From a virus (Duplodnaviria > Caudoviricetes), in IMG/VR virus record IMGVR_UViG_3300045973_001145, positions 1 through 56,859 of that record: a stretch of DNA of 56,859 nt. One strand, given 5' to 3'. Below the pieces are notes generated by a model that saw nothing but the letters and a program-made list of their open reading frames with translations, was not told the DNA's origin and did not search any database. Below, in pieces: positions 1-56,859 of this stretch. How positions within the stretch are numbered: position 1 is the first letter of the stretch; every line of letters begins with the position of its first letter. The translations under genes were made by a program, and so were the position numbers.

Positions 1-11
1 AATTAACACTA

Positions 12-43
12 CAAAGATAGGGAACCTTTCCCGAACCACCAAA
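12..43 (-). promoter_or_regulatory. Bacteroidota sigma-A-type (early) promoter TTTG-N20-TATCTTTG; spacer holds GGGAA/TTCCC inverted repeat
   Basis: Minus strand TTTGgtggttcgggaaaggttcccTATCTTTG; near-identical copies at 1882 and 14371. Confidence 0.8.
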
Positions 44-53
44 CATTTATGAA

Positions 54-203
54 TTATTTTTTACTTATTTTTAAATCAGAAATCACAAATTCATGTTGTA
101 GATTTTGTATATGAATCTTAATTTTTTCTACTCTTTCTGACGATACTGTACTGACTCTCAATACTTCTGTATCTATTATTTTACCCTGAATTACTATTTT
201 CAT
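54..203 (-). CDS. Small hypothetical protein (49 aa), shortened paralog of 1116..1493
   Basis: Hand-translated MKIVIQGKIIDTE..., compared with MKIAIQGSIIETD. Confidence 0.55.
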   Translation of the reverse strand: MKIVIQGKIIDTEVLRVSTVSSERVEKIKIHIQNLQHEFVISDLKISKK

Positions 204-704
204 AATTTTATTTTTTTATTATATTTACAACAATAAACAATAACATTTAATGATTGATATGTTTTTTCTTTACCATATTTAGAATTTTTATACTGATCAA
301 GTAATTTTTCAGCTTCTACAAAATTACTAGATTCAACTGCTTTTTTTATTAATCGAGCATGATTATCACTACGAAGATAAGAAACTTTTAAAATATAATT
401 TAGTAAATCATCATAAATAATAAATACAGCGATTACATCCAACAAAAAAATAATCCAAGTAGTAGTAAGGATATATATATTATAAGCTTTCAAAAACATT
501 TTTACCCCAGCATACAGATATTTTAAATACCAGTCACTTGGAAACATTTTAGAACATTTTAGAATATTCATGATAAGTAATAAAATGATATTTTGACATA
601 TCATCTGAATTTACAAGTAATGTAAATAACAAATACCATATAACACAAGAAACAACACTTAATACCAGAATTCTATTTTTGTAATTTTTTACTGCTTTGC
701 TCAT
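200..704 (-). pseudogene. Membrane protein gene frameshifted by a 10-bp tandem duplication
   Basis: CATTTTAGAA repeated at 545-554/555-564; removing one copy fuses MSKAVKNYKNRILVL... with the 200..604 frame into a 164-aa ORF. Confidence 0.75.
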
Positions 705-721
705 AATAAGTTTTTTAATGA

Positions 722-949
722 TTAATAAACTATTATATTATAATCCATTCCTTCTTCTTTGCTCATAGTATAAAACTTAAAATCGTATCCTTTACTCCTA
801 CACGCTATTCTTAATCTATTAGCAAATTCCTCACCTAAATGATCTGTTTCAGGTTCTACTACTTCAACTTTATCAATTGGAATAGTTAAATATGGTGGCT
901 TTGTTAAAGTTTCATCATATCTACTTATTATACATTTTTTATTTTTCAT
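722..949 (-). CDS. Hypothetical protein
   Basis: ORF track, operon context. Confidence 0.6.
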   Translation of the reverse strand: MKNKKCIISRYDETLTKPPYLTIPIDKVEVVEPETDHLGEEFANRLRIACRSKGYDFKFYTMSKEEGMDYNIIVY

Positions 950-1115
950 TTTAATAATTTAAATGGTTAATTTTTTCAAATCTTTAATAACAGCTTCAAA
1001 AGTGCAAATTTGTGTTGCAATCATAATTCTTATTGCATCAGTAGTAATTGCAACTTTTTTTCTAGCTTCAATTACTTTTTCATAATTTTCTATCAATACT
1101 TCAATTTCTTTCATC

Positions 1116-1493
1116 TTAATAATTTTTAGTATCAAACATTGGAAGTTTTGGTTGATTTTCAGACCATATTTTGTAAATATCTTGTCTCATTCTTTCTAAA
1201 CGAGCTTTATTTTCTAAACGATGTTCAATCTGTAAATTTTGAATTTCATTATACATTTCTTTTTTTCTTTCTTCTGTTTTAATAATTTCATTAAAATATT
1301 TTGCCCTATGTTCCTCACATTTTATTGAAATCTTATTTTCTTCATACATATCAATAGAAACTTCTAAATTATTATCATTGAATGATTCTATTTCAAATAA
1401 GAATTTATTTCTATCATCATTATTTTCAACTATTTTACCAATACAATAAATGTTATCAGTTTCAATTATACTACCTTGAATTGCGATTTTCAT
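1116..1493 (-). CDS. Hypothetical protein
   Basis: ORF track. Confidence 0.7.
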   Translation of the reverse strand: MKIAIQGSIIETDNIYCIGKIVENNDDRNKFLFEIESFNDNNLEVSIDMYEENKISIKCEEHRAKYFNEIIKTEERKKEMYNEIQNLQIEHRLENKARLERMRQDIYKIWSENQPKLPMFDTKNY

Positions 1494-1495
1494 AA

Positions 1496-1852
1496 TTATT
1501 GATTTAATTTGGTTTGTAATTCTTCTATTCTGTTTTTATAATATTCTAATAATTCTTTTTTCTTCTTTAATTCATCAATTAATGATTGTGATTCTAATTT
1601 TTCAGTCCAAATACACCACCAGTAAAGATTAAATGCGCCATAAATTGAGCCACCACAAATTAATGCGAAGGAAATAGTAGCTGTTATTGTTGCTAGTACT
1701 TCATTGTCGAACAAAAACAGAAGTTTAGTAAACATATAAATTACTGTAATTGGTACAATAATAAAAATACAAGCGAGACAATACAATTGATCTTGCGTTC
1801 TCTGTCTACCACTTATAAGACTTTTCCATTCACTAAATGTTAACTTTTTCAT
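1496..1852 (-). CDS. Two-TM membrane protein (start revised to MKKLTFSEW)
   Basis: Two hydrophobic segments; the longer ORF start overlaps the promoter at 1882-1913. Confidence 0.65.
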   Translation of the reverse strand: MKKLTFSEWKSLISGRQRTQDQLYCLACIFIIVPITVIYMFTKLLFLFDNEVLATITATISFALICGGSIYGAFNLYWWCIWTEKLESQSLIDELKKKKELLEYYKNRIEELQTKLNQ

Positions 1853-1881
1853 ATTTGTATTTTTAAGTGTTAATTTCACAA

Positions 1882-1913
1882 CAAAGATAGGGAACATTTC
1901 CCGAACTACCAAA
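1882..1913 (-). promoter_or_regulatory. Bacteroidota-type early promoter
   Basis: TTTG-N20-TATCTTTG. Confidence 0.8.
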
Positions 1914-1942
1914 TATTTTTCAAAAAATTTTATATATATTTT

Positions 1943-2308
1943 ATGAAGAAGAAATTAAAGATATTGATTGTGGAGGATGATTCAGCTTCAGAAATTCTAA
2001 CAACATTAAGAGTGCAAGAATATTCTAAAAAAATATTTATAGCAAAAAATGGTATTGAAGCAGTTGAAATTTTTTCGAATAATCAAGATATAGATTTAAT
2101 ATTTATGGATATTCAAATGCCATTAATGAATGGATATGAAGCAATAATAGAGATAAGAAAAATTAATCAAAAGGTTATTATTATTGTACATTCTTCATCA
2201 AATAATGATAAATATGTATCAATTGAATCTGGCGCTAACGATTATGCATCAAAGCCATCCAGTACATTTATAATTAAATCTCTTATAAAAAAATACTTTC
2301 CTTGGTGA
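1943..2308 (+). CDS. Stand-alone response regulator receiver (CheY-like)
   Basis: ILIVEDD, DLIFMDIQMPLMNG, GANDYASKP motifs. Confidence 0.9.
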   Translation: MKKKLKILIVEDDSASEILTTLRVQEYSKKIFIAKNGIEAVEIFSNNQDIDLIFMDIQMPLMNGYEAIIEIRKINQKVIIIVHSSSNNDKYVSIESGANDYASKPSSTFIIKSLIKKYFPW

Positions 2309-2352
2309 TTATAATTTATAAACTTAATTTCTAATATTTACTACAAATTAAG

Positions 2353-2484
2353 ATGATAGATAAGATAAAATTAGATAAAAACAATAGAATGCTAAGAATT
2401 GGTTTCGGTAAAAATGAAGGAAATTGGTTTTTTAGAATAGATATTTGGTTTGTTGGTTATAGATTTAAAAAAGTCAAAGAGTAA
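2353..2484 (+). CDS. Small hypothetical protein (43 aa)
   Basis: Hand-translated MIDKIKLDKNNRMLRIGFGKNEGNWFFRIDIWFVGYRF... Confidence 0.5.
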   Translation: MIDKIKLDKNNRMLRIGFGKNEGNWFFRIDIWFVGYRFKKVKE

Positions 2485-2546
2485 AACAGCCAAAAATGAG
2501 AGATTTTATTTCAAACACAGGTATGCACAGTCTTTATGAATAAATT

Positions 2547-3293
2547 ATGATTACATTAAAAATTTTACAAAATAAAGTAGAACAAAGAATATCAGATTAT
2601 ATAGAATTTGATGTTAAAGAGTTATTTAGAGTATCGGATTATATTACAATTTATGGTGGTGCTGTTCGAGATAGTATTGCAGGTCTTGAAATACATGATA
2701 TTGATATTTTGTGTATGCCAGATTCTGCACAAAAATTAAGAATTTTTTTAAATGGTAAAGGATATACAACTTTAGATTTATATGATGTAGATTCACTTCA
2801 TATGTATAAAGGTATTTCATTAATATCGGAACCTTGGACACTTATGAATAAAGATAGAAAAATAATTCAAATTATACGTCCAAGATTTGGTGGACCAAAT
2901 AGAAATGGCACAACTTCTGAAATGGAATATCAATTCGCTTATTATAATCTAATAAAGAATGTTGATATTTCTTGCTGTGGAGTTTTTTTAGAAAATTTAG
3001 GAGATAATATTAAATTAAGAGAAGCTTGTGATAAAGCTATAGTTCAATGTTTATCAAAAACTTATATTATTAATGAATGGGCTAAATTGTATAATAGAAA
3101 TAGAACTGATTTTAGAGAATGGAAATTGACTGCGAGAGGATGGAAGCCTTTCACTGGCGAAATAAAAATAATAAGAAAATTGAAAATTATTAATTTAGAT
3201 TTTAAACCTGAATATAATTATAAAATTTGGACTGAAGAAGAATATCTTCATAGAGAAAAATATAGAAAAAATTATGATGATTTACCATTTTAA
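2547..3293 (+). CDS. CCA-adding/poly(A) polymerase-like nucleotidyltransferase
   Basis: YGGAVRDSIAG..HDIDI signature. Confidence 0.75.
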   Translation: MITLKILQNKVEQRISDYIEFDVKELFRVSDYITIYGGAVRDSIAGLEIHDIDILCMPDSAQKLRIFLNGKGYTTLDLYDVDSLHMYKGISLISEPWTLMNKDRKIIQIIRPRFGGPNRNGTTSEMEYQFAYYNLIKNVDISCCGVFLENLGDNIKLREACDKAIVQCLSKTYIINEWAKLYNRNRTDFREWKLTARGWKPFTGEIKIIRKLKIINLDFKPEYNYKIWTEEEYLHREKYRKNYDDLPF

Positions 3294-3296
3294 AAA

Positions 3297-3794
3297 TTAA
3301 ACATTCATAGACTTAGGCAATCTATATCCAAAGACATTAACAAGTCTTGTGCTTTTTTTAGATTTTGACCAAAAATATGGAATTTCAACTGGTTTAAATT
3401 CACCGTTAAAATCTATATTTTTAATAGTTCCATTTTCGTAAATAACTTTTAACTTTCCTGATTTTGGTCTTTTTTTTAGATTAAATCGCCATTGTGTTTG
3501 TTGATCAAGAATAGCTGTTAAAATAAATATTTTTAATTTAGACTCAATGGAATAATTTCCATTACGATTACAATAACCTTTATGAAGTCCATGTAAATCT
3601 CCATATTCTACTTCATCAATAGTTGTTATAAATTCTACATCTTTATCAAATATTTGATATTGAGAATTATTTGGTCCATATATGACCATGTGCTTTATTT
3701 TTGTTCCCTTATAATTTTCATTAATTTTTCCACACGACCACACATTTGTTCCTATATGGACTTTTTTTAATGACGATTTAATTTTTGTTTCCAT
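3297..3794 (-). CDS. Hypothetical protein
   Basis: ORF track. Confidence 0.7.
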   Translation of the reverse strand: METKIKSSLKKVHIGTNVWSCGKINENYKGTKIKHMVIYGPNNSQYQIFDKDVEFITTIDEVEYGDLHGLHKGYCNRNGNYSIESKLKIFILTAILDQQTQWRFNLKKRPKSGKLKVIYENGTIKNIDFNGEFKPVEIPYFWSKSKKSTRLVNVFGYRLPKSMNV

Positions 3795-4242
3795 ATATTA
3801 AGATTTCAAGTTCATACATTAATTTATAAACGTTAACAACTCTGTTGTAACGGGTTGGTACAGGAACATTGTCAATTTTAGTTCCAGCACATAAAATTTT
3901 TCTCAAAAGAATACAATCTTCAGTACAAGACCATTCTATAAGTTCAAATTCTTGATCTTTTAGTTTCTCCCGTATTTTAGCTAACATTTGATCTTTTATA
4001 GGTATCACTTCTTTTTTCATTTCTCTAAATGTTGTGTTGTATTCGTTTTTTACTTTTTTTGGATTTTTACCACTCAACAAAGCTTCTGTCATAGGTACAG
4101 TTATGAAATATGGCAAATCTTCACCTGTATCATCTGAATAAAACCATACTACAAGTCCAGAACTTGTCACTTTTGGCATTATTACAATATTATCATTGTA
4201 TAATTGTCCTAACCATTGTTTTGCTAATTCGATAATTTCCAT
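3778..4242 (-). CDS. Hypothetical protein
   Basis: ORF track. Confidence 0.7.
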   Translation of the reverse strand: MEIIELAKQWLGQLYNDNIVIMPKVTSSGLVVWFYSDDTGEDLPYFITVPMTEALLSGKNPKKVKNEYNTTFREMKKEVIPIKDQMLAKIREKLKDQEFELIEWSCTEDCILLRKILCAGTKIDNVPVPTRYNRVVNVYKLMYELEILIYGNKN

Positions 4243-4502
4243 TATTTTATAGTAATTTTAGTTTTTTCGTGATATTGCTGAGCATCATATCCGGCTATTC
4301 CATTATTTTGGTCAAAATTTGCATCATTTAAATAATAGAATTTACCTTCTGAATTTTGACATTTAACAATATGTCTTGAACCATAATTCCAAATAACATA
4401 TTCACCTTTTGGAAGTCGTTCAACAAGTCCTAAATCGTTTGGATCTTTAGGACCAGCACAACTAATTAAGACAATAATGAGTAAAAATAAAATATATTTC
4501 AT
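4242..4502 (-). CDS. Putative lipoprotein
   Basis: MKY + hydrophobic stretch + LISC lipobox. Confidence 0.6.
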   Translation of the reverse strand: MKYILFLLIIVLISCAGPKDPNDLGLVERLPKGEYVIWNYGSRHIVKCQNSEGKFYYLNDANFDQNNGIAGYDAQQYHEKTKITIK

Positions 4503-4515
4503 AATTAAAATTTAT

Positions 4516-5073
4516 CTAATAACCAATTTTGTTTGCCCATAAACTCCATTCTTCAATCTCTTTTTTTCTAGCCTCTTCAAATTTATTGTTTATTTTTTTA
4601 AAGCCATTTTTATTTCTAACTATATACAGAATTTCAAGGTTCTGACGAAGTTCTTTTAATTTTTCTTTATCAGTATCACTATTAAGTATTTCAATTTCTT
4701 GAGTTAGAATACTTATATTTTCTGAAAAAAATATTTCTTTTTTAGAAGAGTCTAAGTCTTTTATTTTATCTTCAACTTCACTTATTTTTTTGATTTTTAT
4801 TTCTTCTTTATTTACAATATTTGTTTTATTTTCTTTTTCTCTATTGAATAACAATTGCTCTTTTTTTGATAATCCAATTTGCTCTTTTATACTTGTTGTA
4901 TGCCATCCACCACAAAAAAGACAATAGTAACTTCTTTTAGGACTATAACCAGATACCGATTCTATTTCTTCATTGTTGAACTTCATAAAAATTTCTGCTT
5001 TCTTTTCTGTATCAAAAAGCATTTTTATTCTATCGCAATTATTGCAAAATACCTTATTTTTAGTAGGTTTCAT
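4516..5073 (-). CDS. Zn-ribbon-containing hypothetical protein
   Basis: CNNC and YYCLFCGGWH motifs. Confidence 0.6.
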   Translation of the reverse strand: MKPTKNKVFCNNCDRIKMLFDTEKKAEIFMKFNNEEIESVSGYSPKRSYYCLFCGGWHTTSIKEQIGLSKKEQLLFNREKENKTNIVNKEEIKIKKISEVEDKIKDLDSSKKEIFFSENISILTQEIEILNSDTDKEKLKELRQNLEILYIVRNKNGFKKINNKFEEARKKEIEEWSLWANKIGY

Positions 5074-5075
5074 GT

Positions 5076-5309
5076 TTATTTATCTTCAACTTTTGTAACT
5101 ATTGTACACCATTCTGCAACATAAGACCGTTCTTCATCATTTTCTAATCTTACATAGACTTTGTTATTATCCATAACGCCATAACCAATAACTTCAGCTA
5201 ATGTATCTTTATCTTCTTTTTTAAAGTTGAAAAAATCCAATTTTACGGTGTCGCCAATTCTTAATCCATAATAGCGTCTGCGTTCTGCATTATTAAATGT
5301 CTTCTCCAT
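5076..5309 (-). CDS. Hypothetical protein
   Basis: ORF track. Confidence 0.6.
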   Translation of the reverse strand: MEKTFNNAERRRYYGLRIGDTVKLDFFNFKKEDKDTLAEVIGYGVMDNNKVYVRLENDEERSYVAEWCTIVTKVEDK

Positions 5310-5311
5310 AA

Positions 5312-5950
5312 TTAAAATTTATAATTTTTTGTTGGTTTACGACTTTTCAATTGCCATAGAGTATTATTTTTTTCAGCTAAACCTCTATCTAATTTAGCAA
5401 CAGCTTTTTTCAAAACAAATCCTTCGAGCATATCAACTTCGGTAATTTTTTTCCATAGCTCTGAAAAATTTTCATAGAATGTTTTAACTCTATAAATATC
5501 ATCTGTTATTTTATAGAGATAGTCATTTTCACTTTCAGTACCTAATAAAGTGTCAAGAAGTGCAATTCTTTCTTCCATTGTTGTACCAATGAGGTAATCA
5601 CCATTATATACAAGGATGTCAAAAATTACAAATTTATGATTCCAAGGTTTGCCATCAATACCGTTTTTGTTCTTGTTCATATATTCTCCAACAATAACAT
5701 TCCAGCCATCATTACCAAAATTAAGAATTTTAAGTTCAGGTAATTTTAATTTGAAATTTGAAAGATTTTCATTTTGATGCCTACCAAAGTATCTTAATTC
5801 ATCACCTTTGATGTAAATTTCACAGCAAGAACCATTGAGTTTTGGTTGCCCGATATGAGTGCCTTCATATTTACAAAGTTGTTCTGGAGAGATAACATAC
5901 TCTGGCCGAGGTGGAAACATATACCTAAACGACTCATACTTTACTGACAT
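5312..5950 (-). CDS. Minimal ATP-dependent DNA/RNA ligase-family nucleotidyltransferase (start revised to MSVKYESF)
   Basis: QPKLNG (motif I), GEYM, FVIFDIL, EGFVLK, WQLK motifs; no OB domain. Confidence 0.75.
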   Translation of the reverse strand: MSVKYESFRYMFPPRPEYVISPEQLCKYEGTHIGQPKLNGSCCEIYIKGDELRYFGRHQNENLSNFKLKLPELKILNFGNDGWNVIVGEYMNKNKNGIDGKPWNHKFVIFDILVYNGDYLIGTTMEERIALLDTLLGTESENDYLYKITDDIYRVKTFYENFSELWKKITEVDMLEGFVLKKAVAKLDRGLAEKNNTLWQLKSRKPTKNYKF

Positions 5951-5974
5951 ATCAATATGCTTTAAGATTGAGTA

Positions 5975-5982
5975 CAAATGTA
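5975..5982 (-). promoter_or_regulatory. Early promoter -7 box TACATTTG
   Basis: 25 nt upstream of the revised ligase start. Confidence 0.6.
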
Positions 5983-6006
5983 CGGATAGTTTTTGATATA
6001 AAAAAA

Positions 6007-6016
6007 TTAATATATA
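6007..6016 (+). promoter_or_regulatory. Putative late promoter TTAATATATA
   Basis: Motif recurs upstream of about 15 genes. Confidence 0.6.
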
Positions 6017-6022
6017 ATAAAT

Positions 6023-6511
6023 ATGAAATATTTAAAGACTTTTGAAAATAGCTATGAAAGAACAATAGTTTATGAATATGTTTCTGAGCAAAATCGTATT
6101 AAGATTGAAAATTTTGTTCGGGAGTATATGAATAAAGATGAATTTTTTAAAAAAGTTAATCGCTTAAATAAGACTCATTTTGAAAACGATAATTATATTT
6201 ATAGAGATATTTTTAATACAATATTATCTGCAAATAAATATATATATTGGGAGATTGATAGATTTTGTTTGATTAATGATATAAATGAAAGTGCACCAGC
6301 TATTAGAAATACTTTAGTCGGTGTTTTACAAGAAATATATAAAGAATATTACTCTGAATTTAAACAAAAATTAGATGATAAATTAGTATCAATATTTGAA
6401 AAAAATCCAGATGAATATAAATCAAAATATCGTCTTATTTCTCAAAAACTTAACTCAGATGTTAAAAAAAGATGTGAATGGATGTTAATGACCGATAAAT
6501 ATAATTTATAA
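6023..6511 (+). CDS. Putative head-internal protein (MKYLKTFE...DKYNL)
   Basis: Terminal motifs shared with 22627..23106 and 54207..54497. Confidence 0.6.
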   Translation: MKYLKTFENSYERTIVYEYVSEQNRIKIENFVREYMNKDEFFKKVNRLNKTHFENDNYIYRDIFNTILSANKYIYWEIDRFCLINDINESAPAIRNTLVGVLQEIYKEYYSEFKQKLDDKLVSIFEKNPDEYKSKYRLISQKLNSDVKKRCEWMLMTDKYNL

Positions 6512-6515
6512 AGCT

Positions 6516-6776
6516 ATGAAAAATATTAAAAATGTTAGATTGTTTAAGGAAAGCCTTAGTTATTGTGATAGTTGTCATATGTTATCTGATACAAGAATGT
6601 GCAACTTTTGTCAAATTTTAGATATACTTGGTATAACTAAAGAAGAAGATGCTGATAATATTTATGGAAAATTGAAATATTATAAAAATTTCAAAGATAA
6701 AAATTATGCGATAGATTTTATTGATACTCTTAAAATATCAGATGAACAAAAAGAAAAAATAATAGAATTGTTATGA
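6516..6776 (+). CDS. Small CxxC-CxxC protein
   Basis: CDSC...CNFC. Confidence 0.6.
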   Translation: MKNIKNVRLFKESLSYCDSCHMLSDTRMCNFCQILDILGITKEEDADNIYGKLKYYKNFKDKNYAIDFIDTLKISDEQKEKIIELL

Positions 6777-7132
6777 AAAAATATGAAGAATTCAAGAAAA
6801 TGAATGAACTATTAGCAACTACTCCAGTAGATTTGAAGTATGTTGATAGAGAAACTAGTGATAAAGAAATTTTAAGATTAGCTATAATTGGAGAATTGGA
6901 CGCAGTTAGTTTATATGAGCAATTAGCAGAAACAGCAAAGGATGATAAAGTTAAAACCACTTTATTGAAAATTGCTAAAGAAGAAAAAACTCATGTTGGT
7001 GAGCTTCAACAATTATTAAAAGAATTAGATCCTGAATATAAGAAAGAGTTAAAAAAAGGAAAAGAGGAAGTTAAGAAAGATGAAGAAGATGATGATAAAG
7101 ATGATAAAGATAATGCAATTCAAAAAACTTAA
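6773..7132 (+). CDS. Ferritin-like/rubrerythrin-family protein
   Basis: LRLAIIGELDAVSLYEQLA...IAKEEKTHVGEL di-iron ExxH pattern. Confidence 0.85.
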   Translation: MKKYEEFKKMNELLATTPVDLKYVDRETSDKEILRLAIIGELDAVSLYEQLAETAKDDKVKTTLLKIAKEEKTHVGELQQLLKELDPEYKKELKKGKEEVKKDEEDDDKDDKDNAIQKT

Positions 7133-7160
7133 AAAATAATATAAAATAAATATAATTTAT

Positions 7161-7189
7161 AAAAAAAGCCACCTCACGGTGGCTTTTTT
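7161..7189. terminator. Bidirectional intrinsic terminator
   Basis: AAAAAAAGCCACC-tcac-GGTGGCTTTTTT. Confidence 0.85.
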
Positions 7190-7267
7190 CTGCTTATCTA
7201 TTCTGATAGCCAAAATAGACTTTTGAATTTTGGATTAGCATTATCAGTCTTGCATTTATATTCATTA

Positions 7268-7505
7268 ATTATTATCTCATTATATTTGCTTTTTTGGCTT
7301 CTATTATATTATTTATATATTATCTAGTTATTACCTCTTGGGCGGACTATTACATTTCTCCATTTTGTCGTTATTAAGGGTTTATATTTTATCTATATTA
7401 TTATCTCATATCTTACTAATCTAATTTATCTTGCTTTTCTGGCTTCTATATATCTAATTAAATTTATAAGATACCACTGGGCGGACCATTACATTTGTTA
7501 TCCAT
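7268..7505 (-). repeat. Two imperfect ~139-nt tandem units, each with a micro-ORF (MDNKCNGPPSGIL 7464..7505; MEKCNSPPKR 7331..7363)
   Basis: Shared boxes AAATGTAATrGTCCGCCCA, TAGAAGCCArAAAAGCAA, ATGAGATAATAAT. Confidence 0.75.
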
Positions 7506-7542
7506 ATTAATAAATGTTAAAAAGTGAAAATATGCTGTGATA

Positions 7543-7683
7543 TTAAGAGTTCAGTTTATTTTTATTCAACTCTTTTAGTTTATGATTGTAATAAATTGCA
7601 CGAAGTTTATAATAAAAAAGTAAAAATCCGAATGCTACTAATGCGGACAGAACGACAATACCTGCAATAATTAAAAATTTCAT
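7543..7683 (-). CDS. Small single-TM protein (46 aa)
   Basis: Hand-translated MKFLIIAGIVVLSALVAFGFLLFYYKLR...; follows promoter at 7715. Confidence 0.65.
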   Translation of the reverse strand: MKFLIIAGIVVLSALVAFGFLLFYYKLRAIYYNHKLKELNKNKLNS

Positions 7684-7714
7684 ATTAATAGTTTTTAAGT
7701 TTTTTTTAACTCTA

Positions 7715-7722
7715 CAAATATA
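7715..7722 (-). promoter_or_regulatory. Early promoter -7 box TATATTTG
   Basis: Motif match upstream of 7683. Confidence 0.6.
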
Positions 7723-7751
7723 CGGGAAATTTTTGATATAAAAAAGGATTT

Positions 7752-8221
7752 TTAATAATTTCTTGTGACAATTAATTTATATTCTGGATTGTAACGTCTA
7801 TGATTATGTTCACCGCAAGAACGATCTCTTTTTGGTAGTCTGCTTAATTGTGTTTTATGATTGCATATTGGACAGGTTAAAGTGTATTTTTCAAGTCTTT
7901 CTGCGATAACATTAGCATCTTTATATTTTTCTACACCACCACATCTTTGACCATCACCACCAAGTTCAATGCATTTTCTTTTCCAAACATTATTATGATT
8001 GTGACCTTTTGTTAGAGCGTGTGCAATTTCGTGAATAATAGTATCTTTTATTGCTTCATCTGTCATGTCTGGAACAAGAACAGATGAAAGTTCTATTTGA
8101 AATTTGCGATACAGATGCCAAAAGCTCTTTTTCTATTATTAAAGGTTACTTTCCAAGCTATTAATTCTCTATGCTCACTTATTATTGTTTTTGCTAGTTC
8201 TATTGCTTGTTTGATATCCAT
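7752..8221 (-). pseudogene. SprT-like zinc metalloprotease, frameshifted near 8110
   Basis: N-half MDIKQA...NNRKRAFGIC stops at 8093; other frame continues YRKFQIELSS...HEIAH...CPIC. Confidence 0.75.
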
Positions 8222-8261
8222 AAAAAATTGTTTAGAATTGTTTATTACTTTTTCAACACTA

Positions 8262-8269
8262 CAAATATA
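8262..8269 (-). promoter_or_regulatory. Early promoter -7 box TATATTTG
   Basis: Supports the SprT start at 8221. Confidence 0.6.
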
Positions 8270-8273
8270 CGGA

Positions 8274-8525
8274 CTACTTTTGATATAACCTCAACATTTC
8301 TAATTTATTTTTTCTTAAAAATTTTGTTGGTATAGGGAACCATGGCGAAATTGTAGGAGGCATAGTTTTACAAGTTGTACAATGAGCTTGAAAATAATTA
8401 TCATCAATTTCTATTTCATTTACAATAATACAGTTGTACTTGATATACATATCTTTCAATGATTTTTCAATTATACTTGTATTTTTTGATAGATAATCTT
8501 TTAATTTTAATTCCAGATCAGTCAT
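8274..8525 (-). CDS. Hypothetical protein with RKxKL tail
   Basis: Ends FLRKNKLEMLRLYQK. Confidence 0.6.
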   Translation of the reverse strand: MTDLELKLKDYLSKNTSIIEKSLKDMYIKYNCIIVNEIEIDDNYFQAHCTTCKTMPPTISPWFPIPTKFLRKNKLEMLRLYQK

Positions 8526-8788
8526 TACATACTTTCTTGAAATCCTTTATTATGTTTTTCAATCATTTCGCTGATTTTGTTGAGTTCTTCAGCTATAACA
8601 ATTTGATTGCGTAGAATTGCTTCTTGCGATTTTAATGATGTAGCTTGAATAAGATCATTGAGTGTAAATGTTGAACACTTTCTTGCAAGATCAGAACACT
8701 CTTGAGCGTCCTGACTTGCGTTTTCAAAGAAAGATTTAGATATCATTTGTTGGTTTTTTACGAGGAAAGAATCTTCCAATAAAAACAC
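8525..8788 (-). CDS. Hypothetical protein (start uncertain)
   Basis: ORF track. Confidence 0.5.
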   Translation of the reverse strand: MFLLEDSFLVKNQQMISKSFFENASQDAQECSDLARKCSTFTLNDLIQATSLKSQEAILRNQIVIAEELNKISEMIEKHNKGFQESM

Positions 8789-8930
8789 CTAATGCAAATG
8801 CCAAAAGTAGTCCAAATGTGATTGCGACTTTAATTAAAAATGCTGCAAGACTTAGAATGAATGGCACTAATACGAAACCTAAAACAACTGCTGCTAGTAT
8901 GACTAGCAAAATAATAGCAATTTTACTCAT
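8736..8930 (-). CDS. Small two-TM membrane protein
   Basis: Highly hydrophobic ORF after promoter 8963. Confidence 0.65.
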   Translation of the reverse strand: MSKIAIILLVILAAVVLGFVLVPFILSLAAFLIKVAITFGLLLAFALGVFIGRFFPRKKPTNDI

Positions 8931-8962
8931 AATGTATTGTTTTAATTGATTACAATTGACTA

Positions 8963-8993
8963 CAAATATACTAACAATTTTTGATACTACAAA
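8963..8993 (-). promoter_or_regulatory. Bacteroidota-type early promoter
   Basis: TTTG-N19-TATATTTG. Confidence 0.7.
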
Positions 8994-10420
8994 GGTTTTA
9001 TAGGTAAATTATAATACCAAGAATAAAAATCTATATCAGTAGATTTTCGTTGCCTAGACCAATATGATATTGAAATCCAATAATAAGCTTGACCAGAAGC
9101 TAATGCAGGTAATCTAGTTTCTGTTGCAGGAATATTTTTATACTTACGAAATCTATATTGGTTATAATTTATTCTACTATTTACTACACAATTTTGAGTT
9201 TGCCAAGTTCCTGTTGAATTAGTAACTGGAACTAATGGAATTGTTTTATATCCAACAATTTTTGTTGTATCTAATACCATTCTATGACAATATATTAGAT
9301 ATTGATTAAACAGTGCATAATCTTCTATTTTTATTGTTGCTGGTGGTGGTCCAAAAATTGGTAATATTTTATAAGATGCATTATAATCATCAAGACTTGA
9401 TTTTCTTTGAAGTACATAATATGAAACCTTAGTCCAACTAATTGTTTTCCCAGTTGGTAAAATAGGCAATCTAGTTTCTGTTGAAGGAATACTTTTGTAT
9501 TTTTTAAATCTATATGGATTATAATTATTTGAAACTGTATTAATTATTTTTTGAGTAATATTAAAATTATTAGCGACTAATGGTTCAGAATATCCGACAA
9601 TTTTTACTGAATCTAATACTAATGTATTACAATAAGTTAGATATAGTCCAAATAGAGTTTTATCTTCAAATTTAACAGTTGATGGCGTTGTACCATAGCT
9701 GTAAGTTATTGTATTTGTATTTACTGTTAAATTTGTAATTACTGTGCTATCAGCGCCTAAAATAGATTTAAGATTTCTTGTATATTGTCCAGATATGGTA
9801 TGACCATTATAAATATGACCATTATTTATTGTTATATTTTCTGTTACTGTGTATTTTATTAATTTACAATACCAAGAATAAAAATCAGTGGTACTAGATT
9901 TTCTTTGAAGACAAGGATAAACAATTGTTGACCAATTTGCAATTTTACCTGTAGGTAATGTAGGCATTCTTGTTTCAGTTGATGGAATATTTTTCCATTT
10001 TTTAAGTCGGTATGGATTATAGTTATTAGTAGCTGAGCAAACAATATTTTGAGTTAAATATACACCGCTTTGAACTATAGGTGTAGCATATCCTATTATT
10101 TTAACTGTATCATAAACTATTTTATTGCAATACACAAGATATAATTTGTATAATTCAATATCTTTAGTTTTTAATCCTGTTGTTGATATTGTACCATATG
10201 TGAATGTTGAAGAACCAGTAATAGCTAGAGTAGTGCTTATGATACTGTCACAATTTGTGTGAATTGTTTTTAGTGTTCTTAGATATTTACCAGAAGTTGT
10301 GAATGTGTAATAACTTTGACCACCTGTGATTGTGATATTTTCAGTTATTGAATAGGTGCATTGAGAATACCCTATAAATGAAATAAATATTAATGCTAAA
10401 AAAAGAATTAATGTTTTCAT
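8987..10420 (-). CDS. Secreted protein with three internal repeats
   Basis: Signal peptide ending IGYS|Q; 3x YNxYRxKKxKxIPxTETRxPxLxxG...QRKS. Confidence 0.75.
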   Translation of the reverse strand: MKTLILFLALIFISFIGYSQCTYSITENITITGGQSYYTFTTSGKYLRTLKTIHTNCDSIISTTLAITGSSTFTYGTISTTGLKTKDIELYKLYLVYCNKIVYDTVKIIGYATPIVQSGVYLTQNIVCSATNNYNPYRLKKWKNIPSTETRMPTLPTGKIANWSTIVYPCLQRKSSTTDFYSWYCKLIKYTVTENITINNGHIYNGHTISGQYTRNLKSILGADSTVITNLTVNTNTITYSYGTTPSTVKFEDKTLFGLYLTYCNTLVLDSVKIVGYSEPLVANNFNITQKIINTVSNNYNPYRFKKYKSIPSTETRLPILPTGKTISWTKVSYYVLQRKSSLDDYNASYKILPIFGPPPATIKIEDYALFNQYLIYCHRMVLDTTKIVGYKTIPLVPVTNSTGTWQTQNCVVNSRINYNQYRFRKYKNIPATETRLPALASGQAYYWISISYWSRQRKSTDIDFYSWYYNLPIKPL

Positions 10421-10440
10421 AATTTGTGTTTTAGAAAAAT

Positions 10441-10581
10441 ATTACCGCTATGGTTTCGGACCATAACAACAGGACCGCTCCTGTTTGCTCTATTTTCAGG
10501 TAATTACTCCTTATCTTCAAGTTCCGTATTGTAATTCGTGCGCACTCTATACAATCAAAGCTAGCCAATAGCTACGGTAAT
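10441..10581 (-). ncRNA. tRNA-like structured RNA with expanded anticodon domain
   Basis: Acceptor-like ATTACCG/CGGTAAT, TA, D-arm GCT-ATTGGCT-AGC, T-arm TATGG-TCCGAAA-CCATA, extra stems AACAGGA/TCCTGTT and ATTGTA/TACAAT; GC-rich against the background. Confidence 0.65.
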
Positions 10582-10587
10582 AATTTT

Positions 10588-10866
10588 TTATTTTACTTTT
10601 TTTATTTGTTTTAGGATCTTTTCACGATCTTTTATTTGACCTTCGTTATACGAAATATTTTTCTCGTATTGACGAATTTCATCATTTTTTTGCTTGATTG
10701 CAGATTTTTTCAACTGTTTATCTTTTTTGACATCTTCTTTCAATCTAACAATTTCTTTGTTTAATTGAACACTGTATTCATTTTGGACTACAGGAACAGG
10801 TTTTTGAGCAACTGTTACAATTGAAATTGCAACTACCAACATAATCATTACCATTAACTTTCTCAT
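10588..10866 (-). CDS. Secreted coiled-coil protein
   Basis: Signal peptide ending VTVA|Q. Confidence 0.65.
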   Translation of the reverse strand: MRKLMVMIMLVVAISIVTVAQKPVPVVQNEYSVQLNKEIVRLKEDVKKDKQLKKSAIKQKNDEIRQYEKNISYNEGQIKDREKILKQIKKVK

Positions 10867-10886
10867 AATTTTACTTTTTTTTTTGG

Positions 10887-11351
10887 TTAAAAATCTTTAT
10901 ATTGTGGATATTTTTTTAATAATTCTATATCATAATGGACGAATGATTCATTGTAATTTCCATCAATGTCATAATTAACTTGGATATAGTTATTGTGCCA
11001 TTCTTGTTTTATAAACTTAGATTCAAAATTTTTATCTAAGTAATCTTGATATTTAAAAAGCATTTTATCATTTTTTGGATAATATCTAACTCCATATAAA
11101 TTATTATCTATTAATAATAAAACAACTTTAATTGTTCGTTGTTTATACACATATTCGTTAAGTGTGATTCTTGTCACATCATTATCGAAGCTGTAATAGT
11201 TCAATTCATTCATATCAACTTTTTCTTTCAAAGTTTTTTCATTGTCATATCCAAGAATAAACTTGTTTAATACAGTTTTAGCCTTAGCATCTTTTTGTGA
11301 AAATGAATTCAATGAAAAAAGTAAACAAAATAACATTAACAAGGTTTTCAT
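10887..11351 (-). CDS. Secreted hypothetical protein
   Basis: Signal peptide ending NSFS|Q. Confidence 0.7.
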   Translation of the reverse strand: MKTLLMLFCLLFSLNSFSQKDAKAKTVLNKFILGYDNEKTLKEKVDMNELNYYSFDNDVTRITLNEYVYKQRTIKVVLLLIDNNLYGVRYYPKNDKMLFKYQDYLDKNFESKFIKQEWHNNYIQVNYDIDGNYNESFVHYDIELLKKYPQYKDF

Positions 11352-11545
11352 ATTTTCTTATTTTTTAGTAAATGTTTTACATTATTGAAAATTAAATATA
11401 CTCCATAGCAAATACCAAATATTATAGCTAATACTACTGTTAGCATAGTAACAAACATTAATGATACAATAGTCCAGCAAAAAAGAACTGCCATAATAGA
11501 AATTAGTAACAGTTTATACCCATATCCTGCAAGTTTTTTCATCAT
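11348..11545 (-). CDS. Small membrane protein
   Basis: Hydrophobic ORF. Confidence 0.55.
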   Translation of the reverse strand: MMKKLAGYGYKLLLISIMAVLFCWTIVSLMFVTMLTVVLAIIFGICYGVYLIFNNVKHLLKNKKI

Positions 11546-11910
11546 TCTCTTTCTTTTATTTCAAAAAATTTAGACTTTAATAGAAAATCAAAATGTACAA
11601 TATCCCCAACTCTATGATTATAGATCCATACATTATCTATATGAATTTTACTATGTAATTTGCAGGTATTAAGTTCTCTATATTGTTTTGGACCATCGAT
11701 AGTTTCAAGCAATATAGTATTACAAGTTTCTGGTTTATGAAATTTATCGTCACTTAGAACAGTTTCTCCGTTTATTGATGTGATTTTCATATCAATATTT
11801 CTGACAAACTTATCTTCAACTGTTCTATGAGAACAAGATATAATAAACATAGAAATAAATAGAACATAGCTAATAGACAAAACACGCCAATATGATACTT
11901 TTATTCTCAT
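11542..11910 (-). CDS. Putative lipoprotein
   Basis: Hydrophobic N-terminus + IISC. Confidence 0.6.
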   Translation of the reverse strand: MRIKVSYWRVLSISYVLFISMFIISCSHRTVEDKFVRNIDMKITSINGETVLSDDKFHKPETCNTILLETIDGPKQYRELNTCKLHSKIHIDNVWIYNHRVGDIVHFDFLLKSKFFEIKERE

Positions 11911-11924
11911 AAATTTGAATTTTT

Positions 11925-11963
11925 AAAAAAAATCTGATACTCAAATGAATACCAGATTTTTTT
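11925..11963 (-). terminator. Intrinsic terminator
   Basis: ATCTGGTATTC-attt-GAGTATCAGAT followed by a T-run on the minus strand. Confidence 0.75.
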
Positions 11964-11998
11964 GACTTGAATTTAACTATAAAAAATGAAAAATGAAC

Positions 11999-12601
11999 TT
12001 ACTTTGTTTCTTTCAACATCAGAACTGGATTCGTGTCACTCAAAAGTCCTTCAACATCGCCATTGTTCAAAGTGAAAGCTTCGTTGATTGCATCACTTTT
12101 GATGTTGTAAACAACTTTGTTTACGAAAAGTTCTTCTTTTTCTGAGTCTGTCATAAAGTCAGCACTCATAATAAGAGCTTCCAATTTGTCAGCATATTTA
12201 TTCAACAGGTCGTTGTTCATAACAACTTCTGATTTTTCTTCAACGAAGGTATCTCCGTATTTTTCACGAAGTTCAGTTGCTCTTTCTTCGTCAACTGATC
12301 CGGCATATTTCTTCATTACGATGAACATCACTTTGTCGCCTTTTTCAGAAGCAACCTTAATTGATTCTGGATTTCTTTTCAACTTTGAATACATCTTCAC
12401 ATATTCTTCAAAAGCAACAGATTTAATGTCACCTTCAATACTTTTCTGCTCGGCAGTCTTATTTTTGATTTCTTCTTTCAACTTATTATATTTTGAAAGT
12501 TTACTAGCGAAGTCTTCACCAGGTACTACTGCTACTGGATGTGTGTCTGCCTTTGTTGTTGCTTTCTTAGCTTCTACTACTTTTTTACCGAACATTGCCA
12601 T
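11999..12601 (-). CDS. Early hypothetical protein, own promoter and terminator (start revised to MAMFGKK)
   Basis: Monocistronic between promoter 12641 and terminator 11925. Confidence 0.75.
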   Translation of the reverse strand: MAMFGKKVVEAKKATTKADTHPVAVVPGEDFASKLSKYNKLKEEIKNKTAEQKSIEGDIKSVAFEEYVKMYSKLKRNPESIKVASEKGDKVMFIVMKKYAGSVDEERATELREKYGDTFVEEKSEVVMNNDLLNKYADKLEALIMSADFMTDSEKEELFVNKVVYNIKSDAINEAFTLNNGDVEGLLSDTNPVLMLKETK

Positions 12602-12640
12602 AATTTTATTTTTTAGATTGTTATTTTTATATTTGCTATA

Positions 12641-12671
12641 CAAAGATACTTATAATTTTTGAACTACCAAA
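12641..12671 (-). promoter_or_regulatory. Bacteroidota-type early promoter
   Basis: TTTG-N19-TATCTTTG. Confidence 0.75.
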
Positions 12672-12846
12672 CAAAAATGAATTATTTTTTAATTTTTTTC
12701 ATCTTTATTTTCATCATAAAAATCAAACGGTTTAATGTCTTTTGAAATTTCTGCACCAAAACCTGTCAGTAACATTTCATCTTCTTCTGTAATCAGTTCG
12801 TTTTCCATTTTTGAGCTTTTTAAGTGTTTATATCTTTTTGACTCTA

Positions 12847-12878
12847 CAAATGTACGGGAAGTTTTTCAATCTACCAAA
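12847..12878 (-). promoter_or_regulatory. Bacteroidota-type early promoter
   Basis: TTTG-N20-TACATTTG. Confidence 0.75.
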
Positions 12879-12884
12879 TAATTC

Positions 12885-13256
12885 TTAATAAATTTTTTGA
12901 ATATTTAATGATTTCCAAATCCTATTTTTTGTATATTTCACTTTAACTATAGTACCAATATTGATATAATTATAATATGATTCGGTGACAGATATGCTAC
13001 CAATTAGATCATCTTTTGAAATATTATTAGTAAGATTATCAATACAAATACTAACTATCCATTCATCATCATAATGATAAATAACAGGCATTGTCATTTT
13101 TAATACTACATCATATTCTAATGTAGTGTCATCATGTGCTGCTATAAATTGTTTTATAACAATTTTTCCATCACCATCTTTTGAATATAAAAATGTATAA
13201 TTTGCTAAAAAAATACAAATTATTAACACAGCTATAAATATATATAATGCTATCAT
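12885..13256 (-). CDS. Membrane-anchored hypothetical protein
   Basis: N-terminal TM. Confidence 0.65.
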   Translation of the reverse strand: MIALYIFIAVLIICIFLANYTFLYSKDGDGKIVIKQFIAAHDDTTLEYDVVLKMTMPVIYHYDDEWIVSICIDNLTNNISKDDLIGSISVTESYYNYINIGTIVKVKYTKNRIWKSLNIQKIY

Positions 13257-13421
13257 AGTTTTTAGTTTAATAAGTTATTCAAATAATTTGATAAAAAATC
13301 TCTACGACCTTCGCCATAAACAATCATATAGCATTTTCCATTTTCGTCTATGAAAGCATAGCCATTCATAGATATTTGCTTTCTATCATCATTCATAAAG
13401 CTCAAAACGTGCTCCATTTTC

Positions 13422-13847
13422 TTAATAGTGTGCTTCATATTTTTTTATTTCAGATTTAAAAAACTCGATATTTTCGATATGACTTTTAATAGCATCTTTA
13501 AACACATTTGGTCTATACAGCATACTAAAAGTTTCTTTTATGACAAAACTTTCACATTCTTTATCAAAAACTTTTTTAAGTCTTTTGAATGCTGACATCA
13601 TTTCTTGCTCAAGTTTAATCATATTGTTGATAATAACAATTTTATCTTCATTTGCTATATGATTAAAATTATCTTGCTCTTTAAGCCTGCTAAATGAAAC
13701 AAATCCAAATTTTCGATCAATTACATCATCAATAGTAATTTCATTTTTTGCTAAAATTGCTAAAATTTCAGGATTTATGTCTTTTTTACTTTTTTCAAAA
13801 TCTTCTTTGAAGATCGGTCCATAAGGCATTCCAAACATTCCAAACAT
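13422..13847 (-). CDS. Hypothetical protein
   Basis: ORF track. Confidence 0.65.
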   Translation of the reverse strand: MFGMFGMPYGPIFKEDFEKSKKDINPEILAILAKNEITIDDVIDRKFGFVSFSRLKEQDNFNHIANEDKIVIINNMIKLEQEMMSAFKRLKKVFDKECESFVIKETFSMLYRPNVFKDAIKSHIENIEFFKSEIKKYEAHY

Positions 13848-13862
13848 AGTTTTATTTTAAAG

Positions 13863-14336
13863 TTAATAAATATCAAAGAAATTTGATGCAGATTTGAATA
13901 ACTGATCTGAAAAAACAACTGGAAAAAATGCATCAAATGGCTGATTTGTATATGGATTTAAATTGTTATAAGATTTATCCGATAAAAATGTAAATCCGCT
14001 TTTTTTATTAAGACTAACATTATATTTATAAGTATTCTGACTAGGAAAATAATTTAATGATGATCTAGCATCTCTAATTAATGCATCGTAATCATTAAAA
14101 ATTTGTTCATATTTAAATACTTCTCTTTTAGTATTTGTTACAATAACATTGAAATTACCATTATTATCTGGCTCTGATGTTGCTTCAAATATGAAGTCTC
14201 CAACTACTTTGTAATGAGTGTGAATTTTACCATTAAAGGTTTGATGACCAACGCCTGGTAAAAGGCTAAAAAGAAACGATACCAATAAAATAATAGCAAA
14301 GACTTTAATAATTAGATAAATTGCACTTTTGTCCAT
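13863..14336 (-). CDS. Membrane-anchored hypothetical protein
   Basis: N-terminal TM; follows promoter 14371. Confidence 0.7.
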   Translation of the reverse strand: MDKSAIYLIIKVFAIILLVSFLFSLLPGVGHQTFNGKIHTHYKVVGDFIFEATSEPDNNGNFNVIVTNTKREVFKYEQIFNDYDALIRDARSSLNYFPSQNTYKYNVSLNKKSGFTFLSDKSYNNLNPYTNQPFDAFFPVVFSDQLFKSASNFFDIY

Positions 14337-14370
14337 TTTTTAAGTTTTAAGTGTTAATACTTTGATACGA

Positions 14371-14402
14371 CAAATGTAGGGACATTTTCCCGAACTACCA
14401 AA
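14371..14402 (-). promoter_or_regulatory. Bacteroidota-type early promoter
   Basis: TTTG-N20-TACATTTG with GGGA/TCCC spacer repeat. Confidence 0.8.
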
Positions 14403-14436
14403 TAAAACTTATAACATATATTTTATTTTTAAAATT

Positions 14437-14757
14437 TTAAGGTAAAAACATCCAATGAGTTACATTTTCTGTAACACAAATTGTAGATTCTACAAATTCA
14501 AGGTTAAAAACCTTTGTGTATTTACAGACAGTTTTTCTTCCACCTTTAAGTAAACACAATACAACAGAATCGACGTCAGGTAATTTAGTCCTTACATCTA
14601 TCCATTCTTCTATTGGCTTTTTTTTTGGCTTTATGAATTGTCTCACAACTCTTGCTATACCATTAAATATAGTAGCTATTAATACTATAATAAATACTCC
14701 GTACCAAAATAATGTATCACCATCTTGGCTTTTTAAAAATGCTAATAATTCTGTCAT
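14437..14757 (-). CDS. TM protein with DUF551-like C-terminal domain
   Basis: WIDVRTKLPD...VTHWMFLP. Confidence 0.65.
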   Translation of the reverse strand: MTELLAFLKSQDGDTLFWYGVFIIVLIATIFNGIARVVRQFIKPKKKPIEEWIDVRTKLPDVDSVVLCLLKGGRKTVCKYTKVFNLEFVESTICVTENVTHWMFLP

Positions 14758-14882
14758 TTATCTAATTTTTTAGGTTTACAAACTTCTTCTATCTTTTTAG
14801 ATGATCTTCCACACTTTTTGCAAATATATTTTGGCTCCTTAGGTGCTTCATATTCATCTTTTTCTGCACATTTTTTCTTCAT
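14754..14882 (-). CDS. Small Cys/Lys-rich protein (42 aa)
   Basis: Hand-translated MKKKCAEKDEYEAPKEPKYICKKCGRSSKKIEEVCKPKKLDK. Confidence 0.6.
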   Translation of the reverse strand: MKKKCAEKDEYEAPKEPKYICKKCGRSSKKIEEVCKPKKLDK

Positions 14883-14883
14883 A

Positions 14884-15183
14884 TTAAAAATAATGTTCTG
14901 CTAATTCATAAAAACCAATTTCGCTTGAATTGGCTGTAAATGGATCACCAAGACCTGAATTAATAACCATACACTCACTATCAATATGATATGCAATTGT
15001 GTTATATTCATCATTAAATTTGAATGTGAAAGAATATTCACCTGTCATTTTTAATTCACTAACTTTTTTGGATTTTGATAATTTGTTAAAAAACTTTTTA
15101 ATATCTTTTTTACCAAATTTTGCTGATTCTTCTTGGATAAGAGAATTTAATTCATCGATTGTCATTTTACTATAGTCTATCAT
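14884..15183 (-). CDS. Hypothetical protein
   Basis: ORF track. Confidence 0.65.
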   Translation of the reverse strand: MIDYSKMTIDELNSLIQEESAKFGKKDIKKFFNKLSKSKKVSELKMTGEYSFTFKFNDEYNTIAYHIDSECMVINSGLGDPFTANSSEIGFYELAEHYF

Positions 15184-15187
15184 ATTA

Positions 15188-15348
15188 TTATTTTAAAATT
15201 TCTTCATTCATATCTTCTTTGTTTGCGCAATATGCTATACATATTTCAGCTTCAAATTCTTCTTCGAAATTTTCTTCAAGTTCAATAATGAACCACCTTC
15301 ATCTTCATATAAATATTTTCCTGTTGGCTTGTGTTTTAATGCGAACAT
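15188..15348 (-). pseudogene. Frameshifted or deleted gene remnant
   Basis: MFALKHKPTGKYLYEDEGG then another frame IIELEENFEEEFEAEICIAY... Confidence 0.4.
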
Positions 15349-15351
15349 AGT

Positions 15352-15621
15352 TTAATTATTAATGGCGTTTAACTTCTGTAATTTATATTTTCTTTTAACT
15401 AATTCTAATTTAGCTAATGTGTCTGGGTTTTCAGGATCTAAAACTGTATAAAGTTTACCTACACCAACATCATCAATATTTGCAAATTCATAACCATGAT
15501 ATATCTGTAGCACATCTTTCGCAGGATTATACAAAATTTTATTCATTACAATATCAGTTCTACCAATATTGTAAATTCTATAAAAAAATAAACCACGTTG
15601 CAATATATCTCCTTCTTTCAT
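15352..15621 (-). CDS. Hypothetical protein with RKxKL tail
   Basis: Ends KRKYKLQKLNAINN. Confidence 0.65.
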   Translation of the reverse strand: MKEGDILQRGLFFYRIYNIGRTDIVMNKILYNPAKDVLQIYHGYEFANIDDVGVGKLYTVLDPENPDTLAKLELVKRKYKLQKLNAINN

Positions 15622-15935
15622 TTTGAATCTTCGATATTAAAAAATAAATAATCTAATTTTTCTATTAAATGTTTAGCATCAATATTATCAACACAATCAT
15701 ATATAATTTCACCTCTTTCAGTTGTCTTGAATCTTTTTGCTAATAAATCCTTTGTAATTGAAATGCAAAATAACTGAAAATATTTCAAATCTTCTTCTTC
15801 TTTACATTCTGGTGTTACATTCCAATCAAATCCAATAAATCTTGTTTTTGGTAAGCCATTAATATTATTAAGCTTCATTTTTCTGGTGGTCTTAATATCA
15901 TGAGGTTCATTAATTCTTTTTACATTTATATTCAT
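15618..15935 (-). CDS. Hypothetical protein, tandem paralog of 15932..16261
   Basis: Shared IGFxW...DL..FxLFCxSIxKDL...FxTxERG. Confidence 0.7.
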   Translation of the reverse strand: MNINVKRINEPHDIKTTRKMKLNNINGLPKTRFIGFDWNVTPECKEEEDLKYFQLFCISITKDLLAKRFKTTERGEIIYDCVDNIDAKHLIEKLDYLFFNIEDSK

Positions 15936-16261
15936 AACAATAATTTAATTGCTTTTTCTTTTGAAATCATATTAAATAAAGCTTTCAATTCATTTGAAAC
16001 ATGTTCGGTGTCAAAGAAATCCATATTTTCATATGTGAATGCACCTCTTTCATTTGTTGTAAATTTTTCTTCAAATAAATCTTTTACAATTGATAGACAA
16101 AATAAATGAAAATCTAATAAATCTTCATCATTTGATTCTCCTTTTAAGTCCCAATGGAATCCAATAGGTATTTCTACAGGCGTATCATCTGCAACTATAA
16201 GAAGTTTTAAATTTTGTTTATCTTGATTAGTTAGTGTTTTTCTTTTAACGTGTAATATCAT
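15932..16261 (-). CDS. Hypothetical protein, tandem paralog of 15618..15935
   Basis: As above; -7 box at 16288-16295 upstream. Confidence 0.7.
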   Translation of the reverse strand: MILHVKRKTLTNQDKQNLKLLIVADDTPVEIPIGFHWDLKGESNDEDLLDFHLFCLSIVKDLFEEKFTTNERGAFTYENMDFFDTEHVSNELKALFNMISKEKAIKLLL

Positions 16262-16299
16262 TCTTTTTTATTCTTTTTTGAATTCTACAAATATAAGGA

Positions 16300-16458
16300 T
16301 TATTTTTCAATTAATTTGATTTCTTCTAAATATTTTCGAATTAATATTGCAACTAATTTGCTGCGATCTATTATATTATCTTCAATGTGTTTCTGAAATA
16401 TATCATTAAGTTCGGCATCTAAACTAAAATATATTTTTACTTTCTTTTCTTTTTTCAT
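16300..16458 (-). CDS. Ribbon-helix-helix (CopG-like) small regulator
   Basis: Hand-translated MKKEKKVKIYFSLDAELNDIFQKHIEDNIIDRSKLVAILIRKYL... Confidence 0.6.
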   Translation of the reverse strand: MKKEKKVKIYFSLDAELNDIFQKHIEDNIIDRSKLVAILIRKYLEEIKLIEK

Positions 16459-16573
16459 AGTTAATTTTATCATTATATATTTATAAAGTTTAGTTTCTTT
16501 TTAGTATATTTTTTCTAAAAGTAGAAAAAAGCGACTTTATTTAATTTATATATAATAGAAAGAAAGAATAATT

Positions 16574-17428
16574 ATGAATTATAAATGGCACTATGATAAT
16601 TTAATTAAAACAAGAAAAATTTTAGATAGAAAGAAATATAATGGAGCATATTATGAAGATCATCATATAATAATGACTTCAATGAATGGAACAGATGATA
16701 AAAATAATAGATTGTTATTAACAGCAAAAGAACATTATATTGCACATTATTTATTATGGAAGATATATAGAAATAATCAAACAGCATACGCATTTTTTTA
16801 TATGTGTATTGATGCTAATAAAACTGACCTTAAAATTTCAAGTAGAGTATATGAGGAAATTCGTATAGAATGTGCAAAAATTTCATCAAATACACTTAAA
16901 TCTCAATGGACTGATCCAGAAAAAAGAATAAAATTATCTGTGGCAAACAGTATAAAAAATAAAGGTCGAAAACATAGTGACGAAAGCAGAAAAAATATGA
17001 GTGAAGCACATAAAGGTATTAAACAATCTCAGGAATCTATAAATAAAAAAAATTTGAAATTAACTGGTCAAAAAAGATCAAATGAAACTAAACAACTTTT
17101 AAGTGAAAAGAATAAGGGAAGAAAAATATCAGATGAAACAAAAAAAAGGCAATCAATATCTGCAAATAATAGAATGATCTCTGAAGAAACTAAATTAGAA
17201 ATGTCTAAAAAAATGTCAATTTCAAAAAGTAAACCAAGAAAACAATATAAATTAATTTCATCAAATAACTATGAATATATATTTGATGGACTAAAATCTG
17301 TATTTGAGTTTGCAAAAAATAAAGAAATTTCGGTAACCTTACTTAAAAATTTTAAAAATAAAGGAAAAATAATCTCAAAGGCAAGACATACCGAAAATAG
17401 TAGTAATTGGGAATTTATTTCATTATAA
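16574..17428 (+). CDS. Free-standing HNH homing endonuclease with NUMOD3 repeats
   Basis: EDHHII...NRLLLTAKEHYIAHYLL; repeated GRKHSDESRKNMS-type motifs. Confidence 0.85.
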   Translation: MNYKWHYDNLIKTRKILDRKKYNGAYYEDHHIIMTSMNGTDDKNNRLLLTAKEHYIAHYLLWKIYRNNQTAYAFFYMCIDANKTDLKISSRVYEEIRIECAKISSNTLKSQWTDPEKRIKLSVANSIKNKGRKHSDESRKNMSEAHKGIKQSQESINKKNLKLTGQKRSNETKQLLSEKNKGRKISDETKKRQSISANNRMISEETKLEMSKKMSISKSKPRKQYKLISSNNYEYIFDGLKSVFEFAKNKEISVTLLKNFKNKGKIISKARHTENSSNWEFISL

Positions 17429-17429
17429 T

Positions 17430-17924
17430 TTATTTATGATATGTTTCAATTGTTTTTCTGTTCCAAGATGGATCTGGTTTATATTTAGAATTTATAAAAT
17501 ACTCATAAATAGGTTGCCAATCTAGTTCTGGATCAAACCCCGATTTATCATCTGCTAGAACATTATAGTATGGCTTTTTATCATAGCATCCAAAATTACC
17601 TTTAGCATCAGTAATTTCAGGATTTTCATTCACATATTTAAAATGAATACTATCTTCTTCAAATTGTTTTAAATAAATTTCAATTTCATCAGGATAAGAT
17701 GAAGTATATAAAATCATAATAATATCTGGTCTATTTTTTGTAATATATTGAAGTGTTTCTTTAACATACAAATAATATTCTATTTCTTTGATAGATTTTC
17801 TATAATCTGGCTTAGAAATAACACCATGCACATCTATAAAAAAATAAGTTTCATACCATTGCCTTTCTTCTGCATGTTTGAACATTTTTTTTATCCATTT
17901 TAATATTGACGGTTCGTATATCAT
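17430..17924 (-). CDS. HAD-superfamily hydrolase
   Basis: IDVHGVI, LYTSS, KPYYNVLADDK. Confidence 0.7.
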   Translation of the reverse strand: MIYEPSILKWIKKMFKHAEERQWYETYFFIDVHGVISKPDYRKSIKEIEYYLYVKETLQYITKNRPDIIMILYTSSYPDEIEIYLKQFEEDSIHFKYVNENPEITDAKGNFGCYDKKPYYNVLADDKSGFDPELDWQPIYEYFINSKYKPDPSWNRKTIETYHK

Positions 17925-18142
17925 TCTGGAATTATTAAGTCCAAATTAAGTTCTTTAATATTAAATATCAAAGATTCTTTATCACAACAATATTTAATAA
18001 CATCATAACCAGGAATACAAAAAATAACATAACCTTTACAAATCATATATCCAATATATAATTTTCCTTCATATGGATATGTTATTTCTTGAATAAAATA
18101 ACCTGTATTTAAATTAAAAAATTTATTAATAATTTTCATCAC
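17921..18142 (-). CDS. Hypothetical protein
   Basis: ORF track. Confidence 0.55.
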   Translation of the reverse strand: MMKIINKFFNLNTGYFIQEITYPYEGKLYIGYMICKGYVIFCIPGYDVIKYCCDKESLIFNIKELNLDLIIPE

Positions 18143-18581
18143 TATCTAAACTTATGAAATTTAATTCACTAATTTTAAGCATTCTAATCATAAGAGTAGC
18201 ATCTTTATATTTTTTCTGATTATTATTACATCTATAACCACTAAAGCCAGAGTTACTATCCTTTTCAGTATAATAATCTGCACTATCGCAAGTAACTTTG
18301 AATTTTTTACCTTGATAATCAGAAGGATTAGCACGAGGATTTATATTATCCATAGGTGCAGAAAAAACGCAATTTCTATACATAATGAAATTGTGAAGTT
18401 TAAACTTACATTGCCAGACAATACTAAGTTCGTCGTCACGTTCTTCACATTTATGTAGCAATTCTAACATTTCTTTAACTTTGTCGTCAGATAGAATAAT
18501 TAGTTCAAAGCCTTTTTCGGATTGACCAATCATTTTAATAACATTTTTGTCTTTTTGGTAGAATTTAAGAAATCTTTTCAT
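18126..18581 (-). CDS. Hypothetical protein with RxxK[LI] tail
   Basis: IRMLKISELN near the C-terminus; -7 box at 18607-18614. Confidence 0.65.
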   Translation of the reverse strand: MKRFLKFYQKDKNVIKMIGQSEKGFELIILSDDKVKEMLELLHKCEERDDELSIVWQCKFKLHNFIMYRNCVFSAPMDNINPRANPSDYQGKKFKVTCDSADYYTEKDSNSGFSGYRCNNNQKKYKDATLMIRMLKISELNFISLDSDENY

Positions 18582-18637
18582 TTTTTCAAATTTTAATTAT
18601 ACTTTACAAAGATAGAAATAATTTTTGAATAAAAAAA

Positions 18638-19825
18638 TTAAAATGTTGAAATTAATTTTTGAAAATGCTTATCAAAAATAGTTTTAACTCTTTCTTGATA
18701 TGATTTTGGAAAGATAATAGAATCGTGAACAGTAAATAATACAATTTCTGGATAAGTTTCATAAATTTCTTTGACTACATTGTTGAATATAAAATCACTT
18801 TCCATCTTCATCAATTCATGTGATAATTCTTTGTAGTTTTTCTTAACTTCTTTGAATTCTAAAACATATTCATACACGGATGGATATAATTTCTTAAAAA
18901 TATTATTAGCTTTCTTATTAGCTTTCACATTATCACCAAATAGAACTTTATAAATCAATTCTTTTGCTTCTTTTTTTTTCTCCAAACAAGAATTTGCAAT
19001 TATATCATCATATAATAAACCATTTTTAACTAAATCAAAATATTTATATGTATCACCATTAATGTGAGTTAGTTGCTTTTTTAAAATTACAGCAAAAAAT
19101 AATGGTTGGGAATTACTAATATCAACTTCCGCAATCATTTCATTGTTTATTGTTAAAAATTCATTACGAACTTCCTTTTTTAGAATTGTAAAATTTGTAT
19201 GAAATCTACCATAATCATCAAAATTATAATAGATATTATCTATGTCTATATTTTCTATTGATATTTTATTCTTATAGAATTTAGTATCATCCAATAATTT
19301 ATTATCTTTCAAATTTGTGATATATTTAATCGCTTCATCACAATCAATTGTTATTTTATTTAATGAATCAATTAATTTATCTCTTATGTCAAGGTTAATA
19401 CTATTTTTATCCATTTCAGTAATGGATGCTGTATTTCTATCTTTATTTTTTTTGATTAAAAATTTATCATGATTTTTCCATCTTATTATATCATAAGCAC
19501 ATTTAGAATCAATTTTATATGAATTTGTTTTTTTACCAACATAATATTTTGAAATTAAACTCATAAAACCATTAGCACATAAAAAATCTATGTAATAATT
19601 ATAATGTTCGCCATATTTTTTTCTGAGGATGCTAGATGATAAATTAAAAGACAATTCTGTATTATTGCTAAAATAATACTTAATCAAAAGTTCATTAATA
19701 ATATTAATTAGATAAGTGCTTTTTAATTTAACTCCATTGTGAATAAAACTAGGTTGTTGAGTTAAGTATATGAAATCTTTGGATATAAATTGTACTAAAT
19801 AGTCTTTATTAGATTGAGAAACCAC
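18638..19825 (-). CDS. Family A polymerase-like protein lacking exonuclease domains
   Basis: GRFHT, EVDISNSQP (motif A), KELIYKVLFG (B), TVHDSI (C). Confidence 0.65.
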   Translation of the reverse strand: MVSQSNKDYLVQFISKDFIYLTQQPSFIHNGVKLKSTYLINIINELLIKYYFSNNTELSFNLSSSILRKKYGEHYNYYIDFLCANGFMSLISKYYVGKKTNSYKIDSKCAYDIIRWKNHDKFLIKKNKDRNTASITEMDKNSINLDIRDKLIDSLNKITIDCDEAIKYITNLKDNKLLDDTKFYKNKISIENIDIDNIYYNFDDYGRFHTNFTILKKEVRNEFLTINNEMIAEVDISNSQPLFFAVILKKQLTHINGDTYKYFDLVKNGLLYDDIIANSCLEKKKEAKELIYKVLFGDNVKANKKANNIFKKLYPSVYEYVLEFKEVKKNYKELSHELMKMESDFIFNNVVKEIYETYPEIVLFTVHDSIIFPKSYQERVKTIFDKHFQKLISTF

Positions 19826-19877
19826 AAGAATGTTTTTCTTTATGTATCATAATAAATCATATTTGTTTTTTAAAAAT

Positions 19878-20501
19878 TTAAATATTTTCATCTTCATTAA
19901 ATGAAGCTTTTAATCTATTTAGTTTGTATTTTCTTAATGCAACCTTTACTTCGTATTGCTCAAAAAAATGTTGTTCAAAATCTTTTTTAACTCCTGTTAA
20001 TTCGCAATATATAACATCACCATTTTTATCAACAATTTGATATAATTCGTTTTTTTTATAATGTATTTTACCTTTGATAATTACCTCTTTATAAAGTTTA
20101 TCTTTGCCTGTTTGTTCATATAGTGGTGAAACAGGAATAAAAAAAACACCTGCAAAAAAATTCATATTATTTGGATAAAATTTTCCATTAATAACATTAC
20201 CATATTCAAATGTTATAAGAAAAAGTTTATCATTAATAACTTTTTTGTATGCTGAAAAGAAAATTTCAAAATTTGGTTGATAATTGTATGTACAAAATAC
20301 AATAGCATCATCATTGATATCATAAAATTTTAAATATTTAAGCTCAAATCCAAAGTCATCAAATTTTTGTAAAAGTTCACTATATTTAATTGGTGAAAAT
20401 TTTTCTTTTGAATTTTTTGAAATTAAAAAGTTATAATCAAAATCTACTGAACCTGGATTATATGAATTTTTAAAATTAATATGTATTACATCATGATACA
20501 T
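19878..20501 (-). CDS. Hypothetical protein with RKxKL tail
   Basis: LRKYKLNRLK near the C-terminus. Confidence 0.65.
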   Translation of the reverse strand: MYHDVIHINFKNSYNPGSVDFDYNFLISKNSKEKFSPIKYSELLQKFDDFGFELKYLKFYDINDDAIVFCTYNYQPNFEIFFSAYKKVINDKLFLITFEYGNVINGKFYPNNMNFFAGVFFIPVSPLYEQTGKDKLYKEVIIKGKIHYKKNELYQIVDKNGDVIYCELTGVKKDFEQHFFEQYEVKVALRKYKLNRLKASFNEDENI

Positions 20502-20834
20502 TAGTAATTCTTTTAATTATTTCTCTTTTACTTCCACCTTTTGGATGATTAATCATACCATTTGAAATACCTCTGTCATATAATATTTGTATATTCTCAA
20601 ATTGCTCAGATGTTGGATCTAAAATTTCACCAGTTTTTTCGTTTTTTAGAAACCAATGTGTTTTAATACATATGGTTTGAAATCACTACTTGGTCCACCT
20701 AATATCCAATATAAAGCTTCTGTTGCAATATAGCAATGCCCTGCTAAAGGATTTTCAAATTTTTTGGACCAAATTCCTTTGAGTAAATCAGGTGTTAATA
20801 CCGATTGAATTTTATGTATTAAAAAATTATACAT
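20491..20834 (-). pseudogene. Frameshifted hypothetical gene (Cys/His/Asp, possibly transglutaminase-like)
   Basis: GHCYIATEALY half stops at 20646; other frame continues THWFLKNEKTGEILDPTSEQF... to 20491. Confidence 0.65.
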
Positions 20835-21064
20835 TATTTTTTTAATAATTTAGTTTCTAATTGTATTACCTTAGCTTCTAATAGTTTTAATTTAGCCTCT
20901 AAAATTTTAAATTTATCTTCTACTTTATCGACATGACTTGTAATTACATTTACAATACCATAGTCTTTCATAAATTCTTCTTGTGTTAAAAAACACATAT
21001 TCTTAGATTTATCTAAGATTGACTTCAGAGAATAACCATATAATTTATTTATATCTTTATTCAT
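20834..21064 (-). CDS. Small coiled-coil protein
   Basis: ORF track. Confidence 0.55.
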   Translation of the reverse strand: MNKDINKLYGYSLKSILDKSKNMCFLTQEEFMKDYGIVNVITSHVDKVEDKFKILEAKLKLLEAKVIQLETKLLKK

Positions 21065-21510
21065 TAGAATATTTTTGGAAATACTGCGTTTACTCTATCT
21101 TTATAATTTATATATTCCAATCCAAACATTTTAATTAAATAATCTTCTTCAATATGAATATTATTTCTGAAAATTAGGTATGCTACAATTGGAATAGTGA
21201 GACCTATAACTGAGCCCCAATATAATACAATCCCAGGAATGATAAGAACAATCCAAGCTGAATAAATTGGATGTCTGCAAATTGCATATAAACCTTTTGT
21301 GCGAAGTCTACCTTCGTTAAAGTATTTGTCAATTGTCACTGCTGGATAAATGAATAAACAAAATCCAACAGAAATTAATACTATACCTAATGTATGAAAT
21401 CCTGAAAAATTTTCTGGAAAATAACTATGTATTAAATACATAAGTGCGGAATATATTGATGTCAATATTCCGAATTTTGGACCTATACCCCATCTTGTCA
21501 TTTTATTCAT
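21064..21510 (-). CDS. Isoprenylcysteine carboxyl methyltransferase/PEMT-family membrane protein
   Basis: GLYAICRHPIYS...IEEDYL..MFG.EY..YK.RV. Confidence 0.85.
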   Translation of the reverse strand: MNKMTRWGIGPKFGILTSIYSALMYLIHSYFPENFSGFHTLGIVLISVGFCLFIYPAVTIDKYFNEGRLRTKGLYAICRHPIYSAWIVLIIPGIVLYWGSVIGLTIPIVAYLIFRNNIHIEEDYLIKMFGLEYINYKDRVNAVFPKIF

Positions 21511-21716
21511 TTGAATTTAATATTAGTTGGATATACTGTACTATTAAAATGATGATTAACCAATTTATGTGTTTTTGCATTTTTTTGAGATGTTGATAAT
21601 TTTTCAAAATCTAAAAAACTACATTCTAAATCATCTTCATCTATTATAAATTTAATTTTCTTTGTTTTGAAACCACAACCATAACTAATTGTATATGATA
21701 CTTCCATTTTATTCAT
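21507..21716 (-). CDS. Hypothetical protein
   Basis: ORF track. Confidence 0.5.
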   Translation of the reverse strand: MNKMEVSYTISYGCGFKTKKIKFIIDEDDLECSFLDFEKLSTSQKNAKTHKLVNHHFNSTVYPTNIKFK

Positions 21717-22218
21717 AATTTTCTTTGAAAATTTTGTTTAATTCTTTAATTTTTAATTTTTTATCATTTCTCTCTTTTTCTTCTTTTTCTTCTTTCAATC
21801 TATTTTTTTCATCTAATTTATTATAAATTGATTCCAAATCAGTTGATAATTCAGTTATTTTTTTTGATTCACATAGAAAATATGTACCAACTTCATAAAA
21901 TCTATAAAATAATAGCGTAATTGGATATGGAATTAACAAAAATAACCATATCTTAGCAGTTAAATTTTCATCATACATTAAAGTCCATTTACCAACATAA
22001 TAATCACTACTATATTGTTTTTGATACATTTTAAAAATTGGATCAACTTTGGTGAAATATTTTTTTAATTTTGGAAGTTTAATTGATATGCTAATTTTAT
22101 CATAAACAGTTGTCAAATATAAAAATAAATTTACTACTGCGCTAAATATCATCCAACAAAATAATGTTCCGCAATAAGAGATTACATACACTACAAGATT
22201 TCCAAAAAATTCTTTCAT
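21709..22218 (-). CDS. Membrane protein
   Basis: Two hydrophobic segments; KKLKIKELN tail. Confidence 0.65.
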   Translation of the reverse strand: MKEFFGNLVVYVISYCGTLFCWMIFSAVVNLFLYLTTVYDKISISIKLPKLKKYFTKVDPIFKMYQKQYSSDYYVGKWTLMYDENLTAKIWLFLLIPYPITLLFYRFYEVGTYFLCESKKITELSTDLESIYNKLDEKNRLKEEKEEKERNDKKLKIKELNKIFKENYE

Positions 22219-22234
22219 TTTATTATTTTTTAAG

Positions 22235-22570
22235 TTATACTAATGTGCTTAATGTGTGATTAATAAGTTTTTTTGTTGATTCTGTCCAATGAATGAAAAA
22301 ATCATTTTTTTCAAAATTTTTAACATTTTTCATAAAATTTTCATCTTCTGAAATAAAAACAAAAGATGTGATAACAGTATCATTTTCTTCGAATTTTTCT
22401 AATTTTTGAGAATATTCTTGTTTTAGATCAGAATATATATCAAGAAGATTGTCAATATTAAAATCTGGATTTGCTGTTTTAACTGATTCGAATGTTGGCT
22501 CAACAGGTTTTACAACTACTTTACGAGTATAATTTAGAATTACATCGAAAACTTCAGAATATTCAGTCAT
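22235..22570 (-). CDS. Hypothetical protein (start revised to MTEYSEVF)
   Basis: -7 box TATCTTTG at 22592-22599. Confidence 0.65.
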   Translation of the reverse strand: MTEYSEVFDVILNYTRKVVVKPVEPTFESVKTANPDFNIDNLLDIYSDLKQEYSQKLEKFEENDTVITSFVFISEDENFMKNVKNFEKNDFFIHWTESTKKLINHTLSTLV

Positions 22571-22626
22571 ATCTTTAATATTAATGAGTTGCAAAGATAC
22601 AACTAATAATTGAAATAAAAAAATTA

Positions 22627-23106
22627 TTAAAGATTAAATTTATTTAATGTTGGTGCTGAATCTCTACGAAATTCATGTTTTTTAACAAGATCATCGTATA
22701 CTTGTTTTCTTCTGTCTCCTGTTATTTTTCCTAATTCAAGTTTATGCTCGTCAATTAAGTTTATTGTCCAAGGCTCAAGTTGAGATGTTCCTTTACCTTC
22801 TACTTCTATATCTAATTCTTTTGGTAACCAAATATAATATAGTTTAGAATCGTTTTGAAATCTTATTCTCAGTTGCATTCCTTGCATATTTGCAATGCTA
22901 TTTTTGTCTCCTGATATTTTTATCATTCTTTCGATGTCTAAAGATTTTGTATAACGACCATCATCATCTTTTACAAAAGTATCTTTAGCAATAAAAAGAT
23001 AAAAATCATGATCTTTGGCGATAGGATTATTATCAAGTATATCTTTTAAAAAATCTTCATTAAATATACTATCTTTTCTATCTTCAAATTGTTTAAGGTA
23101 TTTCAT
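22627..23106 (-). CDS. Putative head-internal protein (MKYLKQFE...NKFNL); start revised
   Basis: TTAATATATA at 23127-23136 just upstream; shared terminal motifs. Confidence 0.65.
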   Translation of the reverse strand: MKYLKQFEDRKDSIFNEDFLKDILDNNPIAKDHDFYLFIAKDTFVKDDDGRYTKSLDIERMIKISGDKNSIANMQGMQLRIRFQNDSKLYYIWLPKELDIEVEGKGTSQLEPWTINLIDEHKLELGKITGDRRKQVYDDLVKKHEFRRDSAPTLNKFNL

Positions 23107-23214
23107 TTTATAGAATTTATTTTTAATATATATTAAAAAATAAAGATGAGTTTTATATTTTAATAAAAATCCATATTTTTTATTTAATATATAGAATAAA
23201 AATAAAAATAGCAT

Positions 23215-23409
23215 ATGAAAACAAGAAAAAATATTAGAGATGCATTCAAATCTAATGGTGGTGATGCAAGTATAGCAGATGAATTGCAAACTGCGGAAAT
23301 AACTAGTATTACTACTTATCCTAGTAATATTAATGATTTTTATGTGTATTACACATATGCTGCTGTAAATAAGAAAATTTCATTCACTGATGGTGAAGAA
23401 AATGCATAA
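23215..23409 (+). CDS. Small late protein
   Basis: TTAATATATA at 23184-23193. Confidence 0.6.
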   Translation: MKTRKNIRDAFKSNGGDASIADELQTAEITSITTYPSNINDFYVYYTYAAVNKKISFTDGEENA

Positions 23410-23425
23410 AAAATAATTTAAAAAA

Positions 23426-24376
23426 ATGAGAATAAGAAAATTAATGTATGATTCGTTCTATTCAAATAACGAAGCGTTTTCTGGTGTGACTGCTATAGAA
23501 AACTTAGGTAGTGATTTATATTTTCACTATATTAAAAACGAAAGTGGTCATTATAAATTGTCTGGTAATACTGCTGCAACAGCATCTGGTGTTATTTTTG
23601 AAGATTCTGTGACAACTTCTATTGTTGTTACACCTACTGGCTATACGAATTATAGAGGTCTTGGTGACCAAATATCAGTTGTTAATCAAGATGGTGTTAA
23701 TGTAATTTCAGAATGTACTTTTGTTAGTGCAAATACTGGTATTACTGTAGTTGATTCTGATGGAGCATTTGGAATTGATTTTACCGCTATTACAGGAACA
23801 ACAAGAATTAATGTAACACATAATGATGGACCAACAGGCACTACAATTGTTACTTGTTTACCATATACTTCAATAGACGCAACTATTAATGGTGGAAATA
23901 TAGTATATACTAATTTTACTGGTGCAACAACATCTATGGATGTTCACTTTAATAGTGACACAATTACCGCATATACAACATTAACAAGTCAAAATACAGC
24001 AGCAGTTACTGTAGATTCTTCTGGATTAGTTACTCTTGTAGGAACTGGTACAACTACTATTACTGCAACAATAGATGGTCTAAGTGATTCAGTTACAGTT
24101 ACAAGTTATTGGCCAGTCACATCAGTTGTAGTAACGCCAGCAGCATTTACTGGAACTACAACGGGTCAAACTCAACAATTGACTGTTGTTGATCAAAATG
24201 GTAGAAATATTATAGCTGAATGTACATTTGTATCATATGATACTTCAATATTTACTGTAGATACTACAGGTTTAGTAACCTGTGTTGGTAATGTTGGAGA
24301 TGGTTATGTCACAGCAACACATACTGCATCAGGTAAATATGCAAGACCTGTTACAACTTGGAGATTCCAACCATAA
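23426..24376 (+). CDS. Ig-like (Big_2) domain virion protein
   Basis: Repeated TVDSSGLVTLVGTGTTTITAT-type Ig segments; Thr-rich. Confidence 0.75.
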   Translation: MRIRKLMYDSFYSNNEAFSGVTAIENLGSDLYFHYIKNESGHYKLSGNTAATASGVIFEDSVTTSIVVTPTGYTNYRGLGDQISVVNQDGVNVISECTFVSANTGITVVDSDGAFGIDFTAITGTTRINVTHNDGPTGTTIVTCLPYTSIDATINGGNIVYTNFTGATTSMDVHFNSDTITAYTTLTSQNTAAVTVDSSGLVTLVGTGTTTITATIDGLSDSVTVTSYWPVTSVVVTPAAFTGTTTGQTQQLTVVDQNGRNIIAECTFVSYDTSIFTVDTTGLVTCVGNVGDGYVTATHTASGKYARPVTTWRFQP

Positions 24377-24394
24377 TATGAATAATAATAAAAT

Positions 24395-24424
24395 AAAAAA
24401 AGCCACTTTAAAGTGGCTTTTTTT
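24395..24424. terminator. Bidirectional intrinsic terminator
   Basis: AAAAAAAGCCACT-ttaa-AGTGGCTTTTTTT. Confidence 0.85.
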
Positions 24425-24614
24425 GTTTTAAATATGAAATTCATAAGAAACAACATTCAGGATATATTTTAAAACATCATGAAACTGGACTTTATTATAT
24501 ACTTATGAATGTGAAAAAGAACAGAATGAAGCAAAAAAAGAAACCACTATAAATAATGGCTTCTTGTTTAAATTTTTGATAAATAAAAATTACAAATTAT
24601 TTGTAATTAACTAA

Positions 24615-25574
24615 TTATTGATCATCTGAATCCAATTCAAAAAAGTCTCCAGCGTCATCGGTATCTTCACCAAATGTATCTTCTTCTTTTGTTGATATAT
24701 CATCATTTTTAGATGATTTAGCTGCTTTTTGAGTAGAGTTAATTTCATTACCATTAAGAATTTCTAAAATTTGGGTAACTTTATATTTTTCTTCTGATGT
24801 CCATTCTGCTTTTGGCATATGATCTTCCAAATTAACTATTCTATCCATTAAGAAAGTTGTAATTTTTTCTTTTGCTTTCGCATTAGTAATTTTACTTTTT
24901 CCAGTTTTTTCATCAATTTCAACTGGTGCTTTAACAAATTTACCATCTTTACCAGGAATTTGAATTGGACTAATATCCATAAATGTGCTAGAATCGTAAT
25001 TAGGAAATTCACCAAGTTGCTTCATAACAAGTTTGAAATTTTTACCATTAGCAATATCAAAAACATTACAAGGATCACCAGAAATACCATCTTTTTGATC
25101 TTTAATTTTTTCCTTGATCTTGTAACCATAAGGATAGATTAAAATTTTACCTTCTAATTCACGATTTTGTTCATCTTCAATAACAAGAATATATGAATAA
25201 TATTTTGTATTTCTACTAATCAAAGCTGCTTTTTCAACGTCAGAAGCATTTTTTGAATTAAATAGTTTCCAATACATAGTACAGAAATCACATTTGTCTG
25301 TAAAATTTTTCATACAATCATAATATCCAGCTAATTCAGGATGATTTTTGAAGTCAACATAATGTTGGTGTTTTTCAATTGCTGCTTGAGCTACTTTGCC
25401 TTCTTTTGTGAGATTAGGTAAGAACCTAATTGTTGCTACATAACCTTTCTTTTTGTCTGTTATTTTTGGACGGAAGATGCCATCTAATGCACCACCTTTT
25501 TTTTCTAGAAAATCTAGAGTTTCACTACCTGCGTCAATACTGTCGAATATATCGACATTTTCAATTTCTCTCAT
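24615..25574 (-). CDS. T4 gp32-like single-stranded DNA-binding protein
   Basis: ATIRFLP, C..C..C Zn ligands, YYSYILVIED, FDIANGKNFKL, PNYDSSTF, acidic tail. Confidence 0.85.
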   Translation of the reverse strand: MREIENVDIFDSIDAGSETLDFLEKKGGALDGIFRPKITDKKKGYVATIRFLPNLTKEGKVAQAAIEKHQHYVDFKNHPELAGYYDCMKNFTDKCDFCTMYWKLFNSKNASDVEKAALISRNTKYYSYILVIEDEQNRELEGKILIYPYGYKIKEKIKDQKDGISGDPCNVFDIANGKNFKLVMKQLGEFPNYDSSTFMDISPIQIPGKDGKFVKAPVEIDEKTGKSKITNAKAKEKITTFLMDRIVNLEDHMPKAEWTSEEKYKVTQILEILNGNEINSTQKAAKSSKNDDISTKEEDTFGEDTDDAGDFFELDSDDQ

Positions 25575-25575
25575 C

Positions 25576-25640
25576 TGCCTTTAATTTATTTTTTAAGCCT
25601 TTAAGCCTTAAAAACATTCCAAATGCCTTATCAGCCTTGA
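25576..25640 (-). repeat. Five AAGGC motifs in the gp32 5' leader
   Basis: GCCTT on + strand at about 25577, 25597, 25605, 25625, 25634. Confidence 0.65.
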
Positions 25641-25655
25641 AACATTTTATATATT

Positions 25656-25683
25656 TTATATGATAAATCATATAAAAAGTTTA
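25656..25683 (-). promoter_or_regulatory. Putative middle promoter TAAAC-N17-ATATAA
   Basis: Same architecture at 27492, 46203, 47133. Confidence 0.6.
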
Positions 25684-25753
25684 ATTTAATTTAATATTTA
25701 TTATTACATTTTTTCCTAAAAGAATTTAATAAATTTATTCATTGGCCGTATTC

Positions 25754-26125
25754 TCATTCACTCAAGTATTTTTTATCAATATTCTGTTTAATAGTTGAGT
25801 TATTATAAAATTCTTCAAATTTATATCCCAATCCATCTAATTTCTTATTTAACATACATTGAAGATTATATAAATTAAATTGCCAGAAATTTACATAAAA
25901 TTGGTTGTATTCATTAAAGCTGAATATATCTATATCTTCAAGATTCTTTAAAGTTTGATTTAAAAATTCAACACAAAATTCATCATATGTATATTGAAAA
26001 TTAATATTTGATTCATATAAGTCCTTATTTATGAACTCAATAGTATTCTTATATGCCTTATAGTCATCAACAAAGGATGTTGTAAGCGCAAAATGTAAAA
26101 CTTTCTTTCTATCATCAACAGTCAT
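25754..26125 (-). CDS. Hypothetical late protein
   Basis: TTAATATATA at 26130-26139. Confidence 0.6.
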   Translation of the reverse strand: MTVDDRKKVLHFALTTSFVDDYKAYKNTIEFINKDLYESNINFQYTYDEFCVEFLNQTLKNLEDIDIFSFNEYNQFYVNFWQFNLYNLQCMLNKKLDGLGYKFEEFYNNSTIKQNIDKKYLSE

Positions 26126-26222
26126 ATGTTATATATTAATAATTATATTTAATATTTTTCGTATTTATAAAATTTATCAGAGTAATTTATTTTATATATA
26201 ATGGTAAAATAAAGTAATACTA

Positions 26223-27494
26223 ATGAGAATAACACAAGGTGTTTTAAAATGGTGTAATGTTACTAATATCACATTTGAAGATAAATATTCAGATATGAAA
26301 TCTATTATAACAACTTCAGATTATCATTCTAAATTTGCATCAAAAGAAACTATATCAAAAACATCTACTGTATTATCAAAAAATAATAATTATTATAATA
26401 GTGTTGAAGAATGTACATTAAATAATTGTAATGTTAAAAATGGTAAATTTGTTAATACTTCATTTTATGGTTTATCCAGTAATTTAAATTATATTGATGA
26501 TGGGTTTTTTAGCGGGTGTAGTTTTTCTGGATATACTATTAATGGTGGAAAATTTTATAATTGTGTTATAAATTCAAGTAATGTTTGGAATAATGGTGAA
26601 TGGAATAATGTAAATGGCACTGCTGATTTTCACGCTATTTGGAATGATGGTGTTTGGAATAGTGGTGTTTTTGGTGTTGGATCTTGGCTAGGTGGTACAT
26701 TTAATGATGGCACATTTCAATCTCCTGCAATATGGTATGGTGGCGTAGCAAATGGCGGAACATTTAATGGTATAGTTTGGAATAATGGTTTAGTCCGAAA
26801 TGCAATTTTTAATTATTGTACATTTATAGATGGTATTTTTAATAATGGAGCAATGAATAATACAACATTTAGTGGTGGAACATTTAATGGCGGTACAATG
26901 AATAATTCTATTATCAATAATGGTATTATAAATAATGGCACTTTTTATGGTCTAATTATTAATTATGCGGAAATAAGAAGTGGAAATTTTAATCATGTTC
27001 TAATAAATGATGCTGATGTTTATGATATTGATTGTAAAAATATGAAGATATATGGTGGTAGATTTTATAGTGGAAATTATAATAGAAGTGTACAATTTTA
27101 TGGTGGTGATATACATAATGGTATATATTTAAATTGTACTATTGGAGAATCATCAAATCCATTTGAACTTTTTGTACATAATGGTGTTTTTAAAGATTGT
27201 TATTTAGATTCTACAACTGTTAATAATGGAAATTTTACTAATTGTTATTCAAATAATATTATTTGGAATTATGGTGTTTATACAGATGGCACAATGAGTA
27301 ATAGTGAATGGTTTGATGGATATTGGAACGATGGTAATTTTGATGGAACTGGAGTTTGGTACAATGGACAGTTTTATGGTGGTGTTTTTGCATCTACTTG
27401 TATTTGGTATGACGGTAATTTCTATTATGGCTCTAAAAATGGTGTTGTTTTTGATCCACCTGCACCTAAGCCTAAACCATTTATTAAAAAATAA
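26223..27494 (+). CDS. G/N-rich pentapeptide-repeat beta-helix protein (likely virion)
   Basis: Dozens of [WF]xxGx five-residue repeats. Confidence 0.7.
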   Translation: MRITQGVLKWCNVTNITFEDKYSDMKSIITTSDYHSKFASKETISKTSTVLSKNNNYYNSVEECTLNNCNVKNGKFVNTSFYGLSSNLNYIDDGFFSGCSFSGYTINGGKFYNCVINSSNVWNNGEWNNVNGTADFHAIWNDGVWNSGVFGVGSWLGGTFNDGTFQSPAIWYGGVANGGTFNGIVWNNGLVRNAIFNYCTFIDGIFNNGAMNNTTFSGGTFNGGTMNNSIINNGIINNGTFYGLIINYAEIRSGNFNHVLINDADVYDIDCKNMKIYGGRFYSGNYNRSVQFYGGDIHNGIYLNCTIGESSNPFELFVHNGVFKDCYLDSTTVNNGNFTNCYSNNIIWNYGVYTDGTMSNSEWFDGYWNDGNFDGTGVWYNGQFYGGVFASTCIWYDGNFYYGSKNGVVFDPPAPKPKPFIKK

Positions 27495-27519
27495 ACTTTC
27501 TCAATTTTTTGTCATATAA
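27492..27519 (+). promoter_or_regulatory. Putative middle promoter TAAAC-N17-ATATAA
   Basis: Exact motif 13 nt before ATG 27533. Confidence 0.6.
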
Positions 27520-27532
27520 AAAAATAAAATAT

Positions 27533-28342
27533 ATGGCACAAATCTTAGATTTCATCAAAAAAAATTACTTCTTCATATTAGTTATTGCTGTAGTGGTATT
27601 ATCTGTACTTCTATTTAATACTTGCTCAACACTTAAAACTGAAAGAGCTGATAGAAAATATCAAGAAAAACAAGATGCACAAAATTATAGCGCAAAATTA
27701 GATAGCGTCACTGTTATATATGATAAAAAATTGAAAGCTTATGTATCATCAAAAGATGAATATGTTGTTAAAGAATTGTCTGATTTAAAAAAATATAATT
27801 TAGAATTAGCAGCCGAAATAAAAAAGATTAAAGGTGATGTTATTGATGCTATTAATAGTAAAGCTCAAATAGATATTGGTAAAATTTCAACTTCAAGTAA
27901 AGTTGTTGTTTTAGATGAAAAAACAAATCATTATGGACTTAATTTCACTAGTGGGTATAAAGATCCAGGATTTACGCAAACAATAGAAGGTACTAGTAGA
28001 TTTTTTGTAATTCCAGACTTAACCGCAAAAAAATGGTCAATTAAAGCTGATTCAACAATATTTAATACTGATTTAACTACAATAAGTGTTACATATGGCT
28101 CAAGACTAAATAAAGATAAAAAATATGAAGTCTTTGCAATTTCACCATCACCTAAAGTTAAGTTTATTGACTTGACTGGTGCATATATTATTGAAAATCA
28201 GCCAAAGCCAGCTCCACTTAAAACTAAAAGATTTGGAATAGGACCATATATTGGCTATGGATTGAATAACTTTAATTCACCAAAATTCGGTATGAGTATT
28301 GGAGTAGCAGCACACTATGATCTTTTACAATTTAAATTTTAA
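27533..28342 (+). CDS. Membrane-anchored protein, possibly spanin-like (start revised to MAQILDF)
   Basis: N-terminal TM, coiled coil, C-terminal RFGIGPYIGYG...IGVAAHYDL beta-hairpin. Confidence 0.55.
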   Translation: MAQILDFIKKNYFFILVIAVVVLSVLLFNTCSTLKTERADRKYQEKQDAQNYSAKLDSVTVIYDKKLKAYVSSKDEYVVKELSDLKKYNLELAAEIKKIKGDVIDAINSKAQIDIGKISTSSKVVVLDEKTNHYGLNFTSGYKDPGFTQTIEGTSRFFVIPDLTAKKWSIKADSTIFNTDLTTISVTYGSRLNKDKKYEVFAISPSPKVKFIDLTGAYIIENQPKPAPLKTKRFGIGPYIGYGLNNFNSPKFGMSIGVAAHYDLLQFKF

Positions 28343-28371
28343 ATTTAATGATAAATTATAAAAAAAATGAT

Positions 28372-28379
28372 TATCTTTG
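28372..28379 (+). promoter_or_regulatory. Early promoter -7 box TATCTTTG
   Basis: Heads the + strand 28442-29693 operon. Confidence 0.55.
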
Positions 28380-28441
28380 CTTAATTAAAAATGAAAAATA
28401 AATATTAAAAAAAACAAGATTAAAAAAACTTAATAAATTAA

Positions 28442-28684
28442 ATGGAAAGACCTGATAATATTAGTTTAGAAAATTGGAATGAATTGACAAGAGCTGAAAA
28501 AGCAGAAAGATTATTACCAAAAGATGTACAAGATAAACATCTTAGAGAAGCTGGAATGATGGATTGTAATGATTTGACGTTAGATCAACTTTCAGAATAT
28601 TTAGAAAAACAATGGATGTTTAGCAGTAGCATTGATGCACTTGCTATACATAAGTTAATAGAATTTTATAGACAAAATAAATAA
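28442..28684 (+). CDS. Hypothetical protein
   Basis: ORF track. Confidence 0.65.
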   Translation: MERPDNISLENWNELTRAEKAERLLPKDVQDKHLREAGMMDCNDLTLDQLSEYLEKQWMFSSSIDALAIHKLIEFYRQNK

Positions 28685-28686
28685 TT

Positions 28687-29172
28687 ATGGATTTAGAAAA
28701 AAGAATGTATTTTTTTGTACCTTATCAATTGACAGGTATTCAAAAGGGAATTCAAAGTGGGCATTCTAGCCTTAGATTTGCACTAAAATTCGGTAGATAT
28801 AACCCAGATCATTTAATATGGGATTTTATTGAAAATCATCAAACTTGGATTGTATTGAATGGAGGTACAACAAATAATGGTCGTGATTTTGAAGGTTTTT
28901 CAAAAGGTTCATTAAATAGAATCGCTGATCAATTATTGGAAAATGATATTGAATTTTCATATTTTTGTGAACCAGATTTACAAGATGCTTTAACAGCAGT
29001 TTGTTTTATCTGTGATGAAAGAGTATTTAATAAAGAAACATATCCAGATTATGAAGAATTTGATATTGATGATAATTATATTGAATATGATGATTGGATT
29101 TCTTATGTCGGTGGCAAAAAAAATGTATTCTTAAGGGAATTATTAAAAGAAAAAGACCTTGCAAATGGATAG
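28687..29172 (+). CDS. Phage Pth2-like (peptidyl-tRNA hydrolase II fold) protein
   Basis: MYFFV...IQKGIQSGHS, WIVLNGG, FCEPDL.DALTAVCF. Confidence 0.6.
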   Translation: MDLEKRMYFFVPYQLTGIQKGIQSGHSSLRFALKFGRYNPDHLIWDFIENHQTWIVLNGGTTNNGRDFEGFSKGSLNRIADQLLENDIEFSYFCEPDLQDALTAVCFICDERVFNKETYPDYEEFDIDDNYIEYDDWISYVGGKKNVFLRELLKEKDLANG

Positions 29173-29386
29173 ATTATTTTCACATAAAATAGATAAACTG
29201 GTAATTACTCAGGTTGTCACTACTCAAGTAAATAATAATGTGAATAAAAATGGTAGAATTTATACTAAAGAAGCATTAGTTAATGCGTATGATAAATTTT
29301 TAAAAGCCATAGTACGGCAAGAGAGAAAAGAAAAAATAGAAAAAATAAATGCAAAAACAGCACTTCATATTCAAGATAAAGAATGA
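29165..29386 (+). CDS. Short protein with gp21 prohead-protease N-terminal motif and RKxKI tail
   Basis: VNKNGRIYTKEALVNA followed by ERKEKIEKIN. Confidence 0.55.
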   Translation: MDRLFSHKIDKLVITQVVTTQVNNNVNKNGRIYTKEALVNAYDKFLKAIVRQERKEKIEKINAKTALHIQDKE

Positions 29387-29693
29387 ATATTTACCTCAAT
29401 TTATAAATGATAATATTAAATCTGGTATTATAGATTATACTATTAATTGGTTGGGTATATTTAATGTTGATCAAAAATATTTTAGAAAAATTAAAATTGA
29501 ATCTATTGAAAAAAGAATATCTAATACTGATAAACAATTATTAGAATATTTGACTGATGATAAATATACACTTCTAATTTCACAAGAAGATGTAGATTTA
29601 AAAGTTAGAAATTCATCTTCAGGTGGTTGTCCAACAGGAGTGCAAGGTCAGCAAGGTGTAACAGGTAAAAAATTTAATGCTGGTTTGTTATAA
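29349..29693 (+). CDS. Hypothetical protein (RKIKIESI; short Gxx tail)
   Basis: ORF track. Confidence 0.6.
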   Translation: MQKQHFIFKIKNEYLPQFINDNIKSGIIDYTINWLGIFNVDQKYFRKIKIESIEKRISNTDKQLLEYLTDDKYTLLISQEDVDLKVRNSSSGGCPTGVQGQQGVTGKKFNAGLL

Positions 29694-29722
29694 AAAAGAG
29701 TGATTAATTATCACTCTTTTTT
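29692..29722. terminator. Bidirectional intrinsic terminator
   Basis: AAAAAAGAGTGA-ttaatta-TCACTCTTTTTT between convergent genes. Confidence 0.8.
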
Positions 29723-29988
29723 ATTCTTTCTAATTTAACTTTTCTCCAGTATTTTATTGGATCTTTATTATAAATTTGAGTTAATTTTGATGATGTTAAA
29801 TCTTCTGGTATTTTTTCAACTCTTGTATATTCACCTGGTATAATTCTTACTATAAATCCAATTTTTCTAAGCATATTAATATAATTATCTGATGTGCTTC
29901 CATCTAATAAGTCTATTGAATTTAATTCTTTTCTTGTTATAAACTCATGTGAATTTACATAATCTTTAAGAGTTTCCCATTTGTTCAT
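29704..29988 (-). CDS. Winged-helix-like small protein with RKxKL tail
   Basis: NYINMLRKIGFIVRIIPGEY; ends WRKVKLERIKKSDN. Confidence 0.6.
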   Translation of the reverse strand: MNKWETLKDYVNSHEFITRKELNSIDLLDGSTSDNYINMLRKIGFIVRIIPGEYTRVEKIPEDLTSSKLTQIYNKDPIKYWRKVKLERIKKSDN

Positions 29989-30793
29989 TTTTAGCCTTTT
30001 TTATTAGTTGTCTTTCTTTGTAAGTTATACCTTTTATAACATGTTTATCAATTTCATCTTGATATTTTTTAATATAATCATTTGAATTTTTTAATCTTTC
30101 TTTAGCCATATTAGTGTAAGATTCAGAAATATCAATTCCAACATAATTGCAACCAAAAAGTTTTGCGGATAAAGCTACAGTACCACTACCAGAATATGGA
30201 TCTAATACAATTTTATCTTTATTTTCATCAAACAATGAATATATAATTCTTGTTGGAATATCAATTGGAAAAGGTGCAGGATGAGGATTTTTGTTCTCTG
30301 GCATAATATCCCATATTCCTGTCATACTTGCATGCTTTGATAATAATTCTTCACCTATTCTATTATTATTAGGCTTATATAGCCAATAGATCCTTTCATC
30401 CATTTGCCAAAATCTCCAACCTCTTAAATTCCCAGTTATTTTTCTATTCCAGATTATTTCTTGTTTAACTATCCATTTAGTTTTAGATAACCACATTATA
30501 GGATGAATCATATTTCCATCATTCCATCTACATTTGTGATTATAAAAAAATGAACCGCCAGGTTTCATAGTTCTGAAAATTTCATCTAAAACTTCTATTT
30601 GATGTTTTTGATATAATTCTTCAGGTACAGAATCTTCATAATTATCATATTCAACTTTTTTGATAATTTTACCGAATGTACCGGCCTTATTGTATGGGGG
30701 ACTGGTTATACCAAGATCAAAATAATCTGAATCTATTGTTTTTAATGTTTGTAGTGTATCACCAATAAGTAATTCATTAATAGGTCTTATCAT
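29966..30793 (-). CDS. Orphan N4C/N6A DNA methyltransferase (beta class)
   Basis: TSPPYN, HPAPFP, LDPYSGSGT. Confidence 0.9.
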   Translation of the reverse strand: MIRPINELLIGDTLQTLKTIDSDYFDLGITSPPYNKAGTFGKIIKKVEYDNYEDSVPEELYQKHQIEVLDEIFRTMKPGGSFFYNHKCRWNDGNMIHPIMWLSKTKWIVKQEIIWNRKITGNLRGWRFWQMDERIYWLYKPNNNRIGEELLSKHASMTGIWDIMPENKNPHPAPFPIDIPTRIIYSLFDENKDKIVLDPYSGSGTVALSAKLFGCNYVGIDISESYTNMAKERLKNSNDYIKKYQDEIDKHVIKGITYKERQLIKKAKNEQMGNS

Positions 30794-30842
30794 ATTTTCT
30801 AAATGTTTTGTTATATTTTTTAGATAAATATAATAGAAAAGT

Positions 30843-32399
30843 TTAAATAATTGATGTATCTACTGTTATTATATCACCAAAAAAATAATTACCTAAATAT
30901 AATGTATATGCTCTAAGATAATATGTAATACCAGGAGTAAATATATAATCTAAATTTGAAGACCAAGCCAATCCACTTAATCCTATTGTTTGCCCAGTTA
31001 ATTGTACTAAAACAGTGGTATATTGATTAGGATTTGGATTAATATCTAAGCATACCCCTAATTCTGTAACTTGTTGTTCACAATAATTTACAAATCCACC
31101 AGCATTAACAGTTGTGGTATCTATTACTATTGGTATTGTTGTAGTTGTTATTGGCTCATGTTTAAATCTTAATCCAGCTTGCCAATATCTATTTCCTCCA
31201 AAATCAACATATTTTTGATTACTTTTACCATTAATTGTAATTTCTTGAATATTTGAAGTATTTGAAAAATTAATTAATTCTCCATTCCAAGGCGAAATGT
31301 TCATTAATGTTGAAATAAAATCTATTCTACAAGCATAACCAATTGTGCTATAATAATTAGGATATACTCCTTGTTGATCAGCAGCAAAGCATAATCCTAC
31401 TATTTTTATTTGGCCTGATATATTTGCCAGTAATGCTGAGCCTGAATCTCCGTGCCAAATAGGATATTGACAAGAACTATATGGTGGGCTTGAGTTAAGT
31501 GTTGCTACAAACCCAATAGCATTTCTAAAAGAAACTGTAGAATTTTGAAAATTTTGCTTATTATAATTAATCATAAAAGAATTACCTAACGAAATAGCTT
31601 TTAATTTAGTAATACCTTCTCCTTTTGCTCCAGTTCTATCACCAGAACTATATAAATCTGGATTAGTGATTAATAAATTATCAATTTCTGATGTTGTTGC
31701 AAATTGATATGTATTTGCACTTAATCCTAATTGATAATATGAGTTAGAATCAATAACAGATTGATCTATTGTTGTTAATGCAATATCAATATCATTATCA
31801 GATTGATCAGTAATTGGATAATATCTTTTAATAACACCTATCGATTCTGATAAAATTGAATTATCTCCACCTGGTTGTGCTGTTATTTCATTTTTAATAT
31901 TAGTTGTTATATTATTAATATTTCTTGTCGAACAAATAAAAGCATCTCTAACATATACATGATTATTTGTCACTCCAACTAATGAATTTGTTTCATTATC
32001 TTTAGCTAAAAATCCTAATGTTGCTGGTCCTAATATTTCTCTTTGTGAATAGTTACTAGTAGATATGCCGCCACGTAATGGTCTAATTGATTCTGTGTTT
32101 GGAACAGTATAGCCAGTTGTGTTTTGCCATAAATAAAAAGATGGATCACACATTAACATAAAATTATTTTGAACAACGTCAGTTGAAATTATTTCATTAG
32201 ATATATTTATTGTTTTTGGTAATAATTGTTCTGGTTTTATATTTTCTAATGATAATTTTTCTTTAACAGTAAAAACTATAGATTTTTCATCTATTAGTAA
32301 TCCATTAACAGTTTTATATCCATATCCAACACCAATTATATTATCATCAGTATTTTTATAATACCCATTTATAGTTTGTAATAGTTCTTCTTTTATCAT
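30843..32399 (-). CDS. Trypsin-like serine protease with C-terminal FN3-like segment
   Basis: TNNHV, DIDIAL, GDSGSAL catalytic triad; TYYLRAY. Confidence 0.8.
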   Translation of the reverse strand: MIKEELLQTINGYYKNTDDNIIGVGYGYKTVNGLLIDEKSIVFTVKEKLSLENIKPEQLLPKTINISNEIISTDVVQNNFMLMCDPSFYLWQNTTGYTVPNTESIRPLRGGISTSNYSQREILGPATLGFLAKDNETNSLVGVTNNHVYVRDAFICSTRNINNITTNIKNEITAQPGGDNSILSESIGVIKRYYPITDQSDNDIDIALTTIDQSVIDSNSYYQLGLSANTYQFATTSEIDNLLITNPDLYSSGDRTGAKGEGITKLKAISLGNSFMINYNKQNFQNSTVSFRNAIGFVATLNSSPPYSSCQYPIWHGDSGSALLANISGQIKIVGLCFAADQQGVYPNYYSTIGYACRIDFISTLMNISPWNGELINFSNTSNIQEITINGKSNQKYVDFGGNRYWQAGLRFKHEPITTTTIPIVIDTTTVNAGGFVNYCEQQVTELGVCLDINPNPNQYTTVLVQLTGQTIGLSGLAWSSNLDYIFTPGITYYLRAYTLYLGNYFFGDIITVDTSII

Positions 32400-32405
32400 A
32401 TTTAT

Positions 32406-33719
32406 TTAATTATTTGGTATATACAAAAAAACAGTTTCAATTAAAGGTGCAACTGTTGTTGTTGTAGTAGTAGTACTTATTTGTGATATTGATATAGTAA
32501 TAGAATTACTAGCAATTACACCAATTTTACAAATTATTATATCACCATCATTTAATGTATTTGTTGAATAAGTATCGCCAGAAGTAATGAAAATATCGTT
32601 AACATACCATTCATATATTTGATTTGTTATACAAGTCAAAATAGCAGTAAATAAAACAGTATCACCTTGATATATTATATTTGATGGATCGGCATTAATT
32701 AATATTGCTGGTGGTGATATTGAAATTATTATTTCATTACTTATACTCGTTGTGATATCATCACTAATTTCGCAAGTTACAATATCACCATTAATAAAAT
32801 AATTATATGAGAAAACTGAATTATTTGTGCCAACATCTACGCCATTAATTTTCCATTTATAATTAGCTGGTAAATCATATCCAACTTGATATGACATGAA
32901 ACTAGCCCAACCGCCAGAACATACAGTACTTCCACAAATTGTTATTGAGTTTTCACCTGGTGTCATAAATATATTTTTAGTATAAAATCTATTTTCTTCT
33001 ACTGTAATGATAAATGTTTCAGTAATATAGCCTTGCACATCCGCACTACATTTAACCGAATTTGTACCAGCAGGAATATCTAAAGAATAATGACCATTTA
33101 TATCTGAAGTTGTACTTAATCCTGAGCATAATATTTTTGCACCAACAATTGTTGATCCACTAACAACACCAGAAATAGTAGCAAAAGTACTATTATGTAA
33201 ATTACAATCATAAAATACAACACCATCAGTAACATCATCATAAAAATCCCCACCTCTACAAGAAATTTTACTTAAATATTGATTTTTTAACAATTTACCA
33301 GCAGGAATATCATTGAAATGCCTATTTATAACAATTTCATTTTTATATTTATTTACATATAAAACTTTATATCCTAAATAAAAATTAATTGGTGGATCAA
33401 AAGGATTATCGAAATTAGATGGATTTTCAAGATTAAATATTGATGTATCAATTGTTAATGGCGAAGTATATGTAATATAAACAGTATCATTAACATTGAA
33501 ATTGTTTTCAAATATTGTGTAAAGTCTAATATATCCATTCCAGTTAGAAAAAGTATCTAAAATCTGAACTGCATTTCTAATATTAATATAAGTATTTGAT
33601 TTCTGAGATATTTGAGATTGTACTAAATCCATATTACCACTTACTGAGCTTGATACATTTGATGATTGTGCTATAGTAGAAGTTGTTGGAGTTAGACTTT
33701 TAGTTTTAATTACTGGCAT
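32406..33719 (-). CDS. Virion-type protein with carboxypeptidase-regulatory-like and Ig-like domains
   Basis: ISGVV...GAKI...SDINGHYSL; YKWKING/YEWYVND repeats; late motif 33742-33751. Confidence 0.65.
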   Translation of the reverse strand: MPVIKTKSLTPTTSTIAQSSNVSSSVSGNMDLVQSQISQKSNTYINIRNAVQILDTFSNWNGYIRLYTIFENNFNVNDTVYITYTSPLTIDTSIFNLENPSNFDNPFDPPINFYLGYKVLYVNKYKNEIVINRHFNDIPAGKLLKNQYLSKISCRGGDFYDDVTDGVVFYDCNLHNSTFATISGVVSGSTIVGAKILCSGLSTTSDINGHYSLDIPAGTNSVKCSADVQGYITETFIITVEENRFYTKNIFMTPGENSITICGSTVCSGGWASFMSYQVGYDLPANYKWKINGVDVGTNNSVFSYNYFINGDIVTCEISDDITTSISNEIIISISPPAILINADPSNIIYQGDTVLFTAILTCITNQIYEWYVNDIFITSGDTYSTNTLNDGDIIICKIGVIASNSITISISQISTTTTTTTVAPLIETVFLYIPNN

Positions 33720-33805
33720 AGTAAAAATATATAATTTATCTTATATATAAAATTTAATTTTTTCAAATAAGAAAAACTTTATTAAAAAACTTAAATATAT
33801 AAAGT

Positions 33806-34549
33806 ATGAATATAATATATAATGAAAATTGTATAATAACACTAAAAAGATTTGAAAATAAATATATAGATGGTATTATAACATCACCACCATATAATAT
33901 AAATAGCGAAAGAAGTGATTGCTACTATAATAATGGTTATTCTGAAATAGACGATTTATCTGAAAATGACTATTTAGAAGTTCGAACAATTGAATTTAAA
34001 GAATTTAGTAGAGTAATAAAAGATAAAGGTGTTATATGCTATAATATTAGCTATGCTAAAGAAAATCCTATATTACCAACATTATTAATCGCAAAAATAC
34101 ACAATGAAACTGATTTAACATTAGCTGATATAATAACTTGGAAAAAATCTCATGCAATACCATTTCAAACATCACCAACTAAATTAAGTAGAATAACAGA
34201 ACTAATATATATTTTTGTGAAAAAAAGTGAATTACACTCATTTAAAACAAATAAAATAGTAAGCACTATTAATGATAAAACTAATCAAAAATTTTATAAA
34301 AATTATGTTAATTTTATAGAAGCTAAAAATAATGATGGATATAAATGTAAATTAAAAGCATCATATTCACAAGATTTGTGTAACCAATTAATTGACATAT
34401 ACTTTCCAAAAGATAGCTTAATATATGACCCATTTACAGGAATAGGAACAACTCAACTTAGCTGTATTAATAAACAATGTAATTATATAGGTAGTGAGAT
34501 AGATAAAGAGCATTTTAATATTGCAATAGAAAGAATTAATTCCTCTTAG
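33806..34549 (+). CDS. Orphan N4C/N6A DNA methyltransferase (beta class)
   Basis: ITSPPYN, YDPFTGIGTT. Confidence 0.88.
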   Translation: MNIIYNENCIITLKRFENKYIDGIITSPPYNINSERSDCYYNNGYSEIDDLSENDYLEVRTIEFKEFSRVIKDKGVICYNISYAKENPILPTLLIAKIHNETDLTLADIITWKKSHAIPFQTSPTKLSRITELIYIFVKKSELHSFKTNKIVSTINDKTNQKFYKNYVNFIEAKNNDGYKCKLKASYSQDLCNQLIDIYFPKDSLIYDPFTGIGTTQLSCINKQCNYIGSEIDKEHFNIAIERINSS

Positions 34550-34566
34550 TTACATCGTTATTAACG

Positions 34567-34782
34567 ATGGAAACAATTTCTAAACTGCGACTTTGGAGAG
34601 TTGCAATCATACACCGTAATGGGTATGAAGCCCCGTCAATATTGGTGGAGGCTAAATTAGCAGATGTACACAAAGAGGTACAAAAATTAAATCTAAGGTT
34701 ATTAGATTTTCCTGAAAAATGGAGTTATCATTTAACCGACCTTAAAAAAGAATTTAATTCTAAGAGAGGAAAATGGATTTAA
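34567..34782 (+). CDS. Hypothetical protein
   Basis: ORF track. Confidence 0.55.
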   Translation: METISKLRLWRVAIIHRNGYEAPSILVEAKLADVHKEVQKLNLRLLDFPEKWSYHLTDLKKEFNSKRGKWI

Positions 34783-34786
34783 AAAC

Positions 34787-34821
34787 AAAAAGAGTTGTCA
34801 ATTTGACAACTCTTTTTTTTT
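34787..34821. terminator. Bidirectional intrinsic terminator
   Basis: AAAAAGAGTTGTCAA-t-TTGACAACTCTTTTTTTT. Confidence 0.85.
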
Positions 34822-34854
34822 ATACTGAAATCATATTTTTGGCGATTTTCATTT

Positions 34855-35046
34855 TTAATTTTTTAATTGTTCAAGTTCTTTTTCAAGCTGAGTGATAATT
34901 TGTTTAACATCTGAATCTCTTTGTTCACCAAATGAGCCTTCACCTTCATAATAAGTATATTTGTGCTTATATAAAGGATTATATAATTTTATTATTGCAT
35001 TTAAAGCAGTAGCTTTTTTTTGTAATTTAATTTCTTTTTTTGTCAT
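34855..35046 (-). CDS. Hypothetical protein
   Basis: ORF track. Confidence 0.55.
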   Translation of the reverse strand: MTKKEIKLQKKATALNAIIKLYNPLYKHKYTYYEGEGSFGEQRDSDVKQIITQLEKELEQLKN

Positions 35047-35052
35047 AATTTT

Positions 35053-35289
35053 TTAGTTTACCATTTCAATAACATCTGAAATTTCACTGTTGTATAGCTC
35101 TTCTTGCTTTTCAGCATCTGAACTATTGAATAAGTCCAATATTTTATGAACAGTATCAATAACTTGATCTTTTTCAGGATCTTTTTCTAATTCTTTAATA
35201 AGTAAATCTTCAAAGATGAAAAATTTACCATTATTTGCGTGTAGTGTGAAAAATGATTCTTCTACTTTTTCGATAAATTCTTGTGTCAT
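35053..35289 (-). CDS. Hypothetical protein (start revised to MTQEF)
   Basis: Downstream of promoter 35313. Confidence 0.6.
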   Translation of the reverse strand: MTQEFIEKVEESFFTLHANNGKFFIFEDLLIKELEKDPEKDQVIDTVHKILDLFNSSDAEKQEELYNSEISDVIEMVN

Positions 35290-35312
35290 GATTTTTTGTT
35301 TTAATGTTGGTA

Positions 35313-35344
35313 CAAATATCGGGATAATATTTGACACTACCAAA
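35313..35344 (-). promoter_or_regulatory. Bacteroidota-type early promoter (variant -7 GATATTTG)
   Basis: TTTGgtag...N20 architecture like the other copies. Confidence 0.65.
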
Positions 35345-35360
35345 TAAATACCAAATAAAA

Positions 35361-35852
35361 TTATAACTCAAAAATTCTATTTATTGCAGCTACTCTTCTT
35401 AATTCTGGTAGTATTGTTACCATAGTTAATGCGGTATAATTTTCGAATATTTGTGTTGGTTCGTATTCTATAATGATATATGCATCTAATTTTTGTATTT
35501 TAACAGCAATTCTATTTAATTTTTTATAACTCATTTGAGTTGAGATTTCTCTAAAATAATTTGTAAATAATATTATAATAGATTTTTTTATAATTTCGTT
35601 AAATTCTGTTATTGAATTTGCTGTTGTTCTATTTTTTATTCTTTCTTTAATTATATGATCAAGAGTAGTATCATCATACCAATGTAAATGAATATTTTTA
35701 CTATTTTTTTCAATATATACATTATTTAAAGGCTCAGCATCATCAATAAATGGCTTATCTATATATTTTTCAAAATCTACATAATCCCCCGAAAATATAG
35801 TTTTTTGTTTGAAGGTGCCGGATTCTAAAAATAATGTGAAATTTGTTATCAT
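35361..35852 (-). CDS. Late protein with CTS-like N-terminus (MITNFTLFLE)
   Basis: TTAATATATA at 35858-35867. Confidence 0.6.
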   Translation of the reverse strand: MITNFTLFLESGTFKQKTIFSGDYVDFEKYIDKPFIDDAEPLNNVYIEKNSKNIHLHWYDDTTLDHIIKERIKNRTTANSITEFNEIIKKSIIILFTNYFREISTQMSYKKLNRIAVKIQKLDAYIIIEYEPTQIFENYTALTMVTILPELRRVAAINRIFEL

Positions 35853-35882
35853 TCTAATATATATTAAAATGATAAATCGGTT

Positions 35883-36416
35883 TTAATATCTCTCTGGATG
35901 ATTAAGATATGAATTTAATTCTCGCCAATCTAAATCAGTAATACCTAGATATCCTTTATCAATATAATACTGATTAAGTTCTTCTCTACTTAGATTTTTG
36001 ATTTTATTAACCTCAGACTTAATATAATTTTTTGATACGTTAGAAGTTCTTTTTATAATAGGTATCATATTAACGCCTAATTTGATCATTGCAACTGCTC
36101 TATGCCTACCTTCTTGAGCAGAACTATTTTCACTATAAAACCCAACTGGAAATTTGTCGCCTTTTTTCATATCTTGAATATATTTATTTACTACATTATC
36201 ATTAACTGGAATTAATGCATCTTCATAAGATAAATCACCAAAATTTCTAGCTACTTTATAAATGTATTGTTTAGGATTAATGTAGGTTAATTCTTCTATT
36301 GTTCTTTTCCAAAGTAAAGAATAGACTGGATATTCATATGCAGGATAATATCTTGCGACACTTGTAGTGTCAAAATATTTACAGCCATCACAAGATTTAT
36401 CAAATTCTAAATTCAT
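35883..36416 (-). CDS. ParB/Sulfiredoxin-like domain protein
   Basis: QEGRHRAVAMIKLGVNMIP. Confidence 0.65.
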   Translation of the reverse strand: MNLEFDKSCDGCKYFDTTSVARYYPAYEYPVYSLLWKRTIEELTYINPKQYIYKVARNFGDLSYEDALIPVNDNVVNKYIQDMKKGDKFPVGFYSENSSAQEGRHRAVAMIKLGVNMIPIIKRTSNVSKNYIKSEVNKIKNLSREELNQYYIDKGYLGITDLDWRELNSYLNHPERY

Positions 36417-36571
36417 ATGATATATATTAAAAAGTATTTTAGAAAAATTATATATAATATATGATTAAAAATTTTGATAATTTATATCTTAGACCAATGT
36501 TTCCTGATAATCATTTCATTCATAAACTCGATGATAGTGATTGGTCACATATTTGGGTTGGTGATTTTTAA

Positions 36572-37522
36572 TTATCTATCAAAAAAGAAGTTTTGATGCT
36601 GATATTTCATCCCTAGTCTTTCAGCAAATGTTTTATCTGAAGTTGCATCGCCAACCATAATACAAGAACTCAAATCTAATTGATATTTATGCATCATCAA
36701 TACTCCAAATCCAGATTGAGGTTTCCTACAATAGCATACATCTCTAGGTGGTAAATGTGGACAAAAATTGTAATCATCAATTACATCACCTAACAATTTA
36801 TTTGTATGTTCAATAAGTTCTTTTACTTTACTTGCAGTCAAAATTTTCTTTGAAATACCAGACTGATTTGTGACAGCTATAATTTTATATCCTTGATCTT
36901 TGTATTTTCTTAAAACTTCTTCACTATGTTCTAAAATTTCAATGTCTTCAATTTCAATAGGATATGCTAATTCTCCATTACTCTTTCTTACTGTACCGTC
37001 CAAATCAACAAATATAGCTTTATTGATATAACCATAACTATCAGTTCTTACAAATTTTGTAATTTCAAGTTGATCAAATCCTTCGTATTTACTTATTTTT
37101 TCAAAATTCTTTGCAATAGTAAAAATTGCAGATATAACAAATAAATTTGAACTTTTGTGTTTAGCAGGAACATCAGAAAGATGCATATAAACTTCACCAT
37201 GTCTATCATACATACGATTTAGAGAGTTTATCAAACAATCATCTTTTGTAGTATTTATTGAATGAATACCAATTGTCATATTATGATTTTTGACACAATC
37301 AATAAACCTTTTTCTAACATCTGATAAGCTATTTGTATTATCAATAACCACTTTATTACCAAGATTTAATTCCTTCTCTAACGAAGCAGTTTCAGTAGCA
37401 CAATACATATTTTTTTTATCTAAGCTAAGAACTTTATAGCCTAAATCTTCATACTGCTTAGTTATCGAAGTTTTTCCTGATGCTGGTAATCCAGCCATTA
37501 ATATTACATCTGTTGATAGCAT
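36572..37522 (-). CDS. Polynucleotide kinase-3'-phosphatase (P-loop + HAD-IIIA)
   Basis: GLPASGKT, VIDNTN, DLDGTV, VTNQSG, CRKP, MVGD. Confidence 0.85.
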   Translation of the reverse strand: MLSTDVILMAGLPASGKTSITKQYEDLGYKVLSLDKKNMYCATETASLEKELNLGNKVVIDNTNSLSDVRKRFIDCVKNHNMTIGIHSINTTKDDCLINSLNRMYDRHGEVYMHLSDVPAKHKSSNLFVISAIFTIAKNFEKISKYEGFDQLEITKFVRTDSYGYINKAIFVDLDGTVRKSNGELAYPIEIEDIEILEHSEEVLRKYKDQGYKIIAVTNQSGISKKILTASKVKELIEHTNKLLGDVIDDYNFCPHLPPRDVCYCRKPQSGFGVLMMHKYQLDLSSCIMVGDATSDKTFAERLGMKYQHQNFFFDR

Positions 37523-37576
37523 ATTTAACTTTTTAATATTTCAGGCCAAGTTTTCATAAAGCTGTTTTTTAATTCT

Positions 37577-37900
37577 CTACAAAGATAGGGAAATTAAATC
37601 ATATTTAATAGCTAATTCCTTAGAACTTTTTATTTTTTTATATAAATCATCGGGATGAAAACCATCAGTCCATTTTTCACCATTAGTTTCGTGAAATTTT
37701 TCAGCCATTTTATGATGTTCTTCACATAAAGATATACCATTCTGCAATACATATCCACCATTAGAAAAAAAATATGAATTTCTGTCAGAAATATGATGTG
37801 CGTCTACCGCAGGCTTATCACAGCATTTACAAGTAAAATTATCTCTTGTAAAGACAACATGCCTGAAATGCTCTCGTATTTGCTTTTTAGTTTTCATCAT
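37577..37900 (-). CDS. HNH endonuclease
   Basis: RDNFTCKCC..DAHHI...NGISLCEEHH. Confidence 0.8.
   Translation of the reverse strand: MMKTKKQIREHFRHVVFTRDNFTCKCCDKPAVDAHHISDRNSYFFSNGGYVLQNGISLCEEHHKMAEKFHETNGEKWTDGFHPDDLYKKIKSSKELAIKYDLISLSL
37580..37587 (-). promoter_or_regulatory. Early promoter -7 box TATCTTTG for the Pnk gene
   Basis: ccctatctttgtag context identical to the copy at 12-19. Confidence 0.6.
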
Positions 37901-38025
37901 ATAATTTTTGCCTTACTTGTGTTAACCAAGCTTCATATTCAGGATTATTACCACAATCTTTAACTTTTGCTATTATATATATAAATGCAAATAACATACC
38001 TATCATTAACTCTTCCATAATATTT

Positions 38026-38241
38026 TTATTTTACTTTTCTTCTATCTTTTGCTCTAACACGATGAGGTCTTTTTGATAATTCGTTATATAACAACTCTTT
38101 ATCAATATACCAACTTCTTCCGCTATCATTAGAAAAATCAGGTGCATCACTTTCTACTTTTGGATAACTGCAAGTTCTTGCATACCTTAATCTTAAAAGA
38201 TTATCAGTTTGAGTTTTTTTGAAAAAGTATTCTTGTATCAT
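38026..38241 (-). CDS. Hypothetical protein
   Basis: ORF track. Confidence 0.55.
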   Translation of the reverse strand: MIQEYFFKKTQTDNLLRLRYARTCSYPKVESDAPDFSNDSGRSWYIDKELLYNELSKRPHRVRAKDRRKVK

Positions 38242-38687
38242 TCTATTTCTTTTAAATATTTTTCTTCTAGATAATCATATACATGACCTATATTTCTAAG
38301 TTTGTATTCCCATGTTTGTTTTGGACCATCCCATCTTATATTTAGAATTTCAGGATTTATTTTACTATCAAATGAAAATTTCTTTTCATTATTGAACTTA
38401 GGATATGAAGTTGGTTTAGGATGTTCAACAATTATTAAACATTTTTTAAATTCTTCTTCAGGTAAATTTGTCCAATTTCTTGTAACTAGAATTTGACCAG
38501 GTCTATTTAATTCTTTCCACACTCTTTCAAGTGTTTCTTCCTCAGTTTCATTTTTATTAAGTCTTCCAACATAACCAAACTTAAATCCAAGTGTTGCTCT
38601 TAACGGCAATTCACTATTCTTATATGTCATAGTAGGATGAATTAACTGAACTTCTTTGTCTATAAATTCAAAATCTATTTTTTGCAT
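38238..38687 (-). CDS. Hypothetical protein
   Basis: ORF track. Confidence 0.65.
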   Translation of the reverse strand: MQKIDFEFIDKEVQLIHPTMTYKNSELPLRATLGFKFGYVGRLNKNETEEETLERVWKELNRPGQILVTRNWTNLPEEEFKKCLIIVEHPKPTSYPKFNNEKKFSFDSKINPEILNIRWDGPKQTWEYKLRNIGHVYDYLEEKYLKEIE

Positions 38688-38724
38688 CTTTTTGATATTT
38701 TTTCTAATTTTAATTTACGGATAA

Positions 38725-39348
38725 TTATTTTTTTAATGTATTAGGTATAACTTTTTCTTGTTTCCAATGTTTTGAACTAGTTACATGGTTGGATCTTACA
38801 AATTTAGCTAGTGAAATATCAAAATCATCATAGCTAAAATTGTCAACTAATCTTATCACATAACCTTCTTGTTTTTCTGTATCAAATTTATAATTTCTTA
38901 AAAAGTTTTCATCAAATATACCTCGCCATATCACAGGAACTGTAGTTAATCCTAATAATTTACACCAATCTTCTGTATCATCCCAAGATAAACAAATATT
39001 GTTTTCATTCCATATTGAAAATACTTCAAAATAAGTTATTAAATTAGTGTACGGTATGCTATGTTTTGCATATAAGTTTTCACCACAAATTCTCCAATCT
39101 TCTGGAATATTATAATTAAATGTTGACCAGAAACCTTTAAGCCAATGCTGAGACGGATGATCAACACTATCTAATGATCTTGCGTATATACATTCTTTCA
39201 TTAAGGTCGAATTTTCACCATCCATTTTCTGAGACATTACAATTTCTTTACCAATAAAATGCTCAATAGATAATAATTTCTTATCATCTGACGAACATCC
39301 CTCACTAAATGGAAGATGAAATGAACGAGGATATTTAAATTTATTCAT
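38725..39348 (-). CDS. RNA ligase (Rnl2-like nucleotidyltransferase)
   Basis: KYPRSFHLP, QKMDGEN, GENLYAKHSI, EGYVIR, AKFVR; -7 box at 39371-39378. Confidence 0.85.
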   Translation of the reverse strand: MNKFKYPRSFHLPFSEGCSSDDKKLLSIEHFIGKEIVMSQKMDGENSTLMKECIYARSLDSVDHPSQHWLKGFWSTFNYNIPEDWRICGENLYAKHSIPYTNLITYFEVFSIWNENNICLSWDDTEDWCKLLGLTTVPVIWRGIFDENFLRNYKFDTEKQEGYVIRLVDNFSYDDFDISLAKFVRSNHVTSSKHWKQEKVIPNTLKK

Positions 39349-39471
39349 AGCATTATATTATTTGATGCTACAAAGATAATAATAAATACCGAAAAATTAG
39401 CAAAATATCATATTTTTCTGTTAATATAAAAAAGATTTATTGAATTTAGTAATCGATAAATTACCAAATAA

Positions 39472-40290
39472 TTAATAATTAAAAATTAGAATCTCTTGTG
39501 AATTTGTTATATTTTTTCTTCTTGCAACACCATCGTAATTAAAATCTAATATCTTATAGTTATATCCATCACTAATTAGATTGTCAATTATTTCTGATCT
39601 TTTTTTATCCATATGCTCACCTAATAATCCAGATATTGCAAATGAATGACCTTGACTATCTACTTTTTTAAGATACTCATAAAGTCTATTTTCTAAATTT
39701 TGTGACCAATATCTATTATATCCGGCTAATGTATTCGTATATGGTGGATCACAGTAGATCATAGATGGTTTTGTTGGTTTTATTTCATAAAAGTTTTTAC
39801 TTGCGTAGAAAATATTATCAGAATAATTTGAAATGTGCTCAATAAATATATTAACTTTTTTCTCAACACTATCATTCCAACCTCTCTTACCCCAAGTTTG
39901 GTTAAAAATTCCTTTTTGATTATATCTTAGCATATTATTAGTGCAAGATAGCATTAAAGCATAAAGTTCTTCTGGACTATTTTTTTTATTGAAAGATTCT
40001 CTTAGCTCAAGGTATAGCTGTTGATTTTCCTTAGTTTTTGCAAGGTTTTTGACACTTTCTATGAATTCGTGAGGATTACTACTTAGGTTTTTATGTATCT
40101 CTATAAGTTCATATAATACATCGTTTATAAGAATTTTTTTATATTTATCTAAGACATTTGTATAGACTGAGCCACCGCCACAAAATAAGTCAATGAAGTA
40201 ATCTTTTGAATAATCAAATAATGGAAGTAGTTGATCAAGTAGTTTGAATTTTGAACCAGAATAGTTCATTGGTGAATTAACGTAACTCAT
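39472..40290 (-). CDS. dam: Dam-like DNA adenine methyltransferase
   Basis: NYSGSK, DLFCGGGSV, YCDPPY, EILIFNY. Confidence 0.85.
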   Translation of the reverse strand: MSYVNSPMNYSGSKFKLLDQLLPLFDYSKDYFIDLFCGGGSVYTNVLDKYKKILINDVLYELIEIHKNLSSNPHEFIESVKNLAKTKENQQLYLELRESFNKKNSPEELYALMLSCTNNMLRYNQKGIFNQTWGKRGWNDSVEKKVNIFIEHISNYSDNIFYASKNFYEIKPTKPSMIYCDPPYTNTLAGYNRYWSQNLENRLYEYLKKVDSQGHSFAISGLLGEHMDKKRSEIIDNLISDGYNYKILDFNYDGVARRKNITNSQEILIFNY

Positions 40291-40597
40291 TTATTTTTTT
40301 TAATTTTTCTTTTCTTAGATTAATCTCACCTATATATTTACAGCCTTGTGAACTCATATGTTTTTCATAATCTTCTTCAAACCAACTCCAATCAAATCCG
40401 TCTCCTTCAAACCATGATGACGATTTACTTTTTGTGCAAGATATATAAACATATTTTGGCTTTGGATTGTCATTTAAATATTCCATAAAATCTGAGCCTT
40501 CTTCTAAAAGAATGTGTATGTAATCAGGTCTTACTTTTAAGTATTCCATACATAATTTAATATCTGAGTTATTCTTTATTTTCCAAAAATTTGACAT
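40277..40597 (-). CDS. Hypothetical protein with RKEKLKKIN tail
   Basis: ORF track. Confidence 0.65.
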   Translation of the reverse strand: MSNFWKIKNNSDIKLCMEYLKVRPDYIHILLEEGSDFMEYLNDNPKPKYVYISCTKSKSSSWFEGDGFDWSWFEEDYEKHMSSQGCKYIGEINLRKEKLKKINELR

Positions 40598-40796
40598 TAT
40601 TTAGTTTTTTCAATTTTTCTTTTCTAATTTCTTTGATAGTTGAAAATCTTTCTTTATAAAAACCATATCTACGATTATTATCATCTATTATACGATAGAA
40701 ATTACTTTCGTTAGTAAGTAGTGGTAATGTTTCATATATTTTACCAATTGTTAATCTAGTATTATTCTCACTATTATCAATGCATATTATTTTCAT
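40569..40796 (-). CDS. Small SH3-like protein with RKEKLKKLN tail
   Basis: IICIDN...LTIGKIYE...IIDD...RF. Confidence 0.6.
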   Translation of the reverse strand: MKIICIDNSENNTRLTIGKIYETLPLLTNESNFYRIIDDNNRRYGFYKERFSTIKEIRKEKLKKLNNVKFLENKE

Positions 40797-41664
40797 TTAG
40801 TTTTTTTAATTTTTCTTTCCTAATTTCTTTATTAGGATCATAATTAAGTTTTGCATTTAAAATAAAATCTGTGTCAAAATTATATAGTTTTATATTGTGA
40901 GATTTTATATAATCATCAATTTCAGTATTACCTTCTTCTGATAATCGGTGAGATATATTCCATGTAGATTCTATTGTTTCTTTTGATTCTTTAGCAATTA
41001 ATCTTCTTTTAGCTATTGATCTTATTCTTTGTTCATCTGATGGAATATTTTCTAAAATTTTGGTTATTAGTTCATCACCACGAAAAAGTCGATTTAATCC
41101 GTTCCAATAATGTGTTGGATCAAATAATAAAATTTTCATATTGAAACCTTGGATTTCATTAAATTTATTCCAATCTTTTTCACGTTGTTTCCATTGTTGT
41201 CTTGGTACATCTTTATCTGGATCACTACTATTTTGACAATACCAATCTTCTAAAAATTCTAATAGAATTTTTTTATGCTCTTGTACAAGAATATTTGGAT
41301 AAACTAAAATTTTTCGATTAGAAATAGCTTCTAAGGATATATTTAAATGTACAGTAAAGTCATTTCTTTGAGATGATTCAGCTAAAATTTTTGAAGCTTG
41401 AAAAATATACGATAATACAGTTATTTCGTCTGTTATTATTTCACTTATTTTTTTCTGTATTTCTGAATCTCCATGAGAATCGTAGCCAATATTTTTAACA
41501 CAATCCATTCCGCCATCAAAGTGATCAACAAAAAGTTCTGCATATTTTTTTGCTAATTCATTTTTTGATGCCTCTTTGAATCTATCTAATCTTTTTACAA
41601 TTTCATCTTGAATGTATTTGATGCTTTTTCTAGACATCATTCCATCATATGCTGCTAAACTCAT
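40777..41664 (-). CDS. Hypothetical protein with RKEKLKKLN tail
   Basis: ORF track. Confidence 0.75.
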   Translation of the reverse strand: MSLAAYDGMMSRKSIKYIQDEIVKRLDRFKEASKNELAKKYAELFVDHFDGGMDCVKNIGYDSHGDSEIQKKISEIITDEITVLSYIFQASKILAESSQRNDFTVHLNISLEAISNRKILVYPNILVQEHKKILLEFLEDWYCQNSSDPDKDVPRQQWKQREKDWNKFNEIQGFNMKILLFDPTHYWNGLNRLFRGDELITKILENIPSDEQRIRSIAKRRLIAKESKETIESTWNISHRLSEEGNTEIDDYIKSHNIKLYNFDTDFILNAKLNYDPNKEIRKEKLKKLNENNMH

Positions 41665-42191
41665 AATTCAAATAATTTATCTAAAAAAATCCACATATCA
41701 TCATATTCAGAACTATATAGCATACTCTTAAAATGTTTGTGTTCTTTTTTGTACATTTTTAATGCATCACTGTTGTTTTCAACAGAATATAAAACATTTG
41801 CAATTCTATCACAAAGTTTAACAAATGTTGCATACTTTGTGTTTTTAATACCTTCATAGTATTTATCGTTTGCCTTTTCTGCACGCGTTCTACCTTTTTC
41901 ATTAGTACAGGCATACGCTAATTCCGCTACTCTTTCATTAGTAGTTTTTTTAATACTAGTATAAGAACATTCAGTATCTTCAAGTGTATCGTGATGTAAA
42001 ACACCTGCAATAACATCATTTACATCTTCTTCTGGTATAAGATATGCAAATTTATGTGCTGTTGTTTGTGCCATTATTAAATGAACGTTATACGACTGAC
42101 CATCATAAAGATGATTAACATCTTTATGAGCTTTAAATGCCTGTTCTCTAGCTATATCAATTATATTTTTAGTTACCATATTTTTTATCAA
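41661..42191 (-). CDS. HD-domain (p)ppGpp hydrolase-like protein (SpoT/Mesh1 type)
   Basis: AH...Y..H, LHHDTLEDT, VKLCDRIAN. Confidence 0.8.
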   Translation of the reverse strand: MIKNMVTKNIIDIAREQAFKAHKDVNHLYDGQSYNVHLIMAQTTAHKFAYLIPEEDVNDVIAGVLHHDTLEDTECSYTSIKKTTNERVAELAYACTNEKGRTRAEKANDKYYEGIKNTKYATFVKLCDRIANVLYSVENNSDALKMYKKEHKHFKSMLYSSEYDDMWIFLDKLFEL

Positions 42192-42468
42192 TCATTTTTA
42201 ATACCCATAAAGCTAATAATGAGAAAGTTGGTGCAAGGTATGCATTTCCTTCCCAAGCATCAACACCTTTTAACCAATCTTCTTTTGTGAAAGTTGAAGC
42301 GTCAAAAGCTTTAACAAGATTTGTGTGACTTATAACTGTTCCGTATGCGCCAAGGCTAGCTGTGGTTTCTTCTTCTCTGAAACCATTTAAGAAAACCATA
42401 TTTTCAGTCAAGTAATCTTCAATTTCCCAAGATGTTATACCTGGATTTGCTTTTGTTAATGCTGTCAT
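42169..42468 (-). CDS. Hypothetical protein
   Basis: -7 box TACATTTG at 42491-42498 upstream. Confidence 0.6.
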   Translation of the reverse strand: MTALTKANPGITSWEIEDYLTENMVFLNGFREEETTASLGAYGTVISHTNLVKAFDASTFTKEDWLKGVDAWEGNAYLAPTFSLLALWVLKMIDKKYGN

Positions 42469-42498
42469 TTTATAAGTTTTAAATAATATGCAAATGTA

Positions 42499-42702
42499 CT
42501 AATTATTTTTGGATATTTCATTCAATTTCTTTAATCTTTTATTTCTTATGAATGAAGTTATTTCATTTTCATTTAATACTTTAACATCTGACCAACAATT
42601 TTCACACATGAAGATATTTTCTAATTCATAACAACTTTTATATAATTTGTTACATTCTTCACAATAATAAATACATTTTTCTGAAGTTTTAAATGATGAC
42701 AT
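42499..42702 (-). CDS. Zn-ribbon protein with basic tail
   Basis: CEEC..CENC; IRNKRLKKLN. Confidence 0.6.
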   Translation of the reverse strand: MSSFKTSEKCIYYCEECNKLYKSCYELENIFMCENCWSDVKVLNENEITSFIRNKRLKKLNEISKNN

Positions 42703-42901
42703 TTTTAAGATGTTCTAATTTTTTTTTTCTTTCTTTCTTTAAAAAAGCACTATTCAATAATCTTGCAACTTTTGGGCTTACAATTAAAAATTCTTTATCT
42801 GAATCTTGTTTTCTACCTCGTAATGCTGAATTATCGTCTTGATATTCATCTACATATACTGTAATATTGTTTTCACTATAAACAAATTCAACGCCCATCA
42901 T
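42689..42901 (-). CDS. Hypothetical protein with RKxKL tail
   Basis: ERKKKLEHLK. Confidence 0.55.
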   Translation of the reverse strand: MMGVEFVYSENNITVYVDEYQDDNSALRGRKQDSDKEFLIVSPKVARLLNSAFLKKERKKKLEHLKNVII

Positions 42902-42932
42902 ATTTTTTAATTTTATCTTCTATTGACATATT

Positions 42933-43271
42933 TTAATTTAATTCCCAGCAAAGTTTAGTTAAAAATCTTTCGCATTCAGTATATTTTTTAATATCTTCAT
43001 CAACTAATTTTAAAAATTCATTTAATATTAATTGATCCGTATGATTTAATTTTGCAATATGAACTATATAATTATAATCATCTCTTAATTGACCTTTTAG
43101 TGGCATAATTCTACCAACACAAGTATTCCAATTTATATTTCTACCATCAAATGTGACATAATAATAATCCATATCATCTTCACCAATAGCTATTTTAAAC
43201 ATATCTGAAATGATGTGTTGACCTTTTAATGTTTCAAATTCTTTTAAAATTTTTATTAAGTTATTTTCCAT
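42933..43271 (-). CDS. Hypothetical protein
   Basis: ORF track. Confidence 0.6.
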   Translation of the reverse strand: MENNLIKILKEFETLKGQHIISDMFKIAIGEDDMDYYYVTFDGRNINWNTCVGRIMPLKGQLRDDYNYIVHIAKLNHTDQLILNEFLKLVDEDIKKYTECERFLTKLCWELN

Positions 43272-43283
43272 ATTTTATTTATT

Positions 43284-44009
43284 TTAAGGTAAAAAAAGCC
43301 AATCTGAATTTTTTATTTGAGTTAATGAATAACCAATATCAATTAGCATTTTGAAAGTATTTTTAGTATATTCATAATTTACTTCGCCATAATGATTAGA
43401 CCAACATTCTACAGTAATTACTGGGTGACATTTTTTGATTGTGTTTAATGCTCCATTTATTACTTTCGACTCATATCCTTCAACATCTAATTTTATAAAA
43501 TCCAATTTATCTAAATTTAATGAATCTATTGTAATTAATTTAACTTCAACTTCATCATCATCTGTTTCAATCCATTTTGGCTTACCCATAGGATTATCTA
43601 ATAAACCAGAACCACCAATGTTTCCGAATGGTATCCATTCAAATTTAGTTTTTGATATTTTATCAGATAACCCACAAATAGAAACAATGACATTATCGCA
43701 ATTATTTATTAATAAATTTTTTTTAAGTAATTTATTAGATTCTGGTAATGGTTCAAAGCAATATAATTTTTTTGATAGTTTTGATAATTTGACACTATGA
43801 CTGCCAATATGACAGCCTCCTTCAATTACAACAGATTCTTTATTTATATACTTTTCAAATATTTTATGAAGATGCGGTTCATATATTTCACCCGATTTTA
43901 ATACATTAGAAAGAGAACAATTTGAAAAAACACTAAAATAGACAGTATAATTATTGTGATAATTTTTAATTTCAAATAATTGTTTCTCTGTATTATATTT
44001 TTCGTTCAT
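43284..44009 (-). CDS. FkbM-family methyltransferase
   Basis: IEGGCHIGSH, CFEP, FIKLDVEGYE. Confidence 0.88.
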   Translation of the reverse strand: MNEKYNTEKQLFEIKNYHNNYTVYFSVFSNCSLSNVLKSGEIYEPHLHKIFEKYINKESVVIEGGCHIGSHSVKLSKLSKKLYCFEPLPESNKLLKKNLLINNCDNVIVSICGLSDKISKTKFEWIPFGNIGGSGLLDNPMGKPKWIETDDDEVEVKLITIDSLNLDKLDFIKLDVEGYESKVINGALNTIKKCHPVITVECWSNHYGEVNYEYTKNTFKMLIDIGYSLTQIKNSDWLFLP

Positions 44010-44425
44010 TACAATAGCTCTAAATGCTTTGTTATTTCATCAATTTCATTTGAGAATGCTGGACCAATAGCAATACAAGTTTTAGTTGGTATACCTTTGA
44101 ATTCTGTTAGTCCTGCATCAATTATCATAGTGCAAGGTAAATTTTTATTTTTTGCTTGCTGATATAGTTTATCTAATTCTTCTTCATCTTTACAGCTAAC
44201 TACAATCTTTGTAAATAGACCATTTAACCATAAATCCCATGCTGTATCTTTTTTATAATAGAAAGAATATACATCTAATACACCTTCTTTATCGTCATAA
44301 ATTGATCCTTTTTTACAACGGTCTAAAAATAATTTTAAACTCGAATGGGCTGCTTGTGCCATCATTTTACCTTTTCGAACTTTAAGATCCTTTCTCCAAA
44401 CTATAATTTGTTTTACTTGTTCCAT
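44009..44425 (-). CDS. pth2: Peptidyl-tRNA hydrolase Pth2
   Basis: KQIIVWRKDL..RKGKMMAQAAH, KIVV, IIDAGLTEF, TCIAIGP. Confidence 0.92.
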   Translation of the reverse strand: MEQVKQIIVWRKDLKVRKGKMMAQAAHSSLKLFLDRCKKGSIYDDKEGVLDVYSFYYKKDTAWDLWLNGLFTKIVVSCKDEEELDKLYQQAKNKNLPCTMIIDAGLTEFKGIPTKTCIAIGPAFSNEIDEITKHLELL

Positions 44426-44657
44426 TTAATACTTTTAATTTTTGTTTTCTATGATAATTATTTATTTGTTTTTCTACTTGTTCTGTTGTATAAAGGTCAC
44501 TTTGAAAAATAGAAGGATATTTATGAATATTTGATGTATTTTTATTAATACAAAATCTAGGTCCATCTGATGTCATATATCCTGTAATATCCCAGTTTTT
44601 AGGTATTCTATAATTCAGATTAAAATGTAATGTGCTAAATATTCCAAATATTTCCAT
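44382..44657 (-). CDS. Hypothetical protein with RKxKL tail
   Basis: HRKQKLKVLN. Confidence 0.6.
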   Translation of the reverse strand: MEIFGIFSTLHFNLNYRIPKNWDITGYMTSDGPRFCINKNTSNIHKYPSIFQSDLYTTEQVEKQINNYHRKQKLKVLNGTSKTNYSLEKGS

Positions 44658-44899
44658 TATTTTATAAGCTGTTTAGCACGTTCAAAAATTGATGAATCAT
44701 CTAATAAAACAATTCCACCGTTTGGTCCTGGTTCAATGTGCATACCAATTGATGAACCTTTTGTATAATTTGCACCACCGAAATAATTTCTAATGGTTTC
44801 TTCTGATAGACCAAATTCCTTTGAGAGTTGTTTAATAGATCCGTTAGGTAATTTGTCTTTAATTTCCCGCAATTCATTAAATGTTATTTTTACTTCCAT
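44657..44899 (-). CDS. Bacteroidales-type small HTH DNA-binding protein
   Basis: ITFNELREIKDKLP.GS...ETIRNYFGG...HIEPGP.GGIV.LDD. Confidence 0.75.
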   Translation of the reverse strand: MEVKITFNELREIKDKLPNGSIKQLSKEFGLSEETIRNYFGGANYTKGSSIGMHIEPGPNGGIVLLDDSSIFERAKQLIK

Positions 44900-44914
44900 G
44901 TTTTTTATTTTATT

Positions 44915-46186
44915 TTATTTTACTTCAAATACTTTTTTAATTACATCAACATAATCTAATTTTTCCCAGCCAAAAAATTCGACTGTTTTGAATATTTTTG
45001 TTACACCTAAATGTGTAGTTGAATATGTTTTACTATCTTCATAATATACTTCAACATCTTTTTTATAACTATCTCTACCAAAATGACCATATGATGCAGT
45101 AGGTGTGAAAATAGGATTTTTTAGACCAAATCTTTCAATAATTGAATATGGTCTCATATCAAATAAAACTTTTAATTTTTCAGCAATAATATCATCTGGA
45201 AATTTTCCAGTTCCAAATGTATTAACATAAAAACCAACTGGCTTTGCTACACCAATAGCGTAAGCAACTTGAATTAAAACTTCATCAGCAACTCCTGCTG
45301 CTACTAAATTTTTAGCAATATGTCTAGTGGCATATGCTGCTGATCTATCGACTTTTGAACTATCTTTTCCTGAAAAAGCTCCACCACCATGAGCGCCTTT
45401 ACCTCCATATGTATCAACAATTATTTTACGACCAGTTAAGCCTGTATCACCGTGAGGACCACCTATTACAAATTTTCCAGTTGGATTGACTAATAACTTA
45501 AAATTATATTTGAATAAGTTTAAAATATCTGGTTCTAATAATTTTTTAACTCTTGGTAAAAGAATATCAACAATATCAATACCAATATCTTCAACATCAA
45601 TATTTTCATCGTGTTGAGTAGAAATTACAATAGTATCTATTTTTAATGGTATATTATTTTCGTCATATTCAATTGTGACTTGTGATTTACTATCAGGTCT
45701 TAAATATGTCATTTGCATTCCTTCTTTTCTAATATTAGAAAGTTCTTGTAATAATAAATGTGACAAATAGATAGTTAACGGCATATAACTTTTAGTTTCT
45801 TTACTTGCGTAGCCAAACATCATACCTTGATCCCCAGCACCTTGAAGTTCTGGATTTCCTCTATCAACGCCTTGATATATATCATTGGATTGCTCATGTA
45901 TTGTAGATATTACGCCACAAGATTCGCTTTCAAATTTATATTCTGCTTTTGTATAACCTATATTTGAAATAGTTTCACGAACAACTTTTTGTACGTCTAT
46001 ATAACCTTGCGTTCTAACTTCTCCAGCACATACAACTAATCCTGTTGTAACTAATGTTTCACAAGCAACTTTGGAGTTTGGATCATTTTTTAGAAATTCA
46101 TCTAGTAAAGCATCTGATATTTGATCTGCAACTTTATCTGGATGCCCTTCAGATACGCTTTCTGATGTAAATAAGTATTTAGTCAT
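44915..46186 (-). CDS. metK: S-adenosylmethionine synthetase
   Basis: [28 protein letters not shown]. Confidence 0.97.
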
Positions 46187-46202
46187 TAAATATGTTTTAT
46201 TT

Positions 46203-46230
46203 TTATATCATTTTTTATGAAGAATGTTTA
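46203..46230 (-). promoter_or_regulatory. Putative middle promoter TAAAC-N17-ATATAA
   Basis: Exact motif upstream of metK. Confidence 0.6.
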
Positions 46231-47127
46231 ATTTATATCTATTGTATTGTGTATAATACTGCTAATTAATTCTGTTATATCTTGTGACTGCTCATTAAAT
46301 TTAATTATTACATTTGATATATTATTTTTATCACCTAAATCAATGAAATCACCATTATAAACAAAATTAATATAATTGTTAATATTAATTTCCAAATTGT
46401 CTGCATTATCATAAAAAAATAATCTCACATTTTGTTCTAGTGTATTTTTAATTATAAAAAATTTTAATCCATCAATTTTAGAATAGTTATGTAAGTCTGA
46501 ATGACCATGAAAAAGTACTTTATCATCAACAAAGTGATCTTCTATTGTATAATCAAAGAAATTCATTTTTAATAGGCCATCTAACCATTGCTCAGCTATA
46601 CCGCCAATATTTAAGTATTGATTTAAAGTTAATTGATTTAAAAATTTAATTAAATGTTCTCTATCAAAAATCATTAATTGTAAACTAACATTATGCTCAT
46701 GAAAATGATAAAAGTTACATTTTTTATCTGAATTAAATCCATCTATAACAATATCATCAATAATTAGATCATAAATAATATGATAAAATTGATCATAATC
46801 ATATGTTAATGCAAATTCACTTAATTTTTTTATTTGATATATGTTTGCCCAACCATAATCAGAAAAACATCTATTTTTTGTGATAGTTTTTCCATTTATT
46901 ATTGATGAATTCCATACATAGACTGCTTTCTCAGGCCATTCTAAAATCGGATTATCTTTTGTTAAAAAGAAGTAATCACATTTATTTATTAAATCTAATG
47001 GTAGTGATAATGGACTATTTAGCATCACATCAAGTCCTAAACTTTTTATTGTATCTATATTGCTTTTTAAAATTTCAATTTTTTCATCTGTATCACAATA
47101 AGAACTTATTAATACTATTTTTTTCAT
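46228..47127 (-). CDS. Hypothetical, possibly GT-A-like glycosyltransferase
   Basis: IVLISSYC N-terminus, HIIYD motif; neighbouring GTs. Confidence 0.45.
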   Translation of the reverse strand: MKKIVLISSYCDTDEKIEILKSNIDTIKSLGLDVMLNSPLSLPLDLINKCDYFFLTKDNPILEWPEKAVYVWNSSIINGKTITKNRCFSDYGWANIYQIKKLSEFALTYDYDQFYHIIYDLIIDDIVIDGFNSDKKCNFYHFHEHNVSLQLMIFDREHLIKFLNQLTLNQYLNIGGIAEQWLDGLLKMNFFDYTIEDHFVDDKVLFHGHSDLHNYSKIDGLKFFIIKNTLEQNVRLFFYDNADNLEININNYINFVYNGDFIDLGDKNNISNVIIKFNEQSQDITELISSIIHNTIDIN

Positions 47128-47132
47128 AATGT

Positions 47133-47160
47133 TTATATAATCTTAAATATAAAATGTTTA
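47133..47160 (-). promoter_or_regulatory. Putative middle promoter TAAAC-N17-ATATAA
   Basis: Exact motif. Confidence 0.6.
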
Positions 47161-47164
47161 AAAT

Positions 47165-47200
47165 AAAAAAAAGGATGCAAAAAAAATTGCATCCTTTTTT
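47165..47200 (-). terminator. Intrinsic terminator after the TonB-dependent receptor
   Basis: AAAAGGATGCAA...TTGCATCCTTTTTT. Confidence 0.85.
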
Positions 47201-47207
47201 GAAATGT

Positions 47208-50200
47208 TTAATTAAATAGATATTTAATACCAAACATCATTTGCCATCTTGAACTAATACTAGTTGAGTTTTGATATGGTTGAGTAAATGGTGTTGTTCC
47301 TGTTTGGAATGGAAGAGAGAATGAAGGAGTTTTTCCATCAGCAGATAGACCTTCATATTTTATGATATTTGTTGCAGTCGGAATTCTAACTACACCCCAA
47401 TCTCTGTTAATGAAGTTTCCAGCATTAATCATATCCAATGAAAATCTAAGAGTGTTAGTTGAGTTGCCAACTTTAATTTTTAAATCTTGTGTGATATTCA
47501 AATCTAATTTACTATAATAGGGTGCTACAGCGGCATTTCTTTTAGCATATTGACCTCTATGAGTATTCAAATAAGTTGAATTAGAAATAAAAGCGTCCAA
47601 TTGTGACCATATTTGTGCAGATGTTCTTGTATCAGTTGAAGTTCCTGTACCTAAGCCACCAGAACCAACTTTAACTAAATTGATGTCAGTAATAGTTTTT
47701 GGAATATACATCAAGTCATTACCTGAATTACCATCACCATTTAAGTCGCCATTATAAGTATATGAATTTACACCGTTGTTAGCCAATTCATAAATTGCAC
47801 CAACTGATGTAGAAAGATTTTCTCCTTCATTAAGTTTGTATGCAAAATTAGCAATAACTCTATTAGGTTGATAATAAGATGCATAACCTAAATTTACTGA
47901 GTTAGGATCTTGATTAGCAACAGGTGCTGCACTCCATAAGGAAGATGCTGTTGATCCACCTTCTGCGGTGTTCTTAGATACTGAACGGGTGTATGCTACA
48001 CCATAAGATAAATTTTCAGTAGTTCTTTGAACTTTTCCAGTTAAAGTGTAAGTATAACCTTGACTTGAATTGCTCATTAAAATTGCATTACCAATATTAG
48101 GATTAGTCAAAGTTGCTGTTGGCGTTCCACTATAATACTTGTTAGTATTTGCTGTAGTTAAATAACGCATTCTATTATCAACACCACCCAATGCAAATCC
48201 ATTAGATTCATTTAAATTTATGTTAGAATAATAAACTGCATTGATGTCTTGAGTATAATTATATTCAGCACCAATTAGCCAGCCAGCTTCTAATTTCTTA
48301 TCAATAGCTATAGATGATTTCCAAGCTGTTGGATATTTGAAGTTGCTAGATACTAAGGCAGTACTATAAGAAGAATTAGGAGCTCCAGCAGTTGGTAGGT
48401 AAGTTGTAGGATCAGAATTAAATGCAATTTTGCTTTTTGTGAATGAACCAAATTGAATACCATTATTAGATGCCTGATTAGAAATCCAAACGAATGGTGG
48501 AGGTCCTGCAAAAATACCAGATCCGCCTCTTACTTGTAATGTTTTATCGCCAAATGGGTTCCAGTTGAAACCTAATCTTGGTGAAATAATAACATTATTC
48601 ATAGGTGCTTTACCAATATTATAAGTTGAGCCATCTTTGAATTTTAATGCATCAAAGTCTGGATTATCTGTCATTGCTTGTTTGTATAAAGTTTCATCAA
48701 GTCTTAACCCAGCAGTTAAAGTGAAATCATTTGTTACTTTCCATTTATCTTGAATGAACTGAGATAACTCTGTTGAACCTGCATTAGCCCAAGGAAATGC
48801 GCCACCAGGTAAAGCTGAATATTGTAAGTAATATGATTTAGCGTTTGCTGTACCATTTTTTGCTGAATTATAGAAGTCTGTCAAACTATTGAATTGATAA
48901 ACACCTTCATAACCAGGAGCAAATGCATTTTGATATTTCTTAATAGAGTTTTGAGTACCTACTGTTAATTCATGTGAGCCTTTATAATAAGTTAAAATAT
49001 CGTTTAATTGATAAACATCAGTATTTAACTTATTATTATAAGTGTACATTTCATAACCAAATGATGTGTAAATATTACCATTATTTAAAATATCAACCAA
49101 CGGCATTGTTGCACTACTAGAATGAGGCGAACGAAAATCTCTTAATGCGGTATAACCAATTTGTAATTTATTAGATAAACTATTATTAAAATGTGTATTT
49201 AATTCAGCTATTAAAATATTAAAATTGTTATTAATTACATAGCCACTACCAAAGAAAGGCATTGAATATGTACCTGGTTGTCCGCCAGTTGTTTGACCAG
49301 TACCTGGTCTTGAAGTAGATGCATATTGATCAGATGAAGATTTTAAGTAGTTATACTTCAAAGTGAAAGTATTCTTGCTATTAATGTTCCAGTCTAATTT
49401 TGCTGTGATCTTATCAGAATTAGTTTGAAATGAATATCCTTGGAAAGAGCCAGGATCATATCCATATTTAGTTTTTAAGAAACTAGATAAAACTTTCAAA
49501 GTATCTGCGTTTGCCTGAGAATAATTTCCACCAGCAGCATGAGATGCATCAGAAGCTTGCATTGAAGTTGCTGGAGCATTTTGTTTAGATTGTTCACCAC
49601 TTACGAAGAAGAACAATTTATCTTTGATAATTGGACCGCCTAAACTAAATCCTTTGATAGAATAATCAAAAGGAGTTTTTGTAACAGTTGTTGGACCAAC
49701 CTCGTAACCTAAATAATTTTGATTCCTAGAATATTGATAGATACTTCCTATAAATTTGTTTGTACCACTTTTTGTCACTGTGTTAACGCCTGTTCCAGCA
49801 AATCCACCTTGTTTAACATCATAAGGTGACACATTAACCTGAATTTGTTCAATAGCTTCTAATGAAATTGGTTGTGCGCCTGTTTGACCACCTAAGATAG
49901 ATGATAATCCAAATGAATTATTAAAATTAGCGCCATCGACTGTCATGTTATTGTATTGGTTACTTCTACCACCAATATTTAATCCGTTTGATGTTGGTTC
50001 TAATTTTACAAAATCTTGAATTGAACGGTTAATTGTTGGTAAACGATCAACTTGTGTTCTTGTAATTAATTCCTGAGAACCAGTTCTTGAACTACTAAAA
50101 GATTTATCATTAACTGCTGTAACAACAACTTCACCTACTTCTGTAGATTCAACTTTCATTACAAAATTTGCTTTAAAAGTTTGACCTAAATAAAGCATTA

Positions 50201-50474
50201 CATTATCTTGATGTTCTGTTTTTAAACCAACAAAACTAACATCAATTGAATAAGGTCCGCCAATTTTTAAATTTGGTAAATTGTAACGTCCATCATCACG
50301 TGTTGTAGTTCCATACTTTGTACCACTTGGAATGTGAGTTGCAATTACAGTAACATAAGGTAATGCTCCTTCAGTACCAGAAATAACACCCTGAATTTCA
50401 GATGTCGTTTCTTGTGCGTACATAAATAAACTACTAAACGTAAGTAAAAAAAGAAAAATTAATTTTTTAATCAT
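47208..50474 (-). CDS. Oar-like TonB-dependent outer-membrane receptor
   Basis: Signal peptide, carboxypeptidase-regulatory domain, plug (VDGANFNNSFGL, PISLEAIEQIQV, NTVTKSGTN), SPRLGFNW, C-terminal WQMMFGIKYLFN. Confidence 0.92.
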   Translation of the reverse strand: MIKKLIFLFLLTFSSLFMYAQETTSEIQGVISGTEGALPYVTVIATHIPSGTKYGTTTRDDGRYNLPNLKIGGPYSIDVSFVGLKTEHQDNVMLYLGQTFKANFVMKVESTEVGEVVVTAVNDKSFSSSRTGSQELITRTQVDRLPTINRSIQDFVKLEPTSNGLNIGGRSNQYNNMTVDGANFNNSFGLSSILGGQTGAQPISLEAIEQIQVNVSPYDVKQGGFAGTGVNTVTKSGTNKFIGSIYQYSRNQNYLGYEVGPTTVTKTPFDYSIKGFSLGGPIIKDKLFFFVSGEQSKQNAPATSMQASDASHAAGGNYSQANADTLKVLSSFLKTKYGYDPGSFQGYSFQTNSDKITAKLDWNINSKNTFTLKYNYLKSSSDQYASTSRPGTGQTTGGQPGTYSMPFFGSGYVINNNFNILIAELNTHFNNSLSNKLQIGYTALRDFRSPHSSSATMPLVDILNNGNIYTSFGYEMYTYNNKLNTDVYQLNDILTYYKGSHELTVGTQNSIKKYQNAFAPGYEGVYQFNSLTDFYNSAKNGTANAKSYYLQYSALPGGAFPWANAGSTELSQFIQDKWKVTNDFTLTAGLRLDETLYKQAMTDNPDFDALKFKDGSTYNIGKAPMNNVIISPRLGFNWNPFGDKTLQVRGGSGIFAGPPPFVWISNQASNNGIQFGSFTKSKIAFNSDPTTYLPTAGAPNSSYSTALVSSNFKYPTAWKSSIAIDKKLEAGWLIGAEYNYTQDINAVYYSNINLNESNGFALGGVDNRMRYLTTANTNKYYSGTPTATLTNPNIGNAILMSNSSQGYTYTLTGKVQRTTENLSYGVAYTRSVSKNTAEGGSTASSLWSAAPVANQDPNSVNLGYASYYQPNRVIANFAYKLNEGENLSTSVGAIYELANNGVNSYTYNGDLNGDGNSGNDLMYIPKTITDINLVKVGSGGLGTGTSTDTRTSAQIWSQLDAFISNSTYLNTHRGQYAKRNAAVAPYYSKLDLNITQDLKIKVGNSTNTLRFSLDMINAGNFINRDWGVVRIPTATNIIKYEGLSADGKTPSFSLPFQTGTTPFTQPYQNSTSISSRWQMMFGIKYLFN

Positions 50475-50589
50475 ATTATTTACATTTTTTTTTATAATAT
50501 TCCTAAGAATATGTTTTTTTTATAAAAAAAATAGTTGTTTGTTTATATTAAAATTGATATATAATGATTAATTTTTGTTAATTTTACAA

Positions 50590-51792
50590 TTAAATATCAT
50601 TGAGAATCTTAATTGCTTTATTTGCAGCATTTACCCATGAGAATTCGGTTCTTATTAATTCTGAATCTTTAAGTGCGATTTCTTTATATTTCCAATAATT
50701 GGTATAAACATCTCTCATTATTTTTGATAAATCATCAAAATCTGGCTGATAATAATTCCCAACAAATCCTGGTATAGCCTTTTCTCCTAAAATTTTAACT
50801 GGATGCCCTTTACCTTTTGCATATTCTAATTGGGCACTACAATTAGAATATATTGATGGTGTACCACAAGCCATAGCTTCTATTAATGGAAGATTAAACC
50901 CCTCTGATCTTGAACAAGATAAGAAAACATGACCATTTCTTAAATAATTAATATAATCTTGTCTTGCTAAGAAATGAAGAACTTTTAATCTATCATCTTT
51001 AAAATTAAAATGATTTAATCTTTCTTCGGTAGTTTTCATACCATCAACTGCATAATCAGCATTATCCACAGCTAATATAAGATCAACAGGCTCATTTTTA
51101 TTAAATGTTTTAAGGAATGTTTGAATAATTTCAGTTGTTGATTTTCTATATTCCCATCTACCAAAGAGTATAAATTTGAATTTATTATCTTTATACATAT
51201 TTAAATTATAATTAAAATAATCTGGATTAAATATATTACCATCAACAGCTTCAGGTATAACAAAAACTTTATTTGCAGGATAACCTTGATTTATAATACA
51301 TTGTTTTTGCCATTCAGATGGACACCAAAATTGATCAAATTTTTTAAGTATTTCGAAAAAATTATTATCGTATAATGTTGATTCCCAAACATTGTAAGCA
51401 ATTTTGAAACCTTTATATTTTTCCATTTGATGAAAATATGGATGATCTGTTTCACTAAGAATAATATCAATAATATTTTCTTGACTATATTTTTTAAGAT
51501 ATTCATTACCATCATTAATTTCATAATCACAAATTCCTGTATCACAATATAATGTTTGTTCACATAATAATGATCTCTGATAATCAGTTATATACAATTC
51601 GTGTTTATGTGGATCATTATAACGACCATAGATGTTTTTTGGTCCTAAGCCAATCCAACTTTTTCCTATTGTAAAATTTCTAAGTTTTAAATCTATTTTT
51701 TGACTTAATGCTGTGAAAAAATCTCTTGCGTGAGCGTTATAGCCAGTTTGCCCAATAAAGCTTGTGTGACCTTTTACGAAATAATTATTCAT
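50590..51792 (-). CDS. Glycosyltransferase family 4 (GT-B)
   Basis: GRWEYRK, SRSEGFNLPLIEAMACGTP. Confidence 0.88.
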   Translation of the reverse strand: MNNYFVKGHTSFIGQTGYNAHARDFFTALSQKIDLKLRNFTIGKSWIGLGPKNIYGRYNDPHKHELYITDYQRSLLCEQTLYCDTGICDYEINDGNEYLKKYSQENIIDIILSETDHPYFHQMEKYKGFKIAYNVWESTLYDNNFFEILKKFDQFWCPSEWQKQCIINQGYPANKVFVIPEAVDGNIFNPDYFNYNLNMYKDNKFKFILFGRWEYRKSTTEIIQTFLKTFNKNEPVDLILAVDNADYAVDGMKTTEERLNHFNFKDDRLKVLHFLARQDYINYLRNGHVFLSCSRSEGFNLPLIEAMACGTPSIYSNCSAQLEYAKGKGHPVKILGEKAIPGFVGNYYQPDFDDLSKIMRDVYTNYWKYKEIALKDSELIRTEFSWVNAANKAIKILNDI

Positions 51793-52618
51793 TTCTTATG
51801 CTATTTAATTTTTTAAGTTTTTCTTTTCTATAATAAGAGATGCTTCTCGAATTTAATGTGAGATATTGAGAATATGCACTACCAACAGATGCAATACAGT
51901 AATACATTATAATATGATTTCCTTGTGGTGTTTTTATTTCATCAAATTTAATAAATCCATCAGTATCTGTTAATATTAAACAATGTGTACCTATATTTTC
52001 CATATTATTTTTTCTACCCATTAAAATTAATCCATCATCTATGGAATTGTTAATATTATAAGCTATTGTTCCAAGTTGTAAGATTCCATTACCATCATAA
52101 ACATGTTGAATACCAATTAAATAATTAAGAATATATTTATATGTTTTTGAGTTTGATATCATAAAATTTGCTGGACCTATTCTACCATTAACAGCGATAA
52201 AACTACCAGCAGATATAAATTTTGATAATAGTTTTCTTGATGTTAATACTGAATCATCAGTTTTAAAGTATTTTATATTTATATCTAATCTATTATTATC
52301 TAAATTTTCATTTCTATTTTGTTCACCTAATTTAGATATTTCTTCAATAAAATTTTTTTGTATTCCTGAATTTATAAATTTAATATAGTTGCTATGATTA
52401 TCATCTAAATGATCTTGTGATTTAAATCCTAATCTAATATCAGTTTTAAATGTCTTAGTATAAACTTGAAGTCCTACTGTTGTTGAAAGTGATGATGTTT
52501 GAGCTGAAGGATTATTAATTCTATAATCCATATATGATACATCAATTATGCTATTGTTTACTGGTATTATTGTAAAAAAAGTATTGTTTAGTTCTTCAGG
52601 TTTAATATTAGGTATCAT
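51785..52618 (-). CDS. Degenerate T4 gp23-like major capsid protein paralog with RKEKLKKLN tail
   Basis: IIPV..SYMDY, GLQVYTK, RKLLSKFISAGSFIAVNGRIGPANFMISN, ILMGRK, SQYLTL in gp23 order. Confidence 0.65.
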   Translation of the reverse strand: MIPNIKPEELNNTFFTIIPVNNSIIDVSYMDYRINNPSAQTSSLSTTVGLQVYTKTFKTDIRLGFKSQDHLDDNHSNYIKFINSGIQKNFIEEISKLGEQNRNENLDNNRLDINIKYFKTDDSVLTSRKLLSKFISAGSFIAVNGRIGPANFMISNSKTYKYILNYLIGIQHVYDGNGILQLGTIAYNINNSIDDGLILMGRKNNMENIGTHCLILTDTDGFIKFDEIKTPQGNHIIMYYCIASVGSAYSQYLTLNSRSISYYRKEKLKKLNSIRNE

Positions 52619-52679
52619 ATTATTTTTTTATTTAATATATTATTTAAATGTGTTTTTGTTTTTTTAATATATAAAAAAT

Positions 52680-53585
52680 ATGAAAGTAAAAATTATAACC
52701 TGCATTTATTCTAATTTATATGGTACAAACTTTGGAGGAAGAAATGATAGAAATGATCATTATAAATATAGTTTATTGTCAATATTAAAAATAACTGATG
52801 CTGATTTTGTTTGCTATACTTCTAGTTCTGAATATGATTTGTTGTGTGATTTCTTTTATGATAAAAATAAAATAGATAAAAATCATTTAGAGATAAAAAT
52901 ATTTGATCTAGAAAATAATAATTTCAAAGAATTATTAAGTAAATATAAAGATTCGGATAATGTTAAAAAATCTGAAAGATGTTATGAAATTCAATATATG
53001 AAATTCATTTGGCTTACTATGGAAGATATGTCATATGATTATTATTATTGGATAGATGCTGGATTATGTTTTGATGGATTAATACCACAAAAATATTTAA
53101 ATACTGATAATAATAATAAAATTGGATTTAATTCACCGTTATTTAATAATAAATTTCTAAAGAATCTAATTACAATAAGTAAAGATAAATGTATATTTAT
53201 AAGTAAAGAAAATTCTAAATTCTTTTATTCAGATACAGTAACTATGAAACATTATGATAGATATGATTCATCAAGGCATATTATTGGTGGATTATTTGGT
53301 GGAAGAAAAGATATAATGCTTGAAATAATAAAAAAATTCAAATATTACTTAGTGAAAGTAACAATTGAAGATGAAAAATTATATTATGAAGAAGCTATTA
53401 TGTCATTAATGAATTGTAATCATAATGAATTATTTATAACTCTAAATTTTGATACTTGGTATCATCCCGATACTGATTTATATCGTAGTAGAATTATTAA
53501 AAATTTTTCAAAAACTGATAGCAAATTGCTTGATGAATTGAGAAATCACAAAAGTTTCTATAAAATTATAGAAGAGCTACAATAA
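52680..53585 (+). CDS. HtrL/WlaTC-like glycosyltransferase
   Basis: YYYWIDAGL, IIGGLFGG, YEEAIM. Confidence 0.65.
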   Translation: MKVKIITCIYSNLYGTNFGGRNDRNDHYKYSLLSILKITDADFVCYTSSSEYDLLCDFFYDKNKIDKNHLEIKIFDLENNNFKELLSKYKDSDNVKKSERCYEIQYMKFIWLTMEDMSYDYYYWIDAGLCFDGLIPQKYLNTDNNNKIGFNSPLFNNKFLKNLITISKDKCIFISKENSKFFYSDTVTMKHYDRYDSSRHIIGGLFGGRKDIMLEIIKKFKYYLVKVTIEDEKLYYEEAIMSLMNCNHNELFITLNFDTWYHPDTDLYRSRIIKNFSKTDSKLLDELRNHKSFYKIIEELQ

Positions 53586-53625
53586 TCATTTTTGTTTTTT
53601 AATATATAAAAGAAAAAGTACCTTA

Positions 53626-54210
53626 ATGGAAAAATTTACACAAATAGAAGATAAGCCAATTGTACCAGAAGATGAAGTATTATTTAACGGAAATCATATA
53701 GACATGATTAAGTATAAAGATACTGAAATTATGCAAATTGGTGATAAAGTTGCGATACTACCATATTTTAGAGATGAAGCAACATTCTTAATGAGATTAG
53801 AATATACCCCAGCATATCAATATAAAAATCGTGATAAGTCAAATTTGAAAAGAATAACAAATTATTTGACTGTTATTACAGAAGCAATGGAGCAAGGTGA
53901 AACACCTGAGCAAACAATTAGAAGAGGATTATACGAAGAAGGTGGAATAGTTCTAAATAATTTATATCCATTTGAAGTAGAAGGTCCTTTTTTTGTTGAT
54001 AAATTTAGTACAGGACAAATGTATATTTGCTTGTTAGAATTACCTGTAAATTCATTTCGTCAAATTAAACCACCAACAGATGGCTCAAAAAATGAAAAAT
54101 TATCAAAAAATATTATAATTTCAATTGGTGATGTTAATCAAATTGTTAATAATGACTTACTTACTAAATATTTAATTAGTAAATTAATACAAAGAATAGC
54201 AAATACATGA
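53626..54210 (+). CDS. NUDIX hydrolase-like protein
   Basis: EQGETPEQTIRRGLYEEGGI (degenerate Nudix box). Confidence 0.7.
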   Translation: MEKFTQIEDKPIVPEDEVLFNGNHIDMIKYKDTEIMQIGDKVAILPYFRDEATFLMRLEYTPAYQYKNRDKSNLKRITNYLTVITEAMEQGETPEQTIRRGLYEEGGIVLNNLYPFEVEGPFFVDKFSTGQMYICLLELPVNSFRQIKPPTDGSKNEKLSKNIIISIGDVNQIVNNDLLTKYLISKLIQRIANT

Positions 54211-54497
54211 GATATTTAAAAACATTTGAATTATATAATACATCAACAGGAAATTATGTTGATTATAAAGAAGGTGATATTGTTGTTTGTGACGAACCAA
54301 CATCTAATCTTTTTTTAGTAAAAGATAAAAAATATAAGGTTTTAAGAATTTATACTTCAATAGAATATAAAATGATGGGTAAACCTTATTTAATAGTAGA
54401 TGTAGAAGATGTTGAAACTGGTGAAATATCAAAAGGTTGGGAATCAACTAGATTTCACGCAATTGTTGAATTTGATGTGGATAAATATAATTTTTAA
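54207..54497 (+). CDS. Putative head-internal SH3-like protein (MRYLKTFE...DKYNF)
   Basis: Shared terminal motifs. Confidence 0.6.
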   Translation: MRYLKTFELYNTSTGNYVDYKEGDIVVCDEPTSNLFLVKDKKYKVLRIYTSIEYKMMGKPYLIVDVEDVETGEISKGWESTRFHAIVEFDVDKYNF

Positions 54498-54773
54498 TTA
54501 TTTTTTGCATAATGTTTTTTCATCCCTATATTTTATCAAATAAATCATTTTATTTGCATATTTTTCAATTTCTTTATCTGAATCTGATGCTGTCTGTATT
54601 TCCATTTTTATAATATCTTCGTCCATTTCAGCTTTAACAAATTTTGAAGGATTATACTTTGAATCTTCTTCTACTTTTGTTAGCCATGCTTCATTTTCTA
54701 TATTTTTTGACATTAAATTACTTGATAATACTAGTGATAATGCTGCGATTGTAATAATTGTTTTAATTTTCAT
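54498..54773 (-). CDS. Small secreted protein
   Basis: Signal peptide MKIKTIITIAALSLVLS. Confidence 0.6.
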   Translation of the reverse strand: MKIKTIITIAALSLVLSSNLMSKNIENEAWLTKVEEDSKYNPSKFVKAEMDEDIIKMEIQTASDSDKEIEKYANKMIYLIKYRDEKTLCKK

Positions 54774-54952
54774 AATTTGTTTTTTATTTTTATTTGTTTT
54801 ACACTATTAAGACGGCTAAAATACTATAAGTTACTTGATTTACCGTTAAATAAAAGATAAGGTTATCTTAAATTAACATCACCAAAATATGTTTTTTAAC
54901 TATGTTTTTTAACATTAGATGTTTTTTTAAAAAAAATATTAATATATAGAAT

Positions 54953-55138
54953 ATGAAATATTTAAAAACATTTGAAGAAATAACGCCAGTTGAATATGTT
55001 GCGCCACAAGTAGATCATCCATCATATAAAGCTGAGGAAAAAAAGAAAAAAAGAAAAAAAAGTGGTATTGGAATGGAGCCTCTTATGGTTCTACCTAATA
55101 AAACTAAAGATGCAATATCTTTCAAAGCTAAACCTTAA
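54953..55138 (+). CDS. Small basic late protein (MKYLKTFEE)
   Basis: TTAATATATA at 54939-54948; KKKKRKK patch. Confidence 0.6.
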   Translation: MKYLKTFEEITPVEYVAPQVDHPSYKAEEKKKKRKKSGIGMEPLMVLPNKTKDAISFKAKP

Positions 55139-55143
55139 ACAAT

Positions 55144-55518
55144 ATGAAAAACCTTTGGTTAAAATTTAAACGTAGTGATTTTTATAGAACATATAAAGAA
55201 GAAATGATAGTTGTTCCAGCTATATTAATAATCTTTTTTTTATTTAATAGTTTTTTAGTTTATATGTTTCCAAATAGTGCTTTTTTTGATTATTATAGTG
55301 AAATTGAAACATTATTATCTAAAATAGTAGTATTCTTAGTTGCAGTATGGACCGCACGTTTAGCATTAAGAGTATCATTTCCTAAAATGTATAAATTTAT
55401 GCATCAAGAAATATATCATAAATTTGATTCATTACCAATGGATAAAAAAATGCAATATTCTATTATCTATTTGGTTACTTTTATAATTGCAGCAGCATTA
55501 ATATTTAGTAAAATGTAA
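55144..55518 (+). CDS. Putative holin (3 TM)
   Basis: Three hydrophobic segments directly before the endolysin. Confidence 0.5.
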   Translation: MKNLWLKFKRSDFYRTYKEEMIVVPAILIIFFLFNSFLVYMFPNSAFFDYYSEIETLLSKIVVFLVAVWTARLALRVSFPKMYKFMHQEIYHKFDSLPMDKKMQYSIIYLVTFIIAAALIFSKM

Positions 55519-55532
55519 AAAAAATTGTTTAA

Positions 55533-56060
55533 ATGAAATATAGAATTGTATTTACTTTTATATTTATGCTCATATTTGGAGTATTAGACTCTGAAAATTT
55601 AGAGCTACGTAATAAATTGATAGTATCTATTGAATCTCAACTAAATGTTCGTGAAACGACACCAAATAGAGGTCCTATGGTTGATAAATATCTTAAAGAA
55701 GTAGGTGCTGATTATGGTAATCCTTGGTGTGGAGCATTTGTTGGTTATAATTTAACTGCATATAAAATAAAAAACCCTAATAGTGCATGGTCACCAAATT
55801 ATGCTAAGCCAATTGATATTATATGGAAAGCAAAACGAAAAAATAATAAAACACCATTAGCTGGAGATGTTGTAACTTATTATTATCCAAATCTTGGTAG
55901 AGTTGGTCATGTTGGATTTTTTGTAAAATTAGATAAAGATGGATATTTTATCACAATTGAAGGCAATACAAATGGTAGTGGTGGTCGTGAAGGTGATGGT
56001 GTTTATAAAAAGAAAAGAGATCCAGATAAAGTATTTGCTGTTTCTAGATATATAAAATAA
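55533..56060 (+). CDS. CHAP-domain endolysin with N-terminal signal/SAR
   Basis: NPWCGAFV, GHVGF, TIEGNT. Confidence 0.85.
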   Translation: MKYRIVFTFIFMLIFGVLDSENLELRNKLIVSIESQLNVRETTPNRGPMVDKYLKEVGADYGNPWCGAFVGYNLTAYKIKNPNSAWSPNYAKPIDIIWKAKRKNNKTPLAGDVVTYYYPNLGRVGHVGFFVKLDKDGYFITIEGNTNGSGGREGDGVYKKKRDPDKVFAVSRYIK

Positions 56061-56061
56061 T

Positions 56062-56319
56062 TTAATTTATTTTGGAAAGTTGTTCTAATTTTATTTTTCG
56101 TTCTTCTCTTATATCATAAAAATAATTGTAAAAATAATATTCATTTTCACCAATAAAATCCTCTATAAAATCTTTTGATGTATTTAACCTAAATCTATAA
56201 GGATAATCATTTTGTATTGTTATAAAATCATTTTGTTCAAACACAGAAGCAATAGAAATGACTTCATAATATTTACCTTTTTTAAATTTTTGACAATTAT
56301 TTTTACAATATACTTTCAT
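56062..56319 (-). CDS. Small SH3-like protein with RKxKL tail
   Basis: VYCK...KGKYYEV; ERKIKLEQLS. Confidence 0.6.
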   Translation of the reverse strand: MKVYCKNNCQKFKKGKYYEVISIASVFEQNDFITIQNDYPYRFRLNTSKDFIEDFIGENEYYFYNYFYDIREERKIKLEQLSKIN

Positions 56320-56345
56320 GAAAATATATATTAAAAAAAGTGGTA

Positions 56346-56603
56346 CTATTTTAAAGTTTTATTGATTTTTATTAGTTTTTCTTTTCTCAAAAATGTAGTA
56401 ATTCCATAAATTTTTTGAATATCTTGAGCAGTATAAAGATTAACGTCAACACTTTCATACTCTCCTGATTCTAATATGCAATCATATTTATTATTCCATC
56501 CAGATTTAACAATTAAAAGAGAAAAAGCATTTGTCATATCAACATATCTATATACTTCACCATTTTGTATTTTAGAAAAATTATATCTAGCTTTGAGTAT
56601 CAT
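56346..56603 (-). CDS. Hypothetical protein with RKEKLIKIN tail
   Basis: ORF track. Confidence 0.6.
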   Translation of the reverse strand: MILKARYNFSKIQNGEVYRYVDMTNAFSLLIVKSGWNNKYDCILESGEYESVDVNLYTAQDIQKIYGITTFLRKEKLIKINKTLK

Positions 56604-56856
56604 TTATTAAACATTTTGCAGCCCAGCTAAATCTATCTGTTTCAAAACCTGATATTAATTCTAAATTTGTCAATTCAACTTTTGACATTCCATTTATATA
56701 TCTATCTAATTCTTTGATATATACTATAAAAGTATAAGGTTCACCTGTCTTTCCTTCATTTTTGTCTTCTTTAGATACTAAATTAATGACTTCTTGATAA
56801 TATCCAACTCTTTTAGTTGATAATTCATCTTTAAAATTATTCAATTTTAAAATCAT
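56587..56856 (-). CDS. Hypothetical protein
   Basis: ORF track, window edge. Confidence 0.5.
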   Translation of the reverse strand: MILKLNNFKDELSTKRVGYYQEVINLVSKEDKNEGKTGEPYTFIVYIKELDRYINGMSKVELTNLELISGFETDRFSWAAKCLINDTQS

Positions 56857-56859
56857 CTT

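Follow-up and report, generated by a model that had tools for sequence, protein, structure and literature searches.

A recurrent basic C-terminal tail, here called the RK tail, is a genuine, conserved protein tag on proteins encoded in the window, the whole stretch of 56,859 nucleotides analysed here (IMG/VR record IMGVR_UViG_3300045973_001145), which makes up about 8% of a ~700 kb megaphage genome. The tail is specific to one clade of ~700 kb megaphages and is maintained by purifying selection on the protein. Its consensus is a cap (S, T or P) followed by x-K-x-hydrophobic-R-K-x-K-L-x-K-[LI]-N, 3–6 variable residues and the stop codon, with R, K and K of the motif invariant and K common at +6, and it is predicted to be a helical add-on of roughly 15 residues. 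We favour the reading, tentatively and at a little less than an even chance, that the tail is a peptide by which its carriers dock on, or are addressed to, one common partner.

A six-frame scan of the window for the strict motif RKxK[LI]xx[LI] returned 17 matches, 16 of them inside long open frames and the last an orphan copy (Table 1). Thirteen of the 16, found among 112 predicted proteins (17,607 aa), lie within the last 25 residues, and a looser pattern adds three degenerate copies. All 20 copies listed in the initial annotation are present in the sequence, including three internal ones and the "cryptic" one behind the RNA ligase stop. The positions given there were the low coordinates of the carrier genes rather than those of the motif.

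Table 1. Copies of the basic motif in the window and the proteins that carry them (bits, weight-matrix score).
Copy	Position	Strand	Carrier	Remarks
RK tail RKNKLEML	8292..8315	-	83 aa, 8274-8525	Stop 5 residues on; 12.1 bits
RK tail RKYKLQKL	15370..15393	-	89 aa, 15352-15621	Stop 5 residues on; 168 nt to next same-strand gene downstream
Degenerate tail RMLKISEL	18162..18185	-	151 aa, 18126-18581	Loose pattern only
RK tail RKYKLNRL	19911..19934	-	207 aa, 19878-20501	Distinct alpha/beta fold
Degenerate tail KKLKIKEL	21739..21762	-	169 aa, 21709-22218	Loose pattern only
RK tail RKEKIEKI	29324..29347	+	73 aa, 29165-29386	Stop 12 residues on; 14.0 bits; kept in orthologues of loci L014 and L026
RK tail RKVKLERI	29722..29745	-	94 aa, 29704-29988	R, K, K, L kept in 4 orthologues despite synonymous changes
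RK tail RKEKLKKI	40292..40315	-	106 aa, 40277-40597	Dam methylase ATG 25 nt past R codon
RK tail RKEKLKKL	40602..40625	-	75 aa, SH3-like, 40569-40796	37.7 bits; residues 12-53 match DUF6501 (E 3.6e-6); body-only profile E 1.3e-3
RK tail RKEKLKKL	40798..40821	-	295 aa, 40777-41664	L001 orthologue with tail; L002 orthologue without, ending about 20 residues sooner
Degenerate tail RNKRLKKL	42523..42546	-	67 aa, Cys-rich, 42499-42702	Loose pattern; Cys pairs visible in sequence
RK tail RKKKLEHL	42707..42730	-	70 aa, 42689-42901	18.1 bits
RK tail RKQKLKVL	44427..44450	-	91 aa, 44382-44657	Final 14 codons overlap Pth2 gene start
RK tail RKEKLKKL	51806..51829	-	277 aa, 51785-52618	C-terminal domain matches 98-aa tail-bearing protein of G002
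RK tail RKIKLEQL	56077..56100	-	85 aa, SH3-like, 56062-56319	Body-only profile E 4.9e-4; L002 orthologue has ERRKKLLKI
RK tail RKEKLIKI	56364..56387	-	85 aa, 56346-56603	18.3 bits
Internal copy RKLKIINL	3174..3197	+	248 aa, 2547-3293	31 residues from end; PolyA_pol match, sub-threshold only
Internal N-proximal copy RKMKLNNI	15861..15884	-	105 aa, 15618-15935	Residue 18
Internal copy RKIKIESI	29484..29507	+	114 aa, 29349-29693	Residue 46; 13.6 bits
Orphan tail RKLKLEKI	38696..38719	-		No start codon; between RNA ligase stop (38725) and next start (38687); -1 frame, across run of seven A; RNA ligase orthologues in L038 and L002 have same end point, without tail

The motif greatly exceeds chance expectation and is tied to the coding frame. 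Shuffles of whole-protein composition (n = 2000) gave a mean of 0.19 strict matches (maximum 3), which falls to 0.025 (maximum 1) when only the last 25 residues are counted, and shuffling restricted to the last 25 residues gave 0.06 against the 13 observed. Reading these genes in their five alternative frames gave no strict match, nor did the real ORFs of two 41-kb megaphage stretches with a similar composition. A weight matrix trained solely on 141 tails of two other contigs and then applied to the window recovered 11 sites at 12 bits or more, compared with 0.05 in 200 shuffled proteomes. With a second gene-caller variant (108 genes), which missed carriers 29165-29386 and 40569-40796, 14 strict copies were counted, 11 of them C-terminal.

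Conservation lies at the amino-acid level, which answers the synonymous-codon check proposed in the initial annotation. For R, K, L, I and N the tail uses codons as the genome does, Leu/Ile codons vary freely, and orthologues in two families retain the tail residues through many synonymous changes. For the 207-aa protein, 93 homologues were found and 28 aligned; R190, K191, K193 and L194 belong to the 31 columns invariant in this alignment (identity down to 41%), and synonymous codon changes are seen in the tail across 6 orthologues. AF2 predictions for two carriers bear out the proposed helical nature of the tail. In the 207-aa model, the tail helix (186–203) has a pLDDT of about 50, compared with about 90 for the body, and is thus not packed confidently on it. 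In 56062-56319, a beta-barrel is followed by a helix (70–84) at pLDDT 86–89, which may pack against its own barrel. A helical wheel suggests that the conserved tail positions share one half of the helix.

In a Pfam scan covering 70 of the 112 window proteins, the tail was absent from every protein with a match reaching the cut-off except one DUF6501 match. The tail-less proteins include gp32, methylases, ligases and, as had been claimed, MetK, Pth2 and the TonB-type barrel. The "capsid/protease fragments" named earlier among the carriers were unsupported, and the "NTase" carrier proved to be a sub-threshold match on a protein whose motif is internal. No known functions were found for the carriers, so nothing ties them to one process. 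Membrane-like stretches occur in none of 169 carriers, compared with 66 of 383 other small ORFs, and carrier bodies are near neutral to slightly acidic (median -1.6 charges per 100 aa). There is also a second class, marked by a start and end signature of its own and mutually exclusive with the RK-tail class.

By their bodies, 179 strict carriers form 105 clusters, including 64 singletons. A body-only profile links both 56062-56319 and 40569-40796 with an SH3-like family that has expanded massively and whose superfamily takes in 53 of the 123 loose-tail carriers examined (roughly 40%) in an iteration that had not converged and was still growing after 6 rounds; 14 of the 16 window carriers lie outside it. 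The carriers were originally called otherwise unrelated, which is only partly right: they form 105 body clusters and the 207-aa protein has a different fold, but many belong to one SH3-like family. The view of the tail as a portable module stands: it behaves as an add-on, since it occurs on various folds, while some orthologues, as well as proteins of the same fold in other phages, lack it. Of 14 long proteins that repeat the body, 11 have no tail, and weak BFVD matches to the body are phage proteins of 55–68 aa.

Two partial relatives carry the tail on 71 of 599 and 87 of 468 predicted proteins, against about 0.1 expected, and the corresponding DNA pattern gives 83 and 99 matches there versus 8 and 15 in a reversed control. 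In a third relative, represented by a 70%-complete contig, only 10 of 806 predicted proteins are carriers and body homologues were found for 3 of 169 carriers, which argues that the system is dispensable for the core life cycle.

On the favoured reading, the carriers would be accessory proteins, small and soluble, that form a very large and rapidly evolving set with the tail at their end, chiefly SH3-like mini-proteins in tandem arrays, the same tail recurring on many other families and at least one different fold. A conserved helix face (hydrophobic -4 and -1, R0, K3, L4, L7, hydrophobic +10) would dock them onto one partner, such that the constant tail would act as address or anchor and the variable body would perform the specific job. 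We infer such a partner from the enrichment, frame specificity, independent matrix and scale in relatives; from amino-acid-level selection, the 105 body clusters and the add-on behaviour; from the loosely attached helix of the 207-aa model, with its conserved positions on one face; and from the solubility of the carriers and the precedent of the T4 internal proteins. The partner might be the inside of a capsid or of a scaffold, a hub enzyme, a protease or a machine of the host. The initial annotation likewise put forward docking on a shared partner. Counted against this reading were that no partner was identified, the stop spacing and overlaps, the few carriers in the 70%-complete relative and the carriers' lack of known function. 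In addition, roughly 40% of the loose-tail carriers examined are remote SH3-like paralogues, in which the tail could simply be an inherited helix.

This last point recurs in an alternative that we regard as unlikely, in which the tail has no shared partner and is a capping helix inherited within a single ancient family of small proteins that duplicated explosively, its presence on other proteins being largely a by-product of shuffling of tail/start-junction cassettes. The SH3-like genes do stand in tandem arrays of 80–100-aa genes, each tail-terminated; the family comprises 4593 representative clusters (E <= 1e-3), with the strict tail in 113 of the best 136 small matches, and window carriers are within reach of the body-only profile. 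Directly after the motif there is usually the ATG of the next gene, the orphan tail with its junction persists upstream of gene 38238-38687, and an orthologue of the 295-aa protein is tail-less. However, the 207-aa family has a different fold and no nearby downstream start, yet keeps R, K, K and L invariant in 28 homologues despite synonymous codon turnover. Tails of different families share only 61–65% DNA identity (3 of 6146 pairs at 90% or more), so recent recombination is no explanation, and the same body fold occurs without the helix, which is therefore not needed for folding.

It is similarly improbable that the tail acts on its own, as a basic amphipathic helix binding nucleic acid or anionic membrane directly through generic DNA, RNA or lipid affinity. 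The invariant basic residues, the frequent K at +6 and the near-neutral bodies would suit such a role, as would the weak matches of SH3-like bodies to KOW and ribosomal SH3-like domains. Among PDB profile matches, the C-terminal helix of H-Ras, which adjoins its membrane-binding region, ranks first, but it is not significant (E 0.11). Against this, conservation at both Leu/Ile positions and at the hydrophobic -1 equals that of the basic ones, and all three fall on the same face as R0, which would suit a groove on a protein more than a phosphate backbone. The helix has a narrow hydrophobic face and often E or K at x, making for poor membrane insertion, and exact spacing over more than 100 families is rare for generic electrostatic binding.

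The tail also tends to lie near gene junctions. The distance from tail to stop is a narrow 3–6 residues in 123 of 169 carriers, 81 of 169 overlap the next gene by at least 8 nt (versus 91 of 1000 other genes), and the next ATG lies 23–37 nt past the R codon in 96 of 169. The overlap raised as a caveat in the initial annotation is thus real and stronger than stated, and together with the stop spacing it hints at a role or origin at gene junctions. A signal purely in RNA or DNA, the A-rich tail sequence being the next gene's translation-initiation region or a recombination site and the peptide incidental, might be expected from these figures, from the usual spacing kept by the orphan tail before gene 38238-38687 and from the nucleotide-level bias seen in K[FY]N[IL]-stop, the other terminal motif of the clade. 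We consider it very unlikely, and the codon data largely refute it. Strict matches are absent from alternative frames, and matches to the DNA pattern are almost all in-frame coding tails. ATG offsets are spread over 16–59 nt in two frames, and where no start lies within 45 nt (64 of 169 carriers) the motif profile and codon usage are the same, so that overlap is no explanation of the motif. An artefact of composition in an AT-rich genome (G+C 23–29%) abundant in K, N, I and L, in which the loose pattern does occur 1–4 times per alternative frame, has a negligible probability and is refuted by the shuffles, the similar-composition megaphage stretches and the independent weight matrix.

Among known systems, the diverse, fast-evolving small internal proteins of phage T4 likewise have a short terminal peptide as their sole common element, a capsid-targeting sequence (CTS) that addresses them to one place (available text of PMC3012670). 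The phage of the window also resembles T4 in having a T4-type gp32. T4-type gp23 and gp21 gave no match in the four partial contigs, in a search that matched no control either. Unlike the RK tail, which is C-terminal and different in sequence, the T4 CTS is N-terminal and is cleaved off by the prohead protease. CTS proteins number a handful in T4, whereas the two tail-rich relatives have 71–87 carriers each.

Encapsulin cargo provides a second parallel, in that a short C-terminal peptide suffices to load unrelated proteins into an HK97-fold shell (PMC11866011, PMC8346489, as far as the accessible text goes), and the RK tail is also short, C-terminal and found on unrelated proteins. Each encapsulin takes one or few cargo types, whereas the RK tail is on about 15% of the proteome, and no shell protein was identified. 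To our knowledge, encapsulin peptides are not Lys/Arg-rich helices, and their consensus differs from the RK tail.

Hub motifs of the sliding-clamp/PIP type and the membrane helices of MinD/FtsA are, like the RK tail, short C-terminal elements common to unrelated proteins, which they bring to a hub or surface. Clamp motifs have an aromatic or acidic consensus and occur on replication enzymes, whereas the known enzymes of the window lack the RK tail. In membrane-targeting helices the hydrophobic face is broad and the exact sequence is little conserved. Finally, large paralogue expansion of a tiny domain in a giant phage is known from Bacillus phage G, which has ~35 Zn-ribbon copies with a proposed DNA-binding or regulatory role (PMC7824862, in the text available). 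Numbers per genome are several times higher here, and the constant element is instead a terminal peptide shared across families and folds.

A basic C-terminal peptide with the pattern R-K-x-K-[LI]-x-x-[LI], reported in the initial annotation on about 20 proteins of the window, proved to be real. Every copy listed there was found in the sequence, three of them internal as stated. A strict six-frame scan of the window (RKxK[LI]xx[LI]) returned 17 matches, of which 16 fall inside long open frames; the remaining one is an orphan that follows the RNA ligase gene. Among the 112 predicted window proteins, the strict pattern occurs 16 times (13 times within the final 25 residues) and a degenerate form three times. 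The same peptide (RK tail) is found on 71 of 599 and 87 of 468 predicted proteins in two tail-rich megaphage relatives, G001 and G003, where ~0.1 would be expected, and 71 of 78 and 87 of 91 copies in the relatives fall within the last 30 residues. Scans with the DNA pattern gave 83 matches in G001 and 99 in G003, against 8 and 15 in a reversed control.

The window is the entire contig available for its source genome (56,859 bases), with a G+C content of 23-29% and no tRNA genes. Coding density is 90-92% under table 11 (92% in the window) with all three stop codons in use, on which grounds stop-codon recoding was rejected. Gene calls are simple longest-ORF calls, and the contigs of the relatives are incomplete. 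In GenBank, the window's gp32 has its best relatives in uncultured phages of 635-735 kb (43-45% identity), and IMG/VR contains 32 loci with a gp32 of 74-83% identity in contigs of up to 501 kb. CheckV completeness was estimated at 8% for the window, 46% for G001, 36% for G003 and 70% for G002, a tail-poor relative. Taken together, the sizes of the gp32 relatives and these estimates indicate that the window is a piece of a ~700 kb megaphage. Its TonB-type barrel, which adjoins a GT4 glycosyltransferase, suggests a host in the Bacteroidota. MetK, Pth2, NUDIX and CHAP proteins are also encoded in the window.

Features of the window, and gene arrays of its relatives, with coordinates and strand where assigned
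Feature	Position	Remarks
T4-type gp32 single-strand-binding protein	24615-25574	
Polynucleotide kinase-phosphatase	36572-37522(-)	RNA-repair-type set
RNA ligase (PF09414)	38725-39348(-)	RNA-repair-type set
Second ligase-family protein	5312-5950(-)	RNA-repair-type set
Three DNA methyltransferases	29966-30793; 33806-34549; 39472-40290	
TonB-dependent-receptor-like outer-membrane barrel	47208-50474(-)	1088 aa; CarboxypepD_reg, Plug and barrel domains
Stand-alone response-regulator receiver domain	1943-2308(+)	
Rubrerythrin/EncFtn-like protein	6773-7132(+)	Acidic tail
207-aa carrier	19878-20501(-)	
94-aa carrier	29704-29988(-)	
295-aa carrier	40777-41664(-)	
85-aa carrier	56062-56319(-)	SH3-like
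75-aa carrier	40569-40796(-)	SH3-like
Orphan tail	38696-38719(-)	RKLKLEKI, within 38687-38732(-)
Tandem arrays of at least 10 SH3-like genes	G003 121-126 kb, 20-22 kb; G001 191-195 kb	Loci L039-L042
Second-class member	6023-6511(+)	
Second-class member	22627-23214(-)	Likely true start 23106
Second-class member	54207-54497(+)	
Second-class member	54953-55138(+)	N-terminal motif only

The extended tail profile consists of a cap (S, T or P) at -5, hydrophobic residues at -4 and -1, and R0 (the first Arg), K1, K3 and L4, followed in the downstream half by K6, L/I7, N/K8 and a hydrophobic residue at +10. On a helical wheel, positions -4, -1, R0, K3, L4, L7 and +10 would share one half, with the free positions opposite. 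An alignment of 28 homologues of the 207-aa carrier (chosen from 93, down to 41% identity) has 31 invariant columns; R190, K191, K193 and L194 are among them, and the residues beyond vary. In the AF2 model of this protein, the body has a pLDDT of ~90 and the tail helix (residues 186-203) one of ~50, so that the helix is not confidently packed. The AF2 model of the 85-aa carrier (pLDDT 85) is a small beta-barrel with a C-terminal helix (residues 70-84). One orthologue of the 295-aa carrier stops ahead of the tail, and 11 of 14 long proteins with repeats of the same small body are tail-less; weak BFVD matches to the SH3-like body are phage proteins of 55-68 aa. The ligases, the kinase-phosphatase, the methylases and gp32 all lack the tail.

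We tentatively favour a docking or addressing role for the tail, which we consider about as plausible as not, if slightly less so. The tail would be a peptide that docks its carriers on one common receptor. Such a role would be consistent with a single conserved helical face bearing a central Arg and two Leu, with placement at the free terminus of over 100 sequence families, with purifying selection, with the solubility of the carriers, and with the housekeeping enzymes being without it. A membrane-like stretch occurs in none of 169 carriers, against 66 of 383 other small ORFs.

The carriers had been described as otherwise unrelated, which holds only in part. BLASTP among window carriers found only the tail in common, and the 179 strict carriers from four contigs form 105 body clusters, 64 of which are singletons. 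In the relatives, many carriers are encoded in tandem arrays, whose genes (80-100 aa) recur about every 250 bp. Each array gene overlaps the next by ~20 nt, and the tail and the following N-terminus are best conserved, the middle being highly diverged. The array proteins have G-D-K-L-L-C-K-K in their N-terminal region, a strand K-G-K-x-Y-x-I, and the common end F-Y-T-K-x-E-x-R-K-x-K-L-x-K-L. A profile of the body only picks up the 85-aa (E 4.9e-4) and 75-aa (E 1.3e-3) carriers, two of the 16 in the window. After six rounds, unconverged, the superfamily included 53 of 123 loose-tail carriers, and 14 of the 16 window carriers stayed outside. Public data contain 4593 representative clusters of the SH3-like family at E <= 1e-3, with a strict tail in 113 of the best 136 small family matches. 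The tail could be a helix inherited within this family and carried to other proteins by the shuffling of cassettes, without a shared partner, as the arrays and the frequent tail within this family would suggest. We consider this unlikely: body homology is detectable for only part of the carriers, which do not appear as one paralogous family, and the fold modelled by AF2 for the 207-aa carrier is another one, alpha/beta and larger.

Direct binding of the tail helix to nucleic acid or membrane also appears improbable. The R and K residues are invariant, as such binding might lead one to expect, and x is often E or K. Hydrophobic positions are limited to -4, -1, 4, 7 and 10.

A signal at the RNA or DNA level of the gene junction is much less probable still, although the caveat raised earlier, that the tail overlaps the start of the next gene, is both real and strong. 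Overlaps of at least 8 nt with the next gene were found for 81 of 169 carriers, compared with 91 of 1000 other genes (window, G001 and G003), and genuine overlapped starts include those of Pth2 and a Dam methylase. The next ATG lies 23-37 nt past the R codon in 96 of the 169, and the motif ends 3-6 residues short of the stop in 123. This ATG is often made of an xAT codon at motif position +8 plus the following G. No fixed spacing exists, however: the offsets from R codon to next ATG range over 16-59 nt, in two frames, and neither the residue profile nor the usage of codons differs in the 64 of the 169 carriers that lack a start within 45 nt. On these grounds the motif is not caused by its link to the junction, which is an additional feature. 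Occurrence outside the coding frame is likewise lacking, with no strict match in the five other frames of the window genes.

Nor is there nucleotide conservation beyond amino-acid demand. Codons at the conserved positions track the genome (Arg AGA 78-92%, genome 77%; Lys AAA 84-96%, genome 90%), and the Leu/Ile positions use seven different codons. Orthologues (six of the 207-aa and five of the 94-aa carrier) retain the conserved residues despite numerous synonymous changes. Tail DNA is 61-65% identical between families and reaches at least 90% in three of 6146 pairs, all three of neighbouring genes; given this low identity, recent recombination was ruled out as the means by which tails spread. 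The evidence at the level of sequence points to a tail kept as amino acids through synonymous change, and conserved as protein rather than nucleic acid. That chance or composition yields the motif is practically inconceivable, as 2000 composition shuffles gave 0.19 copies overall and 0.025 in the last 25 residues against the 16 and 13 observed, shuffling the last 25 residues alone gave 0.06 strict copies, and a weight matrix built from 141 tails of other contigs found 11 window sites compared with 0.05 in shuffled proteomes.

An RK tail that is intact yet has no start codon occupies the gap from the RNA ligase stop to the ATG of the next gene. Its reading frame is shifted by -1 from that of the RNA ligase, across seven consecutive A (38726-38732) immediately ahead of the stop. 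RNA ligase orthologues in two related loci (L038 and L002) terminate at the same position and have no tail. The orphan may be what is left of a lost carrier, or it may result from a homopolymer length variant or from slippage. Short "orphan" motifs in the relatives were mostly rejected as alternative-frame matches within other genes or as carriers missed by the gene caller; a relic is suggested in just two cases, the window orphan and one truncated copy from an array.

Close relatives share the tail: 23 of 36 IMG/VR loci have one C-terminal copy or more, and the loci without a copy are mostly short. The tail-poor G002 (501 kb, locus L036), with a gp32 76% identical, has 10 carriers among 806 proteins, and only three of the 169 carrier bodies have a homologue in it. 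In about 45 proteins of G002 the last 15 residues include KYNI, commonly with one residue more after it. Two stretches of 41 kb, from the GenBank megaphages of 636 and 735 kb, contain no copy in a real ORF. This distribution indicates that the carriers are a lineage-specific, dispensable accessory repertoire, and G002 provides a natural contrast for seeking genes that track it.

Searches for homologues returned little. Pfam gave one match above the cut-off, DUF6501, for 20 window carriers or motif-bearing proteins, and none for 10 array proteins and 10 larger carriers from the relatives; PHROGs gave no match for 10 carriers. Searches of a protein atlas found unnamed viral clusters only, a scan of related loci with the protein at 51785-52618 found nothing, and a homologue search with the 75-aa carrier found the query itself only. 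Foldseek against the PDB with the 207-aa model gave no match at E <= 0.001, the top rows being chance (TM about 0.1); the SH3-like model gave weak SH3, KOW and eS4 rows and weak BFVD rows. A PDB profile search with the SH3-like family plus tail (A2) had H-Ras as its best match, which is not significant (E 0.11). Residue by residue, the final helix of H-Ras can be aligned with the F-Y-T...R-K-x-K-L-x-K-L-N end; we take this as coincidence, yet it shows that a packed amphipathic helix is possible for a sequence of this kind. Complex prediction between the SH3-like body (1-66) and the C-terminal 43 residues of the 207-aa carrier scored 0.00 and 0.01, which is no verdict and counts neither for nor against an interaction. 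As a mimicry target, gp32 was rejected, its N-terminus having no RK-like motif. The T4 head genes PF07068 (gp23) and PF03420 (gp21) were unmatched in G000-G003, contigs that are 8-70% complete and in which the controls were silent everywhere. A word search of the literature, which is blind to sequence letters and did not extend to supplementary files, found no description of the motif.

A second class of proteins starts with M-K-[YH]-[LI]-K-x-[FY]-E and ends with K-[FY]-N-[IL]-stop. It accounts for 104 of 599 proteins in G001, 62 of 468 in G003, and three or four in the window. The N-terminal motif occurs in 75 of 104 and 47 of 62 members of its own class, and in one of 71 and two of 87 RK carriers (G001 and G003, respectively). 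The two classes are mutually exclusive (0-1 proteins with both) and occupy separate genomic islands. The last codons of the second class are nucleotide-biased (out of 165, Asn is AAC in 83, genome 12%, and the final codon is xTA in 157), and at 88 of the 165 junctions the genes overlap by the 4 nt ATGA; the RK tail, in contrast, has no nucleotide-level codon bias. In G001 and G003, the RK tail marks ~12-19% of predicted proteins and the second class 13-17%, both together about 30%. In position and flavour, the second class resembles the targeting peptide of T4 internal proteins. It is conceivable, if rather unlikely, that the two signatures form a two-address sorting system, each sending a large, rapidly diversifying repertoire of small effectors to its own destination; these could be the capsid interior, for co-injection, and an intracellular hub or compartment.

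Megaphage genes are mostly of unknown function, and in some of these phages one 15-residue signature marks about one in seven predicted proteins, so that the two signatures offer a handle on hundreds of uncharacterised proteins at once. If the RK tail is an address, its receptor would reveal where the repertoire goes (virion, replication site or host machine), and the tail would be a portable tag for loading foreign proteins. If it is instead a structural helix or one that binds nucleic acid, it delimits a paralogue expansion that ranks among the largest known from a phage. Carrier numbers exceed the Zn-ribbon copies of phage G, an expansion of ~35 copies termed unprecedented in a jumbo-phage survey (PMC7824862).

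The T4 capsid-targeting sequence is the sole element common to the diverse T-even internal proteins (PMC3012670). On that account it is the nearest precedent for the RK tail, a terminal peptide being all that diverse small phage proteins have in common. The T4 peptide is N-terminal and is cleaved after Glu by the prohead protease, unlike the RK tail, which is C-terminal (in the window, the last 25 residues include 13 of 16 copies). Encapsulin cargo-loading peptides are a C-terminal analogue, a short peptide at the end of unrelated cargo; cargo peptides of this type bind the inner face of an HK97-fold shell. No capsid protein was recognised in the sequences covered here. The membrane-targeting helices of the MinD/FtsA type would, from the modelled helix, share with the RK tail a C-terminal amphipathic helix. 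Helices of that type have a broad hydrophobic face and low sequence specificity. Hub motifs of the clamp/PIP type sit on replication and repair enzymes, whereas the RK tail is absent from the window's replication/repair-type enzymes. By analogy, two-address sorting would resemble the T4 capsid-targeting peptide, yet at the scale of about one third of the proteome.
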